A model generated the notes under the pieces. It was not told where the DNA came from. It saw only the letters and a program-made list of their open reading frames with translations, and did not search any database. From positions 62,001 through 126,000 of the IMG/VR virus record IMGVR_UViG_3300032236_001613: a DNA stretch of 64,000 nt. The stretch is one strand, 5' to 3'. Position 1 is the first letter of the stretch. Every line of letters begins with the position of its first letter. The translations under genes and the position numbers were made by a program. Below, in pieces: positions 1 through 64,000 of the stretch.

Positions 1-132
1 AGTGATGTGATAACGCAAACCGCCCGAGGCAGTGCCATTGCCCGAAAGCATACGAGCTACAGCACGCACACTCTTGAACGTGCGGCGCTCGCCCGAAGGA
101 AAAGTAACGTCAATCTTGATTGCCTTGTTCAT
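1..132 (-). CDS. Partial small protein (runs off left edge); paralog of 10198..10398
   Basis: Manual translation MNKAIKIDVTFPSGERRTFKSVRAVARMLSGNGTASGGLR; GGAG RBS; shares AVARMLSGNGT.SGGLR with 10198..10398. Confidence 0.8.
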   Translation of the reverse strand, partial: MNKAIKIDVTFPSGERRTFKSVRAVARMLSGNGTASGGLRYHIT

Positions 133-239
133 GTCATTTGCTCCTGTTTGTGATGACATTTACTAACTCAACGCATGTAGTCTACAGTCTTTTATCCAAC
201 CTGTCAACTACTTTTTACCAACTTTCTTCAAACAATTTT

Positions 240-314
240 TGGTAGGACCGGAGAGATTCGAACTCTCGACCAACGGATTAAAAGTCCGCTGCTCTACCGC
301 TGAGCTACGATCCC
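240..314 (-). tRNA. tRNA-Lys(UUU)
   Basis: Reverse complement folds to a cloverleaf: acceptor GGGATCG/CGGTCCT, anticodon loop CTTTTAA, T-loop TTCGAAT, encoded CCA. Confidence 0.95.
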
Positions 315-336
315 ATTCGAAACTAGTGTATACTAC

Positions 337-504
337 TTAATAAGCGTCTGTAACCTCGCGGTCCGTACGCCAGTTGTAGCGCAATTCCCGCTCATGGTCC
401 TTGGCACTCTTGTGTGTACGAGGACGGTTAAATGTGTTAAGATTGCGGGCTACAGGATTGCTCTTGCGGCGCCGGTTCTTGTCCAAATAGTTGTGATCGT
501 TCAC
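337..504 (-). CDS. Small basic protein (55 aa, GTG start)
   Basis: Manual translation MNDHNYLDKNRRRKSNPVARNLNTFNRPRTHKSAKDHERELRYNW...; GGAG RBS. Confidence 0.6.
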   Translation of the reverse strand: MNDHNYLDKNRRRKSNPVARNLNTFNRPRTHKSAKDHERELRYNWRTDREVTDAY

Positions 505-641
505 TGTCTGCTCCTGGCAGCGTTTAGTGTCTATACAGTATACGCAGCCCGTGGGGTAAGGTCAACCACTCCCCAAGAAATATTTTTTTAAGCTTGAACT
601 AGGTCGTGGGGCAGGATCCCAAGATTTGGATCTCATGATTC

Positions 642-671
642 TTGACATCTTGTGGGGCAAAATCATATAAT
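642..671 (+). promoter_or_regulatory. Consensus sigma70-type promoter facing against the left-arm genes
   Basis: TTGACA (642-647), 18 nt, TATAAT (666-671). Confidence 0.65.
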
Positions 672-967
672 ATAGGCTGAAATTTGTGGCAAAAGTGCCA
701 CAAAATCGGAGGTTCTCTTGACCATTTCTTGAGATTTTGAGAGGAAAAGTTTAGAAAATTTTGGGCAAAATTGAGGTTGACCTCCTCGGGGATGAGAGGC
801 TATGCTAGAATACTTCTCTCACCTTTCGCCATCATTCTGGCCATTTTTTCGTCATTATTTCAGATGTTTTGGCCATTTTTTCTCATTGTTCTCATCAGAA
901 TTTCTACACACGGAGAGTGTGTATAGATTCAGAGTTTTATCGTTGTTAGTCGATGATGAGTCTACTG

Positions 968-1201
968 TTAATCAAAGTTACCAATGGATAGAGTCACGCT
1001 TGAACGGATTACGCGAGCCAAGAGTAGGATTGCAGCAGTATGTTGGATATCAAGCTGTTGAGTAGTCCAATGATAGTAGTTAACCACAGCCCAGTTCCAT
1101 AGTTGACTAACCAGTACAGCAGCGAATAGTACAGCTACGATTGTTAGAGCTGTGCGTAAGAACAGTTCGTTCCAGGAGGGTAGTTTGTTTGTGTCTAACA
1201 T
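968..1201 (-). CDS. Small membrane protein
   Basis: Hydrophobic segment; TAAGGA RBS; upstream -35/-10 at ~1238-1266. Confidence 0.65.
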   Translation of the reverse strand: MLDTNKLPSWNELFLRTALTIVAVLFAAVLVSQLWNWAVVNYYHWTTQQLDIQHTAAILLLARVIRSSVTLSIGNFD

Positions 1202-1330
1202 AGTGATCGGATCCTTATGTGTTAGTGTGTAGAGAGTATTGTACGAGGGTTAGTTGGAGATGTCAAGTGTTAGTAAAAAATCTGCGCGATACGCTAGTGC
1301 GTAGTATTCTACAGCGGGGTATTATGGTCG

Positions 1331-1603
1331 TTAGGCAAAAGTATGTATCCAACGCCAGTCGCTGTACTTAAGTAGCAATAGAGTGTATTCTGGTGGAGTG
1401 TGTATAGTTAGCAGTTCGATATCGCCTCTTTCTATTAGAGGAGCTGCCACTTTGTATTCGCGTCGTCCAGGAGGGAGTTCTTTAACACAGTAGTGGGCAA
1501 ATGTCAGTTGATGATAGCCGCCCACTTCCTGTATGTAACATAACAAGTGATCGATTTTAAAGTATCTAGGCCAATTAGTTGCGATCATCGCGAGATAGTG
1601 CAA
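1331..1603 (-). CDS. Hypothetical protein
   Basis: ORF in minus-strand run. Confidence 0.5.
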   Translation of the reverse strand: MHYLAMIATNWPRYFKIDHLLCYIQEVGGYHQLTFAHYCVKELPPGRREYKVAAPLIERGDIELLTIHTPPEYTLLLLKYSDWRWIHTFA

Positions 1604-1766
1604 ACAAGCGGTAGATATTGTAGACAGTAATCACTGCTGCTGCTGTAAAAATGATCTTCAGTAGGACTGCGCCCGCAGGTGGGTAGAGGTAAGCCACTAC
1701 GAAAACTGCAAAAATAGTAGCCAATAACAGGGCTGTCTTAGCAGCCGCAACCATATCGATATTCAT
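1575..1766 (-). CDS. Small two-TM membrane protein
   Basis: Two hydrophobic helices; AGGAG RBS. Confidence 0.7.
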   Translation of the reverse strand: MNIDMVAAAKTALLLATIFAVFVVAYLYPPAGAVLLKIIFTAAAVITVYNIYRLFALSRDDRN

Positions 1767-1820
1767 AATCTTCTGCTCCTTTTTAAAGTGTGTACATTAT
1801 ACTAGAGTTAGAGTCGGCTG

Positions 1821-2210
1821 TCAACGACGCTGCAGCAGCTCGGTCAAGCAGCGGGCCAAGTAGTAGTCTTCGTGCTCAATAGCACGTACAGCCAAACTTT
1901 TGACATTAGCCCAAAGATCGGGTTGACTGTCCTCTGCAGCGTAGTGTTCTTCGACCTGCACACCACGAGTCTTCAACTGCTCAATCAACTCTGGATAGGC
2001 TGCGTCGTTGCGAACATAAACACCCTGTTCGCTGTCGTAGACCTGCGTGTTGACTCTAAGCCGCACCGGGTCCAGAGTCTCAGTAACAGCTTTGGACTGC
2101 CGAAGATCCATGCTGGTCAACTCGCGAATGGCCTTAATCACCCGAACACGATAATCGCCCAGACTTTCTGCGGGCATGACGATGGTGATCTCTTTGGGCA
2201 AACGGATCAT
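1821..2210 (-). CDS. Ribosomal protein bL12 (L7/L12) C-terminal-domain-like protein
   Basis: RVRVIKAIRELTSMDLRQSKAVTE resembles bL12 CTD [24 protein letters not shown]; start moved to ATG 2210 (TAAGGAG RBS, promoter at 2238-2266). Confidence 0.65.
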   Translation of the reverse strand: MIRLPKEITIVMPAESLGDYRVRVIKAIRELTSMDLRQSKAVTETLDPVRLRVNTQVYDSEQGVYVRNDAAYPELIEQLKTRGVQVEEHYAAEDSQPDLWANVKSLAVRAIEHEDYYLARCLTELLQRR

Positions 2211-2269
2211 ATCTAGCTCCTTAGTTAGTAAGCCGTTATTATACTGGAGTTTTACCAGAATGTCAAATA

Positions 2270-2430
2270 GACCCGGGCTAACTCTAGACAATTACATTGC
2301 CGAAAGTTTGCTATCTTGTCCAACCCCCGGGCAGCTGGACTCAACAGGGTTATGTACTCATTTCGTAATGCAGAGCAGCGGCTACCAAAACCCTGCTAAC
2401 ACCTTGCCCGGCTCTGTTTTGTCATTACCC
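2270..2430 (-). ncRNA. Candidate structured ncRNA with pseudoknot
   Basis: ORF-free unit between two promoters; nested stems GTAATG/CATTAC and CAGAGC/GCTCTG; loop CAGGGTT can pair with downstream AACCCTG. Confidence 0.45.
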
Positions 2431-2458
2431 GTACATTATAGCAGGTTTTACCAGAATG

Positions 2459-3001
2459 TCAAGCCCGATCTACAGGTTGCCAAATACACTGATCCCAAGT
2501 GGATACTTTGATGTGGTCTTGACTGTCCGTATCGGATTGTGCTAGAAATAGCTCCTCGTATTCGGCCGGATTGTAGGCTATTAGATTGTCTACTTCCATG
2601 CCAAACGGAACGTCGCTTTCTTGATCCTGAAACACCCAACGTCCGGGTTCAATTTCACGCATAGCGAACCGTTCACGAGCTTCTTCGTCAAGTCCTACTA
2701 CACGTAGGCAATGACAGGGCTTGCCGTTTGTAGAGTTGTATAGTGCTTCACTAGTGATCACGTAATAATAGTTAGATCCACTATCTTCCATAGGCTTACG
2801 CTCGCGTACTCGATCGCCGACCTTAAATGGGCTAGGGATCTGTCTGTTCTTTCGAGCAGTAGCAGCCAATTCATCCATTTCTTTTATAAATTCCTTCAAC
2901 TTATCCGTATGCTCTTGTTCTTTTTTTGTAGACTTGATTAACTGGTTGATCAACCAGTATACGATTAATACTCCAATGATACATTGTACGATCATGACCA
3001 T
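2459..3001 (-). CDS. Membrane-anchored hypothetical protein
   Basis: N-terminal TM, FKVGDRVR motif, C-terminal WDQCIWQP shared with 12988..13353. Confidence 0.75.
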   Translation of the reverse strand: MVMIVQCIIGVLIVYWLINQLIKSTKKEQEHTDKLKEFIKEMDELAATARKNRQIPSPFKVGDRVRERKPMEDSGSNYYYVITSEALYNSTNGKPCHCLRVVGLDEEARERFAMREIEPGRWVFQDQESDVPFGMEVDNLIAYNPAEYEELFLAQSDTDSQDHIKVSTWDQCIWQPVDRA

Positions 3002-3004
3002 GGT

Positions 3005-3373
3005 TTATACTCCTCCAAACCAGCTAGTATACCAAGACTTTTTGGGTTTATACTGTTCTTGCTGTTTAGCTTCGCGTGCTATATACTCTTGTTCCTTATA
3101 GGCGGCCAGTTCTCGACGAGCGTCACGGCCATTTTCGATAGCTTGCTCCAAATCTCGTCGGTTTTGATATGCCCGATGATGTAGGTGATCAATTTCTTCG
3201 GCAGCTTCTCTTATTTGTCGTTTGTAGTCTGCTAACAAGGCAGCGGAACGTGCAGTTTCATCTTTAAGTTCTTGGATGTGCAGGCGCTGTAATTCCACAA
3301 TGGTGGTGCTATCTGCCAACATAGTGGCCAATTGGTCTTTGTCCAAATTAAGCAGATCGGGTTTGCTCAACAT
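3005..3373 (-). CDS. Coiled-coil protein
   Basis: Heptad-like helix, aromatic C-terminus KKSWYTSWFGGV; AGGAG RBS. Confidence 0.75.
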   Translation of the reverse strand: MLSKPDLLNLDKDQLATMLADSTTIVELQRLHIQELKDETARSAALLADYKRQIREAAEEIDHLHHRAYQNRRDLEQAIENGRDARRELAAYKEQEYIAREAKQQEQYKPKKSWYTSWFGGV

Positions 3374-3376
3374 TGT

Positions 3377-3574
3377 TTACTCCTTTTCTTTAAACTCGGG
3401 CATATGCTGAGACCAATCATATGTACCTACTTCATGATCCTCAGTCGGTTCTGGCAGTTGGAGTTTCAAAGCTTTGATCTCATCTTTAAGAGCACGGTTC
3501 TTGGCACGCAGGCCTGCTACAGTTTTCTCCAGCTGCTCACTGTACTCTTCGTAACTAAATTTGGGTCGAGACAT
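3377..3574 (-). CDS. Small coiled-coil protein
   Basis: RBS; directly downstream of promoter 3606-3634. Confidence 0.75.
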   Translation of the reverse strand: MSRPKFSYEEYSEQLEKTVAGLRAKNRALKDEIKALKLQLPEPTEDHEVGTYDWSQHMPEFKEKE

Positions 3575-3636
3575 TTCTGTTGCTCCTTACTGTCTAAGTG
3601 CGTATATTATACTAAGGTTTTACCGAAAGGTCAAGT

Positions 3637-3906
3637 CTATTTTTCAGTTTTGATTGCCTTAGCCACCATAGCTTCAATTTCTTTAACCACAGCAGCCAGT
3701 ATTGAACGGTAATATAATGATAGATTGTGTGCTATAACCCACACGATAGCCAATGTCCCGTAGAAGATCTTAGGTGGTTCGTGCCATAGTAAGGCACCTA
3801 GTGAGGTCCATGCAGCAATAGCGATAGCGAGCCGCTGTAGCAGCTCGCTTCGGCTAATGTTAGTAGTTACTCGAACTTCACTCACCATCAAACCCGCTTC
3901 ATGCAA
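3637..3906 (-). CDS. Small membrane protein
   Basis: Two hydrophobic segments; true start may be downstream of the annotated one. Confidence 0.55.
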   Translation of the reverse strand: MHEAGLMVSEVRVTTNISRSELLQRLAIAIAAWTSLGALLWHEPPKIFYGTLAIVWVIAHNLSLYYRSILAAVVKEIEAMVAKAIKTEK

Positions 3907-4727
3907 GTAATTTCAGCGAAGTTCGTCCAACTGTCCGGAAAGGCTACCTTCAAGTCTGCAATCTTAATCACAGCACGACATGACAGCTCCAACATACGCT
4001 CGCTATTATCATGAATGAAGTCAAGAATTGCTTTCTTTTCTTCTTCTTCGAAGCTGTACTTCTGCAGCATACCTGATTCAGTAACGTGACGCAGCCAGAT
4101 CAGCTTTTCACGATCGGTATCCATCTGTAGGTCAATGTAGTGGCAACGCGACTCAATCGCCTTCAAGTGGTTACGGAGTTTCTTAGAGCGCACGAAATCA
4201 AACTTCAAGTTGGTAATGAAGATTGCGCCACCCAAGAACTCAAAGCGATCTGGAATACCTTCACGTCGTAGCAAGCGACTGTCCTTGTTCCATGAAATGA
4301 AACGACGTTCGCTACTGTCAAGAGCGCCTTTAAGAGTGTTCAAGCTCTCTTCTTCTTCAAGTACAGTATCACAGTCGTCAAAGCCGATCACGTTCTTTTC
4401 TTCGCGGAACTCAAAGAGTTTAGCATATAGACCAATGCTAGATGCTGTACCTTTGACAATCTCATAGCGTGGCTTGCGACCGGCCAGTAGATTAAACAGA
4501 TCATCCTTAGCCAGGATTTCGCCTACGCCGTGGCTCTTGCCTACGCCAGCAGGACCTGATACAATAAGAGCACGAACGTGGCCTTGCTTAACGGCGCGGG
4601 TTACGTCGTGGAATACCTTAAAACGATTTTGCAAGCGGGTAAGAATCTGTGCATCAGTTTCTTTAGCAACAGACTTAGCAACGTCGGCAATACGATCCTG
4701 ATCCAATTCAATGGTGCTTTTGGTCAT
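3888..4727 (-). CDS. Phage P-loop (AAA-type) ATPase
   Basis: Walker A GPAGVGKS, Walker B IGFDDCD, sensor-like IFITN, ESRC arginine-finger region. Confidence 0.85.
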   Translation of the reverse strand: MTKSTIELDQDRIADVAKSVAKETDAQILTRLQNRFKVFHDVTRAVKQGHVRALIVSGPAGVGKSHGVGEILAKDDLFNLLAGRKPRYEIVKGTASSIGLYAKLFEFREEKNVIGFDDCDTVLEEEESLNTLKGALDSSERRFISWNKDSRLLRREGIPDRFEFLGGAIFITNLKFDFVRSKKLRNHLKAIESRCHYIDLQMDTDREKLIWLRHVTESGMLQKYSFEEEEKKAILDFIHDNSERMLELSCRAVIKIADLKVAFPDSWTNFAEITCMKRV

Positions 4728-4800
4728 TTAAGGTCCTTAAAAAGTAGAATTAATTACGCATCAACAGGTATATTATACTGCAAAGACCCTAATGGGTCAA

Positions 4801-5082
4801 TTAAGACTTAGTATCTTTGAGTACTCGTTTAATCATCTTCTGAAGCATTTGGTTGTTCGACTCGGAATCTTCTAGTTCGGCAGTCAAACGGGCGACCTGA
4901 GCAGTCAAACGCTCAACTTCGATCTTTTGGCGCTCTAGATCGTTCTGTAACTGCTGCTGTTGGGTTCGCGCATTCTGGGCGTCTAGTTTATATGCGTCAC
5001 GGCTTTTGATAGCTAGGGCTGCTAGCTCCATAAGCGGAGTGTCTGCAGTAGGTACAGGGTTATTGGCGGGTTCTAGTTTCAT
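4801..5082 (-). CDS. Coiled-coil protein
   Basis: Heptad pattern; AAGGA RBS; upstream promoter. Confidence 0.7.
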   Translation of the reverse strand: MKLEPANNPVPTADTPLMELAALAIKSRDAYKLDAQNARTQQQQLQNDLERQKIEVERLTAQVARLTAELEDSESNNQMLQKMIKRVLKDTKS

Positions 5083-5158
5083 AGTATGGACATCCTTCTA
5101 GTGTAGTAATTATCCAGGTAGATAACTATACACTAGAAGTTTTGGATAGTCAACCAGA

Positions 5159-5365
5159 TTATTCTGCAAATTCTTGCTCTTGGTAGTAAGCCAAGAGTTC
5201 GCGTTGAATAGTAGGAATCATCTCACCATCGCTTTCAATAGTAAAGCGGATAGGTGCATGACGCCAACTCTGTGTACGCTGGAACTCAGCGAACAGTTTT
5301 CGATGTCGAGCATTAGTTACATCAAACAATTCGTAAGGACGCATATGCAGATTCAATCGGCTCAT
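5159..5365 (-). CDS. Hypothetical protein
   Basis: AAGGAG RBS, compact operon spacing. Confidence 0.7.
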   Translation of the reverse strand: MSRLNLHMRPYELFDVTNARHRKLFAEFQRTQSWRHAPIRFTIESDGEMIPTIQRELLAYYQEQEFAE

Positions 5366-5380
5366 GGTCGTTCTCCTTAG

Positions 5381-5662
5381 TTAGGCTGCAACGGATTCGG
5401 ATTTCTTCTGTGTCTTAGTGCGCCGGGCTAGGCCGTCTTCAAGAGCTGCACGGACCTCAGCACGCCCATCATCAAAGTCAATGCTGATCAAGTATTCGAT
5501 AGCAGCGATCTTAGTCATGGGTTCGGGCAATTCGATCATATCAATGCAGTCATGATCAGTTTTGGCCAAAACCTTAACGCGAGCTGCATCGGTAGCAAAC
5601 CTGGTTTTGAACTGGCCTTTCAAACGGCTAACGCCGGCGTGTGTAAAAAGTTTATCAGTCAT
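5381..5662 (-). CDS. Hypothetical protein
   Basis: GAGGAG RBS; promoter ~5691-5720. Confidence 0.75.
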   Translation of the reverse strand: MTDKLFTHAGVSRLKGQFKTRFATDAARVKVLAKTDHDCIDMIELPEPMTKIAAIEYLISIDFDDGRAEVRAALEDGLARRTKTQKKSESVAA

Positions 5663-5726
5663 TTTGTCAACTCCTCTGTCTGTGTGCGTGTATTATACGA
5701 AACACAGACAGAGTTGTCAACCATTT

Positions 5727-6011
5727 TTAGTTCAAGCGTGGTGGTTCAGGATCGTATTCATCTTCGGTAGCGTACTGGTCTTCTGGATCGTAAGGCATAG
5801 TAGTCTCCTCTGTATCAGTGTCGTTATCAGTGTCAATCTCTTCCTCGTAGAATTCTCTAGCGGAATCGAGTTCGTCCTCAAAGTCGTCATCGCAGTAGTG
5901 CATAATATCGGCCAAAAGATCTGCAGGGCAAGTCCAAGTGGTGCCGTCGTTGCTAGCCAGCAGATCACGGATACGCTGCACAGCCTGTTGGTGTAGGGTC
6001 AAAGTAGTCAT
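5727..6011 (-). CDS. Acidic hypothetical protein
   Basis: Start moved to ATG 6011 (AAGGAG RBS); D/E-rich tail. Confidence 0.7.
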   Translation of the reverse strand: MTTLTLHQQAVQRIRDLLASNDGTTWTCPADLLADIMHYCDDDFEDELDSAREFYEEEIDTDNDTDTEETTMPYDPEDQYATEDEYDPEPPRLN

Positions 6012-6067
6012 TGTCCGTGCTCCTTTTGTTAAGTGTATATTATACAATCAACTAGGTATTGAGTCAA

Positions 6068-6424
6068 CTATTCGTCATTGTCGCATATTTCGCAAGGTTC
6101 CCAAGGTAATGCTCCGTGTGTGCAAGGTTTAGGGTCAGATTTCTTGGGAAGTGGAAGGTTCTTTAAAGGAGTAGTGCTGAATTCAGCAGATCGAACTACT
6201 CTTTTTAGTTCGTTGTCCCGAACTCTTTTATGAATGGGCTTTTCTTTTGCTGGGGTATCTCTTTCTGGAGGTTTTGAGTTCCTCAGTGTTTGTATCAAAC
6301 TATCTGTGTGAGCTACAGCAGATTGTGCTATCTTTATAGGATCCAATTTTTCGTTTGCTATGTTAGCCAACATTCCTTGCATGGCCATAGCCGCGATTTG
6401 CTCTCGTTTAGTTAAGTGCTTCAT
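6068..6424 (-). CDS. Hypothetical protein
   Basis: LTKRE.IAAMAMQG.LA motif common in small phage proteins; C-terminal CxH..CxxC. Confidence 0.7.
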   Translation of the reverse strand: MKHLTKREQIAAMAMQGMLANIANEKLDPIKIAQSAVAHTDSLIQTLRNSKPPERDTPAKEKPIHKRVRDNELKRVVRSAEFSTTPLKNLPLPKKSDPKPCTHGALPWEPCEICDNDE

Positions 6425-6471
6425 CTCTATATACCTTTGATGATACAGTATACAGAGATTCTAACCTATTG

Positions 6472-6672
6472 TCAATCGGGTTTTTTGAGCCAAAACTCCG
6501 CATCGTGTGCTATGCATTCTAGTGTGCCTGCGCCCGGGTAGTGGCGTAGAATGTGCATAGCACGTTCGCGCAAGTGTCGAGGGACTCTGGGTGTGGCTTT
6601 TGGGTTTAAGAGTTCTACTAAGAAGCGTTCTGCTGCTAGTAGAGCGCGATATCGTTCATCGGGTAGGGTCAT
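6472..6672 (-). CDS. Small conserved phage protein (BPSL0761-like)
   Basis: MTLPDERYRAL...PRVPRHLRERA..ILRHYP pattern recalled from that family. Confidence 0.6.
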   Translation of the reverse strand: MTLPDERYRALLAAERFLVELLNPKATPRVPRHLRERAMHILRHYPGAGTLECIAHDAEFWLKKPD

Positions 6673-6675
6673 TTA

Positions 6676-7305
6676 TTAATCCTCTGTATCAAGTCCGGAT
6701 AATTCTCTCATTCGTCTTGTATTAAAAAATGCAATCATTTCACCTAATTTAGCAGGCAAAGATTCGGACAAGACAAATCTATAGTTTTTGAAAGATACTT
6801 CGTTTCCAAAATATTGATTCATTTCGTCTGCATTTTTAAATGTAACGCGACTCTGTCCAGGACTGTGTATATCATAGACAGAAACATAATGTCCTTGATT
6901 GAATAATCTTTTCCAAATAGCAAACCCTTCATCACTTAACTGGTCGTCGCTGATAATGCATACTGGATAGTGAGTATCTTTGAGTACAGCATTATACAAG
7001 TTACTAGCGTAAGGAGGATGCCCGCTGTAATTAGGATCTTTGCCTACTACGTTTACCAAAAGGTTTTGTGGTTTTTTGGAAAATTCTATAGCTAGAAATA
7101 TATGTGTTTCTGTACCATACCAGTAGTAAATTGTACTTTCTAATTCAATTTTGAACAAGTCTTTAGATAACTTTTTTGGGTGTATTCCAGAAGATAATAG
7201 TTCTTTCACGTTTTGAGAAATTATAGGGTACATATCGCCTATATTATTTCTTTTGGGCATCTCTGTCAACCATGACTGGTTGAAATCAGTTCTACTCGTA
7301 GTCAT
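6676..7305 (-). CDS. AT-rich hypothetical protein, possibly virion-associated
   Basis: 209-aa ORF, markedly AT-richer than neighbours; N-terminal ..WLTE. Confidence 0.75.
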   Translation of the reverse strand: MTTSRTDFNQSWLTEMPKRNNIGDMYPIISQNVKELLSSGIHPKKLSKDLFKIELESTIYYWYGTETHIFLAIEFSKKPQNLLVNVVGKDPNYSGHPPYASNLYNAVLKDTHYPVCIISDDQLSDEGFAIWKRLFNQGHYVSVYDIHSPGQSRVTFKNADEMNQYFGNEVSFKNYRFVLSESLPAKLGEMIAFFNTRRMRELSGLDTED

Positions 7306-7308
7306 TCT

Positions 7309-7491
7309 TCAGCCCAAATCCGTTTTATAGCGAATGTGTACAGCAAAATCATAGGCTGCTTCAGGAGTCAAGCCTTTGGCTACAGCCCACCCAAGAGTCA
7401 AACTAAACCAATCTTGTGAACTGTCTGTATCGATTTCTGATGCTCTATCAGAGCATTCGGTTTTGAACAGTTCGATCAATTGTTCGTTCAT
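7309..7491 (-). CDS. Hypothetical protein (MNE- start family)
   Basis: Stop/start overlap with neighbours. Confidence 0.7.
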   Translation of the reverse strand: MNEQLIELFKTECSDRASEIDTDSSQDWFSLTLGWAVAKGLTPEAAYDFAVHIRYKTDLG

Positions 7492-7697
7492 TATTCAACT
7501 CCGAAATGATGCTTCAAAATACTACCACGGCTAACAAATGGATGATCAGCATCCTTGTCCATAATATAAGCACATTCCTTGACAATCAACTGGGCGAAAT
7601 TTTTAATAAAAACTTCTTCCAAACTGTTGGCAAAATCAAATCCTGGCAGAGGTTTATATCCAGCCTGTTCAGCAAGTTCTCTAATTCGCTCGTTCAT
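7491..7697 (-). CDS. MNERI-family small protein
   Basis: MNERIRELAEQAG..FAQLIVKEC..KHHFGVE. Confidence 0.8.
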   Translation of the reverse strand: MNERIRELAEQAGYKPLPGFDFANSLEEVFIKNFAQLIVKECAYIMDKDADHPFVSRGSILKHHFGVE

Positions 7698-7975
7698 TCT
7701 TCAATTCCGAAATGTTTTAGGATCTCGTCTCGAAGTTCACCGTTGCGAAATTCGGTAGCAAAGTCGTCCACCAAATGCACATAAAGATACTGCATAGCCT
7801 GTTCGGATTTGGGCAGTTTCAGAAATTTCTTGATACGCCGCCGTTCTTCTTTACTATATTCCTTAAGGTGATCCTTATGCACATAAAAGCCATCTGGGTC
7901 GTAATAGTCAAATTCAAATTCCGTGGCAAGATTGTGACAGCGACTTTCCATGCTTTCAACAATATATTCGTTCAT
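7694..7975 (-). CDS. Small protein sharing MNE..HFG.E ends with its neighbours
   Basis: Starts MNEY, ends LKHFGIEE; ATGA overlaps. Confidence 0.75.
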   Translation of the reverse strand: MNEYIVESMESRCHNLATEFEFDYYDPDGFYVHKDHLKEYSKEERRRIKKFLKLPKSEQAMQYLYVHLVDDFATEFRNGELRDEILKHFGIEE

Positions 7976-8178
7976 TCTTTAACTCCAAAATAACGCTTCA
8001 AACGAACAGGATACTCACTTGCGGGAAAACGATGGTCGACAAAATCCTGTATAGTCTTAGCACATTCCATAACAATCAACTCTGCGAACTTTTCAATAGC
8101 CTCTTGATCCCAAGCATCAGGAGTACCGTCGCAATACAAACCTGCTTCCTCAGCGAGAGTGTGAATACGTTCGTTCAT
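7972..8178 (-). CDS. MNERI-family small protein
   Basis: MNERIHTLAEEAG..FAELIVMEC..RYFGVKE. Confidence 0.8.
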   Translation of the reverse strand: MNERIHTLAEEAGLYCDGTPDAWDQEAIEKFAELIVMECAKTIQDFVDHRFPASEYPVRLKRYFGVKE

Positions 8179-8390
8179 TATTCAAAGACCTTAACAACTT
8201 CTTTATGCACCCGCTTGTCTGTCTGTAGGTATTCAACCCAGTTTTCAGCATCTGCGAGGTCGTGAAATTTACCATCTCGCTTAGTAGGATGCCAGATGTT
8301 AATCCAAAACAAGCCTAAACACTTGCTCTGTATCGCATACTGTGGGCGTCCGTAGTAGGCGCCGCTATGCTTAACAATACGGTATTTCAT
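8178..8390 (-). CDS. Hypothetical protein
   Basis: MKYRIV..Y.IQ.K.L.FW pattern; coupled overlaps. Confidence 0.7.
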   Translation of the reverse strand: MKYRIVKHSGAYYGRPQYAIQSKCLGLFWINIWHPTKRDGKFHDLADAENWVEYLQTDKRVHKEVVKVFE

Positions 8391-8632
8391 GCTTCACCTT
8401 CTACTAATGACAAGTTGTATTCACGAATTATAGGCTTTTCATTATTGATAGAGCAAGGATCTTCCATCACGATAAGACGTGTGTCGTCGATAACATAGAT
8501 AACAGTTGGATCTTCTAGCCCTTCAAGAAAAACCCGATGCATCATAGCGTGTTTACTAACGCCCCACCAAGTAGGGTAATCGATCTTTTCCCAATCCAAC
8601 GAAAAAAGAAACAGGATAGGTGGTGCTTTCAT
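8387..8632 (-). CDS. Hypothetical protein
   Basis: ATGA overlaps on both sides. Confidence 0.65.
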   Translation of the reverse strand: MKAPPILFLFSLDWEKIDYPTWWGVSKHAMMHRVFLEGLEDPTVIYVIDDTRLIVMEDPCSINNEKPIIREYNLSLVEGEA

Positions 8633-8976
8633 TCTTCAAACCTTTTCCAAAATTGCTGGTATGCCTCGAACTCTTTAGAAAATGCAGCATCCTTAGCCTT
8701 TTTTTCTTTTGCCAATCGTGCCTTATTAGCCTTGTTTTCTTTCGCTACCCGTGCCTTATATTCGCGGTCATTTTCTTCGCGTCGTTCATAGACGTTGATT
8801 GTATACTGACCAGGAACCTCTTCTGTTTCTTCGTGACGGAAGAAAAGTTCTCGGTTCTTATGAGTCTCCATAAGATCCTGAAGATTCTGGATAACCTGCA
8901 TAGGAGTTTTATTATGAAAGGTATGATACACGTATGCGTTACGAACCCAGCTTTCAATAATTTTACGGTCACTCAC
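8629..8976 (-). CDS. Hypothetical protein
   Basis: First gene after promoter 9006-9033; GTG start with AGGAG RBS. Confidence 0.7.
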   Translation of the reverse strand: MSDRKIIESWVRNAYVYHTFHNKTPMQVIQNLQDLMETHKNRELFFRHEETEEVPGQYTINVYERREENDREYKARVAKENKANKARLAKEKKAKDAAFSKEFEAYQQFWKRFEE

Positions 8977-9029
8977 GGGTCTACTCCTTCTGTTTACATG
9001 CTAACAGTATAGCAGGTTTTACCAAAAAG

Positions 9030-9395
9030 TCAACCTGTAGGATTGTTGGATAGGCAATGCGGGCAGGGCATTACGTCTGTATTCGGCACCAAAATAATCC
9101 CAGCTCCGCCACATTCTGGGCAGGGATCTGAACCCCGCGCACGGATGGCTTTGAAAATTGCCATTTCGGCATCCCACACGGCAACCTCTTCAGCGTTTCC
9201 TTGGTTGCCGCAATCACAACGCTCGCAACTGCACGGACGCTTGTATTTAGGTTCGGCTAACTTCTCACACGCCTCGCGCTCATGGGCAGCGACAAGGTTG
9301 GCAAAGAGTTCAAAAGAGTCCCGTCCTTTAGACGAAAACATATAAAGATCAAACCCTGACTCTTCTACCAGTCTTAGGATGTCATCGCGGGTCAT
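9030..9395 (-). CDS. MTRDDI-type protein with Cys-rich zinc-binding motifs
   Basis: FANLVAAHEREAC motif; CSCERCDC, CPECGGAG, CPHC. Confidence 0.75.
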   Translation of the reverse strand: MTRDDILRLVEESGFDLYMFSSKGRDSFELFANLVAAHEREACEKLAEPKYKRPCSCERCDCGNQGNAEEVAVWDAEMAIFKAIRARGSDPCPECGGAGIILVPNTDVMPCPHCLSNNPTG

Positions 9396-9610
9396 CCGAA
9401 TGATCTCCTTGCATCATGTTCGTTGTCAAACATCTTGCAGCCCCAGTAAGTGAGAGCCTGTGCGTTGAAATAGCCAGGCTCACCCTTAGCCTTGTTCCAT
9501 GCTGCACAGGCTTCTGCAAAACTCTCTGCCTCGTACAGTCCACAAAATTCTGCACCGGAAGAATTACCCGTTGCAGCGTAACCTTCCATCCAGACTTCAT
9601 ATTGTTTCAT
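9392..9610 (-). CDS. Hypothetical protein
   Basis: YEVWMEGYAATG..YWGC pattern; overlap coupling. Confidence 0.7.
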   Translation of the reverse strand: MKQYEVWMEGYAATGNSSGAEFCGLYEAESFAEACAAWNKAKGEPGYFNAQALTYWGCKMFDNEHDARRSFG

Positions 9611-9622
9611 TGGTATCTACTT

Positions 9623-9796
9623 TTAAACGTAGCCCAACCACTGAGCTCCCCAACCTAGTGCACCGATTGCACACAATACGCTACCTAGGCCCAACAAAAT
9701 TCTAGCCCAGATGGGCAATATCTTGAATGCAATAGCTTCATAGCCCAAAGACACAAATAAGAACAAATAACAAATAGCTACAATTAACGGTTTCAT
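9623..9796 (-). CDS. Small membrane protein (57 aa)
   Basis: Manual translation MKPLIVAICYLFLFVSLGYEAIAFKILPIWARILLGLGSVLCAIGALGWGAQWLGYV; AGGAG RBS. Confidence 0.7.
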   Translation of the reverse strand: MKPLIVAICYLFLFVSLGYEAIAFKILPIWARILLGLGSVLCAIGALGWGAQWLGYV

Positions 9797-9839
9797 CTTT
9801 CTGCTCCTTTCAATGTAGAAGTATTATAGCAGATCGAGA

Positions 9840-10145
9840 TTAAGAGAACAACCTCTTATACCAGGGCTGTTCATCATTGACAACTTGTGGTTGTGTATTA
9901 AGAGTGGCGGCGTGCAACTCTCTATTTTGATAGCGCAACCCTTGATTCTCACGAGTGATGTCTAACAAATCATCTCGGCAAGATGCTAGGAGAGTTTCAA
10001 GCTCTTGGTTAAGAGCCTTCAAACGTTCGATAATAGTGCGTTGGCTAACGAACATGGCTTCGTAGTCAGCTAAACGCTGCTCTGCAGTAGGCTGTGTCTT
10101 TTCCAGCTCTTCTTTTTTACGCTGTTCGAATGTAGGTGCTGCCAT
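9840..10145 (-). CDS. Coiled-coil protein
   Basis: Heptads; C-terminus PWYKRLFS; AGGAG RBS. Confidence 0.75.
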   Translation of the reverse strand: MAAPTFEQRKKEELEKTQPTAEQRLADYEAMFVSQRTIIERLKALNQELETLLASCRDDLLDITRENQGLRYQNRELHAATLNTQPQVVNDEQPWYKRLFS

Positions 10146-10156
10146 TTCATGCTCCT

Positions 10157-10187
10157 AAAAAAAATGGGCAGTTTAATGACCTGCCCA
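10157..10187 (-). terminator. Rho-independent terminator
   Basis: TGGGCAG/CTGCCCA stem followed by an 8-T run on the minus strand. Confidence 0.8.
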
Positions 10188-10197
10188 GGTCGGTTAA

Positions 10198-10398
10198 TCA
10201 TCCGGCTACAGCATTGTTCCGGACAATCGACTCGGCTTCGTTACCATAAAGCCCATTAGCAGCCTTGATGGAGATCTGCTCACGCAAACCACCCGACTCA
10301 GTGCCGTTGCCCGAAAGCATACGAGCCACTGCATGGATGCTGTGGAAGCGACGGATAACGCCCGACGGATGGGTAACAAAAATTCGACGATTAGTCAT
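10198..10398 (-). CDS. Small putative DNA-binding protein; paralog of 1..132
   Basis: RRFHSIHAVARMLSGNGTESGGLR; AAGGAG RBS. Confidence 0.75.
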   Translation of the reverse strand: MTNRRIFVTHPSGVIRRFHSIHAVARMLSGNGTESGGLREQISIKAANGLYGNEAESIVRNNAVAG

Positions 10399-10477
10399 TT
10401 CAAACTCCTTGTGTATCTAAAAGGTTTAATCTAACTCAACAGAACTATTATAGCAAAACTCTCAATCTAAGTCAACC

Positions 10478-10759
10478 TCAAACCTTAATAACGCCATGGT
10501 TATAACGAGTCTCCAGTACATCGTAAAACTCGTCAACAGCAGCAAAAAACCGGCAATGACGCGGGCTAGCCAAACGTCCTGCAGCCTTAGCACGCCCATA
10601 GGCCCGATTGAAGTTATCGTGCTCGCTACAAATAGCAACCGCATAATCGATACCTTCGGGCTTTTCAATAAAGGCCACAGTGGCTCCACCACGGCTTTCA
10701 ATCTTTCCGTCCAGATCACGGTTACGATAGTGAATGTACTTGATCTTAGGTGTATTCAT
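10478..10759 (-). CDS. Conserved phage protein
   Basis: GGATVA..YAVAICSEHDNFNRAYGRAKA.GRL pattern; RBS and promoter. Confidence 0.75.
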   Translation of the reverse strand: MNTPKIKYIHYRNRDLDGKIESRGGATVAFIEKPEGIDYAVAICSEHDNFNRAYGRAKAAGRLASPRHCRFFAAVDEFYDVLETRYNHGVIKV

Positions 10760-10815
10760 CTGTCCATCTCCTTTCTGTTTGTGTCTAAGTATTATACTAT
10801 GGTTTTACCAAAAGG

Positions 10816-11355
10816 TCAAGTAATTTTTCTCGAAACAATAAAAGTATCATCTGCACAGTTATATAGCAATGATTCCTTAATTTGTTTCGATACGTTAAAA
10901 GTTTTCGGCATCTCGAACTCATCACTTCCTTGATTATTTTTAGCTCGTGCACCCGTATAACGAGTTTGAGATATTATATTCTTTAGATCATATCCTTTAG
11001 ACTTTGCATATTCTTTAATTTGTCGCTTTAACCACCTAATACCGGCGGTTCCTATGTCTACCCCATTATATTGAGTTCCTAAACTAGTATGAACAATTTT
11101 ATTGTTACTGGGATGGTCAACTGGTGCTATATTTCCAATGTCAATGGATCCATTTTTAGAAAGTGAGAATGACGCAATTACCAATGGTCTATTGCTAGAC
11201 TTTTCAATCACTTTGGCATAATAGTGCCCTGGTATATCCTTAACTTGTTCGAAAGTAATAGATAGCTCTTGTTCTGGATTCTTATACGATTCTAGTATCA
11301 ATATTGAATTAATGTTGATAAAAAAGAATTTGCTTTCTATTTCATGTAGTCTCAT
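10816..11355 (-). CDS. AT-rich late-type protein with capsid-targeting-like N-terminus
   Basis: MRLHEIE start; TAAATA box at 11374-11379; AT-rich. Confidence 0.7.
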   Translation of the reverse strand: MRLHEIESKFFFININSILILESYKNPEQELSITFEQVKDIPGHYYAKVIEKSSNRPLVIASFSLSKNGSIDIGNIAPVDHPSNNKIVHTSLGTQYNGVDIGTAGIRWLKRQIKEYAKSKGYDLKNIISQTRYTGARAKNNQGSDEFEMPKTFNVSKQIKESLLYNCADDTFIVSRKIT

Positions 11356-11384
11356 TCCTACGACCTTTTGCTATATTTAACTCC

Positions 11385-12029
11385 TTAGTGTGCATAGTAG
11401 CTAGTGTTCTGTACGCTGTCGTCCCAGCAGGCGCGGCAGTTACCGCACTCATTGTCTTGAAAGCGGCTAGGGCAATCGTAGCCGTGTGCAGCACCATTCT
11501 TATGCACGGTTGAGGTATGCTCAAAGCCCTTAGGCGGCTCTGCGTCCATTTGCTGGGCACTCATACGGATTACAAGATTGCGTGGACGGCTGCGAAGTCG
11601 AAGGAACTCGCGCACCATACCAAACTCACGGGTAGGCAACCAATGCTCAACCCAAGGAGTCTGCTCTGCTACTTCGGCAATCATCTGCAAGTGATCTACA
11701 CTCTGCAGGTCGCCGCTATCGTGCCAACGGAAGTGTGTTTCACCTTTCAGTAGGCGCACCATAGCAGCAATCCAAGTGTCGCGAGTAACAGTATTGAGCA
11801 GAGCTTCTGCCAAACGAGCATGACGACGGTTGTGTGCTGCCTTAGTGTTGGGTAGTGAATACATTCCGCGCATAGCGTAACACTGGTGGCAGGTGCTGCC
11901 TTCTACTTGGCGCAGGATGCTACCAGTTTGGCAACGGGTAGCACTAAGCCCAAAGCTCTTGCCCGGCATTTTGCTAGGATTGCTGAGTCCACCAACAAAC
12001 TCTGCTGCCTCTGCTTTGGTCCTAAACAT
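11385..12029 (-). CDS. Gp88-like phage protein (Cys-rich)
   Basis: LSNPSKMPG.SF.L.A..C..G..L, C..CYA, FRWHDSGDL, HWLPTRE, C..C..CW; start moved to ATG 12029. Confidence 0.75.
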   Translation of the reverse strand: MFRTKAEAAEFVGGLSNPSKMPGKSFGLSATRCQTGSILRQVEGSTCHQCYAMRGMYSLPNTKAAHNRRHARLAEALLNTVTRDTWIAAMVRLLKGETHFRWHDSGDLQSVDHLQMIAEVAEQTPWVEHWLPTREFGMVREFLRLRSRPRNLVIRMSAQQMDAEPPKGFEHTSTVHKNGAAHGYDCPSRFQDNECGNCRACWDDSVQNTSYYAH

Positions 12030-12083
12030 AGCCAACTCCTTACTGTTACTGTAGGAATAGTATACTATGGTTTTACCAAAAGG

Positions 12084-12527
12084 TCAAGCCAATTCTTTCT
12101 TCTTGGCTCGGACTCGGGCTGTTCCCTTCTTAGTATGACGCACCATGCGAGCGTAACGATGCTGCCCCATCAAGATTTGGATACGACCTTCAAACCCGTC
12201 CTTAATAGGAACGCTCCCAGTTTCAATTTTGAAGTTGTTCTTGTCAAACCACTGAAGCCACTCGTAAAGTTCGGCTTCGGCTTCCTCACCGCGGCTCAAT
12301 ACTGCCACGCAGGGATGCTTATGATAGGCGTTCTCCGGACACCAAACGACGCCATTCTTATCTGCTCGTTTGTAGTCCTCGTCGTACCATGCATAGTCTG
12401 GATAATTACCGTCGACTACAATGCCCACGCAATGCCGCCCGATGCCTACTTCGCCTTCGAGATCCAGTTGACAGTTATTCTTAGCAGCCCAAACCGCCAT
12501 CCAAGTAATCTTTTCATCGCGTGTCAT
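12084..12527 (-). CDS. Hypothetical protein
   Basis: Own promoter and AGGAG RBS. Confidence 0.75.
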   Translation of the reverse strand: MTRDEKITWMAVWAAKNNCQLDLEGEVGIGRHCVGIVVDGNYPDYAWYDEDYKRADKNGVVWCPENAYHKHPCVAVLSRGEEAEAELYEWLQWFDKNNFKIETGSVPIKDGFEGRIQILMGQHRYARMVRHTKKGTARVRAKKKELA

Positions 12528-12581
12528 TGTATTACTCCTTGCTCTAACTATGAGTATATTATAACAGGTTTTACCAAATGG

Positions 12582-12923
12582 TCAAACACAATCTGAGACA
12601 AATTCTGTGTCAGGTGCAACCAGCGTTTCTACAAACCAAGTACCGCCTGTGCCCTGAGTATGCTCTTGTGCGTAGTCTTCTGCAGACTCTACGCTAGGAA
12701 ACGGGCCCGCAAAGTTAAATCCCTTGACAGGATCTCCATGTACTACAACAAGATCCACATTATCATCTTGTCCATCAACATTGGGCGTCCGCATCATGAC
12801 TACAAACCATGCAGCGGCTGTGCAGTACTCCCCGCCATAGTCGTAGGCTGCTTCTTCTTGATCAAAAGGCCCGATAAACTCGAAGCCGCTAGAAAGGTCA
12901 CCAAATAATATAACAAACTGCAT
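12582..12923 (-). CDS. Protein with internal duplication
   Basis: Two copies of V...GD...GF.F.GPF...E.A.DY..E...  WFV. Confidence 0.8.
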   Translation of the reverse strand: MQFVILFGDLSSGFEFIGPFDQEEAAYDYGGEYCTAAAWFVVMMRTPNVDGQDDNVDLVVVHGDPVKGFNFAGPFPSVESAEDYAQEHTQGTGGTWFVETLVAPDTEFVSDCV

Positions 12924-12987
12924 AGACAGTCTCCTTTTGCTATGAGTATATTATAACAGGTTTTACCAAAAAGTCAAGACCTGTGTT

Positions 12988-13353
12988 CTAAAGAGTCAAA
13001 CCTTCGACACCATTTTTCCGAGGTTGCCAGATACACTGGCTCCACTGAACTAGTTCTCGGTCATTCCTGTCATCGTAGGGTTCTAACCATGCCACAGGCA
13101 CCGCGTAAGACATAGGCCTGCCACTATGAGTGGAAGTTCCCCGATCAATCTGCCTACCGTCGGCCAGCACAGCAGTGAGGTCGTGCACGTCACAGGTGAT
13201 GCGTTGCCCGCCTGTTGTCTCTACAGTGGCGTGCCTGGCAGGTGCTCGCACCACAGCGTATTGCAGTTCATCGGGCGGTGGCGTGCCCTGCTGGTCAATC
13301 TGAATCACACGGACCCGTTGTCCAACTTTAAATCCCGTACTCATATTAAACAT
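12988..13353 (-). CDS. Hypothetical protein (FKVGQRV / WSQCIWQP)
   Basis: Own promoter and RBS; motifs shared with 2459..3001. Confidence 0.7.
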   Translation of the reverse strand: MFNMSTGFKVGQRVRVIQIDQQGTPPPDELQYAVVRAPARHATVETTGGQRITCDVHDLTAVLADGRQIDRGTSTHSGRPMSYAVPVAWLEPYDDRNDRELVQWSQCIWQPRKNGVEGLTL

Positions 13354-13405
13354 TTTCTCCTTGCTAGTGTCTGTGTATTATAGCAGGTTTTACCAAGAAG
13401 TCAAG

Positions 13406-13640
13406 TGCTTCTCTCTGCTGGCGGTGTTTGTCATCTCACCACAAACAATTATGTGGTATCCGCATCCCAACACAGAGAGACTTTCGTGTGCCAACGCCCG
13501 TTAGGTTAGACGGCAGTATTGCTACTGGAGACCATTGACAGTCATTCTCGCGAATGATATGTTGTTCTCAAACCACCCGTGGTTGTCACACCACTTCATC
13601 ATGCGGGTCACATTAGTGGCTGACTAAGCCACGTGGTCTT
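13406..13640 (-). ncRNA. Candidate multi-hairpin structured ncRNA
   Basis: ORF-free; GNRA-capped stems TCATTC-GCGA-GAATGA and CAGTA-GCAA-TACTG; 8-bp TCTCTCTG/CAGAGAGA enclosing a 7-bp stem. Confidence 0.6.
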
Positions 13641-13643
13641 TAA

Positions 13644-13928
13644 TTAACTAAAAATGTCAGCCAAAATCTGGTCAATTTCATGCTGACGTGCACGTTCGCC
13701 ATGAACGCGATCCATGAACTCTGACATCATGCCCGGACGATTGTGGACATAGTCCAGCTGGCCGTATGCCGAAATGTCAAAGTAACGGAAGGATGGTGCA
13801 CCAGGATAGTACTTAATCCACTGACCGCGCTGCAGGACCAAACGACCGTCCTGGATAGCACGCCGAGTGGCCGGATCCGAAAGAACCGGAGTAGGAAGAA
13901 ACTGACGACCCTTACGATTGATAACCAT
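13644..13928 (-). CDS. Hypothetical protein
   Basis: Promoter 13978-14006 and AAGGAG RBS. Confidence 0.7.
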   Translation of the reverse strand: MVINRKGRQFLPTPVLSDPATRRAIQDGRLVLQRGQWIKYYPGAPSFRYFDISAYGQLDYVHNRPGMMSEFMDRVHGERARQHEIDQILADIFS

Positions 13929-14002
13929 ATTAATTGCTCCTTACAAAAAAGTGTTTAAACTCTAACTCAACAGAACTATTATACTAAACTTTTACCAAAA
14001 GG

Positions 14003-14164
14003 TCAATAAAGACTTGAAAGATTTTCACGTTGCCAAACCCAGAGATCCTGTATCACATGAAACGCAGGTCCAACAGGGCCAATAGCGACGCCAGTGCGGC
14101 TATCCACTTCAAAAGTCTGCCAACCGCCTACAACACTACGGCAAGTGTATTCTTTGACAAACAT
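14003..14164 (-). CDS. Small hypothetical protein (53 aa)
   Basis: Manual translation MFVKEYTCRSVVGGWQTFEVDSRTG...; AAGGAG RBS. Confidence 0.65.
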   Translation of the reverse strand: MFVKEYTCRSVVGGWQTFEVDSRTGVAIGPVGPAFHVIQDLWVWQRENLSSLY

Positions 14165-14173
14165 GTCTGCTCC

Positions 14174-14326
14174 TTAGAGTTTGATCAGCACATCAGGATA
14201 GGCAGTAGCAAATGTTCGTGTTCGTTCACCACGCGGATCATAGTAATAATCCACTCGTTGACAATAGCGTTTGGCCAGCCACTTCACCACGAACACAGGC
14301 AGTATCACAGTCCATTTTGCTAACAT
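14174..14326 (-). CDS. Small hypothetical protein (50 aa)
   Basis: Manual translation MLAKWTVILPVFVVKWLAKRYC...; AAGGAG RBS, promoter 14353-14380. Confidence 0.65.
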   Translation of the reverse strand: MLAKWTVILPVFVVKWLAKRYCQRVDYYYDPRGERTRTFATAYPDVLIKL

Positions 14327-14376
14327 TGTTTGCTCCTTACTAGTATCTATATAGTATAGCAGGTTTTACCAAAAGG

Positions 14377-14595
14377 TCAACCAACCAAACCCTCATCCAT
14401 CATCTCCAAGAGTTTGATGGTGTATTCTCGCTCGTGACTGTAAGTCCTTGACTCGTTAGCCCATTCCTCACCATAGACAGCGAGGAACTCGTTGTAGATC
14501 TCTCGAAGAGAGATTTGAGGAAAACGGAATGCAACCTCATGGTACAGTTGGCCTTGGTTGACCATCTCGCGCATCTCGATGTTGATCTCTTTCAT
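14377..14595 (-). CDS. Hypothetical protein
   Basis: Own promoter 14620-14647. Confidence 0.7.
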   Translation of the reverse strand: MKEINIEMREMVNQGQLYHEVAFRFPQISLREIYNEFLAVYGEEWANESRTYSHEREYTIKLLEMMDEGLVG

Positions 14596-14649
14596 CTTAC
14601 CCTCGTTTGCTATGAATATATTATAGCAGGTTTTACCAAAAGGTCAAAC

Positions 14650-14844
14650 TTAGAATTGGCGAACGCAGAGTGACTGAATATGCGGAGCAGGCGCATAAAA
14701 ACTATTTTGTTCCTGCTGATGCAGCCATCCAGTACCTGCAGCTAGACAGGCCTCTTTGCTTTCAAAAGGCCCAATCTGGGTTATAGCTGAGCCGCCGCGA
14801 TGGTCACTCGCCGCAATAGTAAGAATCAATAACCAACCTGCCAT
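14650..14844 (-). CDS. Small exported/membrane protein
   Basis: WLLIL..., F.SKEAC..A pattern; GGAG RBS. Confidence 0.7.
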   Translation of the reverse strand: MAGWLLILTIAASDHRGGSAITQIGPFESKEACLAAGTGWLHQQEQNSFYAPAPHIQSLCVRQF

Positions 14845-14845
14845 A

Positions 14846-15046
14846 TTATTTCTCCTTCTTCAATTTAGGAAAGTGATAGGCTAAATTTTCCCAGAGACCT
14901 AGAACTATTGCTGCGGGTATAAACAGCACCATTAGACGGCTCCTGTCTAGGCCTAGCCCTAGTAATGGCATAGTCGTTAGTATCACAATACCTGCTATGA
15001 TCAGAGCCACAACTACGCTCAGTAAAATGACCAATAGAGTCACCAT
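14846..15046 (-). CDS. Small two-TM membrane protein
   Basis: Hydrophobic; 1-nt spacing with neighbours. Confidence 0.7.
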   Translation of the reverse strand: MVTLLVILLSVVVALIIAGIVILTTMPLLGLGLDRSRLMVLFIPAAIVLGLWENLAYHFPKLKKEK

Positions 15047-15047
15047 A

Positions 15048-15251
15048 TTACTTGTCCTTCTTGAAAAGATCCACTACAGACATCAAAATGCTCTTCAGTA
15101 AGAACACTACAAAGCCTACAACCGCGTATGGCAGACAGATGATAAAGCCTATAACAGGCACAGCCATCACAGCAGCTCCTAATGAGAACACGGCAGCGAA
15201 TGCTACTATGCACCATAAAATCAACAGAGTTGAGTAACTAACGGTAATCAT
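15048..15251 (-). CDS. Small two-TM membrane protein
   Basis: Hydrophobic; 1-nt spacing. Confidence 0.7.
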   Translation of the reverse strand: MITVSYSTLLILWCIVAFAAVFSLGAAVMAVPVIGFIICLPYAVVGFVVFLLKSILMSVVDLFKKDK

Positions 15252-15252
15252 A

Positions 15253-15471
15253 TCACTTGACCTTTTTTGGAAAAATCTTTTTCCAAAGCATAATGGGTGA
15301 TGTGATCAGTAACACGCCCAGCATCAATATACCACCCGGAATTAGAATAATCCACAGTATGGGCCTCTGCTTGGTGCCGAAATGTGCGCCAAACTTCATA
15401 GAAACCATGCCGGCTATTCCCAATGCCAAAAACAATACAACCAGCAAGGTTATGAGACTGATAGTAATCAT
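15253..15471 (-). CDS. Small two-TM membrane protein
   Basis: Hydrophobic; AAGGAG RBS. Confidence 0.7.
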   Translation of the reverse strand: MITISLITLLVVLFLALGIAGMVSMKFGAHFGTKQRPILWIILIPGGILMLGVLLITSPIMLWKKIFPKKVK

Positions 15472-15480
15472 AACATCTCC

Positions 15481-15774
15481 TTAAAACGGAATATCGTCGT
15501 CAAGCTGACGAGTAGATGGCCGAGGAGGACCTACGAACTCACTCTTAGCAACAGCCCGATCAACCCAGTATTGTACCTCCTCTTCGGTCATATAACAGGT
15601 TTCTTCAGGATGTGGCTGCGGCTTACCACGATAGTGCGGGTTCTCAATCCACACGTCGTAATCAGTAAGAATCCATTGACTATCCTTGTAACGATCATAA
15701 TCACCTACATTGTAGGCATATTCACGCATGGCTTCAGCTGGAGTGGCTACGCGATCTTCTTCATCATAAAACAT
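15481..15774 (-). CDS. Protein ending in SSB-tail-like DDDIPF
   Basis: C-terminus LDDDIPF; own promoter and RBS. Confidence 0.8.
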   Translation of the reverse strand: MFYDEEDRVATPAEAMREYAYNVGDYDRYKDSQWILTDYDVWIENPHYRGKPQPHPEETCYMTEEEVQYWVDRAVAKSEFVGPPRPSTRQLDDDIPF

Positions 15775-15828
15775 TGAAGACTCCTTACTGTTACTGTAGG
15801 AATAGTATACTACGGTTTTACCAAAAGG

Positions 15829-16095
15829 TCAAGATTTTTTGTATAGAGAGTGAAGGGCTTCGTGCTGCTCCAAAGCTTTCAACTGCTTCTTCACCTGAGT
15901 GAGATAGAGGTAGCGGCGATTGACTTCGGATCGGGCCAACTCACCATCGCAGGTCAAGTTCTCAGGGCTAAGGTCAGACTCTAGATGACCTGCCAGATGC
16001 CGACGGTGTTGCGGATCGTTGAGGTCCAGATCGGCCTCCTTGAAGAAGCGATTGATCTGATTGATGTGATCTAGATATTCAGTGAGTTCTTCCAT
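15829..16095 (-). CDS. Conserved phage protein
   Basis: LSPENLTCDGEL motif; own promoter and RBS. Confidence 0.75.
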   Translation of the reverse strand: MEELTEYLDHINQINRFFKEADLDLNDPQHRRHLAGHLESDLSPENLTCDGELARSEVNRRYLYLTQVKKQLKALEQHEALHSLYKKS

Positions 16096-16152
16096 AGGTT
16101 GCTCCTTGCTAGTGAGTCAGTATTATACTAAGGTTTTACCAAAAGGTCAACA

Positions 16153-16359
16153 TCAATTCACAAGATTTACACGCTCTAAACGGTAAAAGAAATCTTGCTT
16201 AGGGTCAACAATTCCAAACTCCACAAAGTATTCCGAACCTGTAAGTTCGTCATGGCAATGGAACCCGTCATCTTGTGTGTAGTCAATACGAAACACATCA
16301 CCATTCTGTATAAAGAATACTGAGTTCTGTGCAATGTCATGCAATTCGTTATGGTCCAT
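16153..16359 (-). CDS. Hypothetical protein
   Basis: Stop/start overlap. Confidence 0.7.
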   Translation of the reverse strand: MDHNELHDIAQNSVFFIQNGDVFRIDYTQDDGFHCHDELTGSEYFVEFGIVDPKQDFFYRLERVNLVN

Positions 16360-16691
16360 TATGCCTTCTCCTCAGTTTGAGCTTTGAGCTTGGCTAACTT
16401 TTTTTCGAGATTACTGATTTCTTTCAAGCGGGCCTTTTCCTTTCGGATAGCCTCTTTCTTCTTTTCTTCCTCTTCTCGAATTTTACGTTCAGCATCCTGC
16501 TTCTGATGTTCATTCCACCAGTCCAGATGCTGTTTCTTAGTAACTCCGCACTCTGTCCAATCAATGCGATCCACAATAGTAGGATCTGCTCGCATAGCAG
16601 CACAAACTACGGCTTCGAACTGTTTGACACGTTTCTCAAGGTTTCGTGAATTACGTTCTCGATCATAACTATCATCTACATAGCAAGGCAT
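16359..16691 (-). CDS. Hypothetical protein with charged coiled coil
   Basis: MPC start, WW.EH..QD motif; AAGGAG RBS. Confidence 0.75.
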   Translation of the reverse strand: MPCYVDDSYDRERNSRNLEKRVKQFEAVVCAAMRADPTIVDRIDWTECGVTKKQHLDWWNEHQKQDAERKIREEEEKKKEAIRKEKARLKEISNLEKKLAKLKAQTEEKA

Positions 16692-16703
16692 ATCATATTC
16701 TCC

Positions 16704-17057
16704 TTAGTCTGAACTGTCGTAGGCGTTGATCTGACCGCAATGGATACACTTATACTGGTCATAGCCGCGGCCTAGATTCTGTAAGAACTTCCACTCATGC
16801 CCAGAACACTTAGCCGCAGTCTCCTTAGAGACATAACCGTGACCACCACAGTGATCACAGATTTTACGGAAATGACTGTAACGATGACGATTCTCTGGAG
16901 TATCAGGCTTGCCATGCAGGTTGTAGCTGTTGATAGAAAGATTCCACCCACCATGACCACGGCAGCGAGGACACTCTACAGTATAATTAAGCCAAGGCTC
17001 CTTGCGTGGATGATCCAAGAATGCATCTGGATGATCTGGCGTAAGAAAGTCTGACAT
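16704..17057 (-). CDS. Zinc-finger protein (DnaJ-type CxxCxGxG)
   Basis: CPRCRGHG, CDHCGGHG, CIHCG. Confidence 0.8.
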   Translation of the reverse strand: MSDFLTPDHPDAFLDHPRKEPWLNYTVECPRCRGHGGWNLSINSYNLHGKPDTPENRHRYSHFRKICDHCGGHGYVSKETAAKCSGHEWKFLQNLGRGYDQYKCIHCGQINAYDSSD

Positions 17058-17110
17058 ATGTTACTCCTTGCTCTAACTATGAAACTATTATAGCAGGTTT
17101 TACCAAAAGG

Positions 17111-17257
17111 TCAACCGTTATCTGGAACTTCCTTGAAGCCAAATGCCGTAAGGTCATCAAGGTTAATGACTTCCCGGAGATAGTTCAGTAGCATCAGCTC
17201 GGCTGCATCGAGATCTTCTGCATCAAACTCTGTTTCGAAATTGATTTTGAATTTCAT
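17111..17257 (-). CDS. Small acidic protein (48 aa)
   Basis: Manual translation MKFKINFETEFDAEDLDAAELMLLNYLREVINLDDL...; stop lies in the next -35 box. Confidence 0.55.
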   Translation of the reverse strand: MKFKINFETEFDAEDLDAAELMLLNYLREVINLDDLTAFGFKEVPDNG

Positions 17258-17462
17258 AGGCTTCCTCACGGCTCATTTCATTATTGATACGATTGAAAAT
17301 GCAGTAGTCAGACACTCCTGCATCATACCCGGTCTTATAAGCATGACCACATTTGGCGTCGTGCCCGTTAACGGCATCGTAATACTGCTGATCTACACGA
17401 CCTTCTTCACGCCCGTCGAAGTAACCACGAGCATAGGCATAATAGGTGCTATCGTAAGACAT
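17223..17462 (-). CDS. Hypothetical protein
   Basis: YARGYFDGR..YKTGYDAG repeat-like motif; AAGGAG RBS. Confidence 0.7.
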   Translation of the reverse strand: MSYDSTYYAYARGYFDGREEGRVDQQYYDAVNGHDAKCGHAYKTGYDAGVSDYCIFNRINNEMSREEAYEIQNQFRNRV

Positions 17463-17480
17463 TGTGTTGCTCCTTTAATC

Positions 17481-17690
17481 TTATACCAATTTCATATAGT
17501 TAAATTCGGTCTTATTGCAGCGGCTGCAGATTCTGGTTTGATATATCACAAAACTGTAGACTCGACCCTTTCTATGCCAGGTTTCATTAAGAGACATGTT
17601 TGTCTCTTCATGATCCTCTCCATTGAGAAACTCACGAACGTAGTATTCGTTTAGATTAGCCCACTGACTCCACTTGTGTATAATGCACAT
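17481..17690 (-). CDS. Hypothetical protein
   Basis: MCIIHKWSQW..RICSRCNK pattern. Confidence 0.65.
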   Translation of the reverse strand: MCIIHKWSQWANLNEYYVREFLNGEDHEETNMSLNETWHRKGRVYSFVIYQTRICSRCNKTEFNYMKLV

Positions 17691-17747
17691 ATTACTTCAG
17701 CTCCTTGCTCTAACTGTGAATACATTATAGCAGGTTTTACCAAAAAG

Positions 17748-17990
17748 TCAACCTTCTTCGTCTTCTTCCTCGTCGTCTTCGGGCCAATCGTCGTCCTCAT
17801 CGTCTTCCCATTCTCCGTTACAATCTTCTCCCCAGGGTTCGTCGATGACGAGATCTAGGTTCTCGTCAAAAACTTCTTGGTTGACAATGGATACGTTGAC
17901 ATGGTTGTGTTCATAGTTTGCCAAAGCTTCAACATCAGTTTCTGCTTCAACTTCATACTGATGGGTGATTCGAACGTAGAATTTGGGCAT
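17748..17990 (-). CDS. Acidic hypothetical protein
   Basis: Own promoter and RBS; poly-D/E tail. Confidence 0.75.
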   Translation of the reverse strand: MPKFYVRITHQYEVEAETDVEALANYEHNHVNVSIVNQEVFDENLDLVIDEPWGEDCNGEWEDDEDDDWPEDDEEEDEEG

Positions 17991-18041
17991 CTCAATCTCC
18001 TTGTTATTGAAATAGAATTATACTAAGGTTTTACCAAAAGG

Positions 18042-18227
18042 TCAACCAGCTGGCGTTATATTCACAACAGTGAATAGTCCTCCCGGATAGGCTTCGAGAG
18101 CAACTGAAGGAAATAAATCAACGGCAGCATTTAGATCCGCTGCTTCAATCGTTAGACTTTCTAGTCTCCCAGGGTGAGGGAACTCAGGAGGATCTGATAC
18201 TTGAAAAGTTATAGTCCATAGACTCAT
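18042..18227 (-). CDS. Hypothetical protein
   Basis: GGAG RBS, overlap. Confidence 0.6.
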   Translation of the reverse strand: MSLWTITFQVSDPPEFPHPGRLESLTIEAADLNAAVDLFPSVALEAYPGGLFTVVNITPAG

Positions 18228-18460
18228 ATTACTACTCCATGTTCTTTATTGGATAGAATTACTTTTAATGCAATAGAATACGCTTCTTCAGCATCTTCAC
18301 AATTAAACAATTCAGGAAAACTACCCCGATCTAGATAGACATTGCAGATGTACTGGCCAAACCGCCAGTCCCGCTCATCACGACCACGACGATAGTGTGC
18401 GATCCAATAACGGCGCTCGAGGTTCAATAGGTGAACGGTAAGTGTGCGAGAAAACTGCAT
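18224..18460 (-). CDS. Hypothetical protein
   Basis: R.GQ...N.Y.....PELF..ED pattern. Confidence 0.65.
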   Translation of the reverse strand: MQFSRTLTVHLLNLERRYWIAHYRRGRDERDWRFGQYICNVYLDRGSFPELFNCEDAEEAYSIALKVILSNKEHGVVI

Positions 18461-18521
18461 AGATAATATTTACCATGTTTATCAGCCAATATTATAGCAG
18501 CTACTGCCAAACGATCAATAT

Positions 18522-18899
18522 TTACTTACTAGATGTCTGGACGAAGTGAGCTTGAGACCTATAGCCTAGTTCGCGTAGGCTAGTATTAATCAACTGCATG
18601 ACCGTCTTAGAAACGGGCGTGTCTGTTCTTGGAGGTTGAATACTCCAGGGCATTCCTCGCTCTTTGGGTTTCAAAAATGGATATCGATACTTCTCACCAT
18701 TAGGGTAACGAAACTCTTGCCCAGTTTTTTTGAGCAAGGTATTGTAAAGCCAATAAAGCATGTTGCTACGCTGACGTGCACGATCGTAGATATCTTTAGA
18801 AGATTGATCAATCTGTTCGATACCCCGACGCAAGGCACTGAGAGCTAATGCTTGAAGCTCGGGGTCTGGGTTACTTTCTAACAGTTCTTGTATCTGCAT
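18522..18899 (-). CDS. Late protein with capsid-targeting-like N-terminus
   Basis: MQIQELLE; TAAATA 4 nt upstream of ATG. Confidence 0.75.
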   Translation of the reverse strand: MQIQELLESNPDPELQALALSALRRGIEQIDQSSKDIYDRARQRSNMLYWLYNTLLKKTGQEFRYPNGEKYRYPFLKPKERGMPWSIQPPRTDTPVSKTVMQLINTSLRELGYRSQAHFVQTSSK

Positions 18900-18919
18900 A
18901 CTGTATTTATTTGTAGAAA

Positions 18920-19225
18920 GTTGCAGCGTCTTCGCTGGGTACGAAACGCTGCTGCCTCTTGATTTTTTGGAGATAAATCCTTCCAGCCCCGCTGAATCGG
19001 GCTCAAGTTATCCTACTTGTGCGACAAACAATAGAAACTTTCGTTTCTACCCGGCAAAGCCCTCATCATAACGACAATGACTCTACCCGCGGTTATACCG
19101 TTTCATTAGTCCCCTAGGAGCATAGCTAGCATTCAGACCGCTAGACGACACTAAGGGTTTCGCTTTCGGTTCAGGCATATGTAGTTATCAACATCACAGA
19201 CCGCTACAGCGGGGTTTTTGGTTTA
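18920..19225 (-). ncRNA. Candidate ~300-nt structured ncRNA downstream of tRNA-Leu
   Basis: ORF-free; long-range CCCCGCTG/CAGCGGGG, TAGAAAC-GAAA-GTTTCTA hairpin, GCAGCGT/ACGCTGC stem. Confidence 0.55.
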
Positions 19226-19230
19226 ATAGT

Positions 19231-19519
19231 TGGTGCCCTGAGCCGGACTCGAACCGGCACGCCAGTGGCGTCAGATTTTCTTACTACTACAGTTTTCACT
19301 GCCAGCTTGCGCTGTTTGTAGTCTGGACTATACCTTGACCTTAGCTATTGCTTTAGGTCCTTGCCGTCTAGTCTCTACACCTTCCTATTTCTAGGCTTGG
19401 CTCGGTATTAGCAGTTAAGCCTTCACCGAATTTGACAAGTTACATCTTAAAAGTTTCCTAATAAGAGCTCAAATCTTTTCTCTAAGTCTGATGCGTCTAC
19501 CTTGTTCCGCCATCAGGGC
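19231..19519 (-). tRNA. tRNA-Leu(UAA) split by a group I intron (exons 19484-19519 and 19231-19279)
   Basis: Acceptor GCCCTGA/TCAGGGC, anticodon stem TCAGA/TCTGA, loop CT-T^AA-AA after splicing, long variable arm, CCA. Confidence 0.92.
19280..19483 (-). mobile_element. Group I self-splicing intron (IC3-type, 204 nt, no ORF)
   Basis: P AAATTCGGTGAA, Q AATACCGAGC, R GTAGAGACTAGACGG, S AAGGTATAGTCC; follows a U and ends in G; inserted after U34. Confidence 0.9.
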
Positions 19520-19572
19520 AAATTATCAACTAACTATCTATTTAATATACGCTAATTATCTTCAGTTGTCAA

Positions 19573-19715
19573 ATGAGTTTTAGCCTCAGTTTACTATTCT
19601 CTTGCTACCTGATGTAAGTGCTTACAACACTTTTTACTAGTATCACAGGCTACCCGCTTCGAACAAGGTTAGGCTTGTACTTGTACTTGACCCGACGAGC
19701 TGGGCTAAAACTCAT
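19573..19715 (-). ncRNA. Candidate 143-nt rod-shaped ncRNA with its own promoter
   Basis: Perfect 13-bp terminal inverted repeat ATGAGTTTTAGCC; predicted +1 lies 7 nt after TATAAT of TTGACC-17-TATAAT. Confidence 0.6.
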
Positions 19716-19771
19716 AAAACTATTATATGCTAGCACCAGCATAAGGTCAACAATTAACAATAAATACTCCT

Positions 19772-20947
19772 ATGCGCATCCAAGAGCTACTATTAGAATA
19801 CAACCGACAGATTACCCTACAAAAGATAGGCGATCAGCTGACTCAAACAGCAGCTAGAGAACACACTACTGCAGAAGAGGCTATAGCTGCACTGGAAGAA
19901 ATGGATCCAACCGCAAATAAACAGTATACTCCTTGGCTGGCACGACAATACATTAAGCAGCAGTTTAGATTAGAGGACGCAGATAGAATACGCACAGTAC
20001 TAGATAACTTTGGTCAACTTAAATCAAGACTACCTGTTGAACAAAGAGATATAGGACGTATGGATTTTTACCAACTTGATGATTTAATTAATCAAGTATT
20101 AGATGTTAAACTAGAGGTGGATAAGCCTATTGAAGGAGGTACTTTCCCTATAGTTCCTGACTCCCGAGTCTTATACAACGGACCATTAGGGCAATTAGCT
20201 ATACCAGAAACCCGAGAAGCCAGTTGCGAATTAGGTCGTGGTACTGAATGGTGTACGGCTTATACAAAATCAAATAATCAATTTGATAGTTATAATCGAA
20301 GAGGTCCTTTATACGTATGGCGAGACAAAAATGGTGAGAAATATCAATTCCATTTCAGCGGCGGCCTACAAATGATGGATAGTCGAGATCGCCCTATAGA
20401 AAAAGATAAAATAGATTATTTTAGAAAACAGCATCCTGTACTTAAAAAATTGTTTCGACAAATAGAATCTCAAGCGTTAAAAGACCCTATATTAGCAACT
20501 CAGTATGCCGAAAAAGTAATTGGAGGACGTTGGCCCGAAGGCGAGGCCACAATAGCACAAACCTCACAGGCAGCATATTACTACGCTCGAAAAATAATCA
20601 AAAGTCGGTTTCCTGAGGGGGAAGCAGCATTATTAGAACCATCAACTGACATTAATTTTCTAATTTTTTATGCCGAACAAGTAATCAAAGGTCGTTGGCC
20701 TGAAGCTGAAGAAATGATAGCACAAAACCCATCGGCAGCATTTTACTACGCCCGACACATAATCAAAGGTCCTTTTCCTGAGGGGGAAGACGCAATAGCT
20801 CAAGATGACAGGCTCGCTTACAACTATGCTGTAGAAATACTTAAAGATCGTTTCCTAAAAGGAGAAAAGACTCTACAAAAGAGCAATGTTTATTGGTACC
20901 ATTACAAAAAACATTTCGGAATAAAACAACGTAAAGGTAAAACCTAA
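19772..20947 (+). CDS. Putative internal head protein with C-terminal helical repeats; paralog of 23127..24458
   Basis: MRIQELLLE; DPT..K.YT.WL, WCTA..N.F..Y..GP.Y, GEKYQFHF; ~6 repeats of A..YA..IIK.RWPEGE..I. Confidence 0.85.
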   Translation: MRIQELLLEYNRQITLQKIGDQLTQTAAREHTTAEEAIAALEEMDPTANKQYTPWLARQYIKQQFRLEDADRIRTVLDNFGQLKSRLPVEQRDIGRMDFYQLDDLINQVLDVKLEVDKPIEGGTFPIVPDSRVLYNGPLGQLAIPETREASCELGRGTEWCTAYTKSNNQFDSYNRRGPLYVWRDKNGEKYQFHFSGGLQMMDSRDRPIEKDKIDYFRKQHPVLKKLFRQIESQALKDPILATQYAEKVIGGRWPEGEATIAQTSQAAYYYARKIIKSRFPEGEAALLEPSTDINFLIFYAEQVIKGRWPEAEEMIAQNPSAAFYYARHIIKGPFPEGEDAIAQDDRLAYNYAVEILKDRFLKGEKTLQKSNVYWYHYKKHFGIKQRKGKT

Positions 20948-20949
20948 TA

Positions 20950-22125
20950 ATGCGTATCCGAGAACTAATTGATCACTCACACCCTATAGTTTACTTAGAC
21001 ATGGACGGAGTATTGGCAGACTTTGATCACGGTTATCGCGAACTATCTGGGCAAGATCCTAAAGACACATTTATACCTAATCCTAAAGATGATCCTGTGC
21101 TTAGCCGAATGATTGGCACAGATTTCTTTGCTAGATTACCTAAGTACAAGACAGCGGATCGGCTAGTTCAAATGGTGGTGGATCGATTTGGATCTTACTC
21201 TATATGCTCAAGCCCATTACGCGGCGATCATGATAACAGTGAGCACAATAAAAAACAATGGATACAGCAACATCTTAATCCACAACCTGCATCCATAGTT
21301 ATAACTGGTAGAAAAGAAAAATACGCTATACGTAATGGAGTTCCGAACATCTTGATTGACGATAAGTCATCTAATATTGCTAAATGGACTGCTAAAGGTG
21401 GAATAGGCATACTCTATTACGCTCCTAGAGATTCTTTAAATCAAGTGGCTAAAGTTCTTGATCAGTCTTTAAACGAAGAAAAAATCGAGTTCGATCCTGC
21501 TGATCCCGAACATGAAGAACAGTTTCTTAGACCTAAAGAGTTTCGTAAACAGGGCGCATACTCTTATGTAACTCATCATCCTAGTCATGATCCACATATG
21601 GTTCAAAAGACAGATCGTACCGCTTTACCACCTGAACAGAATCCTTTTTATCAATATGCTCGAGCAATTGCTACAGCAGAAAAACGTAACACTAACCCAT
21701 ACTTGCCTAGAGTACGAGTAGTTGATGCCGAAGAAACAGATTGGGGTGGCGTAGTCTTTACTTACGAATGCGAAAGATTACATGACTTTACCGAAGTAGA
21801 ACACCAGTTGGGCGAAGATGTAGTTGTAAACATAGGCAGAAAAATGTTTAATGATTACGACACATTATCACGAAATTACATTAGAGACCACAGAGGTGAT
21901 AACCTCAATGCTTGGGAAGTATTAGCAGGAATATTGCACTTTATGCAAGTAGGACATAAATGGAATTGGGTTAAAGACCCATTATTCAAACAGGCACTAG
22001 ATATTCTAAAGGAAATTGACGAGCAGACTGGTAACTTCTTTCAATGGGATTGGAAGGCAGATAACCTAATGATTAGGTTCACCAGTAAAGGTCCTCAGCT
22101 AGTGCTTACGGATCCGTTAAGTTAA
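20950..22125 (+). CDS. HAD 5'(3')-deoxyribonucleotidase fused to a T7 gp0.7-like protein kinase domain
   Basis: YLDMDGVLADF and LIDDK (HAD); QGAYSYV..K, PYLPRV, WDWKADNLM, LTDP (kinase). Confidence 0.75.
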   Translation: MRIRELIDHSHPIVYLDMDGVLADFDHGYRELSGQDPKDTFIPNPKDDPVLSRMIGTDFFARLPKYKTADRLVQMVVDRFGSYSICSSPLRGDHDNSEHNKKQWIQQHLNPQPASIVITGRKEKYAIRNGVPNILIDDKSSNIAKWTAKGGIGILYYAPRDSLNQVAKVLDQSLNEEKIEFDPADPEHEEQFLRPKEFRKQGAYSYVTHHPSHDPHMVQKTDRTALPPEQNPFYQYARAIATAEKRNTNPYLPRVRVVDAEETDWGGVVFTYECERLHDFTEVEHQLGEDVVVNIGRKMFNDYDTLSRNYIRDHRGDNLNAWEVLAGILHFMQVGHKWNWVKDPLFKQALDILKEIDEQTGNFFQWDWKADNLMIRFTSKGPQLVLTDPLS

Positions 22126-22130
22126 TAAGT

Positions 22131-22208
22131 TGGTGGGACTACTAGGGTACGATCCTAGACTCTCGCCGATTATGAGTCGGGGGTTTTAACCAATTAAACT
22201 ATAGTCCC
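22131..22208 (-). tRNA. tRNA with CAU anticodon (elongator Met or Ile2)
   Basis: Acceptor GGGACTA/TAGTCCC, loop CTCATAA, CCA; atypical T-loop ATCGTAC; paired G1-C72 argues against initiator. Confidence 0.85.
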
Positions 22209-22216
22209 TTAAAAAT

Positions 22217-22363
22217 TTAAGCCTCAGTCAAGTATGCGTATTGATGTCCCGGATACTGTGCATCCAAACGGCGCCTAGCATCCCAATAATCATCAGCTAG
22301 AATACGAACATCAAAGTAATCACTACGATCCAAACTGTAAACTCTAGCCTTGTAAGTACGCAT
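22217..22363 (-). CDS. Small hypothetical protein (48 aa)
   Basis: Manual translation MRTYKARVYSLDRSDYFDVRILADDYWDARRRLDAQYPG...; AAGGA RBS. Confidence 0.65.
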   Translation of the reverse strand: MRTYKARVYSLDRSDYFDVRILADDYWDARRRLDAQYPGHQYAYLTEA

Positions 22364-22467
22364 TGCTGTGTCCTTGTGTGTAACTGTCTAAGTGCAGACT
22401 AATATACACTGATACTAGCAAATGGTCAAGGCCTCTGCAGCGGGGTATTAGGTTATAAATAATAATT

Positions 22468-23130
22468 ATGCGTGCACAAGAAGTATTTGAATCTTATAGA
22501 TGGAGCTGGTCAGACGATGATGCAGAACAGCTCTCTAGTAAGATCCCACCCAAATATCTAGAAAGATTACGTAATCTCACTGTCCGGGATCGACGAGTTA
22601 GCAACTTTATGGATACCCATAACATTAACTTGGTTCAATTTCTCACAAGATTTCAGGAACAAAAGGGTTTAGATCCAGTAAACAAAACTGAGTTAGCATC
22701 TGATTTTATTGTTAAGATTCCGAAAAATAATCCTGAAGGTTTTTATTTTGCAAATAAATCTAATGAAGTTAGAGCCGGTGCCGAATTAGATATTGCAGAT
22801 CAAGCACATACAGATCTATATCGCGTTTATATGAAGACCAAACTTCGCGCAGAAAAGATAAACACTCCATTTACATTAACATTAAAAGAAGCCGCCGACA
22901 TCTTTAAAGCACAGGGAGGCAAATGTGCATTAACTGGAGAAAAGTTAGGAAAAGGACTAGGATCATCACCCAGTATGGATCAACGAGTTCCTAGAGTGAG
23001 AGGCGGCCCTGGTTATACTAAAGACAATGTACAATGGGTTACCGCACAGATTAACTTTGCTAAACAGAATTTAACTAATGAAGAATTTGCAGATCTTTGT
23101 AAAAAAGTTGCTGCACATTCCGGGAATTAG
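22468..23130 (+). CDS. HNH-like (bba-Me) endonuclease domain protein
   Basis: QGGKCALTG..SPSMDQ..GYTKDNVQWV..IN.AK; N-terminus MRAQEVFE. Confidence 0.7.
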   Translation: MRAQEVFESYRWSWSDDDAEQLSSKIPPKYLERLRNLTVRDRRVSNFMDTHNINLVQFLTRFQEQKGLDPVNKTELASDFIVKIPKNNPEGFYFANKSNEVRAGAELDIADQAHTDLYRVYMKTKLRAEKINTPFTLTLKEAADIFKAQGGKCALTGEKLGKGLGSSPSMDQRVPRVRGGPGYTKDNVQWVTAQINFAKQNLTNEEFADLCKKVAAHSGN

Positions 23131-24458
23131 AGTCTGTACCATTTGTCCTTTAACTTTACTAAAAACCTCGATACAGTTTGATACGCATAATGGCCATCAT
23201 ACTCTGTAGGCCCCGATTCCATGTCCCGAATAAGTTCGTTCACAGTATCTTTGAATTGCCTACGATATGTTAAGTCTGCTTGATCTGCGTTGCCTAAGGT
23301 CTTGATTTCATGCTTTCCTGGACCATCCGTGGGTAGATAATAGCGATCAGCTACAACTACTACAGCAGAAAAATCAGGTGGAAATATGGCATATACAAGT
23401 TGGGATGCTTTTTGTCCACGACTGGGTGCAACTCTGAGTGTTTGTAAAAAAGAACCCATATGTACATTAAAAAGTTCTTCAAAAGGATCAACCAACTCCC
23501 ATTCAAACATACCACTTTCTACTAGAATGCAAGAGTACATGCCATTTTCTAATTGACGAGCTTTCCATTTAAGATATTGTTTTGTATGGTTTAATCCATT
23601 ATAAGATGGCTTACGTGGTGGCTTTAACCAACTTAAACGATATTCTTTAGCTTGGTCTGCAAAGATTTTTGATAGCTCAGGAAACCTTCTAACTAGACTG
23701 CTGCCCCACTCACTAATGTCATTATCATGTTCGTCCATAAACTGGTGGCTAGGAAAATGAAACTGGTATTTTTCCCCAGTATGTACAGGCTGTCTAGGTA
23801 TTATAATATACATAGGACCATCTTGGTTATAGCTGTTAAACATGTTGTTGTTTGTAGCAGCTGTACACCAACGAGTGTTCTGCCCATAAAAGCAAGCTGC
23901 TTCTCGATCATTTGGTTTTATAACAATTAGACGATCATCACGAAATACTTCATCGTAATCGCCGCGGGGTGACTTCTGCTTTTGGTCATCTCTACGACTT
24001 CTGACTGCAGAAAAAGCGTTATATAACGTTCTAAAATTATAAGCGTTAATATCTCTAAGATTAGTTAATCTGCGACGTTTGTAGTCATCAAATTTTTCTA
24101 GAGAATCTGTAATCTCAGTAGCTACATCTTCTGCATGCATCGCGTCCTTACAATAGTTTTTTATTAACCATTGAGTGTATTCTTTATGTGGGGTGGGATC
24201 CATTAATTCAAAAATATTTACTAAGATTTTTTTAGACTCAGCTTCGATTGCATGGCGAGGATTATCATAGTCGTTGTGTTCGTCATAGGCCATACATAAA
24301 ATACTGTACCCTCTTTCACTAAGTAGGTCAGCAGATTTTAGACGTTGTATGTGATTATAACTTTCCAATTCAAAGAAATGTTTATACAACTTATCACCAT
24401 AATTCTTAACGGTGATTTCATGATTATATTCGACAAGGAACAGTTCGTTGAGTAACAT
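23127..24458 (-). CDS. Putative internal head protein; paralog of 19772..20947
   Basis: MLLNELFLVE; DPTPHKEYTQWL, WCTAATNNNMFNSYNQDGPMY, GEKYQFHF. Confidence 0.85.
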   Translation of the reverse strand: MLLNELFLVEYNHEITVKNYGDKLYKHFFELESYNHIQRLKSADLLSERGYSILCMAYDEHNDYDNPRHAIEAESKKILVNIFELMDPTPHKEYTQWLIKNYCKDAMHAEDVATEITDSLEKFDDYKRRRLTNLRDINAYNFRTLYNAFSAVRSRRDDQKQKSPRGDYDEVFRDDRLIVIKPNDREAACFYGQNTRWCTAATNNNMFNSYNQDGPMYIIIPRQPVHTGEKYQFHFPSHQFMDEHDNDISEWGSSLVRRFPELSKIFADQAKEYRLSWLKPPRKPSYNGLNHTKQYLKWKARQLENGMYSCILVESGMFEWELVDPFEELFNVHMGSFLQTLRVAPSRGQKASQLVYAIFPPDFSAVVVVADRYYLPTDGPGKHEIKTLGNADQADLTYRRQFKDTVNELIRDMESGPTEYDGHYAYQTVSRFLVKLKDKWYRL

Positions 24459-24460
24459 TA

Positions 24461-24871
24461 TTAGGCCTGATCTGCATCCATCACATCACAAGTAAGTGGC
24501 CAAGGTCCACGATGCGGCGGGCGTTGCATTGCTTTATAATGATCATAATTGGTATTGGCTGCAGCATGATTTTCGATGTTACTTGCTACTGTTTCGGCAA
24601 TGTCTCTATTGCTGTAACTAGCAACTGGTGCCCACCCTTGCCCGTGTGCTTGATGTACACGGCGTGCAGCTTCCCCAGGGCTTAATCTAGTACCTGCTAC
24701 TACAGCTTCGACTACTACTTCAAATGGTGTAACTGCATCATTTAGGATTACTACTGTAAATCCTCCAGGGACGTATAGTGGTACTTCTTGTCTTTGACGA
24801 ACTGTTGGACGATCAACTACTGTATCATCGTCAGTATCTACTGGTGCTTCAACTAATTCTTGTATACGCAT
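24461..24871 (-). CDS. clpS: ATP-dependent Clp protease adaptor ClpS
   Basis: VVILNDAVTPFEVVV, EA.RRVHQAH.QG, AET, PLTC motifs of the ClpS fold. Confidence 0.8.
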   Translation of the reverse strand: MRIQELVEAPVDTDDDTVVDRPTVRQRQEVPLYVPGGFTVVILNDAVTPFEVVVEAVVAGTRLSPGEAARRVHQAHGQGWAPVASYSNRDIAETVASNIENHAAANTNYDHYKAMQRPPHRGPWPLTCDVMDADQA

Positions 24872-24875
24872 ACGA

Positions 24876-25268
24876 TTATGCCACCGTTGGTCTTATGGAT
24901 TTTTGTAATCCTTGTATATTTTTACCTAGATCGTCTTGATCTTTTTGTATTTGTTGACTTTTTTGTACAATTGCATCAAGTTCTTTCTGTTGTTCTGGGT
25001 TGTTAGCTAGTGGTAGACCTTCGGGATTTTTAAGAGCTTGTTTGGCAAGATTGTATCCGCCGGAAAATGCTCCAGCAGCACTGCCCATTTTAGCTGCTCC
25101 TACCTGTGCATTTGCCACAGTAGAACCCAATGCTGATCCAACTTTGCCAGCTAACTTACTAGCAATACCACCACTGCCTGGCGTATCTGTACTACCTGCT
25201 GTCGGAGTTCCAATAGTAGTAGTTCCACCCTGTTCAATTAAGTCAATATAATATCTTAGGTTTTTCAT
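24876..25268 (-). CDS. Gly/Ala-rich putative head protein
   Basis: MKNLRYYIDLIE; late box 5 nt upstream. Confidence 0.75.
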   Translation of the reverse strand: MKNLRYYIDLIEQGGTTTIGTPTAGSTDTPGSGGIASKLAGKVGSALGSTVANAQVGAAKMGSAAGAFSGGYNLAKQALKNPEGLPLANNPEQQKELDAIVQKSQQIQKDQDDLGKNIQGLQKSIRPTVA

Positions 25269-25306
25269 AAAGATATTTAGCTGAGTTTAAACAATAAATA
25301 GATTGT

Positions 25307-25498
25307 ATGCGCATACATGATTTATTAGAAAACTTTGCAGATGGTAAAGGTCCAGGACGTCCAGGCGATAGTCAACGTCATGGTATTCCAAAGAAAGCCA
25401 CAATGGCTCAGCTACAGAAAGCTGCTCGAGCTAAAGGACGTAAAGGACAATTAGCACGTTGGCAAATTAATATGCGTCGTGGTAAGAAGAAAAAGTAA
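25307..25498 (+). CDS. Small basic putative head protein (NFADGK type)
   Basis: MRIHDLLE-NFADGKGPGRPG; K/R-rich; late box. Confidence 0.8.
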   Translation: MRIHDLLENFADGKGPGRPGDSQRHGIPKKATMAQLQKAARAKGRKGQLARWQINMRRGKKKK

Positions 25499-25501
25499 TC
25501 T

Positions 25502-25702
25502 TTATTTTTTTACTAGATTTCTAATATCTTCGACTTTTTCTCTTTCGATTAGATCAATTATAACACCGGTGAGTTCTATTTCTTTCTTAATAAAGAACAT
25601 CTTACGATTAAGTTCTTCTAAGCGTTCTTGATAAAATTTTAATTCTTTTTCTTTTTCTTCTTTTAATTTGTATATGTCTTGAATTAAAATTATATCACTC
25701 AT
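25502..25702 (-). CDS. Small coiled-coil protein
   Basis: ORF coupled to 25708..26280. Confidence 0.7.
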   Translation of the reverse strand: MSDIILIQDIYKLKEEKEKELKFYQERLEELNRKMFFIKKEIELTGVIIDLIEREKVEDIRNLVKK

Positions 25703-25707
25703 TAGGC

Positions 25708-26280
25708 TTATCCCCAGCTAATACTAGCTCCATTTTCTTGAGCAAATTTTACCATTTTGATCAGTGCATCAATATATCTATCAATTTGACTTTGACTACG
25801 ACCCACATCTATCATTCTAGGACCAGTATGTCCGATATGTGTAACACCTTGATCGTCAGTATGCTGGCGGCCCATAGGACCACGTTCATCACTAGGGTCC
25901 TGAGTATATTGGCTAGTATTTTGATTCTTTAACTGGATAAGTCTACGCATAAGCTTAGGTAGATCTTGATGATGTATTATGCCCGAATAGTCAGTATCTG
26001 TAATTCCTAGCATACGTTGTATCTCAAACCCGTTGGAATTACTTACACTTAGTTCAGGAGCACTAGAAACCCATTCTTCGGTTTCTCCCGCACCATCACA
26101 GCGTCTGCATGTTTCTTCGCCGGTACTCCACCGCTGTTTTCCTGTGCCATCACATACAAAACAAGGCTCCATTTGTTTGCTTTGCCATTCCATACTGGAC
26201 CAAACTTTATCCCCGTCATAATCTGTTAATTTTACAGGGTTAAAGGTCATGCCTTCAATTAATAAATCTTTAATACGCAT
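25708..26280 (-). CDS. Zinc-finger (CxxCxGxG x2) putative head protein
   Basis: MRIKDLLIE; CFVCDGTG, CRRCDGAG. Confidence 0.8.
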   Translation of the reverse strand: MRIKDLLIEGMTFNPVKLTDYDGDKVWSSMEWQSKQMEPCFVCDGTGKQRWSTGEETCRRCDGAGETEEWVSSAPELSVSNSNGFEIQRMLGITDTDYSGIIHHQDLPKLMRRLIQLKNQNTSQYTQDPSDERGPMGRQHTDDQGVTHIGHTGPRMIDVGRSQSQIDRYIDALIKMVKFAQENGASISWG

Positions 26281-26304
26281 AAAATTATTTATGCCAAACT
26301 GATC

Positions 26305-27081
26305 TTACTTTGCAGGCGGGGGCGACTGTACAAAAAGTTTCTGTGCAGCGATGCTATCTACAGGCGGCGCAAGTATAGTCCAATCAGATCCTAACACAGG
26401 TGTTAGATGAATATGACTACGAGGTATCCAATACTTATCTACATCAATATCTAACTGATCAACCATATTACTGATAACCGAATCTAAACAAACTAATGCG
26501 TTAGCGTTTTCGATAATAGTCAACCAATCAAAAATACTACCTGTAATGCCTTCTCGAATATCGATGCGTTGCCAATCCGATGGCAAACTTGAAAGGTCAG
26601 GATTAGTTTTAAAGCTGCTGCCTTCCAAATGTGTTACGTAGTAATTGGTATTCTTTACTAGACGATCGTACAATGCGTTTTCGGTTACTGTGTCTCTAGT
26701 AATGCATTCAGATAACTTCCATTTATTTTTAAAAGGAACTCCAGCTTTAGTATACTTAAACTCATCAAATTTCTGTATTTGGAACCAAGGAACGTCGCTG
26801 AGTTCTGGGATTACATTTAGGCTCTGATATAAGCAGACTATTTCATCACAGCCCGCTTTGTTAAGTAGCTTCATCGGATCCTCGTAGAAGAATTTACCAG
26901 CTGCGTCGGTTACCATAGGAATCCAATTTACCCAAGGTGCAGTGTTGATAAAACTTGGTAAAAATTCCTGACAAATTGGCCAATAAATTTGTACACCTTC
27001 GTTGTAATAATAACGTGCAATAGGCAACGCCATGCAAATATCACCTAATCCTCTACTCTGTATAATGCCAAGTTTCTTCAT
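26305..27081 (-). CDS. Glycosyltransferase, GT9/heptosyltransferase-like
   Basis: IIQSRGLGDICMALP, DWL.IIENA..LVCLDS. Confidence 0.7.
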   Translation of the reverse strand: MKKLGIIQSRGLGDICMALPIARYYYNEGVQIYWPICQEFLPSFINTAPWVNWIPMVTDAAGKFFYEDPMKLLNKAGCDEIVCLYQSLNVIPELSDVPWFQIQKFDEFKYTKAGVPFKNKWKLSECITRDTVTENALYDRLVKNTNYYVTHLEGSSFKTNPDLSSLPSDWQRIDIREGITGSIFDWLTIIENANALVCLDSVISNMVDQLDIDVDKYWIPRSHIHLTPVLGSDWTILAPPVDSIAAQKLFVQSPPPAK

Positions 27082-27160
27082 ATGTTCCTCTTAAGTAAAA
27101 TAATATACGTATTTAATATTTGTCTAATATCTAAATTATAATTTTGATATAAATAATTGT

Positions 27161-27424
27161 ATGAGAGCAAGAGACTTCATCACTGAAAAGAAACGTAAAA
27201 TTAAATCGCCTACACGTAGCCAATGCTCAGTAGGCAAATCTACTATGAGCAACGTAAGACGCTCACAGTGTGTTTCACTAGGATATCTAGCACATGATTC
27301 CGATCATACTATGGGTACAGGTACTCAGGGTAAAAAAGGTACAGGAGTACCACTTAGAGGTAAAAAAGCTAAGAGTGAAAAGCATGGTGGTCCTGTTAAA
27401 AACTACGGCGGTAGCCACAGCTAA
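27161..27424 (+). CDS. Small basic putative head protein
   Basis: MRARDFITE; K/R/G-rich; TATAAATA 5 nt upstream. Confidence 0.75.
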   Translation: MRARDFITEKKRKIKSPTRSQCSVGKSTMSNVRRSQCVSLGYLAHDSDHTMGTGTQGKKGTGVPLRGKKAKSEKHGGPVKNYGGSHS

Positions 27425-27457
27425 GTTAAATATTAGGGAACACCCTGATATCTTTAA

Positions 27458-28012
27458 ATGTATAACTTTATAAAATATGTCACTGAAGGCCGCAAAGAAC
27501 GACTAGAACAAGTTACGCTACCCTATGATCGTAATGATTTAGGTAATAGCCTAAGCAAAGATACGCTAGATTTACACTACGGTAAACTTTACAAAGCATA
27601 TGTAGATAGATATAATAAAGGTGAAGGTGACGATGATTTTAACGAAGCTGGTGCTTTCCTACATGCTATATACTTCACACAGTTCCGTTCACTAACTAGC
27701 AATAATCAACCTACAGAGCAAAGTTTAGAATTTGTTGAACAACATTTTAAATCATTTGAAAACTTTAAGAAAGAATTCTTAAAAACTGCTATGGGCATAC
27801 AAGGAGCAGGATGGGTTTACTTAGCCCGTAATGGCGAGCTTAAAACAATTAAGAATCACGAAATTAGAAAAGACATTGTACTATTGATTGATTGGTGGGA
27901 ACATTCGTTTCTGATTGACTTCGGTAGTGACAAAGAGAAATACCTAGAAGGCCAATGGCGCATTATTGATTGGACAAAAATAAACTATCTCTTGACAGGT
28001 ATGTCTAAGTAA
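27458..28012 (+). CDS. sod: Fe/Mn superoxide dismutase
   Basis: Metal ligands LH(YGK), FLH, DWWEH; L..LPY..; G.GW..L. Confidence 0.9.
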   Translation: MYNFIKYVTEGRKERLEQVTLPYDRNDLGNSLSKDTLDLHYGKLYKAYVDRYNKGEGDDDFNEAGAFLHAIYFTQFRSLTSNNQPTEQSLEFVEQHFKSFENFKKEFLKTAMGIQGAGWVYLARNGELKTIKNHEIRKDIVLLIDWWEHSFLIDFGSDKEKYLEGQWRIIDWTKINYLLTGMSK

Positions 28013-28038
28013 AGTATATTACTATACGAGGTAAGAAT

Positions 28039-28374
28039 ATGAAAAAGTTACTTTTAATTCTAGCACTAACAATTCCGTTTGCTACAGCTCACGCCGATCC
28101 TGAACATCATCACGATCGTGATCATCACGAATGGCACGAACGCGGCGGTCATTTTGGCTGGGGTGAATTCGTTGGCGGAATAATCTTAGGTGGCATCATT
28201 GCACATGAAGTAAATGGTCATTACTATGACAACGACGAAGACGAAGTTCGCCGCGTATCTGTATGTAACGATTATCCTGTAGTTGATCAATGGGGACACT
28301 ACGTCTTTGATAATCAGGGACATATGATAATTGAACGTCGTTGCCACGATGAATGGATAAGGGTAAATCGATGA
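28039..28374 (+). CDS. Exported His-rich protein
   Basis: Signal peptide MKKLLLILAL..AHA; GGIILGGII. Confidence 0.75.
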   Translation: MKKLLLILALTIPFATAHADPEHHHDRDHHEWHERGGHFGWGEFVGGIILGGIIAHEVNGHYYDNDEDEVRRVSVCNDYPVVDQWGHYVFDNQGHMIIERRCHDEWIRVNR

Positions 28375-28703
28375 TAACTGTATCTGCTGCTGCTGCAAAA
28401 CGCATTTGGGAAATACTAGAAGAGGAAGGCAATACTGACTTTGCTTTTAGAATTTCTGTAATCGGCGGCGGATGCTCAGGCTTTAAGTATAACTTTTCTA
28501 TTATTGACCCAAAATGGGTTAATTTCGACGACTATCATGTAATTGAAACTAACGGAATAAAGTTAGTAATAGACACAATGAGTATGGAATACCTAGATGG
28601 ATCCACAGTAGATTTTATTAAACGTTTGTTCAGCAGCGAATTTAAAATAAACAATCCTAAAGCTAAACAAAAATGCGGCTGTGGAAATAGTTTCGGCGCA
28701 TGA
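28371..28703 (+). CDS. Iron-sulfur cluster carrier, HesB/IscA/ErpA family
   Basis: GGGCSGFKY and CGCGNSF; start at 28371 (ATGA overlap). Confidence 0.92.
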   Translation: MITVSAAAAKRIWEILEEEGNTDFAFRISVIGGGCSGFKYNFSIIDPKWVNFDDYHVIETNGIKLVIDTMSMEYLDGSTVDFIKRLFSSEFKINNPKAKQKCGCGNSFGA

Positions 28704-28945
28704 AAAAGTATCGTAGGATAGCATCTTGGACTTTGCGTATTAGTCCTAAAAAAGAATACTGTTTTGATGATCTAGGCGAAGTTGTATTATCGCCTAACGT
28801 AGGAACTACATACTTACATTGGTACTCCGTTAAAGGCAATTTAACCGCTACTGCTACATTAGATGAACACATGATAGTGTCCACTCCGGTGAGAGTAGTT
28901 AATAATTCCGAAGATATTACTTTGGTCAACGTCATTGAAATTTAA
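28700..28945 (+). CDS. Hypothetical protein
   Basis: ATGA overlap. Confidence 0.6.
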   Translation: MKKYRRIASWTLRISPKKEYCFDDLGEVVLSPNVGTTYLHWYSVKGNLTATATLDEHMIVSTPVRVVNNSEDITLVNVIEI

Positions 28946-29013
28946 ATTGGTTGACTCTGTTGGTAATTCCATGTATATTAGTACTTTAATTTAATACACA
29001 GGTACTATACTAT

Positions 29014-30321
29014 ATGCATCACATTATTCAAGAACTTGCTGCAGACAATAGCCGCCTAGCTAAGGAAGCTATCCTTAAGCGTGAAGCCAACGCTGGTAAC
29101 GAAGAATTCTTCGAAGGTTGCCGTCTTGCGTTGGATAACCTTATGTCATTTGGTGTTAAGAAGGTTCCTACTTATTCTGGTCCAGATGGGCAAGGATTGC
29201 CGTGGGCTGCATTTACACAACTAGCAAATAGTCTTTATCGACGAGAGCTTACTGGGCATGCTGCCCGTGACGCTATTGAACTAGCAATGAGTGCTAGCAC
29301 CAAGGATCAGTGGAATCACTGGTACCGATTGATTTTGTTAAAAGATCTCAAGTGTGGCGTTAGTGAAAAGACCATTAACAAAGTACTTAAGAATACTAAG
29401 ATTAAGCCTGTGCCAGGATTCTCCTGTATGTTAGCTCACGACGGTGCTAATCATGAAAAGAAAATTGCAGGTAAGAAGTTACTTGAACCTAAGCTTGACG
29501 GTGTGCGTGTACTCACTGTTATTAATACAGTTAATCGCACCGTAACACAATACACTAGAAATGGTAAGATCCTAGAAAACTTTTCGCATATTACACAAGC
29601 TATCGAAGAACATATCGACCAGTTTGGACGTAGCTGTGTCCTTGACGGTGAAATGATTAGTACTAGCTTTCAGGCTCTTATGAAGCAGGTTCATCGCAAG
29701 GAAAATGTACAAGCAGATGATGCTGTGCTAATGTTGTTTGACATTATTCCTCTAACTGAATTCCAACTGGGTAAGAGTGCATTAGGGCAGCGTCGACGTA
29801 GCAATTTGCTTAAATCTTTTAAACCAGTGTTTGACCAAATTGGTAACATTGGTGTTATTCCGCAAACTGAAGTGGACCTTGATAGTTATGTAGGCGAGCT
29901 GCAGTTTAAAGAATTTAACAAAGAAGCTATTGATAATGGCTATGAAGGAATAATGATAAAAGACGTCGACGGAGTTTACGAATGTAAGCGTTCTGTCAAA
30001 TGGCTTAAGCAAAAACCTTATATTGAAGTAAGTCTTGCTGTAGTTGGCCTTGAGGAAGGCACTGGCAAGAATGAAGGACGCTTGGGTGCACTTATCTGTG
30101 AAGGCGAGGACGACGGGAAGCACATTCGAGTTAACGTTGGTAGTGGATTTACTGATGAACAGCGTCGAGAATTTTGGGAAGAACAAGACATCATGATTGA
30201 TCAAGTTGTAGAAATTCGTGCAGATGCTGCTACACTTAATCAAGATAGCGACAACATCTATAGTTTGCGTTTTCCAAGATTTCTACGGTTCCGTGGATTT
30301 AGCGTAGGAGAAAAAATCTAA
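29014..30321 (+). CDS. lig: ATP-dependent DNA ligase
   Basis: EPKLDGVR (motif I), LDGEM, FDI, EGIMIK, WLKQK, C-terminal OB fold SLRFPRF. Confidence 0.95.
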   Translation: MHHIIQELAADNSRLAKEAILKREANAGNEEFFEGCRLALDNLMSFGVKKVPTYSGPDGQGLPWAAFTQLANSLYRRELTGHAARDAIELAMSASTKDQWNHWYRLILLKDLKCGVSEKTINKVLKNTKIKPVPGFSCMLAHDGANHEKKIAGKKLLEPKLDGVRVLTVINTVNRTVTQYTRNGKILENFSHITQAIEEHIDQFGRSCVLDGEMISTSFQALMKQVHRKENVQADDAVLMLFDIIPLTEFQLGKSALGQRRRSNLLKSFKPVFDQIGNIGVIPQTEVDLDSYVGELQFKEFNKEAIDNGYEGIMIKDVDGVYECKRSVKWLKQKPYIEVSLAVVGLEEGTGKNEGRLGALICEGEDDGKHIRVNVGSGFTDEQRREFWEEQDIMIDQVVEIRADAATLNQDSDNIYSLRFPRFLRFRGFSVGEKI

Positions 30322-30542
30322 TGACTGAAGAAGCAGCAAAATACAATGTTAATCGTCCGCAGGTTAAAACTGTTAAAACCAAAGAAGAACAGTATCTATC
30401 AATTCTTAAAGAATTTGCTGATGAATATAATATAATAGGATGTTATCCTGCAATTACTAAAGAAGAAATTGCAGATAGGCTCAATCCAATTGCTAAAAAA
30501 ATCTATAAAATTTTGGACAAACTGGAGCGCGGTAATGGATGA
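30321..30542 (+). CDS. Hypothetical protein
   Basis: TAATG coupling. Confidence 0.6.
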   Translation: MTEEAAKYNVNRPQVKTVKTKEEQYLSILKEFADEYNIIGCYPAITKEEIADRLNPIAKKIYKILDKLERGNG

Positions 30543-30723
30543 GCTTGATTCTTATCACACGCACGAAGCACTAGATCGTATAAATTGTGTGCTAATTATG
30601 ATAGAGGAACTGCTAAGAAAGCATCCCTATATTGAACAAAATGAAGATATTAAAGAATCTGTTGATCATGCAGCCGATCATCTCAGCAGAGCTTATCAAC
30701 TAATCGGCCAACGACATTTATAA
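30535..30723 (+). CDS. Small conserved phage protein
   Basis: HEALDR..L.KHP..AYQ.IG; start at ATG 30535. Confidence 0.7.
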
Positions 30724-30740
30724 AGGAGATCGTAAGTAAA

Positions 30741-30959
30741 GTGGCAAAAGAATCAGCAATTGAATTAGAAGGGTTTGTAGAAGAAGTGTTGCCGAATGCA
30801 ACATTTAAGATTAAAGTTAACGAAAAGCACAGCTTGCTTGCTGTGATTTCTGGCAAAATGCGCCAGAACAAAATCCAGATTCTCACTGGTGATCGTGTGC
30901 GGGTTGAAGTTTCCCCCTATGATCTAACACGTGGTCGAGTAGTTTATCGAGAGAAATAA
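30741..30959 (+). CDS. infA: Translation initiation factor IF-1
   Basis: [40 protein letters not shown]. Confidence 0.97.
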
Positions 30960-30960
30960 G

Positions 30961-30992
30961 AAAAAGCGCAGTGTAAAAACTGCGCTTTTTTT
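30961..30992. terminator. Bidirectional rho-independent terminator
   Basis: AAAAAGCGCAGT-GTAAAA-ACTGCGCTTTTT between convergent infA and HNH. Confidence 0.9.
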
Positions 30993-31512
30993 ATGGGCTG
31001 ATATATTTTACCCAAACTGGATGGATGCGATCGTCATCCACTGACAGTTTGCGCTTTTCTGCGACTAATTGGTGATAAGTGGGCTTAACCGGCGTCTTCT
31101 TAGGACGAATGCGGTGATCGTTACCTTTAGTTGAGTTACATTTTCCACATGCGCAGACAGTATTCTCGTATGTGTTTTTACCACCATGACTTAATGGTAA
31201 TACATGATCGAGTGTAGCATCTTTGCGACTAACGTCTACGCCGCAGTATTGGCAGATGTAACCATCGCGTAGAAACACATTCTGCTTACTCCAGCGAATG
31301 CTTGCTTTGCGTTTTTCATATTCTTTTAAAATAACTACTGCTGGTACGCGAGTTTCCCAATTTACGCTGCGAACAATCCAGTCTTCGTGCCATTCAAGCA
31401 CTACGACCTTGTCCAGAACTAATTGAAGAATTGCTTCTTTCCAGCTCATGGTACTGAGTGGAATCATTGAAACAGGGCTACCGTCAGTGTTAAGTTTTAA
31501 CGTTGCTGCCAT
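30991..31512 (-). CDS. HNH endonuclease (McrA-like)
   Basis: RD...CQYCG..TLDHVLP.S.GG...N.V.AC..CN..K. Confidence 0.9.
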   Translation of the reverse strand: MAATLKLNTDGSPVSMIPLSTMSWKEAILQLVLDKVVVLEWHEDWIVRSVNWETRVPAVVILKEYEKRKASIRWSKQNVFLRDGYICQYCGVDVSRKDATLDHVLPLSHGGKNTYENTVCACGKCNSTKGNDHRIRPKKTPVKPTYHQLVAEKRKLSVDDDRIHPVWVKYISP

Positions 31513-31643
31513 ATTATACCTATATTTAGCTGTTTTGAAACATAGATTTATTATAACTAGGAATTACCAAAACAGCAACCAAAACTTTACCAACGCCTTT
31601 GAATAAATATCCATATACGGTACAACGGTAGGACCTTTAAAAC

Positions 31644-33041
31644 ATGAGTATACAATATATTAATACAGGAACAGCTCCAAACTCTGGTAACGGAGACGTT
31701 CTGAGAACAGCATTTAACAAAGTAAATGCTAATTTTAAAGAAATTACTACCTATATTGTACAGAGTTCAACGCCGCCTGCTACTACAGGAACTACAGTAT
31801 TATGGTATGATACAGTAGGCGGAAGAATGTATACCTACCTCGGTGGATCTTGGGTTGATACTAGCCCTATATTCTTGTATCCATATGGTAATACCGGAAC
31901 AGCAGGTGTAGTTAAAGTTGACGGAACTACTTTAGTTACTGTTGGAAATACCGGTACTATTGCAGTAAATGTCAATGCTTTTCCTAGTAACATTATTCCA
32001 GCAAGAGATTCTACATATGATTTAGGATCAACATCAACTCAATGGCGTAGCATCTATGTTAGCACAGGCAGTATCTACGTTGGTAAATCGGTAATTAATG
32101 CCGAAAGTGCAGATGGTCCTTTACATATTGCATCACCTCAAGGGGTTATGATTGATAATACTGCAACATTTAACGACGATCTTATCGTAACCGGAAATAT
32201 AAGATTCTTAGGATCCTCAACACAGGGAAATTCCGGAATATTCTTTGGTGACCAGTACGGTATTAACGCATTATATGCAGGTGTACAGGCAGGATATACT
32301 CCCTTGCCGGCAACAGTATTTCAAGCTAGTGCTAATATTGGCGGGTACATTCAAAATAATTTCCAGAACATTAATGCAGGACCACAAGCCTCGACTGAAT
32401 GGGTAGCAACTGCTGATAACGGAACAGACAGTATCAATTATGTTGACTTAGGGATTGCTGGGAGCACATGGGATGGATCACAGGCTAATAGTCTCGGAAC
32501 TGCTGCACAGCCAAACGATGCATGGCTATACACATTAGGTAATCCTACTAACGGTACCGGCGGCAATTTACTAGTAGGAACTGCACAAAACGGCAAGAGT
32601 GTTTTAATTATAGCAGGAAGTGCAGGACCAACTAGTGTAGTAGCAACTTTTAATAGCTCAGGATTGAGTCTTAATAACAATTCTATACTTGAGTTTGCCG
32701 ACACAACTGTACAAACAACTGCATGGACTGGCAATGTTATTACAAGCTGGCAAGCAACTCCAACTACTGCTACTTACGTAGTTGCTGCAACTGATTCAGT
32801 AATATTAGTTGACAATAATGGGCAAACAGCAAATGTAACTTTACCTACTAATTCGCCACAAGGCAAACAGTTTACTATTAAGAAAATTAATGGTGCAGGG
32901 CAGAACCTTAATGTAAGTATCACAGGCGGAGCATTAATTGATGGTATTAACAGCACAGTTACTATCGCTACTGCAACCGGATACTTAACAGTGATTGCTG
33001 ATAGTAATAGTGCTTACTGGATAATTAATGAATTATTATAA
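31644..33041 (+). CDS. Baseplate-attached fibre protein
   Basis: N-terminus INTG..PNSGNGDVLRTAFNKVNANF resembles T4 gp9/gp10 N-termini. Confidence 0.75.
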   Translation: MSIQYINTGTAPNSGNGDVLRTAFNKVNANFKEITTYIVQSSTPPATTGTTVLWYDTVGGRMYTYLGGSWVDTSPIFLYPYGNTGTAGVVKVDGTTLVTVGNTGTIAVNVNAFPSNIIPARDSTYDLGSTSTQWRSIYVSTGSIYVGKSVINAESADGPLHIASPQGVMIDNTATFNDDLIVTGNIRFLGSSTQGNSGIFFGDQYGINALYAGVQAGYTPLPATVFQASANIGGYIQNNFQNINAGPQASTEWVATADNGTDSINYVDLGIAGSTWDGSQANSLGTAAQPNDAWLYTLGNPTNGTGGNLLVGTAQNGKSVLIIAGSAGPTSVVATFNSSGLSLNNNSILEFADTTVQTTAWTGNVITSWQATPTTATYVVAATDSVILVDNNGQTANVTLPTNSPQGKQFTIKKINGAGQNLNVSITGGALIDGINSTVTIATATGYLTVIADSNSAYWIINELL

Positions 33042-33056
33042 TAGGAACGTAATTTA

Positions 33057-36000
33057 ATGGCTGTACTTAGCTTTCCAAAAACAAGAACCGACGGTAGTCC
33101 TTTACAAATTGGTGATCAATATACTGGAGGTAATGGCGTATTATATACCTACGATGGCGTTAAATGGATTGGCCACTCTCCTGCAGTAAATCCCGGCGCT
33201 AACTCGATCGCTAACAACAGCTTTGTTGTACAGGTCGACACTAGCGGAAACCTTGTTATTCCTAATAGCGCAACTATTGTTTATGAAAGCGGAGTTCCTG
33301 TTACTAGTAATGTATTAGTTAACAATTCGTTTACAGTATTTTTAAGTTCTACAGGCACTTTATCATTTATTAATACCAGTGGGCATGTTATCGATTCTCT
33401 TATTACTAATGCTGGTGCAAGTCAAAATGATCTCGAAATATCAGCTGACAATAATATAATACTTGCAACAAATGTTGCAACTACACTTTCAAATTTTTGG
33501 ACATTTTCAACTACTGGCTCATTAACATTCCCAAATAATACAGTACAAAATACTGCGTGGACAGGAACTATGGCGTGGACCCAGGTAACTGGCAATCCAC
33601 CGTTAGGTTATACTGGTAGTATTGGCTACATCGGTCCTCTTGGCTATGTCGGTAGCCAAGGAGATATCGGGTACACTGGTTCAACAGGATATAGCGGATT
33701 CGACGGATACACAGGTAGCCAAGGAGACATTGGGTATACTGGTAGTGCTAGTGATGTAATTGGTTACACAGGCAGCTATGGAGACTTGGGTTATACAGGT
33801 AGTAAAGGTGCTGGATATACTGGTAGTGCTGGTAATGATGCTGTTGGATATTCAGGTAGTATTGGTTATACAGGCAGTTCAGGTATCGGATATGCCGGCA
33901 GTAATGGTGCTAATGGATATGTCGGCAGTATTGGATACATTGGATCATTTGGTTATACTGGAAGTATCGGATACACTGGTTCAATTGGCTATAATGGAAG
34001 TATTGGCTATACTGGAAGTATAGGATATACAGGTTCGGTTGGATATACTGGAAGTATTGGTTATACTGGAAGTATTGGATACACCGGTTCAATTGGCTAT
34101 AGTGGCAGTATCGGATACACTGGATCATTTGGATATAGTGGCAGTATTGGGTACAACGGTTCAATCGGTTATGTAGGTAGTGCAGGTTCATCAGGAGTGT
34201 TAAACCTCAGTGCCGGAACAGGAATAACCGGAAGCATTAATACCGCTACACAAACATTAAACATAAGTGCTACTGGTGTACAAACAATAAATGGAACAAA
34301 TAACCAAATTACAGTTACTCCAGGTGTTGGGGGTGCTGTTACATTAAGTACTCCTCAGAATTTAAATACTACTGCATCTGTTACGTTCCAAAATCTTACA
34401 GTTAATAATCTAACTGTAAACTCCACCCTTACTGTTGCAACTAACGCTAGTGTTGCAAATAAAGTTATTAATCTTGCTTATAGTGCTACAAACGTAACGC
34501 AGATCGACGGCGGCGGAATTGTTCTAGGTACTGGAACATTCCAACAGAGCATTTTATACAGTCAAGCAAATAGCTACTGGAATTTCCAAGGTGCTGGAAT
34601 TAACGTAAATCAGATCTCAGCTTCAACTGCTACTATTGTTGGTCAATTAGGTGTTAGTGGAAATGTTAACCTAAATACACAATACCGAACTATCAACTAT
34701 CCTAATGCTGCTTTACAAATAGATAGTAGTGCTAATACTTCTACACAACTTATTGCACAGAATCATTTTACTGGAACTCAAGCATCAAACGATATTGTAA
34801 TCGTAAACGATAAAGGAAACAACAGTCAAAACTATATTGATATAGGAATCAACAGTAGTGTCTATGCCGATCCTAACTGGACTTCAAATGGACCGAATGA
34901 TGGTTACTTATTCGTCGATGGTGGTAATCTTACTATTGGTACAGATACCCCAGGAACTTGGGTAAGATTCTTTACCGAAGGCACATTAGCAAATAACATT
35001 GCTGTAGATATTTCAACTACAAACATTACATTATATAATAGTGTTGGCATTGTATTTCCAGATTTAACTAGACAAACATCAGCATGGAATACTTCAACTT
35101 CTGTAAAATGGACTCAAATTACAGGTGCTCCTAATGTTACAGGATATACTGGATCATTAGGCTATACAGGTAGTAAAGGTTATACTGGTAGTATTGGCTA
35201 TTATGGATCGATTGGTTACACTGGTAGCATTGGTTATATTGGTAGTATTGGTTATACTGGTAGTATTGGCTATTATGGATCAATTGGTTACACTGGTAGT
35301 ATCGGTTACACCGGTAGTATTGGCTATTATGGATCAATTGGTTACACTGGTAGTATCGGTTACACCGGTAGTATTGGCTATTATGGATCGATTGGTTACA
35401 CTGGTAGTATCGGTTACACCGGTAGCATTGGCTATGTAGGTAGCTCAGGCATCGGCTATTATGGATCAATCGGTTACGTGGGTAGCTCAGGTGGTGGTTA
35501 TACTGGTAGTATCGGTTATGTAGGTAGTTCTGGAATCGGTTACTATGGATCCATTGGTTACGTAGGTAGCTCAGGTGGTGGTTATACTGGTAGTATTGGT
35601 TATGTAGGTAGCTCAGGTGGTGGTTATACTGGTAGTATCGGTTATGTAGGTAGTTCTGGAATCGGTTACTATGGATCCATTGGTTACGTAGGTAGCTCAG
35701 GTGGTGGTTATACTGGTAGTATCGGTTACGTAGGTAGCTCAGGCGGCGGTTATACTGGTAGTATTGGGTACTATGGATCGATTGGTTATACTGGATCTGC
35801 AAGCACTGCTGCTGGTTATTCAGGAAGCATCGGCTATGTAGGTAGTTCCGGAATTGGTTACTATGGATCAATTGGCTACGTAGGTAGCTCAGGGGTTAGC
35901 TACACTGGATCAATTGGCTACGTAGGTAGCTCAGGGGTTAGCTACACTGGATCAATTGGTTATACCGGATCTGCAAGTACTGTTGCTGGCTATTCAGGAA

Positions 36001-36236
36001 GCATCGGCTACGTAGGAAGCATAGGCGGAGGCTACACCGGTTCAATTGGCTATGTTGGATCATTTGGTTACTATGGATCGATCGGCTACGTAGGTAGCAC
36101 AGGTAGCGGATACACTGGTTCAAACGGCTATGTTGGATCGCAAGGTATTACCGGACCTATCGGATATGTAGGTAGTATCGGGCAGGCGCCTATAGGATTA
36201 ATATTAGCAACTGTAATGGGATATAATTTATTATAA
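33057..36236 (+). CDS. Collagen-like tail fibre protein
   Basis: Two long (G-X-Y)n GYTGSI tracts flanking a beta-rich module. Confidence 0.85.
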   Translation: MAVLSFPKTRTDGSPLQIGDQYTGGNGVLYTYDGVKWIGHSPAVNPGANSIANNSFVVQVDTSGNLVIPNSATIVYESGVPVTSNVLVNNSFTVFLSSTGTLSFINTSGHVIDSLITNAGASQNDLEISADNNIILATNVATTLSNFWTFSTTGSLTFPNNTVQNTAWTGTMAWTQVTGNPPLGYTGSIGYIGPLGYVGSQGDIGYTGSTGYSGFDGYTGSQGDIGYTGSASDVIGYTGSYGDLGYTGSKGAGYTGSAGNDAVGYSGSIGYTGSSGIGYAGSNGANGYVGSIGYIGSFGYTGSIGYTGSIGYNGSIGYTGSIGYTGSVGYTGSIGYTGSIGYTGSIGYSGSIGYTGSFGYSGSIGYNGSIGYVGSAGSSGVLNLSAGTGITGSINTATQTLNISATGVQTINGTNNQITVTPGVGGAVTLSTPQNLNTTASVTFQNLTVNNLTVNSTLTVATNASVANKVINLAYSATNVTQIDGGGIVLGTGTFQQSILYSQANSYWNFQGAGINVNQISASTATIVGQLGVSGNVNLNTQYRTINYPNAALQIDSSANTSTQLIAQNHFTGTQASNDIVIVNDKGNNSQNYIDIGINSSVYADPNWTSNGPNDGYLFVDGGNLTIGTDTPGTWVRFFTEGTLANNIAVDISTTNITLYNSVGIVFPDLTRQTSAWNTSTSVKWTQITGAPNVTGYTGSLGYTGSKGYTGSIGYYGSIGYTGSIGYIGSIGYTGSIGYYGSIGYTGSIGYTGSIGYYGSIGYTGSIGYTGSIGYYGSIGYTGSIGYTGSIGYVGSSGIGYYGSIGYVGSSGGGYTGSIGYVGSSGIGYYGSIGYVGSSGGGYTGSIGYVGSSGGGYTGSIGYVGSSGIGYYGSIGYVGSSGGGYTGSIGYVGSSGGGYTGSIGYYGSIGYTGSASTAAGYSGSIGYVGSSGIGYYGSIGYVGSSGVSYTGSIGYVGSSGVSYTGSIGYTGSASTVAGYSGSIGYVGSIGGGYTGSIGYVGSFGYYGSIGYVGSTGSGYTGSNGYVGSQGITGPIGYVGSIGQAPIGLILATVMGYNLL

Positions 36237-36249
36237 CGGAGATTTAAAA

Positions 36250-37011
36250 ATGTCAGGTAATTCAAACCCAATTTATTCGAGGGTAGGTGATATACAAGGA
36301 GCCTATGCATTAATTAATGCGGCTAACGATTATACAGGTACAGGGCCTAATAATATACCTATCTTCACATCAGACTATACTAACGGCGGCTATGTACAGC
36401 GTTTGAGATTCAAAGCTTTAGGCACAAACATAGCTACTGTAGCAAGGATTTTTATCAACGATAATGATTTAGGGGCGCAAGGAGCTCTATATCAAACCTC
36501 ACCATTAACAACTGCTACTAACTTTAGTGCTACTCCTAGCACGACAGGTGGAACATTATATCCTGGAACTTTTTATGGAAAGATACAAGTAGTTGACCAA
36601 TGGGGCGGAGTAACAGCATTTTCTACAGAAACTAGTGCTGTTGTTGCAGGTTCAGGTGCCGGAAGTATTACTTGGAATTGGGGGGCTGTATCTGGTGCTG
36701 CATCGTACAGACTGTACACAGGACCTGTATCAAATTCTGAGGTTGTATTTTTTACAACTACTACCAATGTATATACACAAACAAATGCAGTAGTACCTGG
36801 AGAAATAGCTAGCCCGGCAGATTATCAAATTAACAACTATTTTGTTGGTGAGATTTCTTTACCTGCTACAACAATATCAGCAACTGCTGCAACTCCTGAT
36901 ATTGATTATCCTATGAACTTGGCGTTACCTCCGGGATATAGAATTTTAGTAGGGCTCGGAACAGCAGTAGCTGCTGGGTGGAGTGTAACTGCAATAGGCG
37001 GAAAATACTAA
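36250..37011 (+). CDS. Tail-associated protein with FN3-like segment
   Basis: ITWNWGAVSGAASYRLY; Thr-rich. Confidence 0.7.
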   Translation: MSGNSNPIYSRVGDIQGAYALINAANDYTGTGPNNIPIFTSDYTNGGYVQRLRFKALGTNIATVARIFINDNDLGAQGALYQTSPLTTATNFSATPSTTGGTLYPGTFYGKIQVVDQWGGVTAFSTETSAVVAGSGAGSITWNWGAVSGAASYRLYTGPVSNSEVVFFTTTTNVYTQTNAVVPGEIASPADYQINNYFVGEISLPATTISATAATPDIDYPMNLALPPGYRILVGLGTAVAAGWSVTAIGGKY

Positions 37012-37985
37012 TGTTAGATGTTTTTAATATACCCGGTGCTACTAAATCCGATGTACAGACGTTTACTGCAAACTCAACTGTAGCAGGCGGCAGCTGGTAT
37101 ACATGGCGTAAACCTAGAGGTATTTCTTTCATACATCTCTTCCTTTTAGGAGGCGGTGGTGGCGGAGGAAGTGGATTCATAGGTGCTGCTAGTAATGCTG
37201 CCGGCGGCGGCGGAGGTGGGTCATCCGCTCAAGCTAATATGATATTTCCTGCATGGGCTTTGCCAGATATTCTTTACATTTCCGTAGGAAGTGGAGGAGC
37301 TGGCGGCAATGCTGGTAACGGCGGTAATGGAATAGCCAGTTATGTATCAATTGATCCTAGCATTACCGTAAATAATCTGTTATCTATCGCAAGCGGAGGC
37401 GTAGGTGGTGGTGCTGGTAGTGCAACTACAGCTGGAGCAGTAGGTACCGCAGGTGCTGCATCTGCATCTACCGCAGCATATCTAGCAGGATTAGGATTTT
37501 TCTTTGGCGGAAATACTGCTGCAAACTTTAATCTTATTGGATCAGCTGGAATTATCGGAGCAGCGATCGGCGGTATTGCAGGTGGAAATTTAACGTTACC
37601 CGGAGCTTCAAACACTAACGCAGGATTAATTGTTACAGGTGGGGCGTCTGGAGCTTCTCTAGGTGCCGCTGCAAGCACAGGATTTGCTGGTGGTAATATC
37701 ACAGGTGCTGGGATTTTTCCAACAAGTAGCGGTGGAGCTGCAGGCGGAACAACAACAGCTCCGGGCGGGAATGGAGCTGGCGGGTTTTCACCTATTAAAG
37801 GATTACTTTACTTTTATGGCGGCACTGGAGGGGCTAGTGGTGGCGGTGCTGGAGGCAACGGCGGAGTTGGTGGTAATGGAGCGAACGGAGCAGGCGGTGG
37901 CGGTGGCGGTGCTGGATTAACTGGTACGACTGGCGGACAAGGTGGCCGAGGCGGCGATGGGATTGCAATTTTAACTGCTTGGTAA
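37011..37985 (+). CDS. Glycine-rich tail fibre tip-type protein
   Basis: W.KP.G...I....GGGGGGG..GGGGGS; ends GGRGGDG.A..W; start at 37011. Confidence 0.8.
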   Translation: MLDVFNIPGATKSDVQTFTANSTVAGGSWYTWRKPRGISFIHLFLLGGGGGGGSGFIGAASNAAGGGGGGSSAQANMIFPAWALPDILYISVGSGGAGGNAGNGGNGIASYVSIDPSITVNNLLSIASGGVGGGAGSATTAGAVGTAGAASASTAAYLAGLGFFFGGNTAANFNLIGSAGIIGAAIGGIAGGNLTLPGASNTNAGLIVTGGASGASLGAAASTGFAGGNITGAGIFPTSSGGAAGGTTTAPGGNGAGGFSPIKGLLYFYGGTGGASGGGAGGNGGVGGNGANGAGGGGGGAGLTGTTGGQGGRGGDGIAILTAW

Positions 37986-38002
37986 ACATATAGGAACAAA
38001 AG

Positions 38003-40168
38003 ATGTCATTATTATTTCCCACAAGTCCAAACGTAGGTGATACATACCGTGCAGATAACGGTGTAGTTTATACTTGGACTGGTGATCGTTGGAGTGCTGC
38101 ACAAACAGTACAAAATCTCGGACAAACTATTCCAGTAGCATATGGTGCTCAGATCGTTAACAACGGTTATTCATTAAATGTTGACACAGGTGGAACTGTA
38201 ACTCTTCCAATAAGCACACAATCGGCTATCAAAATAGAAAGCGGCGATATTTCTCTTAGAGCAGGATTTCATACTTGGATCGCTGATTCGGTGCAAGGAG
38301 GAACATATGCTAAAGCAGTTACCTTAGATAGCCAAGGAAACACTATTATTATTGGTGTTGATGATCAAGGCAATCAACCTGGGTACATGATAAAATTAGA
38401 CACCCGTGGGAATGTCATATGGCGTCAAGATATAACAGCTAATGTCGCTACCAGCTCTACTGCATGGTGGGAAGGATATGGGTTATGCGTTGACAATTCT
38501 GACAATATATATTCAACTATTAACTATCAATATGGGACTAACGCAGACAATAGCCCTAATAGAGAAATTGAATTAATAAAATTTGATCCTAATGGAAATA
38601 TTGTGTGGAGTAGTAGTTTTGGATTCTACGGAACAGACTTAGGATTCAGTCTTGCTCACGACGGCAACACAGGCATTGTGTTAGCAGGTCAAACACAGGC
38701 TTTAGATACCAGTACATATGATATATTTGTTGCTAAATTTGATCAATTTTCCGGAACAGCAACATGGCAGACTATTATAGGTAATATAGGCTCCGACGAA
38801 AACGAATACGGCATGGCAGTAAACACTAATACCGGTAAGATATTAGTAGTAGGATCTAGCAATGCTCTTATTAACGGCAATAATAATTCATCTTCTATGA
38901 TTGTTGTAGTACAGCTTGACGGCGTAACAGGAGCAGCAGATTGGCAAAACTCCTATGCCAGTTCATTGACTAATTATAATAGCTATGCTACAGATGCTGC
39001 TGCAGAACCCGGCGGTGGATGGTATGTTTACGGCGTACATAATGTTGCTAATTATAATTCTGCTGTATCAACTGCAAGGTTAGATTCTACAGGTAACATT
39101 ATATGGAGTTACTTATACGACGAAGGATGTTTAAATATCTCTGCTGCGATTGATACAGACGAACAGGGAAATTTATACGTAAACTATTTTACATTTGTAC
39201 CTATTAAAAATCAATACTATTTTGGTATAGGTTTTGGAAAATATACTCCCGATGGAACGTTTATATGGCAACGGTATTTAACTAACACAACAACAGATGT
39301 TCTCACAGTTGGTGATTTATGGTTCAGTGGTCCAGATCCATGGACAGATAGATTAGGTCAAACACTGGCAGTAAGAAACGGGCGTCTTGCAATGACTGGG
39401 GTTACATTCAACGGCTACAGCGAGACTAATCCAAAAACATTTGTACTTAATACCGAGGTTAACGGTGAACTTATTGATACAGGCAATTACAGAACAGTAA
39501 CCAGCAATTTTGTTCCTACTCCTGATACCTATATTGTAACCGCGTCGAATTATACCGTAACAAATATTACCGGCGGTAATGGTCCTTTATTTGCAGCAAG
39601 TGCAGACAATTCGATTGTAACAACCGCAACCACTATTACTTTAAATACCTATACTGATTATACTACATGGAAATTTAAACATACTGGCGGATTAGAGTTC
39701 CCTGATAAAACTGTACAAACTACAGCTTATCCTGGACAGAACCGTGTGTGGAGAAGCCCTAGCCCGAGTGAGTGGAGTATCACTGAGTGGGATTCAGGAG
39801 GAGTATTTAACTATGATGGAACAACTCCTACTATCTGGTTTGATCCTCGCAATTGTCCTGCTACTACAGATACCTATCTATTTCGAGGAGCAATAATTAG
39901 CTATCATGCTTATATCTTAGGCTCCGGTACTTGGATTGGAACCATACATTTAGCTTGCGATTATCCTACAGGAAATTGGTCAGCAACACATGCTGAAAAT
40001 GCCAATATAAATGGTGTTAATGTCAACGAACCTACTTATCAGTTTTGGGTCACAGATGCTAACTATCCTTACGCATTAACATTTGGAAATACAGTTGCTG
40101 CACAAACTGCAACAACATATATACAGTGGACTGCTAAAATGTTCTACGGCAATGACTACAACTATTAA
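38003..40168 (+). CDS. Tail adhesin with beta-propeller-like repeats
   Basis: DSQGN/DNSDN/DEQGN..W repeats; FP..P..GD.Y N-terminus. Confidence 0.75.
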   Translation: MSLLFPTSPNVGDTYRADNGVVYTWTGDRWSAAQTVQNLGQTIPVAYGAQIVNNGYSLNVDTGGTVTLPISTQSAIKIESGDISLRAGFHTWIADSVQGGTYAKAVTLDSQGNTIIIGVDDQGNQPGYMIKLDTRGNVIWRQDITANVATSSTAWWEGYGLCVDNSDNIYSTINYQYGTNADNSPNREIELIKFDPNGNIVWSSSFGFYGTDLGFSLAHDGNTGIVLAGQTQALDTSTYDIFVAKFDQFSGTATWQTIIGNIGSDENEYGMAVNTNTGKILVVGSSNALINGNNNSSSMIVVVQLDGVTGAADWQNSYASSLTNYNSYATDAAAEPGGGWYVYGVHNVANYNSAVSTARLDSTGNIIWSYLYDEGCLNISAAIDTDEQGNLYVNYFTFVPIKNQYYFGIGFGKYTPDGTFIWQRYLTNTTTDVLTVGDLWFSGPDPWTDRLGQTLAVRNGRLAMTGVTFNGYSETNPKTFVLNTEVNGELIDTGNYRTVTSNFVPTPDTYIVTASNYTVTNITGGNGPLFAASADNSIVTTATTITLNTYTDYTTWKFKHTGGLEFPDKTVQTTAYPGQNRVWRSPSPSEWSITEWDSGGVFNYDGTTPTIWFDPRNCPATTDTYLFRGAIISYHAYILGSGTWIGTIHLACDYPTGNWSATHAENANINGVNVNEPTYQFWVTDANYPYALTFGNTVAAQTATTYIQWTAKMFYGNDYNY

Positions 40169-40178
40169 GGATTAACAG

Positions 40179-41159
40179 ATGACTACTAGAAATTTAAAGA
40201 ATTTTAATGCTAATCAAATAGGGGTATGGGCCGGAGTCAATCCTGTACTTGAGGCAGGATCTTTATCTTGGGATAGTGCTAATGGGTTACGATTACATGA
40301 TGGTGTAACGCCTGGTGGTAATCTAGTCAGCAGTGGTGGAGTAGGCGGACCGATATCTCAACTAACAAGTGGCACAGCCAGTGTCACATTAAACAGTAAT
40401 GTGTATGGCGGTGGACAAAATATATTAAACATAAGCTCGGCAACTTATCTATTATTTAACGGCAGTGGGGATGGCAATCCTAATGAGTTTTTTGCTATTG
40501 GTTTACTACCGGGTGGATTAGAAAACGCAAATACGTCAAGTTTCATCTATAGTGCTAATCAATCATTTAATATTACATTAGTTACTCAACCTCTTAACTC
40601 GCCGCCACTTGCTGCTAACACTTGGACTTATAATGTAGATGGAACAATTACGCTGCCTCTATCAAATTCCGTATCAACTTCGACGATTGTTACCAGTTTA
40701 GGCGAAGGTCCTGACGCTAACTGGAACGATGGTGACGGGCAACCATGGGCAATACGTAATTACACAGGCGGTATAACACTTACATATACTACCGGCACTA
40801 ATCAATACGGAACCGGCGGTTTAATCTGGTTTGATACTTTTAACAATACAGTGCAGTCTCTCCCTCCAGCACCTGCAGGAATGGTTATAAAAGGATTTAT
40901 ACTTGATTATCATTTGATTACAAAATGGGCGGTGAGTTTGAATCCGTTATACGGGGACTTTGAAACCGGAACTATACATAATGTTTTAGGTACCATGACG
41001 CATACTAAAGCCACACAGCCTTGGGGAAATAATGATGTCTTTACAGTAGTTGCTAGCGACACTAATGGAGTATTAAGTTTTTCCCATACACAGGATTGTG
41101 AATTGAAAATTATGTGGACCGCTAAAGTATTCTACCACTATAACGAGAATTACTGCTAA
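40179..41159 (+). CDS. Tail fibre/adhesin protein
   Basis: LSWDSANGLRLHDGVTPGG (Mtd-N-like); C-terminus resembles that of 38003..40168. Confidence 0.7.
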   Translation: MTTRNLKNFNANQIGVWAGVNPVLEAGSLSWDSANGLRLHDGVTPGGNLVSSGGVGGPISQLTSGTASVTLNSNVYGGGQNILNISSATYLLFNGSGDGNPNEFFAIGLLPGGLENANTSSFIYSANQSFNITLVTQPLNSPPLAANTWTYNVDGTITLPLSNSVSTSTIVTSLGEGPDANWNDGDGQPWAIRNYTGGITLTYTTGTNQYGTGGLIWFDTFNNTVQSLPPAPAGMVIKGFILDYHLITKWAVSLNPLYGDFETGTIHNVLGTMTHTKATQPWGNNDVFTVVASDTNGVLSFSHTQDCELKIMWTAKVFYHYNENYC

Positions 41160-41180
41160 TCAAGGAACCAGGAAAGTAAC

Positions 41181-43307
41181 ATGTTAAAACAAATAAATTA
41201 TTCAACAGTAAACTTATATAACGATAATATTGTACTGCCTAACGGAACCTTGGTAATCAATAATGCTAATCAATTAAGGTTGCATGATGGTACCGCAGCA
41301 GGCGGTAACCCTGTAGGTGGCGGTAATGGGTACGAATTAACTTCCGGAACTTACGCAGTATCATTGAGTGGCGATACAGGTATATTAACTTTAAGTACAG
41401 CATCAACTATCTTAGGGGCGGGTTTAGATCCCAATGTCTATATTGAAACATTTACTACAAGTACAACTAGTATCTGGACCTTTGGTACTAATGGTGTATT
41501 AACATTACCTGAGTTAAATCCTATTATTAAAGGTAGTGGTACAGGTACGGATGTTACTGTCGTTGCTACTACTGGTTCTAATACAAGCACCTGGGTATTT
41601 TCAGCAGATGGTAAACTGATGTTCCCTAATAAAGGGCAGATAACAATGCCCACTTATGGACCATACGCAATTATAGATGGCAATCTTGACACTCCTACTC
41701 TAGGAACTGGTGTACTTTACGTTGCTAGTCCGTTGCCTCTAGACACATTATTACAAGTCGGTGACTTAGTTACTGATTCCAACAACCTTCAAACTAACAT
41801 AGTTTCTCCAGGTGTTACTTCCAACAACGACGGTACCTATAATATCTACGTGTATAACAGTTATGTAAGTGTTGCTCAAGGATCATTGACATTTGGCAAT
41901 AACCCAGTATGGCAATTTAAAAATGGCGGAACACTGGCATTGCCAAACGGCAGTAGTATAGATGCTGGTGTTGATGGTCAAGGCATTGGCCTAATCACTG
42001 ATCGTGGCACGATACGATTTGGTAATAGACCAGAGTTAATTGGTGGGCCAAGTCATTACCATATCATGCGAGATCCTAATGCTGACATAGATCTATACTT
42101 TGGTGATGACTATAACTATTTGTTACAGCCTACCGGGGGTGGTATAACAATTGGCAGTAATATTCGTTCAGGTACCGGCACACAATATACCTGGATGTAC
42201 GGCATAGACGGCATCTTGACAGTTCCGGGAACTATCTGGGCTCGTGCCAGTGACAACGGCAGCATTGTATTCAGTAGCGACGGAACAACCGATCACGGCA
42301 GTATCAAAGTCGATGGCGGTCATAACATGATCACCAGCGCAGCAAGCAACTACTATGTCAAGAGAGCTGGACAGGATAGATTTGCCATAACTGATACTGA
42401 TACTACCTTGATGGCCGGCGCCAATCTTGTATTAAAATCAAACAAATCTTCCGCAGAGAAAGTATGGACCTTTGGCACTAACGGCGATTTAACATTGCCG
42501 AATAGCACAGTTATCGGTGACATTATTGGTTCGGTTACACACGTTGCTGTTTGTACCGTAACTACTGGGGACGGTTATAACGGATTTTTCTCTGGGTTTG
42601 ATTTTGGTGCACTGCCTCAAATTGACGGTACGTGGACCGTAAATGGCCCAGGTGTTACCAACGGTGTGATTGACGGGCTTGATTATTATCTGCATCTAGT
42701 TCAGCTTCTAGTGTCGGGTGGTCAGCAATTCCAATCAGGTGGAACATATACATTTAGCAGTATGCCTGTTTATTCTATTGGTTCTAAAATTAGTGTTACT
42801 GGTATAACCTCTACTAGTACTTGGGACTTTTACACTAACGGAGCACTGAAGTTCCCAGACAGTACAGTGCAAACCACAGCTTGGACTGGCAAATTAACTA
42901 ATAACGGGCACGATGTGACGCTAGCATCTAATGGAGCACTATCATTGCCAGGCAATATTACTATCAATGCCAACGTGGAAACAAACGCAAGCGCATCGGT
43001 GGGTTCTTTAGCAGGAGCACCTGCTACTATTTGGACAGCTAGTACGTCTAGTGTTATTGGAGCACAAATTGTTTGTCGTTCAAATGTCAATTACGGACAA
43101 TATGTAGAAATGCTAACAGCAAATATTGTTCAAGATATTAATGGTAATGTTAATGTACTTGTTACAGGACAGGTAGGGTCAACCTCTACCGGATATGGAC
43201 CAACTACAATCACCGCAGGCATCAACAGTGGTACTTTATATGCTGTTGCACAACCAGCTGGAAGCAATGATTCTAACTTTGTTGTTAGTGTAACTGAGTT
43301 TTACTAA
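41181..43307 (+). CDS. Tail fibre protein
   Basis: LRLHDGT.AGG N-terminus; repeated W.F..DG.L..P segments. Confidence 0.75.
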   Translation: MLKQINYSTVNLYNDNIVLPNGTLVINNANQLRLHDGTAAGGNPVGGGNGYELTSGTYAVSLSGDTGILTLSTASTILGAGLDPNVYIETFTTSTTSIWTFGTNGVLTLPELNPIIKGSGTGTDVTVVATTGSNTSTWVFSADGKLMFPNKGQITMPTYGPYAIIDGNLDTPTLGTGVLYVASPLPLDTLLQVGDLVTDSNNLQTNIVSPGVTSNNDGTYNIYVYNSYVSVAQGSLTFGNNPVWQFKNGGTLALPNGSSIDAGVDGQGIGLITDRGTIRFGNRPELIGGPSHYHIMRDPNADIDLYFGDDYNYLLQPTGGGITIGSNIRSGTGTQYTWMYGIDGILTVPGTIWARASDNGSIVFSSDGTTDHGSIKVDGGHNMITSAASNYYVKRAGQDRFAITDTDTTLMAGANLVLKSNKSSAEKVWTFGTNGDLTLPNSTVIGDIIGSVTHVAVCTVTTGDGYNGFFSGFDFGALPQIDGTWTVNGPGVTNGVIDGLDYYLHLVQLLVSGGQQFQSGGTYTFSSMPVYSIGSKISVTGITSTSTWDFYTNGALKFPDSTVQTTAWTGKLTNNGHDVTLASNGALSLPGNITINANVETNASASVGSLAGAPATIWTASTSSVIGAQIVCRSNVNYGQYVEMLTANIVQDINGNVNVLVTGQVGSTSTGYGPTTITAGINSGTLYAVAQPAGSNDSNFVVSVTEFY

Positions 43308-43310
43308 GTT

Positions 43311-44138
43311 ATGGCAATAACAATACGATCAGCACAAACTATCCGCAACGGTGTTACACTACAAGGTGCTCTAAGACCCGACCCTACCATACATAGAAGC
43401 TATCGATATTGGAAATTTTCTGTAACACGTATAGCCGATGCATCTGCTGAAAATAACGATAATTGGCAAATATCTGAATTAGTATTAAAACGTTACGGAC
43501 AACGTATAGATTATACCGGTGCTACAGCATCAAGTACTCCTGGGTTTAATACCTCACCTAGCGAAACTCCTGATCACGCAATTGACAATGACCCTACTAC
43601 AAAACTTTGTATGCAGCCAAGTAGTGGTCAAAGCGGATTGGGATGGCCGTTAATCATCGACTTTGGACGAACAGTTACAGCAGATAGTATGAGTTATTTT
43701 ACTGCCGATGATGTACCTGCAAGAGATCCGGTTGATTGGATATTGTGGGGGAGTGGTGATGGCACAAATTGGAATCCAGTGTTCTGGACAACAGGATATA
43801 CTCCTCCAGTAGATAGATATGTAGAAACTTCCGAGTTTTATTTTAACCCACCATTTGTTAATCATATCACAGTTCCTACAGCTACCGGTGGAATCTCAGG
43901 AACTAATGTTTATCAGGCCTGGACCGCACCCAATGCTAACGGCGACGCATCAATACCTGTAGGTGCTACAGCATTTGGTACTAATCTAAATGATCACATA
44001 GGTGGTATCTATACTGTAACTGGCAATGTGTTAGAAGGCGGCTATCAAAAAATTACTGTAACAGACGGAATAAACAGCACGATCATTAATGTGACAAATG
44101 TGGGTTCTAACGAACCATTTGAAGTATATTGGAATTAA
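43311..44138 (+). CDS. Discoidin/F5/8-type carbohydrate-binding protein
   Basis: QISEL, AID....TK, IIDFG, RDP.DW.L.GS.DG.NW. Confidence 0.7.
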   Translation: MAITIRSAQTIRNGVTLQGALRPDPTIHRSYRYWKFSVTRIADASAENNDNWQISELVLKRYGQRIDYTGATASSTPGFNTSPSETPDHAIDNDPTTKLCMQPSSGQSGLGWPLIIDFGRTVTADSMSYFTADDVPARDPVDWILWGSGDGTNWNPVFWTTGYTPPVDRYVETSEFYFNPPFVNHITVPTATGGISGTNVYQAWTAPNANGDASIPVGATAFGTNLNDHIGGIYTVTGNVLEGGYQKITVTDGINSTIINVTNVGSNEPFEVYWN

Positions 44139-44141
44139 ATT

Positions 44142-44969
44142 ATGGGACTAATAATCAATTCAGGATTTACAATAGGACCTAGTGTTATTCTCAATGGTGG
44201 GTTACCAACTGCTATTATTCCTAACGGACTTACATCAGCAACCGCAGCTCCAAATGCCTACATAATCAAACAAGCATATCCAAATAGTACAGATGGATTA
44301 TATTGGTTACAAAATGCCAACATTAATGGTGGAGCACCATTTCAAGCGTATTGTGATATGACTACACAAGGCGGAGGTTGGACACTGATATTACAAAACA
44401 ATTATAGTGATTGGGGATACTCTGAGACTTTACTACGCAACCAAACTTCTGCTCCTACAACATTAGTTCCGAATGGTGCCTATGGCAGTGATGGATCGGC
44501 AAACTATAGTATTGTTGGCTGGGCAGATTATATTAAACGCAGCGCCAGCGGGTTTGATTTTATGATAGAAATAGGCAGTCGAGGAGGAATCGGAGGTATC
44601 TGGACTGCTAACGAAGCTTATAGTTTTACCGGTCGAGTTGATGTACCTACACTTCAAACACAAGGTTCACCGGTATACTTTGGTGGTAACACACAAGATG
44701 TTATTACAGGAACTGCCGGATTTCGTCAGAACATTACAGAAGTACACAAATTTGGTAATTGGAATTATAGCGACAGCGGGATGGAGCATCGTATGCCCTG
44801 GTATAATCCCGGAGATATAGGTATACCTGGTGTACTTACAACTACTCACGACGACCCTGGTGATTGGTGGGGTACATTAGTAGAATATTATGGTAGTGGA
44901 TTTACTCCTAGTCCGTGGGACCAATCGGTAGCTTTCCAATCGACAGTAGTCTGGTACTGGGTGCGTTAA
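44142..44969 (+). CDS. Fibrinogen C-terminal-like lectin domain protein
   Basis: DG.YW...YCDMTTQGGGWTLI. Confidence 0.8.
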   Translation: MGLIINSGFTIGPSVILNGGLPTAIIPNGLTSATAAPNAYIIKQAYPNSTDGLYWLQNANINGGAPFQAYCDMTTQGGGWTLILQNNYSDWGYSETLLRNQTSAPTTLVPNGAYGSDGSANYSIVGWADYIKRSASGFDFMIEIGSRGGIGGIWTANEAYSFTGRVDVPTLQTQGSPVYFGGNTQDVITGTAGFRQNITEVHKFGNWNYSDSGMEHRMPWYNPGDIGIPGVLTTTHDDPGDWWGTLVEYYGSGFTPSPWDQSVAFQSTVVWYWVR

Positions 44970-45601
44970 TGAAAATTCGCCCTGCTAACACAAGAGGCTA
45001 CCTAAACGTAGGTTGGATAGAATCGCGTAGAACATTCAGCAACAATAGCTACTGGGATCCTAAGTATACAAACTGGTGGGATCTCAAAGTAATTAATGAC
45101 GATATACAACAGCCCGGCAACTGTGTGCCTAATCATGAGCACCGTAACTTTGACATATTAGGATATATGGTCGAAGGTGAATTAGAGCATAAAGATAGTT
45201 TAGGCAATGTGGCCCGTGCAAAGCCCGGACAAATACAGCATATGTGGTGCGGTAAGAGTATATGGCATACAGAAGCTTGTGTCAGCAATATTCCTGCAAG
45301 ATATCTACAAATTTGGATTACTCCTAAACAGGAACACTTTAACACCAATCCTTACTATGAGATAATAGAAAAAACTACAGACTATGGACCCATTGTAATC
45401 GACTTAAAGCAGGATATGCAAATAAATGCAGGCATTATTAAAGGTCAACATACTTTAAATGTAAAAAATCAAGCCTACTTATATGTTATATCTGGAACTG
45501 TTACTGGCAGTAATTTTATATTAAAAGAAGGCGATGGTGCTGAATTATATAGCAATCTTACAGCAACATTTGATGCGCATATACTACTGTTTGAAGAATA
45601 G
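44969..45601 (+). CDS. Pirin-family cupin
   Basis: SR.TFS...Y, L.VINDD, H.H.NF.I..Y..EG.LEH.DS.GN, G.IWH.E, LQIWI; start at 44969. Confidence 0.9.
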   Translation: MKIRPANTRGYLNVGWIESRRTFSNNSYWDPKYTNWWDLKVINDDIQQPGNCVPNHEHRNFDILGYMVEGELEHKDSLGNVARAKPGQIQHMWCGKSIWHTEACVSNIPARYLQIWITPKQEHFNTNPYYEIIEKTTDYGPIVIDLKQDMQINAGIIKGQHTLNVKNQAYLYVISGTVTGSNFILKEGDGAELYSNLTATFDAHILLFEE

Positions 45602-45637
45602 TTTTTAAGTATAAATATAGAATAATAAGGAAAAATA

Positions 45638-45874
45638 ATGGCGCTTAACCATATTTCTACAGCAACTTCAAGTACTGCAATAGCTACTAAACTCTATCGC
45701 AGAGACTTAAAGTTGAACTTAGCACAAACTAAGCGTCAGAGCAGTACCGCTACGTGGCATAGAGTATTAAATATAATATCAGGAACGCATGTTGCTTATG
45801 TTAGTACATCAACTGCTACTGTTAGAGGAACCACTAGCCCTACTGTTGGGCATCCGTGGACATTAGGAGTATAA
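45638..45874 (+). CDS. Small late protein
   Basis: TATAAATA at 45610 and AAGGA RBS. Confidence 0.7.
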   Translation: MALNHISTATSSTAIATKLYRRDLKLNLAQTKRQSSTATWHRVLNIISGTHVAYVSTSTATVRGTTSPTVGHPWTLGV

Positions 45875-45877
45875 GGC

Positions 45878-46090
45878 ATGAGGGCAGCAGAGTTTATGAG
45901 AGCTATTGCAGACGTTATCGACAAGCTCGATGGCAAAGAATCTGAGCCCGAAGTTAAAGGTCCTTTAGAGCGTGATGTATTTGTTCCCCCTTTACAGACT
46001 AAAATTGAAATAATGAAGAAAATGGCCGATGTGCCACAGAAGAACGCAGATTTATTAGCGGCGGATGACGACGATCCACTAGATGGCTAA
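45878..46090 (+). CDS. Small late protein
   Basis: MRAAEF start; FVPPLQ.K.E motif. Confidence 0.7.
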   Translation: MRAAEFMRAIADVIDKLDGKESEPEVKGPLERDVFVPPLQTKIEIMKKMADVPQKNADLLAADDDDPLDG

Positions 46091-46100
46091 GGAGTGATCC

Positions 46101-49100
46101 GTGGCCTATACACAGGATTTTTTTACCAGTAGACGAAATTACGGCGATGGCACTACCCGAATAGGGGAAGTAGGCCGCCTCTGGTATGATCCTATTACCA
46201 ATACTATTAGAGTTAGTGACGGTGTTACTCCCGGTGGCATTATTGTTACAGGTGGAGGCGGCGGTGGCGGAACTACTACTATTGTGTCTGGTACTGCTCC
46301 TGGAGTACAGCCTACCGGAACACTTTGGTGGAATACTACTGATGGTAATTTATATGTAAGCTATCAAGGAACATGGGTTGATGCATCTGCGCAGTATGTA
46401 TTAGCTGCCGCCACCACAAGCACATTAGGTGGAGTTAAAATCGGAGCAGGAATCACTGTTGCTCCTGATGGAACTATATCTGTTACAGGAGTATCTGGTA
46501 ATGGTTATACCGGATCACAAGGTGCTACAGGATATATCGGAAGTGCAGGTGTTGATGGTATTAATGGGTATACTGGGTCTGCTGGTATTGATGGAGTCAA
46601 TGGGTATGTAGGCAGTACAGGATATACCGGTAGCTCAAGTGCTGCTATTGTTTCCGATACTAATCCCGGAACAGAAGCCACAGGCACATTCTGGTGGAAT
46701 ACAATTGATGGCAACTTATATATCAATTACCAAAACACTTGGGTAGATGCAGTTGCGCAATATGTATTATCAACAGCTACTACAAGTACGTTAGGCGGAG
46801 TTAAAATTGGCAGCGGCATTAGTATTACCGCTGACGGTACTATATCTGTTACAGGCGGGGCAGGTAATGGATATACTGGTTCTGCAGGAATTAATGGTAT
46901 AAGTGGATATACTGGATCTGCAGGTGTTGATGGTGTAGCTGGTTATACCGGCAGTACAGGATATACCGGTAGCTCAAGTGCTGCTATTGTTTCCGATACT
47001 AATCCAGGGCCAGAATCAACCGGAACGTTCTGGTGGAATACTATTGATGGCAATCTATACATTAACTATCAAAATACTTGGGTCGATGCTGTTGCGCAGT
47101 ATGTATTATCGACAGCTACTACAAGTACATTAGGCGGCGTTAAAATTGGTAGCGGCATTAGTATTACTAGTGACGGCACTATATCTGTTATTGGTGGAGT
47201 AGGAAACGGATATACCGGATCCGCGGGTACTAATGGAACTTCTGGATATATTGGTAGTGCCGGTGTTGCCGGATACATTGGTTCTGCTGGCATAGGTTAT
47301 GTAGGTAGTTCAGGTATCGATGGTATTAATGGATATACTGGTTCTGCTGGTATTGATGGAACCCTTGGATATGTCGGTAGTATAGGTTACGTAGGATCAG
47401 TTGGCACAGTAATCGTATCAGACACTGCGCCTGTGTCCGAATCAACAGGAACACTATGGTGGAATAGTATTGATGGCAATTTGTATGTAGAATACCAAGG
47501 AACTTGGGTAGATGCCGTTTCACAATTTGTATTAACAACTGCTACTACAAGTACATTAGGTGGGGTTAAAATTGGTAGTGGTATTAGCATTACCGGCGAT
47601 GGCACAATATCTGTTATAGGTGCGATTGGCTACGTAGGTAGTGCCGGTATTGACGGAATAACTGGGTACACTGGTTCTCAGGGAAATATCGGTTATTATG
47701 GAAGCAAAGGGTATACAGGCAGTGTAGGATACATTGGAAGCAAAGGGTATACTGGTAGTAAGGGGTATACTGGTTCACAAGGTGATATTGGTTATGTAGG
47801 TTCGCAAGGCAATATCGGTTATGTAGGTAGTGCAGGCATCGATGGTTATATTGGTTCTCAAGGTGATATTGGTTATGTAGGTAGTGCAGGTATCGATGGT
47901 TATATTGGTTCACAAGGCGATATTGGCTATATTGGTAGTGCAGGTATCGATGGTTATATTGGTTCGCAAGGTGATATTGGTTATGTAGGTAGTGCAGGTA
48001 TCGATGGTTACGTAGGTTCACAAGGTGATATTGGTTATGTAGGTAGTGCAGGTATCGATGGTTATATTGGTTCGCAAGGTGATATAGGTTATGTAGGTAG
48101 TGCAGGTATCGATGGTTATATTGGTTCACAAGGTGATATTGGTTATGTAGGTAGTATAGGCTACTTTGGAAGTATTGGATACAACGGAAGTAAGGGTTAT
48201 ACAGGTAGCATCGGTTATGTGGGCAGCATCGGTTATGTGGGCAGCATTGGATACAGCGGCTCTGCAGGTAGCTTCAACCCTATCATTTCAGACACTCCTA
48301 TCACCTACAATACAAGCCAACTATGGTGGAACAGTATTGACGGCAACTTATACATAGGATTTGAAAACTATTGGGTTCCTGCTGTACAAACTACAATAGG
48401 TCCGCAAGGATTAATAGGTTACATCGGTTCGCGAGGTATACAAGGGCCTATAGGACCTAATATTCCAGCAAGTGCTAGCCAACTGGGCAGCGTGATTATA
48501 GGCAATAATATCAACGTTGACGTTAATGGTGTTATTAGTATTCCTCAAAATGTTAATACGAGTGCTACTGTTATTTTTGATCAATTAACAGTTAACAACC
48601 TTAGTGTGTTAGGAACATTTACAAATGTTATACCCGCCGAGATACTAGGATACAGACTCTATCTTGCTAGTAGTGCTACTAACACTTCTACTATTAATAA
48701 CGGTGGTATACAGTTAGGCAGCACCACTACCGGTATACGTAGCTTACTATGGAATTACAACAACGGCAATGACTATTGGTATACAGATACTACTACCGGA
48801 TTCCAAACCGAGCACTTAGTAGCCGGATATAGTATTTTAAATAGTTTACAAGTCACTAACAAAGCCAACTTTGGCTTTGTAAACTTGTCATTAACTTACA
48901 CAAATGCTGTTATACAGATAGATAGTTATGGTGACAATTACACGCAGGTTATACTGCAAAATCACAGTTCCGGTACTAACGCTTCTGGCGACTTTATTGT
49001 AACTAATGATGCGGGCAACGATGCCATGCATTATATTGACTTAGGTATTAACAGTAGCAATTACAATACCAGCACTTGGACTGTTAACGGTCCCGACGAT

Positions 49101-51524
49101 GGTTACTTGTATGTGGATGCAGGTAACTTAAGTATTGGTACAGACACTCCAGGCAAGGGTTTACAATTCTTTACCGAAGGTACAATGTCTGAAAACATTG
49201 TGGCTACTATTACTACTGGTAGTTTAAATGTCAACAACATTAATACACTTAATAGTTCAACACTATCTCTTAACTTAGCAAATAATGGTAGTGTTAGTGT
49301 TAATACCATAAACATCCCCGTTGGAACTATTTTAGGTAGTACCACTGCTACGATATATACATTGGCCAGTTTAACATTAACTAATGTTATTGCGCATAGT
49401 ACATTGACTACAGACACATTATCTGCAGGACAGTATGGATTATTAAATGGTATTGCTGCTCCATATGCTGTTTATGAATTTACACAAACTCCTACACCTG
49501 CTCTACAAGTAGGCGACATACTAAGTGGTGCGGGCATACCTAACATATTACCTGGAGGTGTTATAGGATATACCGGTACTGTGGTATTAGCAGTCTGCAC
49601 CGGAACATATAGTAATTTGATTGTAGGCTATAGTGATTATAGTTATAGTGCAATTAGTTTACCTGCACCGGGTGTTTCAGTCTTAGTAGGACGCAATACA
49701 CTAAATGCCAATCTAGCTGTCACTACTCCGCCTATTACAGACGTTGGATTATTCCCGGGAGTTGCTGGAAACATTATTGCGGGACGCAATATATTACCAT
49801 TAGTTAATGATACCTACGACTTAGGGTCGCCTGCTATGCGGTGGCGTCATATATGGTTTGGTGCTGGTACAATTTATATCTTGGACGAAACATTAGGTAC
49901 CGACACTGCTATCGGTGCTAAAGATGGACTAGTATACTTACAAGGCGGTGTAGGATTAACTGTAGGTGAATTTACATTAGTTGACAACCAAATTAAAATT
50001 GCCAATCCCGCTCGTGATATCTTAGTAGGTACAACTACTGCCACAGGCAGTGTTATATTCAATCGTCCGATTAGAGTTAATGCTCCTGCTGGCAATACCG
50101 CATTTGTTGTGGATAGATTGGGTTTAACCACTATCAATCCCCCAATATCATTATCAAATACACAGTCAGCATTAAGTATTATTGGTAATGCTAGTGGTAT
50201 ACAACAGCCTCGTAACTTTAACAATACTATGTTACAAATTACAGGAGCAGATAGTACTGCTACTCGTATAAGTTTGGATGCATTTGGTACAGGATCGTAT
50301 CCTGTTATTGCTGGTAGACAAGCTGGCGGTACCGTTACTGCTCCTACTCAAACTAAGAACGGCGATACACTATTACGGTTTAGTTCTCAAGGATGGGGTA
50401 CTACTGGGTATGTTACTACAATCGGCCGCATTAATGTGCAGGCTGTGCAGGATTTTACTGACACTGCTGCAGGTACTAGAATACGTTTTCAAGTAACTCC
50501 TGTAAACACAAACAGTATACAAACTGTTACAGCAGATATTACTGCTACAGGATTAAGTTTAGTTGGTAACTCTATCGGTGGAATCACCTTTAGAGATAAT
50601 ACATTCCAGTATACAGCGTTTACAACATCAAGTGCTGTAACTAGCATTCGTGCAGGAACTGGCACACACGTTAGTTCCACAACCGGCGATGTTACTGTTT
50701 GGGTAGATTTATTAAGCGGCCCTACAGGTTACACAGGTAGTGTTGGTTATACTGGAAGTATCGGATATACTGGATCAAAAGGTTATACTGGCAGTATTGG
50801 CTATACTGGCAGTATTGGTTACACAGGCAGTATTGGCTATATTGGCAGTATTGGCTATATTGGCAGTATTGGCTATATTGGCAGTATTGGTTCAATCGGA
50901 TATACAGGAAGTGTTGGTTATACTGGTTCAATCGGATATACAGGAAGTGTTGGTTATACTGGTTCAATCGGATATACAGGAAGTGTTGGTTATACTGGTA
51001 GTGTTGGCTATACTGGTAGCATAGGTTATACTGGTTCTGCTAGCACAGTGCAGGGCCCACAAGGTTACGTTGGTAGCATAGGATATACAGGTAGTTTTCC
51101 CGGGTCATATGTCAGTAGTATCACAGCAGGTACAGGCACAGCAGTATCAACATCAACAGGTGCTGTTACAGTCTGGGCAATACCGCAGGCAATTACTAGC
51201 ACCGGAACTACATCAGCTACTAACATCACAGTAAACCTATCTGGTCCAACTTTTGTATATTGGCAACCCACAGCTAATGGCAATAGAACTATAACACTAA
51301 CTGGATTTTCGCCTGGTAGAAAAATTGAAATGTTTATTACCCCTCATACTGTTAATGACATTTTTACAGTAAGCGGAGTTACTACTAGTCAATGCAGTAA
51401 CGGTAAAAATACTTTTACAATGAATGGAGTCGGAGCATCGCAACAAAACAGTTTTATGCTACAGATTTATTGTACCACTAATGCAATAGGCGGTGTTTGG
51501 ATTTATGGCAATGGTAGTTTGTAA
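46101..51524 (+). CDS. Long collagen-like tail fibre (1807 aa)
   Basis: Repeated GT.WWN..DGNLY..YQ.TWVDA..ATTSTLGGVKIG.GI modules separated by G-X-Y tracts. Confidence 0.85.
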   Translation: MAYTQDFFTSRRNYGDGTTRIGEVGRLWYDPITNTIRVSDGVTPGGIIVTGGGGGGGTTTIVSGTAPGVQPTGTLWWNTTDGNLYVSYQGTWVDASAQYVLAAATTSTLGGVKIGAGITVAPDGTISVTGVSGNGYTGSQGATGYIGSAGVDGINGYTGSAGIDGVNGYVGSTGYTGSSSAAIVSDTNPGTEATGTFWWNTIDGNLYINYQNTWVDAVAQYVLSTATTSTLGGVKIGSGISITADGTISVTGGAGNGYTGSAGINGISGYTGSAGVDGVAGYTGSTGYTGSSSAAIVSDTNPGPESTGTFWWNTIDGNLYINYQNTWVDAVAQYVLSTATTSTLGGVKIGSGISITSDGTISVIGGVGNGYTGSAGTNGTSGYIGSAGVAGYIGSAGIGYVGSSGIDGINGYTGSAGIDGTLGYVGSIGYVGSVGTVIVSDTAPVSESTGTLWWNSIDGNLYVEYQGTWVDAVSQFVLTTATTSTLGGVKIGSGISITGDGTISVIGAIGYVGSAGIDGITGYTGSQGNIGYYGSKGYTGSVGYIGSKGYTGSKGYTGSQGDIGYVGSQGNIGYVGSAGIDGYIGSQGDIGYVGSAGIDGYIGSQGDIGYIGSAGIDGYIGSQGDIGYVGSAGIDGYVGSQGDIGYVGSAGIDGYIGSQGDIGYVGSAGIDGYIGSQGDIGYVGSIGYFGSIGYNGSKGYTGSIGYVGSIGYVGSIGYSGSAGSFNPIISDTPITYNTSQLWWNSIDGNLYIGFENYWVPAVQTTIGPQGLIGYIGSRGIQGPIGPNIPASASQLGSVIIGNNINVDVNGVISIPQNVNTSATVIFDQLTVNNLSVLGTFTNVIPAEILGYRLYLASSATNTSTINNGGIQLGSTTTGIRSLLWNYNNGNDYWYTDTTTGFQTEHLVAGYSILNSLQVTNKANFGFVNLSLTYTNAVIQIDSYGDNYTQVILQNHSSGTNASGDFIVTNDAGNDAMHYIDLGINSSNYNTSTWTVNGPDDGYLYVDAGNLSIGTDTPGKGLQFFTEGTMSENIVATITTGSLNVNNINTLNSSTLSLNLANNGSVSVNTINIPVGTILGSTTATIYTLASLTLTNVIAHSTLTTDTLSAGQYGLLNGIAAPYAVYEFTQTPTPALQVGDILSGAGIPNILPGGVIGYTGTVVLAVCTGTYSNLIVGYSDYSYSAISLPAPGVSVLVGRNTLNANLAVTTPPITDVGLFPGVAGNIIAGRNILPLVNDTYDLGSPAMRWRHIWFGAGTIYILDETLGTDTAIGAKDGLVYLQGGVGLTVGEFTLVDNQIKIANPARDILVGTTTATGSVIFNRPIRVNAPAGNTAFVVDRLGLTTINPPISLSNTQSALSIIGNASGIQQPRNFNNTMLQITGADSTATRISLDAFGTGSYPVIAGRQAGGTVTAPTQTKNGDTLLRFSSQGWGTTGYVTTIGRINVQAVQDFTDTAAGTRIRFQVTPVNTNSIQTVTADITATGLSLVGNSIGGITFRDNTFQYTAFTTSSAVTSIRAGTGTHVSSTTGDVTVWVDLLSGPTGYTGSVGYTGSIGYTGSKGYTGSIGYTGSIGYTGSIGYIGSIGYIGSIGYIGSIGSIGYTGSVGYTGSIGYTGSVGYTGSIGYTGSVGYTGSVGYTGSIGYTGSASTVQGPQGYVGSIGYTGSFPGSYVSSITAGTGTAVSTSTGAVTVWAIPQAITSTGTTSATNITVNLSGPTFVYWQPTANGNRTITLTGFSPGRKIEMFITPHTVNDIFTVSGVTTSQCSNGKNTFTMNGVGASQQNSFMLQIYCTTNAIGGVWIYGNGSL

Positions 51525-51579
51525 GGTGAGTGCCATTGTTATAGTTAGAAGATATAGGTAATGAGGAGTTAAATACGGC

Positions 51580-54500
51580 ATGTCATTAAATTTTCCACCA
51601 GGCGCTACAACAGGAACTACTTACAATGGGTATACCTACGATGGCACTAAATGGGTGTCCACTAGCACTATACCTACTAATCAAAGTTTATATACTACTG
51701 ACGTAGTTACGTTTGCTGGGATTAATGCTACAGGCGATATTATACCTGCAGCCGATAATACATATAACTTAGGATCGCCAGCAAATAAATGGAAGCACGT
51801 ATTTGTAACTAGTGGATCTATATATCTCGGCGATGTTAAATTAAGTACACAAAATGGTCAACTAGTAATACAAAATGTCAGCTATACATATAATACTGTA
51901 ACCAACATTATTAATACCGAAACTGTTATTAATACCTATGCTGCTCCTACTATTGTTCCGTTTTTTACAGTTACCAATGCTTTTGTCGCCGGTAATATAA
52001 TAACTACATCTACAGATGCCAGTACAACCACAGTAACAGCTAATGCACTATATGTAGCAGGTGGCGTAGGTATTGGAAAATCACTTTATGTAACTGGTCC
52101 TGCTATATTTAAAAATGATGTAGTATTTGGTGGATCAACTAATTACGTCTACAGCACTAATACAGTTTATACAGATAATATTCTAGAATTACATGCTCCT
52201 CCCGGAGGAGTCAACGGGCAGTGGACATTTAATGACGGCAAAGACATAGGATTAAGATTCCATTATTACAGTAATACTGATACTAATGCAGCTTTAGTAT
52301 TAGCACAAGATTCTGGAAATTTAGAGTGGTATAGTTCAGGTGCTGAGGGTAGTTCTACTTTTGTTGGCGTTACTTATGGTAACATCAAAGCTGGCGGAAT
52401 AATTCTAGTTAATAGTACAGCATCTGTTAATACACAAACCGGTGCATTAGTTGTTGCCGGTGGTGTAGGTGTTGGTGGAGACATCAATATCGGAGGTTCT
52501 ATTTACATTAACGGATCTGCAGTAGGCTATGGCTATACTGGATCGTTAGGATACGTAGGTAGTATAGGTTATGCAGGATCACAAGGTATCACCGGGTATA
52601 CAGGCAGTACTGGATATACAGGTAGTATAGGTTATGTAGGCAGTATTGGTTATACAGGTAGTACAGGATATACTGGTAGCATTGGTTACATAGGATCAAT
52701 AGGTTATACCGGTAGCTTTGGATATGTAGGCAGTGCAGGATTGATTGCTAATCCATATTCAGGTATTTTAACAATAACTAATACCACAAATTCTATTGGA
52801 GCTACTACAGGCGCTTTAGTAATTACTGGCGGGTTAGGGGTTGGCAAAGACGTTAACATTGGCGGTAACTTAAATGTTAATGCAATTACTGCTACTAATT
52901 TAACTCTTAAAAATAATCGAATTGTCTTAGGCAATGGAACTCCCGTTAATACTACTGTGTCGAACGCAATAATGATCGGTAACGGTGCAGGTTCTGGTAT
53001 TACATCCGGTGACCCTAATCTTATTGTTATAGGATATGGTGCATACCAAATTGGATCAGGTTCGACCGCAATTAGTAATAATATTGCTATAGGCACAGCT
53101 GCTTTACAAGGAGGTAATTTAGCAGGTTCGGCCGGAGCCAATATAGCAATTGGTTATAATGCTTTCTCATTTGGGCCTACCGGAGATTATAATATTGCGT
53201 TAGGTACTAACGTTGGTGCTAATATGACTCAAGCTACTTACCTAGTAGCTGTAGGATTTAACGCTGCTTATGGACTTTCTGCAAAAAGTACAACCGCAAC
53301 ATCAGTTGGAAACATAGCAATAGGATATAAAGCATTATATGCATCAGCGTTTCAAGCTGACGGTATAGTTGCTATTGGTCCAAATGCTGGTTACAATAGT
53401 GCACAAGGTAATTTCTCTATTGTCATAGGAAATTCAGCAACTAGTGTAGCAAACTCCATAGTTTTAAATGCTTCAGGAACTAAGGCTGTAAGAGGAACAG
53501 TATCTGGATTTTATGTTAATCCGGTGAGAGCAGACAGCAGCACCAGTGCTACAACTTGGGCTGTATTTTATAATCCAGCAACATATGAACTTACAACAGC
53601 TAGCACATTTGTTGGATATTATGGTAGTATCGGATATAATGGAAGTATTGGATATGTAGGTAGCGCGGGTACTAATGGATATAATGGAAGTATTGGGTAT
53701 ACCGGAAGTATCGGTTATATAGGATCTTTAGGATATACTGGTAGTCGTGGTTATACAGGAAGTATCGGGTATACCGGCAGTGCCGGAGCAGCAAGTACTG
53801 TACCAGGTCCAAAAGGCGATATCGGTTACACGGGCAGCGTGGCAACCCCATATCAACTAGTAAACAGTGATTATACACTTCAACTGAGTAATGCCGGTGA
53901 TGTAACTATCAATAATACAGGTATTAACGGATCAGGATTATACTTTGACGGAACTACTAATCTTTTGATAAGTCCTGGTATACAGTTTGGCACATCAGCA
54001 TTTACAATGGAAGTATGGTTTCAAATTGATCCCGGATATACTGACCAGTACGCACTTATTGGTCCACCTAGTTCCAACGTGGGGTCGTTAGGAGCAAGAG
54101 GAGATGAAAACGGAGCAGGAATTACTTATGATGCGGGGAACGGAAGTACCCAATTTGTTTATGCTCAAGGAGCAATCACTACCGGAGTACCGCATCATAT
54201 AGCCTTTGTTAGAGATAGTAGCAACAACTGTCAGGTATTCTTAGATGGTGTTGCCTGTACCACCGGAGTTCAAACTATCCCCGATGACCTAACTTCAAAC
54301 GTAACAGATACACACGAAATAGGCGGGTGGAACGATGGTACTTATGGTCAATATTATCTGCATGGCTTCATCACCGGAGTCAAAATAGTAGTAGGCAATA
54401 ACTTATATAACCCTAATGCTAGCAATATAACTGTACCTTCGTTGCCATTTACAAATAGTACCGGAACTCAATTATTGATTAATCCTACAGATTCTGTATC

Positions 54501-57500
54501 AGCATTCACTGACGCTAGCGGCAATAATACTATTACAGGAACAGCAATATATGATGTAATAAATGGTCTCATAATTTGGGATATAGCTAGTACCGGTATT
54601 ACGTTCCCTGATCATACAATACAGACTACCGCATGGAATTCCTTAGCTAATGTAGCATGGAGTCAAATAACAGGTGCTCCTGATGTAACCGGATATACTG
54701 GATCAACTGGTGATCAAGGTTATACCGGTAGTATAGGATATACTGGTAGCCGAGGATATACTGGTAGCCGAGGTTATACTGGAAGTATCGGTTATGTAGG
54801 CAGTATTGGATATACTGGAAGTATCGGTTATGTAGGCAGTATTGGATATACTGGAAGTATTGGTTATACTGGAAGTATTGGATATACTGGAAGTATTGGT
54901 TATACTGGAAGTATTGGTTATACTGGATCAGCTAGTACAGCTACAGGATATACCGGTAGTGTTGGTAATACAGGATATACCGGAAGCATTCCAGGATCTT
55001 ATGTCAGTAGTATAACAGCAGGTACAGACACTGTAGTGAATACAACTACCGGAGCTGTTACTATATGGGATAATAGCACTTTGCAAAGTGTGGTTAATCG
55101 AGGATCAAGTGTATCAGGCGTTACTCCAACATTTAATTCAGGTATTAGCGTTCCTGGAACAAGCACATTAGGTGGTGGTATCAATTTAAGTGGGAATCTT
55201 GCAAGCTCACCAATTAATATGAGTGCCTCGTACGGAGGACCATTTATAGCCGCATATGGGACACTTAACGGCTCTGGAAATATTTACTCACTGCAATACC
55301 AACATACTCTTGCACCAACTACGACAACAGTTGCTGCGTATTACGGAAATTTATTCTTACCAACGTTAGGAAATACTACTACCTATACTACCATGTATGG
55401 AACATTTGCTCGAGTTGATATGAATGCAAGTGCTGTGTCAGGATCAGTTAATACATGGTATGGTATGTTTTCTGCAAGTCCAAGTAGAAATGCTGCAGCT
55501 GATGTAAGATTTACCAATCATATAGGATATTATGCACAAGATCCTACCGGTATTACTGCAACTAACGTTTATGGATTTCAATCTGCTATAAATCTTGCTT
55601 CGGGAGTTAACAAGTATAATTTCTATGCTAGCGGAACAGCTCCGAATTATTTTGGAGGAACCAGTACATTTGCTAATTCTGCCTTAGCAACTTCTACCGC
55701 AACCGGCGCATTAGTTGTTACAGGTGGTGTTGGAATTGGTGGTAATATATGGGCAGGTGACTCTTATATAGGTGCCACTAATTCAAACTATTTTCAAATT
55801 ATTGGTGCTGTAAGTGCAAGTGCTACAGGTCCATCGATATTAGCTGCAGGAACAGACACTAGTATTAACCTTACTATCGAATCTAAAGGAAACGGAGTTA
55901 TTAAACTTGGTGCAGTAAATAATAATCCTACTGTACTTACTATAACGCCAACCGCTAGTGGATCAAACTATAACAATCTAAATATCACTAACGGTGTTGC
56001 TGGAGGAGTTAGCGGTCCTACGATCAATGCGTTTGGCAGTATCGATGCTAATATTGATATAAATTTAACACCTAAAGGTCTTGGAAAAATATATATCAAT
56101 GCTACAGCAACTTCTACCTCAACAAATACAGGTGCATTAGTTGTTGCAGGCGGTGTTGGAATTGGTGGCAACTTAAACGTCGGAGGAACAGGAACAATTG
56201 GATCCTCAAACGCAAACTACGTTGCCATTTCAGGTGCTTCAACTACACTCGAGCCAGCAATTGTTGCAACTGGATCTGATGCTAATATTCCGATACTGCT
56301 ACAGACTAAAGGAACTGGCAGCATTGACTTATCGGCAGGAACAGGAGGTTTCAATTTAAGTAATGGTACTTCGGTAACATCGCTAACTCGTAATTCTCCA
56401 GGTACCGGTTATACATCTACTCCTACAATAACAATTTCTGCGCCAACAACTCCAGGTGGTATAACAGCACTTGTTGCACCTATACCTATCGGCATTGTTG
56501 CTACACCGACTGTAGCATCATCAGGTACAGGGTATACTAATGGCGAGGTACTAAGTGTTTTAGGGGGTACATACACAACTAGTGCAACGATCACAGTAAC
56601 TGCAGTAGGTGGCAACGTCACAGGAGTGTCTGCATATACTAGCGGTGCATACTTTAACTATCCAGGTCCAAATCCTGTTGCAACTGTGTCAACACTCACC
56701 GGTAGTAGTGCAACATTTACGTTGGTATTTGGTGTAGGCAACGTCTATACAATCACTCAAGCAGGATCAGGATATGTTGAGCAACCGACCGTTACCGTCA
56801 GTGGCGGCGGTGGCAGTGGCGCTTCATTTTATGCAACTGTTAGCTCTCCAATAATTATTAAGAGCATCGGTGCATCTGCTGCTACTGCTATTGACTTTCA
56901 AGGACCCTATAATGGTCCAGCTAATATTTCACTTTTAAGACTTCGAGATATTGCTAACGCTGATTCATATATTCAAATACAAAACGGCTCTAGTAATAGT
57001 GGATTCCCGTTAATTGCTGCACAAGGTAATGCTAATTCAAATTTATCTTTATTTGCAAACGGTACAGGTATTGTTACTATCGGTTCAGGCGGAACTAGTC
57101 AAACCGGCCAGTTGAGAATTACAAACACTACAGGAGCGGTTAATCAATTATATATCACTGGGGCAACGACAGGTAATGGTCCGATTATTTCTGCTGGCGG
57201 AACAGATGCAAATATTGGTCTCAACATTGTTACAAAAGGCACTGGTGCTATTTCATTAAGGACAGGGGTAACTTCGACAACGCAGTTGCAAGTGATAGAC
57301 AACGTCGGTTCAGTTAACTACGTTACCGTCAAGGGTTCTCCAAGTGGAGCAGGGCCAACTATTAGCGTAGGTGGATCCGATACAACTGCACCGATTAGTC
57401 TTGCTCCTAAAGGCGATGGTGTTGTTTATATAGGCGGATCTAGCAGCAGTGTTACTAATACTGTGCGTATTGTTCCAAGCGGTGTAGATGCTTTGCGTAT

Positions 57501-58917
57501 AAGCGCAAATAATTCTGCAGTAAACTATTTGCAAGTCAATGCGGCTACTACCAGTTTTAGCCCAGCTTTTATTGCACGTGGCTCGGATGCTAATATCGGA
57601 ATTAATTTTGGTGCGCTTAATGCAGGTAATTTAAACTTTTATTCATCAGGCGATCCAAATGCCGGGACGGGAAAACTACAATTCCAAGTAACACCTACTG
57701 CAACTGCGACTAATTACATGGCAGTCACGGGAGCAATTGCAGGAAATGGTCCGACGATATCTGCTCAAGGATCCGATACAATAATTAATCTTAATGTAAC
57801 TCCTAAAGGAAACGGATCTGTTGTTATACCAAGTACTTCTGCAACAATTAATACTACTACAGGAGCATTAGTTATTACAGGCGGGGTTGGCATAGGACAG
57901 AATCTTAATGTCGGCGGATTAACTAATATCAGCTATACCGGTAGCGCAGATAGCAGTTTACAAATTACTGGTTACAATTCTAAGGGCGGCACAGGTTATC
58001 ACGATTTCTTAAGAGTAACAAACGGTTACACTAGTGCTACTAACATTAACAAATACTTCCGCTTAAACAGCACCGGTAGTTTAGAAATACTGCGTAGCGA
58101 TTATGGCGCTATAATATTATCATTAACTGATACCGGAGGACTTACATTTGGTACAGCTACGGTTTCTAACAATGATGCTACAAATAACTATTTAATATTT
58201 AACGGCACCGCGGCTAATACCGGCAGCGGACTTATGTTATACGACGACGGCAATTCGCATATACACGCTAGAGGTAACGGCGGATCGCTGTGGCTTAATG
58301 CTAATAATGGTGCTATCATCTTAGGTAATCAAGCACCGGTAAATGGTGGGTCGCCTGCCTCAGCTATCCTGATGGGAAACTCAACTACTATACGAGCCTA
58401 TGCTAACATCAACGGTAATAAGTCATATGCTATAAGTGGGTATGGTTATTTGTCAACCGGTGGCGCCGGAACTGTCCCTGGTGGTTCTGGAACCGTTCCG
58501 TACAGTCTGTATTGTTCTGATCGTATACAAGCAGCCGAAGTTGACGCTACATCCGACGAACGTGCTAAGGATATACAAGGAACTATTCCTTTAGAAAAGG
58601 CTTTGCTGTTTATTCAAGAAGTAGACGGTATCCTATATACTTGGAATCCAGATGCTGTGGAGCATGATGATCGTGGATTAAAAGCAGGGTTTGGGGCACA
58701 ATCTGTACACAAAGCAGGCTTCGAACACATGCTAGGTATTATTCCCAACGAGAAGATGAAAGAACAAGTGGACGAGGACGGATGGGTGCATCCCGAAGGT
58801 TACCAGTTAACTATGGGGTACAATCAAGCCATTCCGTATCATCATACTGTTATTAAACATCTGTTAGATCGTATTGAGAAATTAGAACAATTGGTAGAAA
58901 AACTACAGGGCAATTGA
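51580..58917 (+). CDS. Long tail fibre (2445 aa) with LamG-like domain and C-terminal intramolecular chaperone (peptidase S74)
   Basis: FTMEVWF..HHIA.VR (ConA/LamG); TSDERAKD..W..GF.AQ..coiled coil; TGALVV.GGVGIG x6. Confidence 0.88.
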   Translation: MSLNFPPGATTGTTYNGYTYDGTKWVSTSTIPTNQSLYTTDVVTFAGINATGDIIPAADNTYNLGSPANKWKHVFVTSGSIYLGDVKLSTQNGQLVIQNVSYTYNTVTNIINTETVINTYAAPTIVPFFTVTNAFVAGNIITTSTDASTTTVTANALYVAGGVGIGKSLYVTGPAIFKNDVVFGGSTNYVYSTNTVYTDNILELHAPPGGVNGQWTFNDGKDIGLRFHYYSNTDTNAALVLAQDSGNLEWYSSGAEGSSTFVGVTYGNIKAGGIILVNSTASVNTQTGALVVAGGVGVGGDINIGGSIYINGSAVGYGYTGSLGYVGSIGYAGSQGITGYTGSTGYTGSIGYVGSIGYTGSTGYTGSIGYIGSIGYTGSFGYVGSAGLIANPYSGILTITNTTNSIGATTGALVITGGLGVGKDVNIGGNLNVNAITATNLTLKNNRIVLGNGTPVNTTVSNAIMIGNGAGSGITSGDPNLIVIGYGAYQIGSGSTAISNNIAIGTAALQGGNLAGSAGANIAIGYNAFSFGPTGDYNIALGTNVGANMTQATYLVAVGFNAAYGLSAKSTTATSVGNIAIGYKALYASAFQADGIVAIGPNAGYNSAQGNFSIVIGNSATSVANSIVLNASGTKAVRGTVSGFYVNPVRADSSTSATTWAVFYNPATYELTTASTFVGYYGSIGYNGSIGYVGSAGTNGYNGSIGYTGSIGYIGSLGYTGSRGYTGSIGYTGSAGAASTVPGPKGDIGYTGSVATPYQLVNSDYTLQLSNAGDVTINNTGINGSGLYFDGTTNLLISPGIQFGTSAFTMEVWFQIDPGYTDQYALIGPPSSNVGSLGARGDENGAGITYDAGNGSTQFVYAQGAITTGVPHHIAFVRDSSNNCQVFLDGVACTTGVQTIPDDLTSNVTDTHEIGGWNDGTYGQYYLHGFITGVKIVVGNNLYNPNASNITVPSLPFTNSTGTQLLINPTDSVSAFTDASGNNTITGTAIYDVINGLIIWDIASTGITFPDHTIQTTAWNSLANVAWSQITGAPDVTGYTGSTGDQGYTGSIGYTGSRGYTGSRGYTGSIGYVGSIGYTGSIGYVGSIGYTGSIGYTGSIGYTGSIGYTGSIGYTGSASTATGYTGSVGNTGYTGSIPGSYVSSITAGTDTVVNTTTGAVTIWDNSTLQSVVNRGSSVSGVTPTFNSGISVPGTSTLGGGINLSGNLASSPINMSASYGGPFIAAYGTLNGSGNIYSLQYQHTLAPTTTTVAAYYGNLFLPTLGNTTTYTTMYGTFARVDMNASAVSGSVNTWYGMFSASPSRNAAADVRFTNHIGYYAQDPTGITATNVYGFQSAINLASGVNKYNFYASGTAPNYFGGTSTFANSALATSTATGALVVTGGVGIGGNIWAGDSYIGATNSNYFQIIGAVSASATGPSILAAGTDTSINLTIESKGNGVIKLGAVNNNPTVLTITPTASGSNYNNLNITNGVAGGVSGPTINAFGSIDANIDINLTPKGLGKIYINATATSTSTNTGALVVAGGVGIGGNLNVGGTGTIGSSNANYVAISGASTTLEPAIVATGSDANIPILLQTKGTGSIDLSAGTGGFNLSNGTSVTSLTRNSPGTGYTSTPTITISAPTTPGGITALVAPIPIGIVATPTVASSGTGYTNGEVLSVLGGTYTTSATITVTAVGGNVTGVSAYTSGAYFNYPGPNPVATVSTLTGSSATFTLVFGVGNVYTITQAGSGYVEQPTVTVSGGGGSGASFYATVSSPIIIKSIGASAATAIDFQGPYNGPANISLLRLRDIANADSYIQIQNGSSNSGFPLIAAQGNANSNLSLFANGTGIVTIGSGGTSQTGQLRITNTTGAVNQLYITGATTGNGPIISAGGTDANIGLNIVTKGTGAISLRTGVTSTTQLQVIDNVGSVNYVTVKGSPSGAGPTISVGGSDTTAPISLAPKGDGVVYIGGSSSSVTNTVRIVPSGVDALRISANNSAVNYLQVNAATTSFSPAFIARGSDANIGINFGALNAGNLNFYSSGDPNAGTGKLQFQVTPTATATNYMAVTGAIAGNGPTISAQGSDTIINLNVTPKGNGSVVIPSTSATINTTTGALVITGGVGIGQNLNVGGLTNISYTGSADSSLQITGYNSKGGTGYHDFLRVTNGYTSATNINKYFRLNSTGSLEILRSDYGAIILSLTDTGGLTFGTATVSNNDATNNYLIFNGTAANTGSGLMLYDDGNSHIHARGNGGSLWLNANNGAIILGNQAPVNGGSPASAILMGNSTTIRAYANINGNKSYAISGYGYLSTGGAGTVPGGSGTVPYSLYCSDRIQAAEVDATSDERAKDIQGTIPLEKALLFIQEVDGILYTWNPDAVEHDDRGLKAGFGAQSVHKAGFEHMLGIIPNEKMKEQVDEDGWVHPEGYQLTMGYNQAIPYHHTVIKHLLDRIEKLEQLVEKLQGN

Positions 58918-58964
58918 TTTCTAAATTCCTTTCTGCTATTATATGCGTATATTAAATACGGCAT

Positions 58965-61900
58965 ATGAAAAAGATCAAAATAGCGATTATAGACTGCGTA
59001 GGTCTTAACTACGATGGAACAACTTTACAGAAAAAAGGCATCGGCGGCTCAGAAAGTTCAATCATTTCTGTAGCAAAAGAACTAGTTGCACTAGACTTTG
59101 AAGTCTCAATTTTTAATGATTGTAACAGCCCAGATACTAAGCCCGGTATTTACGATGGTGTTAACTACTATCCTATTAGAACACTAGGTCAACGTGAGTT
59201 TGGCTTTGATATTGTTATCAGTCAAAGAACAGTAATACCATTTACTCCGCTTGAACTTTATGATCAAGTACGTCAGCCACCTCCTAGAGATTTTGATCCA
59301 AATATTTTCCGTCAAGTACAACGAACCGAACAGTTAAAGATCTTATGGCAGCAGGATACGTTTATTTGGGGTGATGCCTTACTTGAACAGTTATGTGTTA
59401 AAGGCTACATTGATGAGATTTTTAATCTCAGCGATTGGCACATTAGTTACACTACACATTCTAGTCACGGACCACGACGTAACTTTGAAGTATTAAAACG
59501 TTATATCTATCATACACGCAATGCTATTAATCGTTGGATAGATTGGGTTGATATTAAAAAGAAAGATCCTAACCTATTTGTCTATAATGCTTCGATTACT
59601 AAAGGTATGGTGCCTTTAGTACAAAAGATCTGGCCTAGACTTAAACAACATTTACCTAATGCTAAACTAAAAATTATCGGCGGTTATTATCGTTTCAATA
59701 ACGAACCAGTAAACGAGGCACAACAGAATTGGATTAACTTACAGAATTCTGTAGCACATGATAAGTCTGTCGAGTTTACAGGAATTATTCCGCAACCTAA
59801 GATTGCGGAAATTATGGCCGAAGCCAGTTACAATCTCTATCCCGGTGCATTTCCTGAAACATCAGGTATCAGCATTATCGAAAGTATCAACTATAATACA
59901 CCTATAATCGGTACACGCTTCGGTGCCATGGAAGAATCTGCAGCCGAAACAGCAGGTTACTATATCGATTTTCCAGTAGAGCCTAACGGACTATTTCCTA
60001 ATATTAACACCGACGATCAGGTTAATCGCTATGTTGATTTAGCATTGCGTGTTATAAGAGATCCTTACCTACATCAACAAAAGCAATATGCTTGCAATGC
60101 AGCTAAAGATGTTAGTACTTGGGATACAGTTGCATTACAATGGAAACAGCATTTTTATTATAAATTAGGATTAGAATTATCTGCCGAGGAACAACAGGCA
60201 GTCGATTGGATTAACTATCGTGTGCACAAAGTATTTGGTAAACGATTTGCTAATCCTGAAGAAGTTGTTGTTACCCAAAAACCCGAAAAGGTAACTGCAT
60301 TACCCGGACCACGTCCTAAGATTGCATTCGTTGATATTGTTGGCATGGCATACGATGGCGACACTCTTAATCGCAAGGGCATGGGCGGTAGCGAAAGTGC
60401 GGTTATTCTTAACAGTCGAGAACTAGCTAAAATTGGGCTTGATGTTACTGTGTTTAACGCTTGTAACGAAGATGGTAGTAGTCCTGGTATGTATGATGGG
60501 GTCACTTATCGACCTCTTGCAGATTTACAATCAACTACTGATGTTTTTGATGTAGTTATAAGCAGTCGTGTAGTTACACCTTTTATTACAGAACCATGGT
60601 ATAATTATCCCCAAACAACAAATAGAAAAATTGATTATCGTTGTTTTGAAAATATGCGTCGTAACGCAAAACTAAAAGTGTTTTGGATGCACGATACATT
60701 CTGTTGGGGCGATGACATTCTAGAAGATCTTGTTTGGACAGGTGCTATTGACGAAGTATGGACACTAAGTGACTTCCATGCATTCTATGTAATGAATGCT
60801 GCACATCCGCGCATGCGCATGATGGAAGTTATGCGTAGTCGCACATGGACTACTAGAAACGGATTAGTAAAATACTTTACTGAAGTAGACATTGCTGCCA
60901 AAGACCCTAACTTGTTTATATTCAACGCTAATATGAGCAAGGGCCTCGATCCTTTATTAAATCTTGTTTGGCCTCGAGTTGTAAAACAAATACCTAAAGC
61001 ACGTTTAACCGTAATTGGCGGCCATTATAAACTAGGTGCAGCATTTGCGCATAATGATGAAGAATCTGAGTTTATGAAGTTAGCTGGGCCGCACATGAAC
61101 AACCCTTCTATTACGTTTACAGGAATCATTAGTCAAAGAGAAGTTGCTGAAATTTCTGCAAAGGCTAGTTACTTCCTGTATCCAACTGCATTTCCTGAAA
61201 CTTACAGCATTAGCACACTAGAATCTCTGTACGCTAATACTCCTATGATCAGCTGTAGATTCGGTGCATTAGAAGAAACTGCTAGCCCCGAAGGCTACTT
61301 GATTGACTATTCCACAACACCGAATAGTTTATTTCCAAACGTTAATCCAGAAGAGCAAGCAGACCGTCTAGTTGAATTAGTTGTTAATGCATACAATAAT
61401 CCTAAAGAACACCAACGCAGAATGAAGGCATTAGATGTTATTAAAGATTTAGCCGGGTGGGATGTTGTTGCATTAGAATGGAAACAGCATATTTACAATA
61501 AGTTAGGCTTGTACTTAAGCCGTAGCGAAAGTCAGCAAGCTACTTACACTAAAAGCAAATATAGAAAAATCTTTAACCGTCGTATGACTACTGCTGAAGA
61601 ATGGCTCGTTCCTCCACAGGAATTATCCGATCAACAGAAGATGGTTATTATTAGTCCTTTTTACAATGCTGAACCTTACATCGAACGTTGTATTGCTAGC
61701 GTAGCAGCACAAGACTACGATCGTTACGAGCATTGGTTAATTGACGATGCTAGTACCGATAACGGATTTAAAGTTGCAGAAGATTATATCAATCAGCTAC
61801 CTGAAGAAATACAAAGTAAATTTAGACTAATCCGTAATGATGAAAACCAAGGTGCAGTCTATAATCATATGAGTGTTATTAGAGATTTAGATCCTAATGA

Positions 61901-63050
61901 TGTTATTATGATGTTAGACGGCGACGACAGTTTAATTAATCGTCCTGATGTATTAAGATACTTTAATGCTGTTCATTGGCATCACGATTTTACTTATGGG
62001 TCATGCTGGAGTATGGTTGATCAAATTCCATTAATCAGTCAGCCTTATCCTCCAGAAGTTATTGAATCTAGAGATTATAAAAACTATCATTTTAATTGGA
62101 AGATTCCGTATACTCATTTGAGAACAATGAAAGCCAAACTATTGTTAGAAGTTCCTAACGAGGCTTTCCAAGATAATCAAGGCAATTGGTTTAAAGCCGG
62201 CGGAGATAACTCTACGTTCTATAACGCATTGTATAATTGTGATCCTGATCGGATTTATGTGGTTCCTGATATTGTTTATAACTACAACGATGCAAGTCCT
62301 ATTAACGATTATAAGGTTAATAGAGAAGAGCAAGATCGAGCTATTTCGGTTATTTTTGGAAATAATGATCCTATTGATCGTGCACCAAAAAAACCCGAAA
62401 CAGTTAGCCAACCAATTGCATTATCAGCTCCTGCTGTAAATATCGGCCCGGCTAAACGTATTTTAATAGCTATTCCAACTAACAGAAATATTGAAGCTCA
62501 GACTTTTAAAAGTATATACGATTTAATTATACCCGACGGATACGTTGCTGAGTTTCAGTATTTCTGGGGATATCAAGTAGATCAAGTACGTAATCTAATT
62601 GCACACTGGACGATACACAATGGATACGATTACTTGTTTGCTGTTGATAGCGATATTTCGTTTGCACCAGACACATTAGTAAAACTATTATCGCATAATC
62701 GAGATATTGTTTCAGGTATATATATTCAACGCATTCCAGGAACACATATTATTGAAATTATGCGTAAAAATCCGCATGGTGGTGTTAGCCATGTTGATTG
62801 GAATACTATTAAAGGGCAAGGCTTAGTACCAATTGACGGATGTGGATTTGGTTGCGTACTAGTTAAATCTGAAGTGTTTAAAGCTATACCATATCCTCAC
62901 TTCCTATATCATAGTGCAATTGATCATAAAAATACTTTAAGTGAAGATGTTCATTTCTGTAATCAAGCTAGAGATAGAGGATTTACACTTTGGGCAGATA
63001 CTAGTGTAATTTGCGATCACACTGGATCTTGGACATTTAAGGTAAACTAA
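58965..63050 (+). CDS. Four-domain glycosyltransferase (GT4-like x2, GT2, GT-A)
   Basis: Duplicated KIA..D..G..YDG..L..KG.GGSES; P.YNAE.YI..C..S..DDASTD..LDGDD; VDSD..GFGC.L..EDVHFC. Confidence 0.9.
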   Translation: MKKIKIAIIDCVGLNYDGTTLQKKGIGGSESSIISVAKELVALDFEVSIFNDCNSPDTKPGIYDGVNYYPIRTLGQREFGFDIVISQRTVIPFTPLELYDQVRQPPPRDFDPNIFRQVQRTEQLKILWQQDTFIWGDALLEQLCVKGYIDEIFNLSDWHISYTTHSSHGPRRNFEVLKRYIYHTRNAINRWIDWVDIKKKDPNLFVYNASITKGMVPLVQKIWPRLKQHLPNAKLKIIGGYYRFNNEPVNEAQQNWINLQNSVAHDKSVEFTGIIPQPKIAEIMAEASYNLYPGAFPETSGISIIESINYNTPIIGTRFGAMEESAAETAGYYIDFPVEPNGLFPNINTDDQVNRYVDLALRVIRDPYLHQQKQYACNAAKDVSTWDTVALQWKQHFYYKLGLELSAEEQQAVDWINYRVHKVFGKRFANPEEVVVTQKPEKVTALPGPRPKIAFVDIVGMAYDGDTLNRKGMGGSESAVILNSRELAKIGLDVTVFNACNEDGSSPGMYDGVTYRPLADLQSTTDVFDVVISSRVVTPFITEPWYNYPQTTNRKIDYRCFENMRRNAKLKVFWMHDTFCWGDDILEDLVWTGAIDEVWTLSDFHAFYVMNAAHPRMRMMEVMRSRTWTTRNGLVKYFTEVDIAAKDPNLFIFNANMSKGLDPLLNLVWPRVVKQIPKARLTVIGGHYKLGAAFAHNDEESEFMKLAGPHMNNPSITFTGIISQREVAEISAKASYFLYPTAFPETYSISTLESLYANTPMISCRFGALEETASPEGYLIDYSTTPNSLFPNVNPEEQADRLVELVVNAYNNPKEHQRRMKALDVIKDLAGWDVVALEWKQHIYNKLGLYLSRSESQQATYTKSKYRKIFNRRMTTAEEWLVPPQELSDQQKMVIISPFYNAEPYIERCIASVAAQDYDRYEHWLIDDASTDNGFKVAEDYINQLPEEIQSKFRLIRNDENQGAVYNHMSVIRDLDPNDVIMMLDGDDSLINRPDVLRYFNAVHWHHDFTYGSCWSMVDQIPLISQPYPPEVIESRDYKNYHFNWKIPYTHLRTMKAKLLLEVPNEAFQDNQGNWFKAGGDNSTFYNALYNCDPDRIYVVPDIVYNYNDASPINDYKVNREEQDRAISVIFGNNDPIDRAPKKPETVSQPIALSAPAVNIGPAKRILIAIPTNRNIEAQTFKSIYDLIIPDGYVAEFQYFWGYQVDQVRNLIAHWTIHNGYDYLFAVDSDISFAPDTLVKLLSHNRDIVSGIYIQRIPGTHIIEIMRKNPHGGVSHVDWNTIKGQGLVPIDGCGFGCVLVKSEVFKAIPYPHFLYHSAIDHKNTLSEDVHFCNQARDRGFTLWADTSVICDHTGSWTFKVN

Positions 63051-63052
63051 TA

Positions 63053-63763
63053 ATGAAAATAGCTATTTTGGTTAGTGGTCAGCCAAGATTCCACAAAATG
63101 TCTTTCTACGATCACCTTACAAAGTTTAAAGGCTATAGTCAAGTTGATTGGTTTTTTTACATTTGGAAAAATAACGAAAACATCAAAAACATTCCGCCTG
63201 AATGGATCAATATTTCCGATGTTAATTGGGCTGTTGAAAAAATTAAAAAAAATCTACCTGTTAGCCATATACTTTCACGTTTTCATTTAGGAATGTATAA
63301 TATTCACGAATATCATACGTTGCCGTCAATTGGCTCAATAAATGCTATTAATTTACAATTTTATAGTTTAAAACAAGCCGATTTACTCCGTCAAGAAACA
63401 GAACAAACGTGGGGAAATTACGATTTAGTTGTTAGAACTAGGCTAGACAGAGAAATTACAAAAGAGATTAATCTAATAGAATTAAAAAACAAATTAGATT
63501 ATAACCCAAATCTCGTTTTCACACCAAATAATTACAAACATTATTATAATGAATATGGTATGTGTGACGCTTTTGCTATAACTTCTTCTAAAAATATGTC
63601 AATCTATAGTGATTTAATTAATTTTATTCCATCTTACTATCAGCAAGGGCTATATCCTCATCCTGAATCTTTGTTAAATTATCATTTAATAAAAAACTCT
63701 TTAGAATTAGACGAAACTTTGGAAATTAACCAATCATATAGCTACGAGTATGTAGACTGGTAA
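63053..63763 (+). CDS. Putative glycosyltransferase-related protein
   Basis: MKIAILVSGQPR..YDLVVRTRLD..D.FA..PE.LL. Confidence 0.6.
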   Translation: MKIAILVSGQPRFHKMSFYDHLTKFKGYSQVDWFFYIWKNNENIKNIPPEWINISDVNWAVEKIKKNLPVSHILSRFHLGMYNIHEYHTLPSIGSINAINLQFYSLKQADLLRQETEQTWGNYDLVVRTRLDREITKEINLIELKNKLDYNPNLVFTPNNYKHYYNEYGMCDAFAITSSKNMSIYSDLINFIPSYYQQGLYPHPESLLNYHLIKNSLELDETLEINQSYSYEYVDW

Positions 63764-63778
63764 TCATATAAATACAGG

Positions 63779-64000
63779 ATGTTACTACGTGAATTATTTG
63801 AAGACTCAAAAAACCCCGATTTAATAGAAATTTTTCGAAAATTTTTTCCTTTAGCTATGAAAGAAATTGGGCTAAAGGATTTACCCAAAATTGAATTAGT
63901 TGACCGTGTTCAAGACAGAGTTCAACCAACGTTTGGTAAATTTGTTAATAATACCAATACAATATATTTAGGAATTCTAAATCGTCATCCTTTAGATATA
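63779..64000 (+). CDS. Partial late protein with capsid-targeting-like N-terminus (runs off right edge)
   Basis: MLLRELFED..PTFG.F..I.L.I.NRHPLDI; TATAAATA 4 nt upstream. Confidence 0.75.
   Translation, partial: MLLRELFEDSKNPDLIEIFRKFFPLAMKEIGLKDLPKIELVDRVQDRVQPTFGKFVNNTNTIYLGILNRHPLDI

Follow-up and report, generated by a model that had tools for sequence, protein, structure and literature searches.

The chlorovirus PBCV-1 glycosylates its capsid protein in the cytoplasm with A064R, which joins two glycosyltransferase (GT) domains to a methyltransferase, and A111/114R, which has three GT domains (PMC7826918). Virion O-glycosylation by phage GTs is described for mycobacteriophages (Freeman et al. 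2023, as cited in PMC12619734). Mimivirus encodes collagen-like proteins and L230, a hydroxylase/glucosyltransferase that glycosylates them (Luther et al. 2011, as cited in PMC8968730), and the fibrils of Megavirinae are, according to PMC10117803, glycosylated with virus-made sugars. BclA of Bacillus anthracis/cereus and Clostridioides difficile forms O-glycosylated collagen-like exosporium filaments, whose glycan is believed to help keep them hydrated and stable, and Thr at the Y position of the G-X-Y triplet is commonplace in prokaryotic collagens (PMC8968730). Collagen-like tail fibers of prophages (streptococcal HylP and E. coli O157) are trimeric, with G-X-Y tracts flanked by trimerizing domains (PMC3368898), and the “host recognition cluster” of pelagimyophages and cyanomyophages, which are aquatic T4-like phages, holds GTs among tail fiber and collagen repeat genes (PMC7029224).

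The stretch of DNA analyzed here (the window, 64,000 nt) is part of a 328-kb IMG/VR genome (IMGVR_UViG_3300032236_001613) of an uncultured freshwater T4-type jumbo phage with a Rak2/GAP32-like capsid, found in DNA metagenome runs only. Its capsid protein is 67 to 71% identical to those of the “hairy” Rak2/GAP32-like jumbo phages CBB, Atu_ph07, and phAPEC6, which bear whisker- or hair-like tail fibers (PMC5259590, PMC6102473, PMC7247149). The five cultured capsid relatives tested have neither the GYxGS collagen pattern nor a homologue of the 1,361-aa GT found in the window. The phage has nucleotide-sugar pathway genes of its own, and beyond the window, elsewhere in the 328-kb genome, there is much more glycan machinery. 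The features of the window are as follows.

26305 to 27081, minus strand: predicted GT9-like (heptosyltransferase-fold) protein, 258 aa (AlphaFold2 and Foldseek), with a TTAAATACG box at about 27108 to 27116 on the minus strand
31644 to 33041, plus strand: first gene of the fiber operon, 465 aa, with a AATAAATA box at -42
33057 to 36236, plus strand: F1, collagen-like fiber, 1,059 aa; G-X-Y tracts at about 33606 to 34202 and 35142 to 36188, with GYTGSI the dominant hexad
36250 to 45601, plus strand: eight codirectional genes separating F1 from F2, encoding adhesin-like or accessory domains (open reading frames [ORFs] and domain search), including the next four
36978 to 37985, plus strand: Gly_rich_2 domain gene (domain match)
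43311 to 44138, plus strand: F5/8-type-C domain gene (weak match)
44142 to 44969, plus strand: fibrinogen-C-like gene (weak match)
44915 to 45601, plus strand: pirin/cupin gene (domain match)
46101 to 51524, plus strand: F2, fiber, 1,807 aa; collagen tracts at about 46503 to 47411, 47619 to 48461, and 50718 to 51098
51569 to 51577, plus strand: TTAAATACG box, 3 nt before the start codon of F3
51580 to 58917, plus strand: F3, fiber, 2,445 aa; collagen tracts at about 52531 to 52746, 53614 to 53793, and 54691 to 54990
About 58552 to 58728, plus strand: C-terminal Peptidase_S74 (PF13884) intramolecular chaperone of F3, aa 2325 to 2383 (23.8 bits; cutoff, 22)
58952 to 58960, plus strand: TTAAATACG box before the 1,361-aa GT (ATTAAATA at -14), a variant of the genome-wide late-promoter-like motif NATAAATA
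58965 to 63050, plus strand: predicted soluble four-module GT, 1,361 aa (Pfam, motifs, and internal duplication)
58965 to 60314, plus strand: module 1, GT-B/GT4-like (Glycos_transf_1/GT4-type stretch)
60315 to 61634, plus strand: module 2, GT-B/GT4-like (Glycos_transf_1/GT4-type stretch)
About 61635 to 62384, plus strand: module 3, GT2 (PF00535, aa 895 to 1015)
About 62443 to 63047, plus strand: module 4, Anp1/A197-like GT-A (below-cutoff Anp1 match, aa 1207 to 1253)
63053 to 63763, plus strand: ORF236, predicted GT-A fold closest to GT6, 236 aa (AlphaFold2 model and Foldseek)

Judged from their sequences, F1, F2, and F3 are collagen-like, and the original prediction of three fibers with long, strict, proline-poor G-X-Y tracts was confirmed. 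Counting runs of at least five strict triplets, F1, F2, and F3 contain 143, 170, and 76 triplets, respectively, built on the hexad G-Tyr-Thr-G-Ser-Ile, with maximum runs of 35, 73, and 27 triplets; 500 composition-preserving shuffles gave runs of at most 9. The Pfam Collagen model (PF01391) scored 138, 196, and 82 bits against a cutoff of 27.2. The X position of the tracts is Tyr or Ser (36 to 46% each) and the Y position chiefly Thr, Ile, or Val, and Pro fills 0 to 1.5% of these two positions, with few residues charged. By the composition of these positions, the tracts of F1 to F3 lack stabilizing imino acids or charge pairs, which are typical of characterized animal and bacterial collagens and do not strictly define them. 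Selection on the tracts is at the protein level, because their Ser codons are mixed (118 AGY and 65 TCN) and their DNA repeats are only 63 to 95% alike. A hexapeptide beta-helix was also considered for the tracts and seems disfavored by the strict Gly period of 3 and the shifting phase of the hexad.

F2 contains five copies of a module of about 120 aa (“LWWN..DGNLY..STLGGVKIG”) that alternate with its collagen tracts, and the Pfam search found Peptidase_S74 in neither F1 nor F2. The N-terminal region of the 465-aa protein recurs at the start of the collagen ORFs of relatives (54% over 133 aa with L017 3783-6323 and 45% over 128 aa with L097 16856-19000). N termini of the tail fiber type are also seen in relatives. 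In relatives, Phe stands in place of Tyr in the hexad. The resulting form, G-[Tyr/Phe]-Thr-G-Ser-x, is proline free and virus specific, and the strict collagen motif was found in none of the 185,579 prokaryote genomes searched.

The cuticle collagen of the vent worm Riftia is poor in Pro and hydroxyproline, and galactosylated Thr at its Y position raises helix stability. It is the physical model behind the original prediction but belongs to an animal secretory-pathway system, and in the window Thr occurs only at every second Y position, with Val or Ile taking its place in part. BclA resembles the window fibers in being a prokaryote-type collagen-like protein rich in Thr at Y but differs in its Pro-rich GPT repeats, its place on the spore surface, and its lack of both Tyr/Ser alternation and a fused multi-GT enzyme. 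The fibers of HylP and E. coli O157 prophages, unlike those of the window, have short tracts with Pro and charged residues and no dedicated GT. Mimivirus, like the window, combines collagen-like proteins and a GT in one virus; the mimivirus system has hydroxylysine-linked glucose on a Pro/Lys-type collagen in a eukaryotic host, whereas the window has no hydroxylase and its tracts almost no Pro or Lys.

A GT4+GT4+GT2+GT-A protein had been predicted right behind the fiber cluster, and this was borne out by the 1,361-aa GT, in which all four modules have catalytic motifs (EX7E, DXD, and DSD). Both GT4-type stretches exceed the cutoff (Glycos_transf_1/Glyco_trans_1_4) and contain EX7E motifs (“ETSGISIIE” and “ETYSISTLE”), and the N-terminal Glyco_transf_4 match is weak (19.8 bits; cutoff, 28.5). 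An internal duplication is visible, aa 2 to 449 resembling aa 458 to 905. The GT2 module is clear (PF00535, 69.1 bits; cutoff, 23.3; “IDDAS” and “DGDD” present), and the C-terminal module matches Anp1 slightly below the cutoff (27.1 versus 28.8 bits), has a DSD motif, and resembles STIV A197 (E = 0.002) and phrog_1574, which is without annotated function. The best sequence matches in the PDB are weak (GalT1, 3.7e-7; TagF; A197), and a sequence check found no transmembrane segment. GT fold or family does not show the acceptor, and the four-module architecture supports the proposed multimodule “assembly line.” Relatives of this GT have an additional, fused terminal FkbM methyltransferase domain.

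The two further GT-like genes that had been proposed are supported by structure prediction as probable GT6-like and GT9-like proteins, although neither matched any Pfam family, including PF01075 for GT9. ORF236 (pLDDT of 87.7) gave top Foldseek matches that were all GT6 (E = 2e-7; TM of about 0.5; 13 to 15% identity); it is rare (seven homologues) and sits where relatives have the fused FkbM domain. The GT9-like protein gave WaaF, WaaC, and TibC as top matches (E = 2e-5; TMq of 0.56), and its atlas neighbors are named GT9; its length falls short of GT9 enzymes by about 80 aa. The gene belongs to the core set of the lineage, with 861 homologues at 60 to 88% identity.

Like the window, PBCV-1 encodes soluble multidomain enzymes; every domain of the PBCV-1 enzymes attaches one sugar or a methyl cap, and the methyltransferase of A064R parallels the terminal FkbM domain in relatives of the window GT. 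The two have no detectable sequence relationship, however, and in the window the host is a bacterium and the proposed acceptor a collagen-like fiber rather than the major capsid protein (MCP). The PBCV-1 enzymes have three modules, and the window GT and its relatives, known from sequence, have four to five. In mycobacteriophages, too, phage GTs near structural genes decorate virion proteins, according to the account cited above; the acceptors there are C-terminal extensions of capsid and tail tube subunits in siphoviruses of Actinobacteria, with single-domain GTs and no involvement of collagen repeats.

The GT had been placed behind its own late box. The ATTAAATA/TTAAATACG box at -14 is not the canonical TATAAATA, but it is a variant of the enriched NATAAATA motif; the ATAAATA motif is >20-fold enriched upstream of genes genome-wide. 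A TTAAATACG(GCAT) box lies upstream of F3, the 1,361-aa GT, and the GT9-like gene alike, and the 13-nt string TTAAATACGGCAT is found upstream of both F3 and the 1,361-aa GT. Most likely the GT is made late, with the fibers, under a promoter box of the same kind.

Co-occurrence of GYTGS fibers and multi-GT genes across phages, put forward as a check in the original prediction, was examined in 53 viral fragments picked by the GYTGSIGYTGSIGY collagen pattern alone and then checked for the GT. The GT was present in 26 of them, compared with about 11 expected by chance from fragment completeness (Poisson-binomial P = 2e-7; 2e-6 after dereplication). GYxGS tracts were present in all five large GT-bearing contigs. 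Adjacent divergent pairs of the GT with a giant G-[Y/F]-T-G-S-x collagen gene were seen in no fewer than 10 different fragments (13 loci, some of these near-duplicates), with the ORFs 0 to 67 bp apart stop to stop and, in seven of eight measured pairs, start codons separated by a short spacer of 34 to 91 bp; ATAAATA-like boxes face both ways. Pairing is tightest and strongest with collagens that are almost all tract (up to 1,611 of 2,005 aa). The pair occurs in two distant T4-like lineages, the second being DLP6/Melnitz-like, with a capsid protein related to those of Pelagibacter phage Mosig, Melnitz, and DLP6; its capsid protein has just 35% identity to that of the window phage, against 53 to 56% for the GT. 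In G009, for example, the MCP is 35% identical to that of the window phage and 74% identical to that of Stenotrophomonas phage DLP6, and a GT 53 to 63% identical to the window GT adjoins a collagen ORF of at least 2,073 aa. Gene order near the GT is highly variable, among about 11 distinct lineages retrieved by searching for the GT, five lack a collagen ORF within 10 kb, and the module appears to move horizontally. Linkage may partly reflect shared location rather than function, because both genes lie in a hypervariable fiber/“host-recognition” region. Even so, these sequence comparisons support a functional link well. Genes of this GT family are coupled genetically to a structural gene, as in virus-encoded virion glycosylation; in the pelagimyophage and cyanomyophage clusters, the GTs are mainly GT8, are interpreted as host O-chain modifiers, and are not reported in a specific pairing with collagen (PMC7029224).

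Taken together, the genomic evidence suggests that the fibers are sugar coated. We judge it an evenly balanced proposition that F1, F2, and F3 are trimeric virion fibers and that the 1,361-aa GT glycosylates the fiber polypeptides. The fibers would be built on the proline-free hexad G-[Tyr/Phe]-Thr-G-Ser-x, and the GT would be a soluble cytoplasmic enzyme of two retaining GT-B modules, one GT2, and one GT-A, followed by the GT6-like ORF236. Most likely each module would contribute one sugar to a short, defined oligosaccharide put straight onto the fiber polypeptides before the chains trimerize or as they do so, and in relatives the fused FkbM methyltransferase would cap the chain, yielding fibers coated with glycan. 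The most probable acceptors would be the conserved Ser/Thr hydroxyls of the hexad. The Tyr hydroxyl is not an obligatory acceptor, because Phe replaces Tyr in relatives; Thr occupies 47 to 66% of GY-T positions in the window (substitutes Val, Ile, or Tyr), and the most constant hydroxyl residue is the near-invariant Ser at X. We infer that the sugar is on the repeats and that it stabilizes the helix; the same goes for the acceptor, for the timing, and for what the glycan does, whether hydrating or stabilizing a Pro-free helix, shielding against proteases or adsorption, or mediating adhesion. The original prediction of glycan-stabilized fibers is supported in part, namely for the collagen fibers, the multimodule GT, and the GT-collagen linkage, and its DNA modification alternative is unlikely.

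The main rival, rather unlikely in our estimate, is remodeling of the host surface, in which the multi-GT and the sugar island elsewhere in the genome would alter host lipopolysaccharide (LPS), capsule, or S-layer glycans during infection, blocking superinfection or keeping progeny from sticking to debris; the GT would adjoin the fibers merely since both lie in a fast-evolving host recognition cluster. This is the published reading of GTs in pelagimyophage tail fiber, jumbo phage, and cyanophage clusters, taken as modifiers of host O-antigen/LPS or capsule (PMC7029224, PMC7824862), and it fits both the large nucleotide-sugar/GT island in the genome, of the type used for polysaccharide synthesis, and the JGI automatic name of the GT homologues, “glycosyltransferase involved in cell wall biosynthesis.” However, the 1,361-aa GT has no membrane anchor and is apparently expressed late from the same box as F3, and host remodeling predicts neither divergent pairing with one collagen type across lineages with 35% MCP identity nor the excess of co-occurrence on short fragments.

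An unlikely variant is that the virion is glycosylated without stabilization of the helix, the glycan serving as a shield or in adhesion, or the acceptors lying in non-collagen Ser/Thr/Asn-rich domains or the capsid. Mycobacteriophage glycans act as shields on capsid and tail tube C termini, as cited in PMC12619734, and the PBCV-1 capsid is decorated with glycans (PMC7826918). Certain relatives keep the GT beside fibers with merely a vestigial three-triplet GYTGSQG motif, Ser plus Thr make up 21 to 23% of all fiber proteins outside the tracts, and the interchangeability at Y of the beta-branched residues Thr, Val, and Ile is in line with an intrinsic role in structure. The tightest pairing, with nearly all-tract proteins, argues the other way. 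It is improbable that the linkage is nonfunctional, with GT and collagen hitchhiking in a recombination-prone cassette and the GT acting on unrelated targets (small molecules or other proteins). Variable gene order and apparent horizontal mobility favor hitchhiking, but the recurrence of the divergent pair in many distinct fragments, the measured spacers with promoter-like boxes, and the joint absence of both genes from the five cultured relatives speak against it. DNA hypermodification, the alternative in the original prediction, in which GT modules would glycosylate hydroxymethylated bases like T4 alpha/beta-glucosyltransferases and other phage DNA GTs, accords with the classical role of phage GTs and with known multisugar DNA glycans (as cited in PMC12619734) but is very improbable, because the sole PF00303 member in a family search of the genome is a canonical ThyA (349 bits; dUMP-type “PFNIAS” Asn motif), with no dCMP/dUMP hydroxymethylase, and the GT sits in the late fiber operon rather than among replication genes and in other lineages has a structural gene as its partner.

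As an extension of the glycan-coated fiber reading, we tentatively propose, as possible though on the unlikely side, that a mobile two-gene cassette of a multimodule GT (with or without methyltransferase) and a proline-free collagen has spread across unrelated aquatic T4-like phages, a Ser/Thr O-glycan replacing hydroxyproline as the stabilizer. The cassette collagen would have up to about 1,600 helical residues, or about 0.45 micrometers if fully triple helical. If so, this would be a virus-specific way to make very long collagen in the bacterial cytoplasm and a glycan-coated virion “hair.”

Three ORFs in the window encode collagen-like fibers, referred to here as F1, F2, and F3:

F1, 33057-36236: 1059 aa, 143 triplets in strict G-X-Y runs, longest run 35
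F2, 46101-51524: 1807 aa, 170 triplets in strict G-X-Y runs, longest run 73
F3, 51580-58917: 2445 aa, 76 triplets in strict G-X-Y runs, longest run 27

In 500 shuffles of these proteins, the longest G-X-Y run was ≤9 triplets, and Pfam Collagen scores of the three fibers were 82 to 196 bits. The repeat is a hexad, G-Y-T-G-S-I, in which Tyr and Ser take turns at X, Thr (or Val/Ile) alternates with Ile (or Ala, Gln, Lys) at Y, and Pro accounts for 0 to 1.5% of X and Y positions, confirming the long, strict, and almost Pro-free tracts of the original prediction. The underlying DNA repeats are diverged (63 to 95% matches) and use AGY as well as TCN codons for Ser, indicating that selection for the periodicity acts on the protein. 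A left-handed beta-helix (hexapeptide repeat, IGYTGS) was rejected as the main model because Gly is invariant at every third position and the spacings of Tyr triplets in F2 vary (2, 3, and 4 triplets). Assignment as fibers is based on the Peptidase_S74 intramolecular-chaperone domain at the F3 C terminus, PHROG matches to tail-fiber families, the modular organization of F2 (five “LWWN..DGNLY..STLGGVKIG” units with collagen tracts in between), and weak discoidin-like and fibrinogen-like matches of nearby genes. Searches (tblastn) of cultured phages with F1 and a 721-aa neighbor gave no matches, for F1 probably as a result of low-complexity masking. At least eight proteins encoded in the whole genome contain G-X-Y tracts. 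Five more collagen-like ORFs lie outside the window (genome 1704-8245, 222835-228129, and 326266-328068), and those at the two contig ends would adjoin if the genome were circularly permuted.

Two further genes of this region are as follows:

36978-37985 (+): 335-aa protein with GGxGGxG-type glycine-rich tracts (Pfam Gly_rich_2), not GYTGS-type collagen; a predicted GTG start gives it a 34-nt overlap with the end of the preceding gene
44915-45601 (+): pirin/quercetinase-type bicupin (PF02678, 76 bits) within the fiber operon

Participation of the bicupin in oxidative chemistry on the Tyr-rich fibers would be pure speculation. Cross-linking of a Tyr ladder, either pirin mediated or through dityrosine, was considered, and no pirin gene was found beside the collagen module in relatives, some lineages of which replace Tyr with Phe.

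Glycosyltransferase-like genes in the window are the following:

58965-63050 (+), downstream of F3: the 1361-aa glycosyltransferase (“the GT”)
GT modules 1 and 2 (aa 2-449 and 458-905): GT-B/GT4 type, paralogous to each other
GT module 3: GT2
GT module 4 (C-terminal): GT-A, with an Anp1-like match just under the cutoff, weak similarity to STIV A197, and a phrog_1574 match
63053-63763: ORF236, 236 aa, GT6-like
26305-27081 (−): 258 aa, GT9-like

The GT4+GT4+GT2+GT-A composition proposed earlier for the GT was borne out, and motifs could be read in each module (EX7E in both GT-B modules, IDDAS/DGDD in GT2, and DSD in the last). A hydropathy scan found no membrane segment, and phmmer searches of the PDB gave no match for module 1 and only a marginal MshA-like match for module 2. 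The family is large (>1000 matches scored), and its best 120 clusters are 51 to 92% identical over full length, all metagenomic and unnamed or auto-named. Many relatives reach ~1590 aa through an extra C-terminal FkbM-type methyltransferase, and forms with one GT-B module (870 to 1150 aa) are also present. ORF236 was rejected as a detached C-terminal domain of the ~1590-aa versions because that domain is the methyltransferase. It is rare (seven homologues) and has a homologue beside a GT only in locus L021, after its GT. Its predicted model (pLDDT 87.7) best matches GT6 enzymes exclusively (E 2e-7, TM about 0.5). The ORF at 26305-27081 belongs to the core genes of the lineage, with 861 homologues at 60 to 88% identity. 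Structurally, it is matched best by the GT9 heptosyltransferases WaaF and WaaC and by TibC, a protein heptosyltransferase (E 2e-5). Neither protein has a Pfam match, and the second GT-like gene and GT9-like gene of the original prediction consequently stand as fold-level leads only.

The 8-mer NATAAATA, which we take to resemble the T4 late promoter, is found genome wide (e.g., window 19759, 22454, 27148, and 63767) and shows >20-fold enrichment within the 60 nt ahead of predicted starts. Its usual position, −12 to −14, leaves hardly any space for a leader or Shine-Dalgarno sequence. AAGGAG-type sites are enriched upstream of genes too. An identical 13-nt string, TTAAATACGGCAT, directly precedes the start codons of F3 and the GT. 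Of the five genomic copies of the 9-mer TTAAATACG, three are found ahead of F3, the GT, and the GT9-like gene. F1 lacks a dedicated box, and the one ahead of 31644 appears to serve it. Late timing of the GT and fibers may be inferred from these motifs.

The window represents bases 62001 to 126000 of a 328,068-bp contig (GC 37%), an IMG/VR virus record of 92% estimated completeness. Its T4-type gp23 major capsid protein is 67 to 71% identical to those of Rak2/GAP32-like jumbo myoviruses (Vibrio phage 2.275.O, Sinorhizobium phage Phosso, Cronobacter GAP32, Pectobacterium CBB, and Xanthomonas XaC1), and no close DNA-level relative was found among cultured phages. Membership of the “moraphages” was rejected, as no link was found and the capsid has the above affinity; the paper describing moraphages places them near the ERM huge phages. 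A sequencing-run search found the locus in DNA metagenome runs only, one labelled freshwater. Other genes in the window include the following:

240-314 (−): tRNA-Lys(TTT)
19772-22125 (+): two adjoining 391-aa ORFs, the second with a 5'-3' deoxyribonucleotidase-like domain
22131-22208 (−): tRNA-Met(CAT)
22468-23130 (+): endonuclease VII/HNH-like gene
29014-30321 (+): ATP-dependent DNA ligase, best matching SPO1-like Bacillus phages (31 to 34% identity)
63779-64000, on to genome 127059: 426-aa gene after ORF236, homologous to a GH19 chitinase/lysozyme-domain protein

The 426-aa gene, whose homologue in L021 lies at 14796-16262, comes after the GT in many relatives, and its product is possibly a tail-associated or lysis muramidase. 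Outside the window, a large nucleotide-sugar/glycan island (genome 172 to 191 kb and 156 to 160 kb) contains the following:

Sugar-nucleotide genes: HAD+NTP-transferase (nucleotidyltransferase) fusion; several 4,6-dehydratase/epimerase/reductase homologues, GDP-mannose-dehydratase-like
Other enzymes: DegT aminotransferase; TPP-dependent enzyme; 3-dehydroquinate-synthase-like (DHQ) cyclase; HpcH aldolase; methyltransferases
Transferases: two GT17-like and two GT34-like proteins

This gene content suggests that the phage can produce unusual sugars by itself.

The original prediction suggested that GYTGS fibers and multi-GT genes be checked for co-occurrence across phages. A protein-guided scan of IMG/VR gave 29 GT loci, and all five large contigs among them contained GYxGSxGYxGS-coding DNA, with reversed-pattern controls near zero in four. 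The DNA pattern for GYTGSIGYTGSIGY matched just 57 stretches across 2.9 million viral contigs and nothing in 185,579 prokaryote genomes. A looser 3.5-hexad pattern gave mostly chance matches in high-GC prokaryote genomes and was uninformative, with only 5 small real collagen ORFs among 80 loci. A strong GT homologue was present on 26 of the 53 distinct fragments retrieved with the GYTGSIGYTGSIGY pattern, compared with ~11 expected from summed CheckV completeness with one GT per genome placed at random (Poisson-binomial P = 2e-7, or 2e-6 once obvious duplicates were removed), a null that ignores clustering of late genes and is applied to non-independent metagenome fragments, some of them near-duplicates. 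On fragments ≤25% complete, the GT was found on 15 versus 4.4 expected.

On at least 10 distinct fragments, represented by 13 loci that include near-duplicates, the GT and a giant collagen ORF are immediate divergent neighbors. These collagen ORFs are 900 to 2300 aa long and include as many as 1611 aa of G-X-Y, 192 GYxGS motifs, and unbroken runs of 179 triplets. Start-to-start spacing was 34 to 91 bp in seven of eight measured pairs (for the eighth, L116, no collagen start could be assigned), and the spacers read contain ATAAATA-type boxes, facing both ways in some. Capsid identity to the window phage is 90 to 94% in four related genomes (G001, G002, G003, and G006), 77% in G007, and only 35% in G009, whose capsid protein is 74% identical to that of Stenotrophomonas phage DLP6 and 64 to 66% to those of Melnitz and Pelagibacter phage Mosig. 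Despite this distance, the GT modules of G009 are 51 to 63% identical to those of the window GT. Judged by these identities, the GT-collagen module is common to two distant branches of the T4 superfamily, for which joint transfer would be the simplest explanation. The collagen pattern and GT are both absent from the five cultured capsid relatives. Collagen ORFs in the DLP6/Melnitz-like lineage are as follows:

L116, 2-6016 (−)
L110, 3920-10849 (−)
L094, 12782-19000 (+)

They have 1488 to 1611 residues in G-X-Y tracts and unbroken runs of 178 to 179 triplets; at the triple-helix rise of 0.286 nm per residue, these tracts would, if triple-helical, extend ~0.4 to 0.46 micrometers, longer than the virion. 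Fiber paralogues beside the GT in L021 (3955-9483) and L002 (6150-7691) lack collagen tracts and still begin with a three-triplet GYTGSQG/GYIGSQG motif near the N terminus.

The earlier interpretation, in which the GT glycosylates the fibers and the sugar stabilizes a Pro-poor helix, is thus partly supported: co-occurrence, divergent pairs, and presence in two lineages, all genomic evidence, considerably strengthen the coupling of GT and collagen, whereas glycosylation of the fibers and stabilization by sugar stay hypothetical. No description of the module was found in the searchable literature (“GYTGS” gave irrelevant matches only), while virion-protein glycosylation by virus-encoded enzymes and glycosylated collagens of the prokaryote type are already known. 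A GT fold does not tell the acceptor, and the most likely reading, which we consider about evenly balanced, is that the GT builds an oligosaccharide on the fiber chains. It would be a late, cytoplasmic enzyme, processive by architecture, placing a short oligosaccharide on the chains with one sugar per module. The sugar chain would be methyl-capped in relatives (FkbM) and possibly extended by ORF236 in the window phage, with donors from host pools or the phage's own pathway, encoded in the island at genome 175 to 190 kb and 157 to 160 kb. In PBCV-1, cytoplasmic glycosylation of the capsid protein follows the same logic and is carried out by A064R (GT+GT+MT) and A111/114R (three GTs) (PMC7826918).

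The consensus across lineages is G-[Y/F]-T-G-S-x, with a nearly invariant Ser, a free sixth position, Thr after the aromatic residue in 47 to 94%, and Phe for Tyr at 6 to 28% of X positions in some lineages. Tyr-OH is therefore unlikely as an obligatory acceptor, and, if the repeats are the target, conservation points to Ser, then Thr. Thr is often swapped for Val or Ile in the window tracts, which fits an intrinsic beta-branched preference at Y as well as glycosylation, and Thr at Y is the norm in bacterial collagens (PMC8968730). The effect of the glycan is the weakest step and purely inferential: it may hydrate and stabilize a Pro-free helix, a role suggested in the case of BclA (PMC8968730), or provide shielding, as in mycobacteriophages.

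Host-surface remodelling, the role that published work gives to GTs of phage host-recognition clusters (PMC7029224, PMC7824862), is unlikely here, though the strongest alternative; it predicts neither the tight, orientation-independent pairing with one collagen type nor a GT without membrane segments nor the late-type box common to F3 and the GT. It is also doubtful that the virion is glycosylated with sites or function elsewhere, a variant favored by relatives whose GT adjoins fibers with only the vestigial GYTGSQG motif. Pure hitch-hiking of the two genes is improbable and hard to square with the short spacers common to divergent pairs. DNA modification is very improbable, the sole thymidylate-synthase-family gene being a canonical ThyA and the GT gene context structural.

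The GT-collagen pairing offers a simple two-gene coexpression route into an otherwise uncultivable system. Fiber glycosylation, if true, would represent a new collagen chemistry (Pro-free, with an aromatic/Ser ladder, possibly sugar stabilized) that can be made in bacterial cytoplasm and would be of interest for recombinant collagen materials. It would also provide a concrete alternative to the standard reading of host-recognition-cluster GTs as host-surface modifiers and, if the GT decorates the fibers, would extend phage virion glycosylation, so far shown for mycobacteriophages alone, to abundant freshwater T4-like and jumbo phages.
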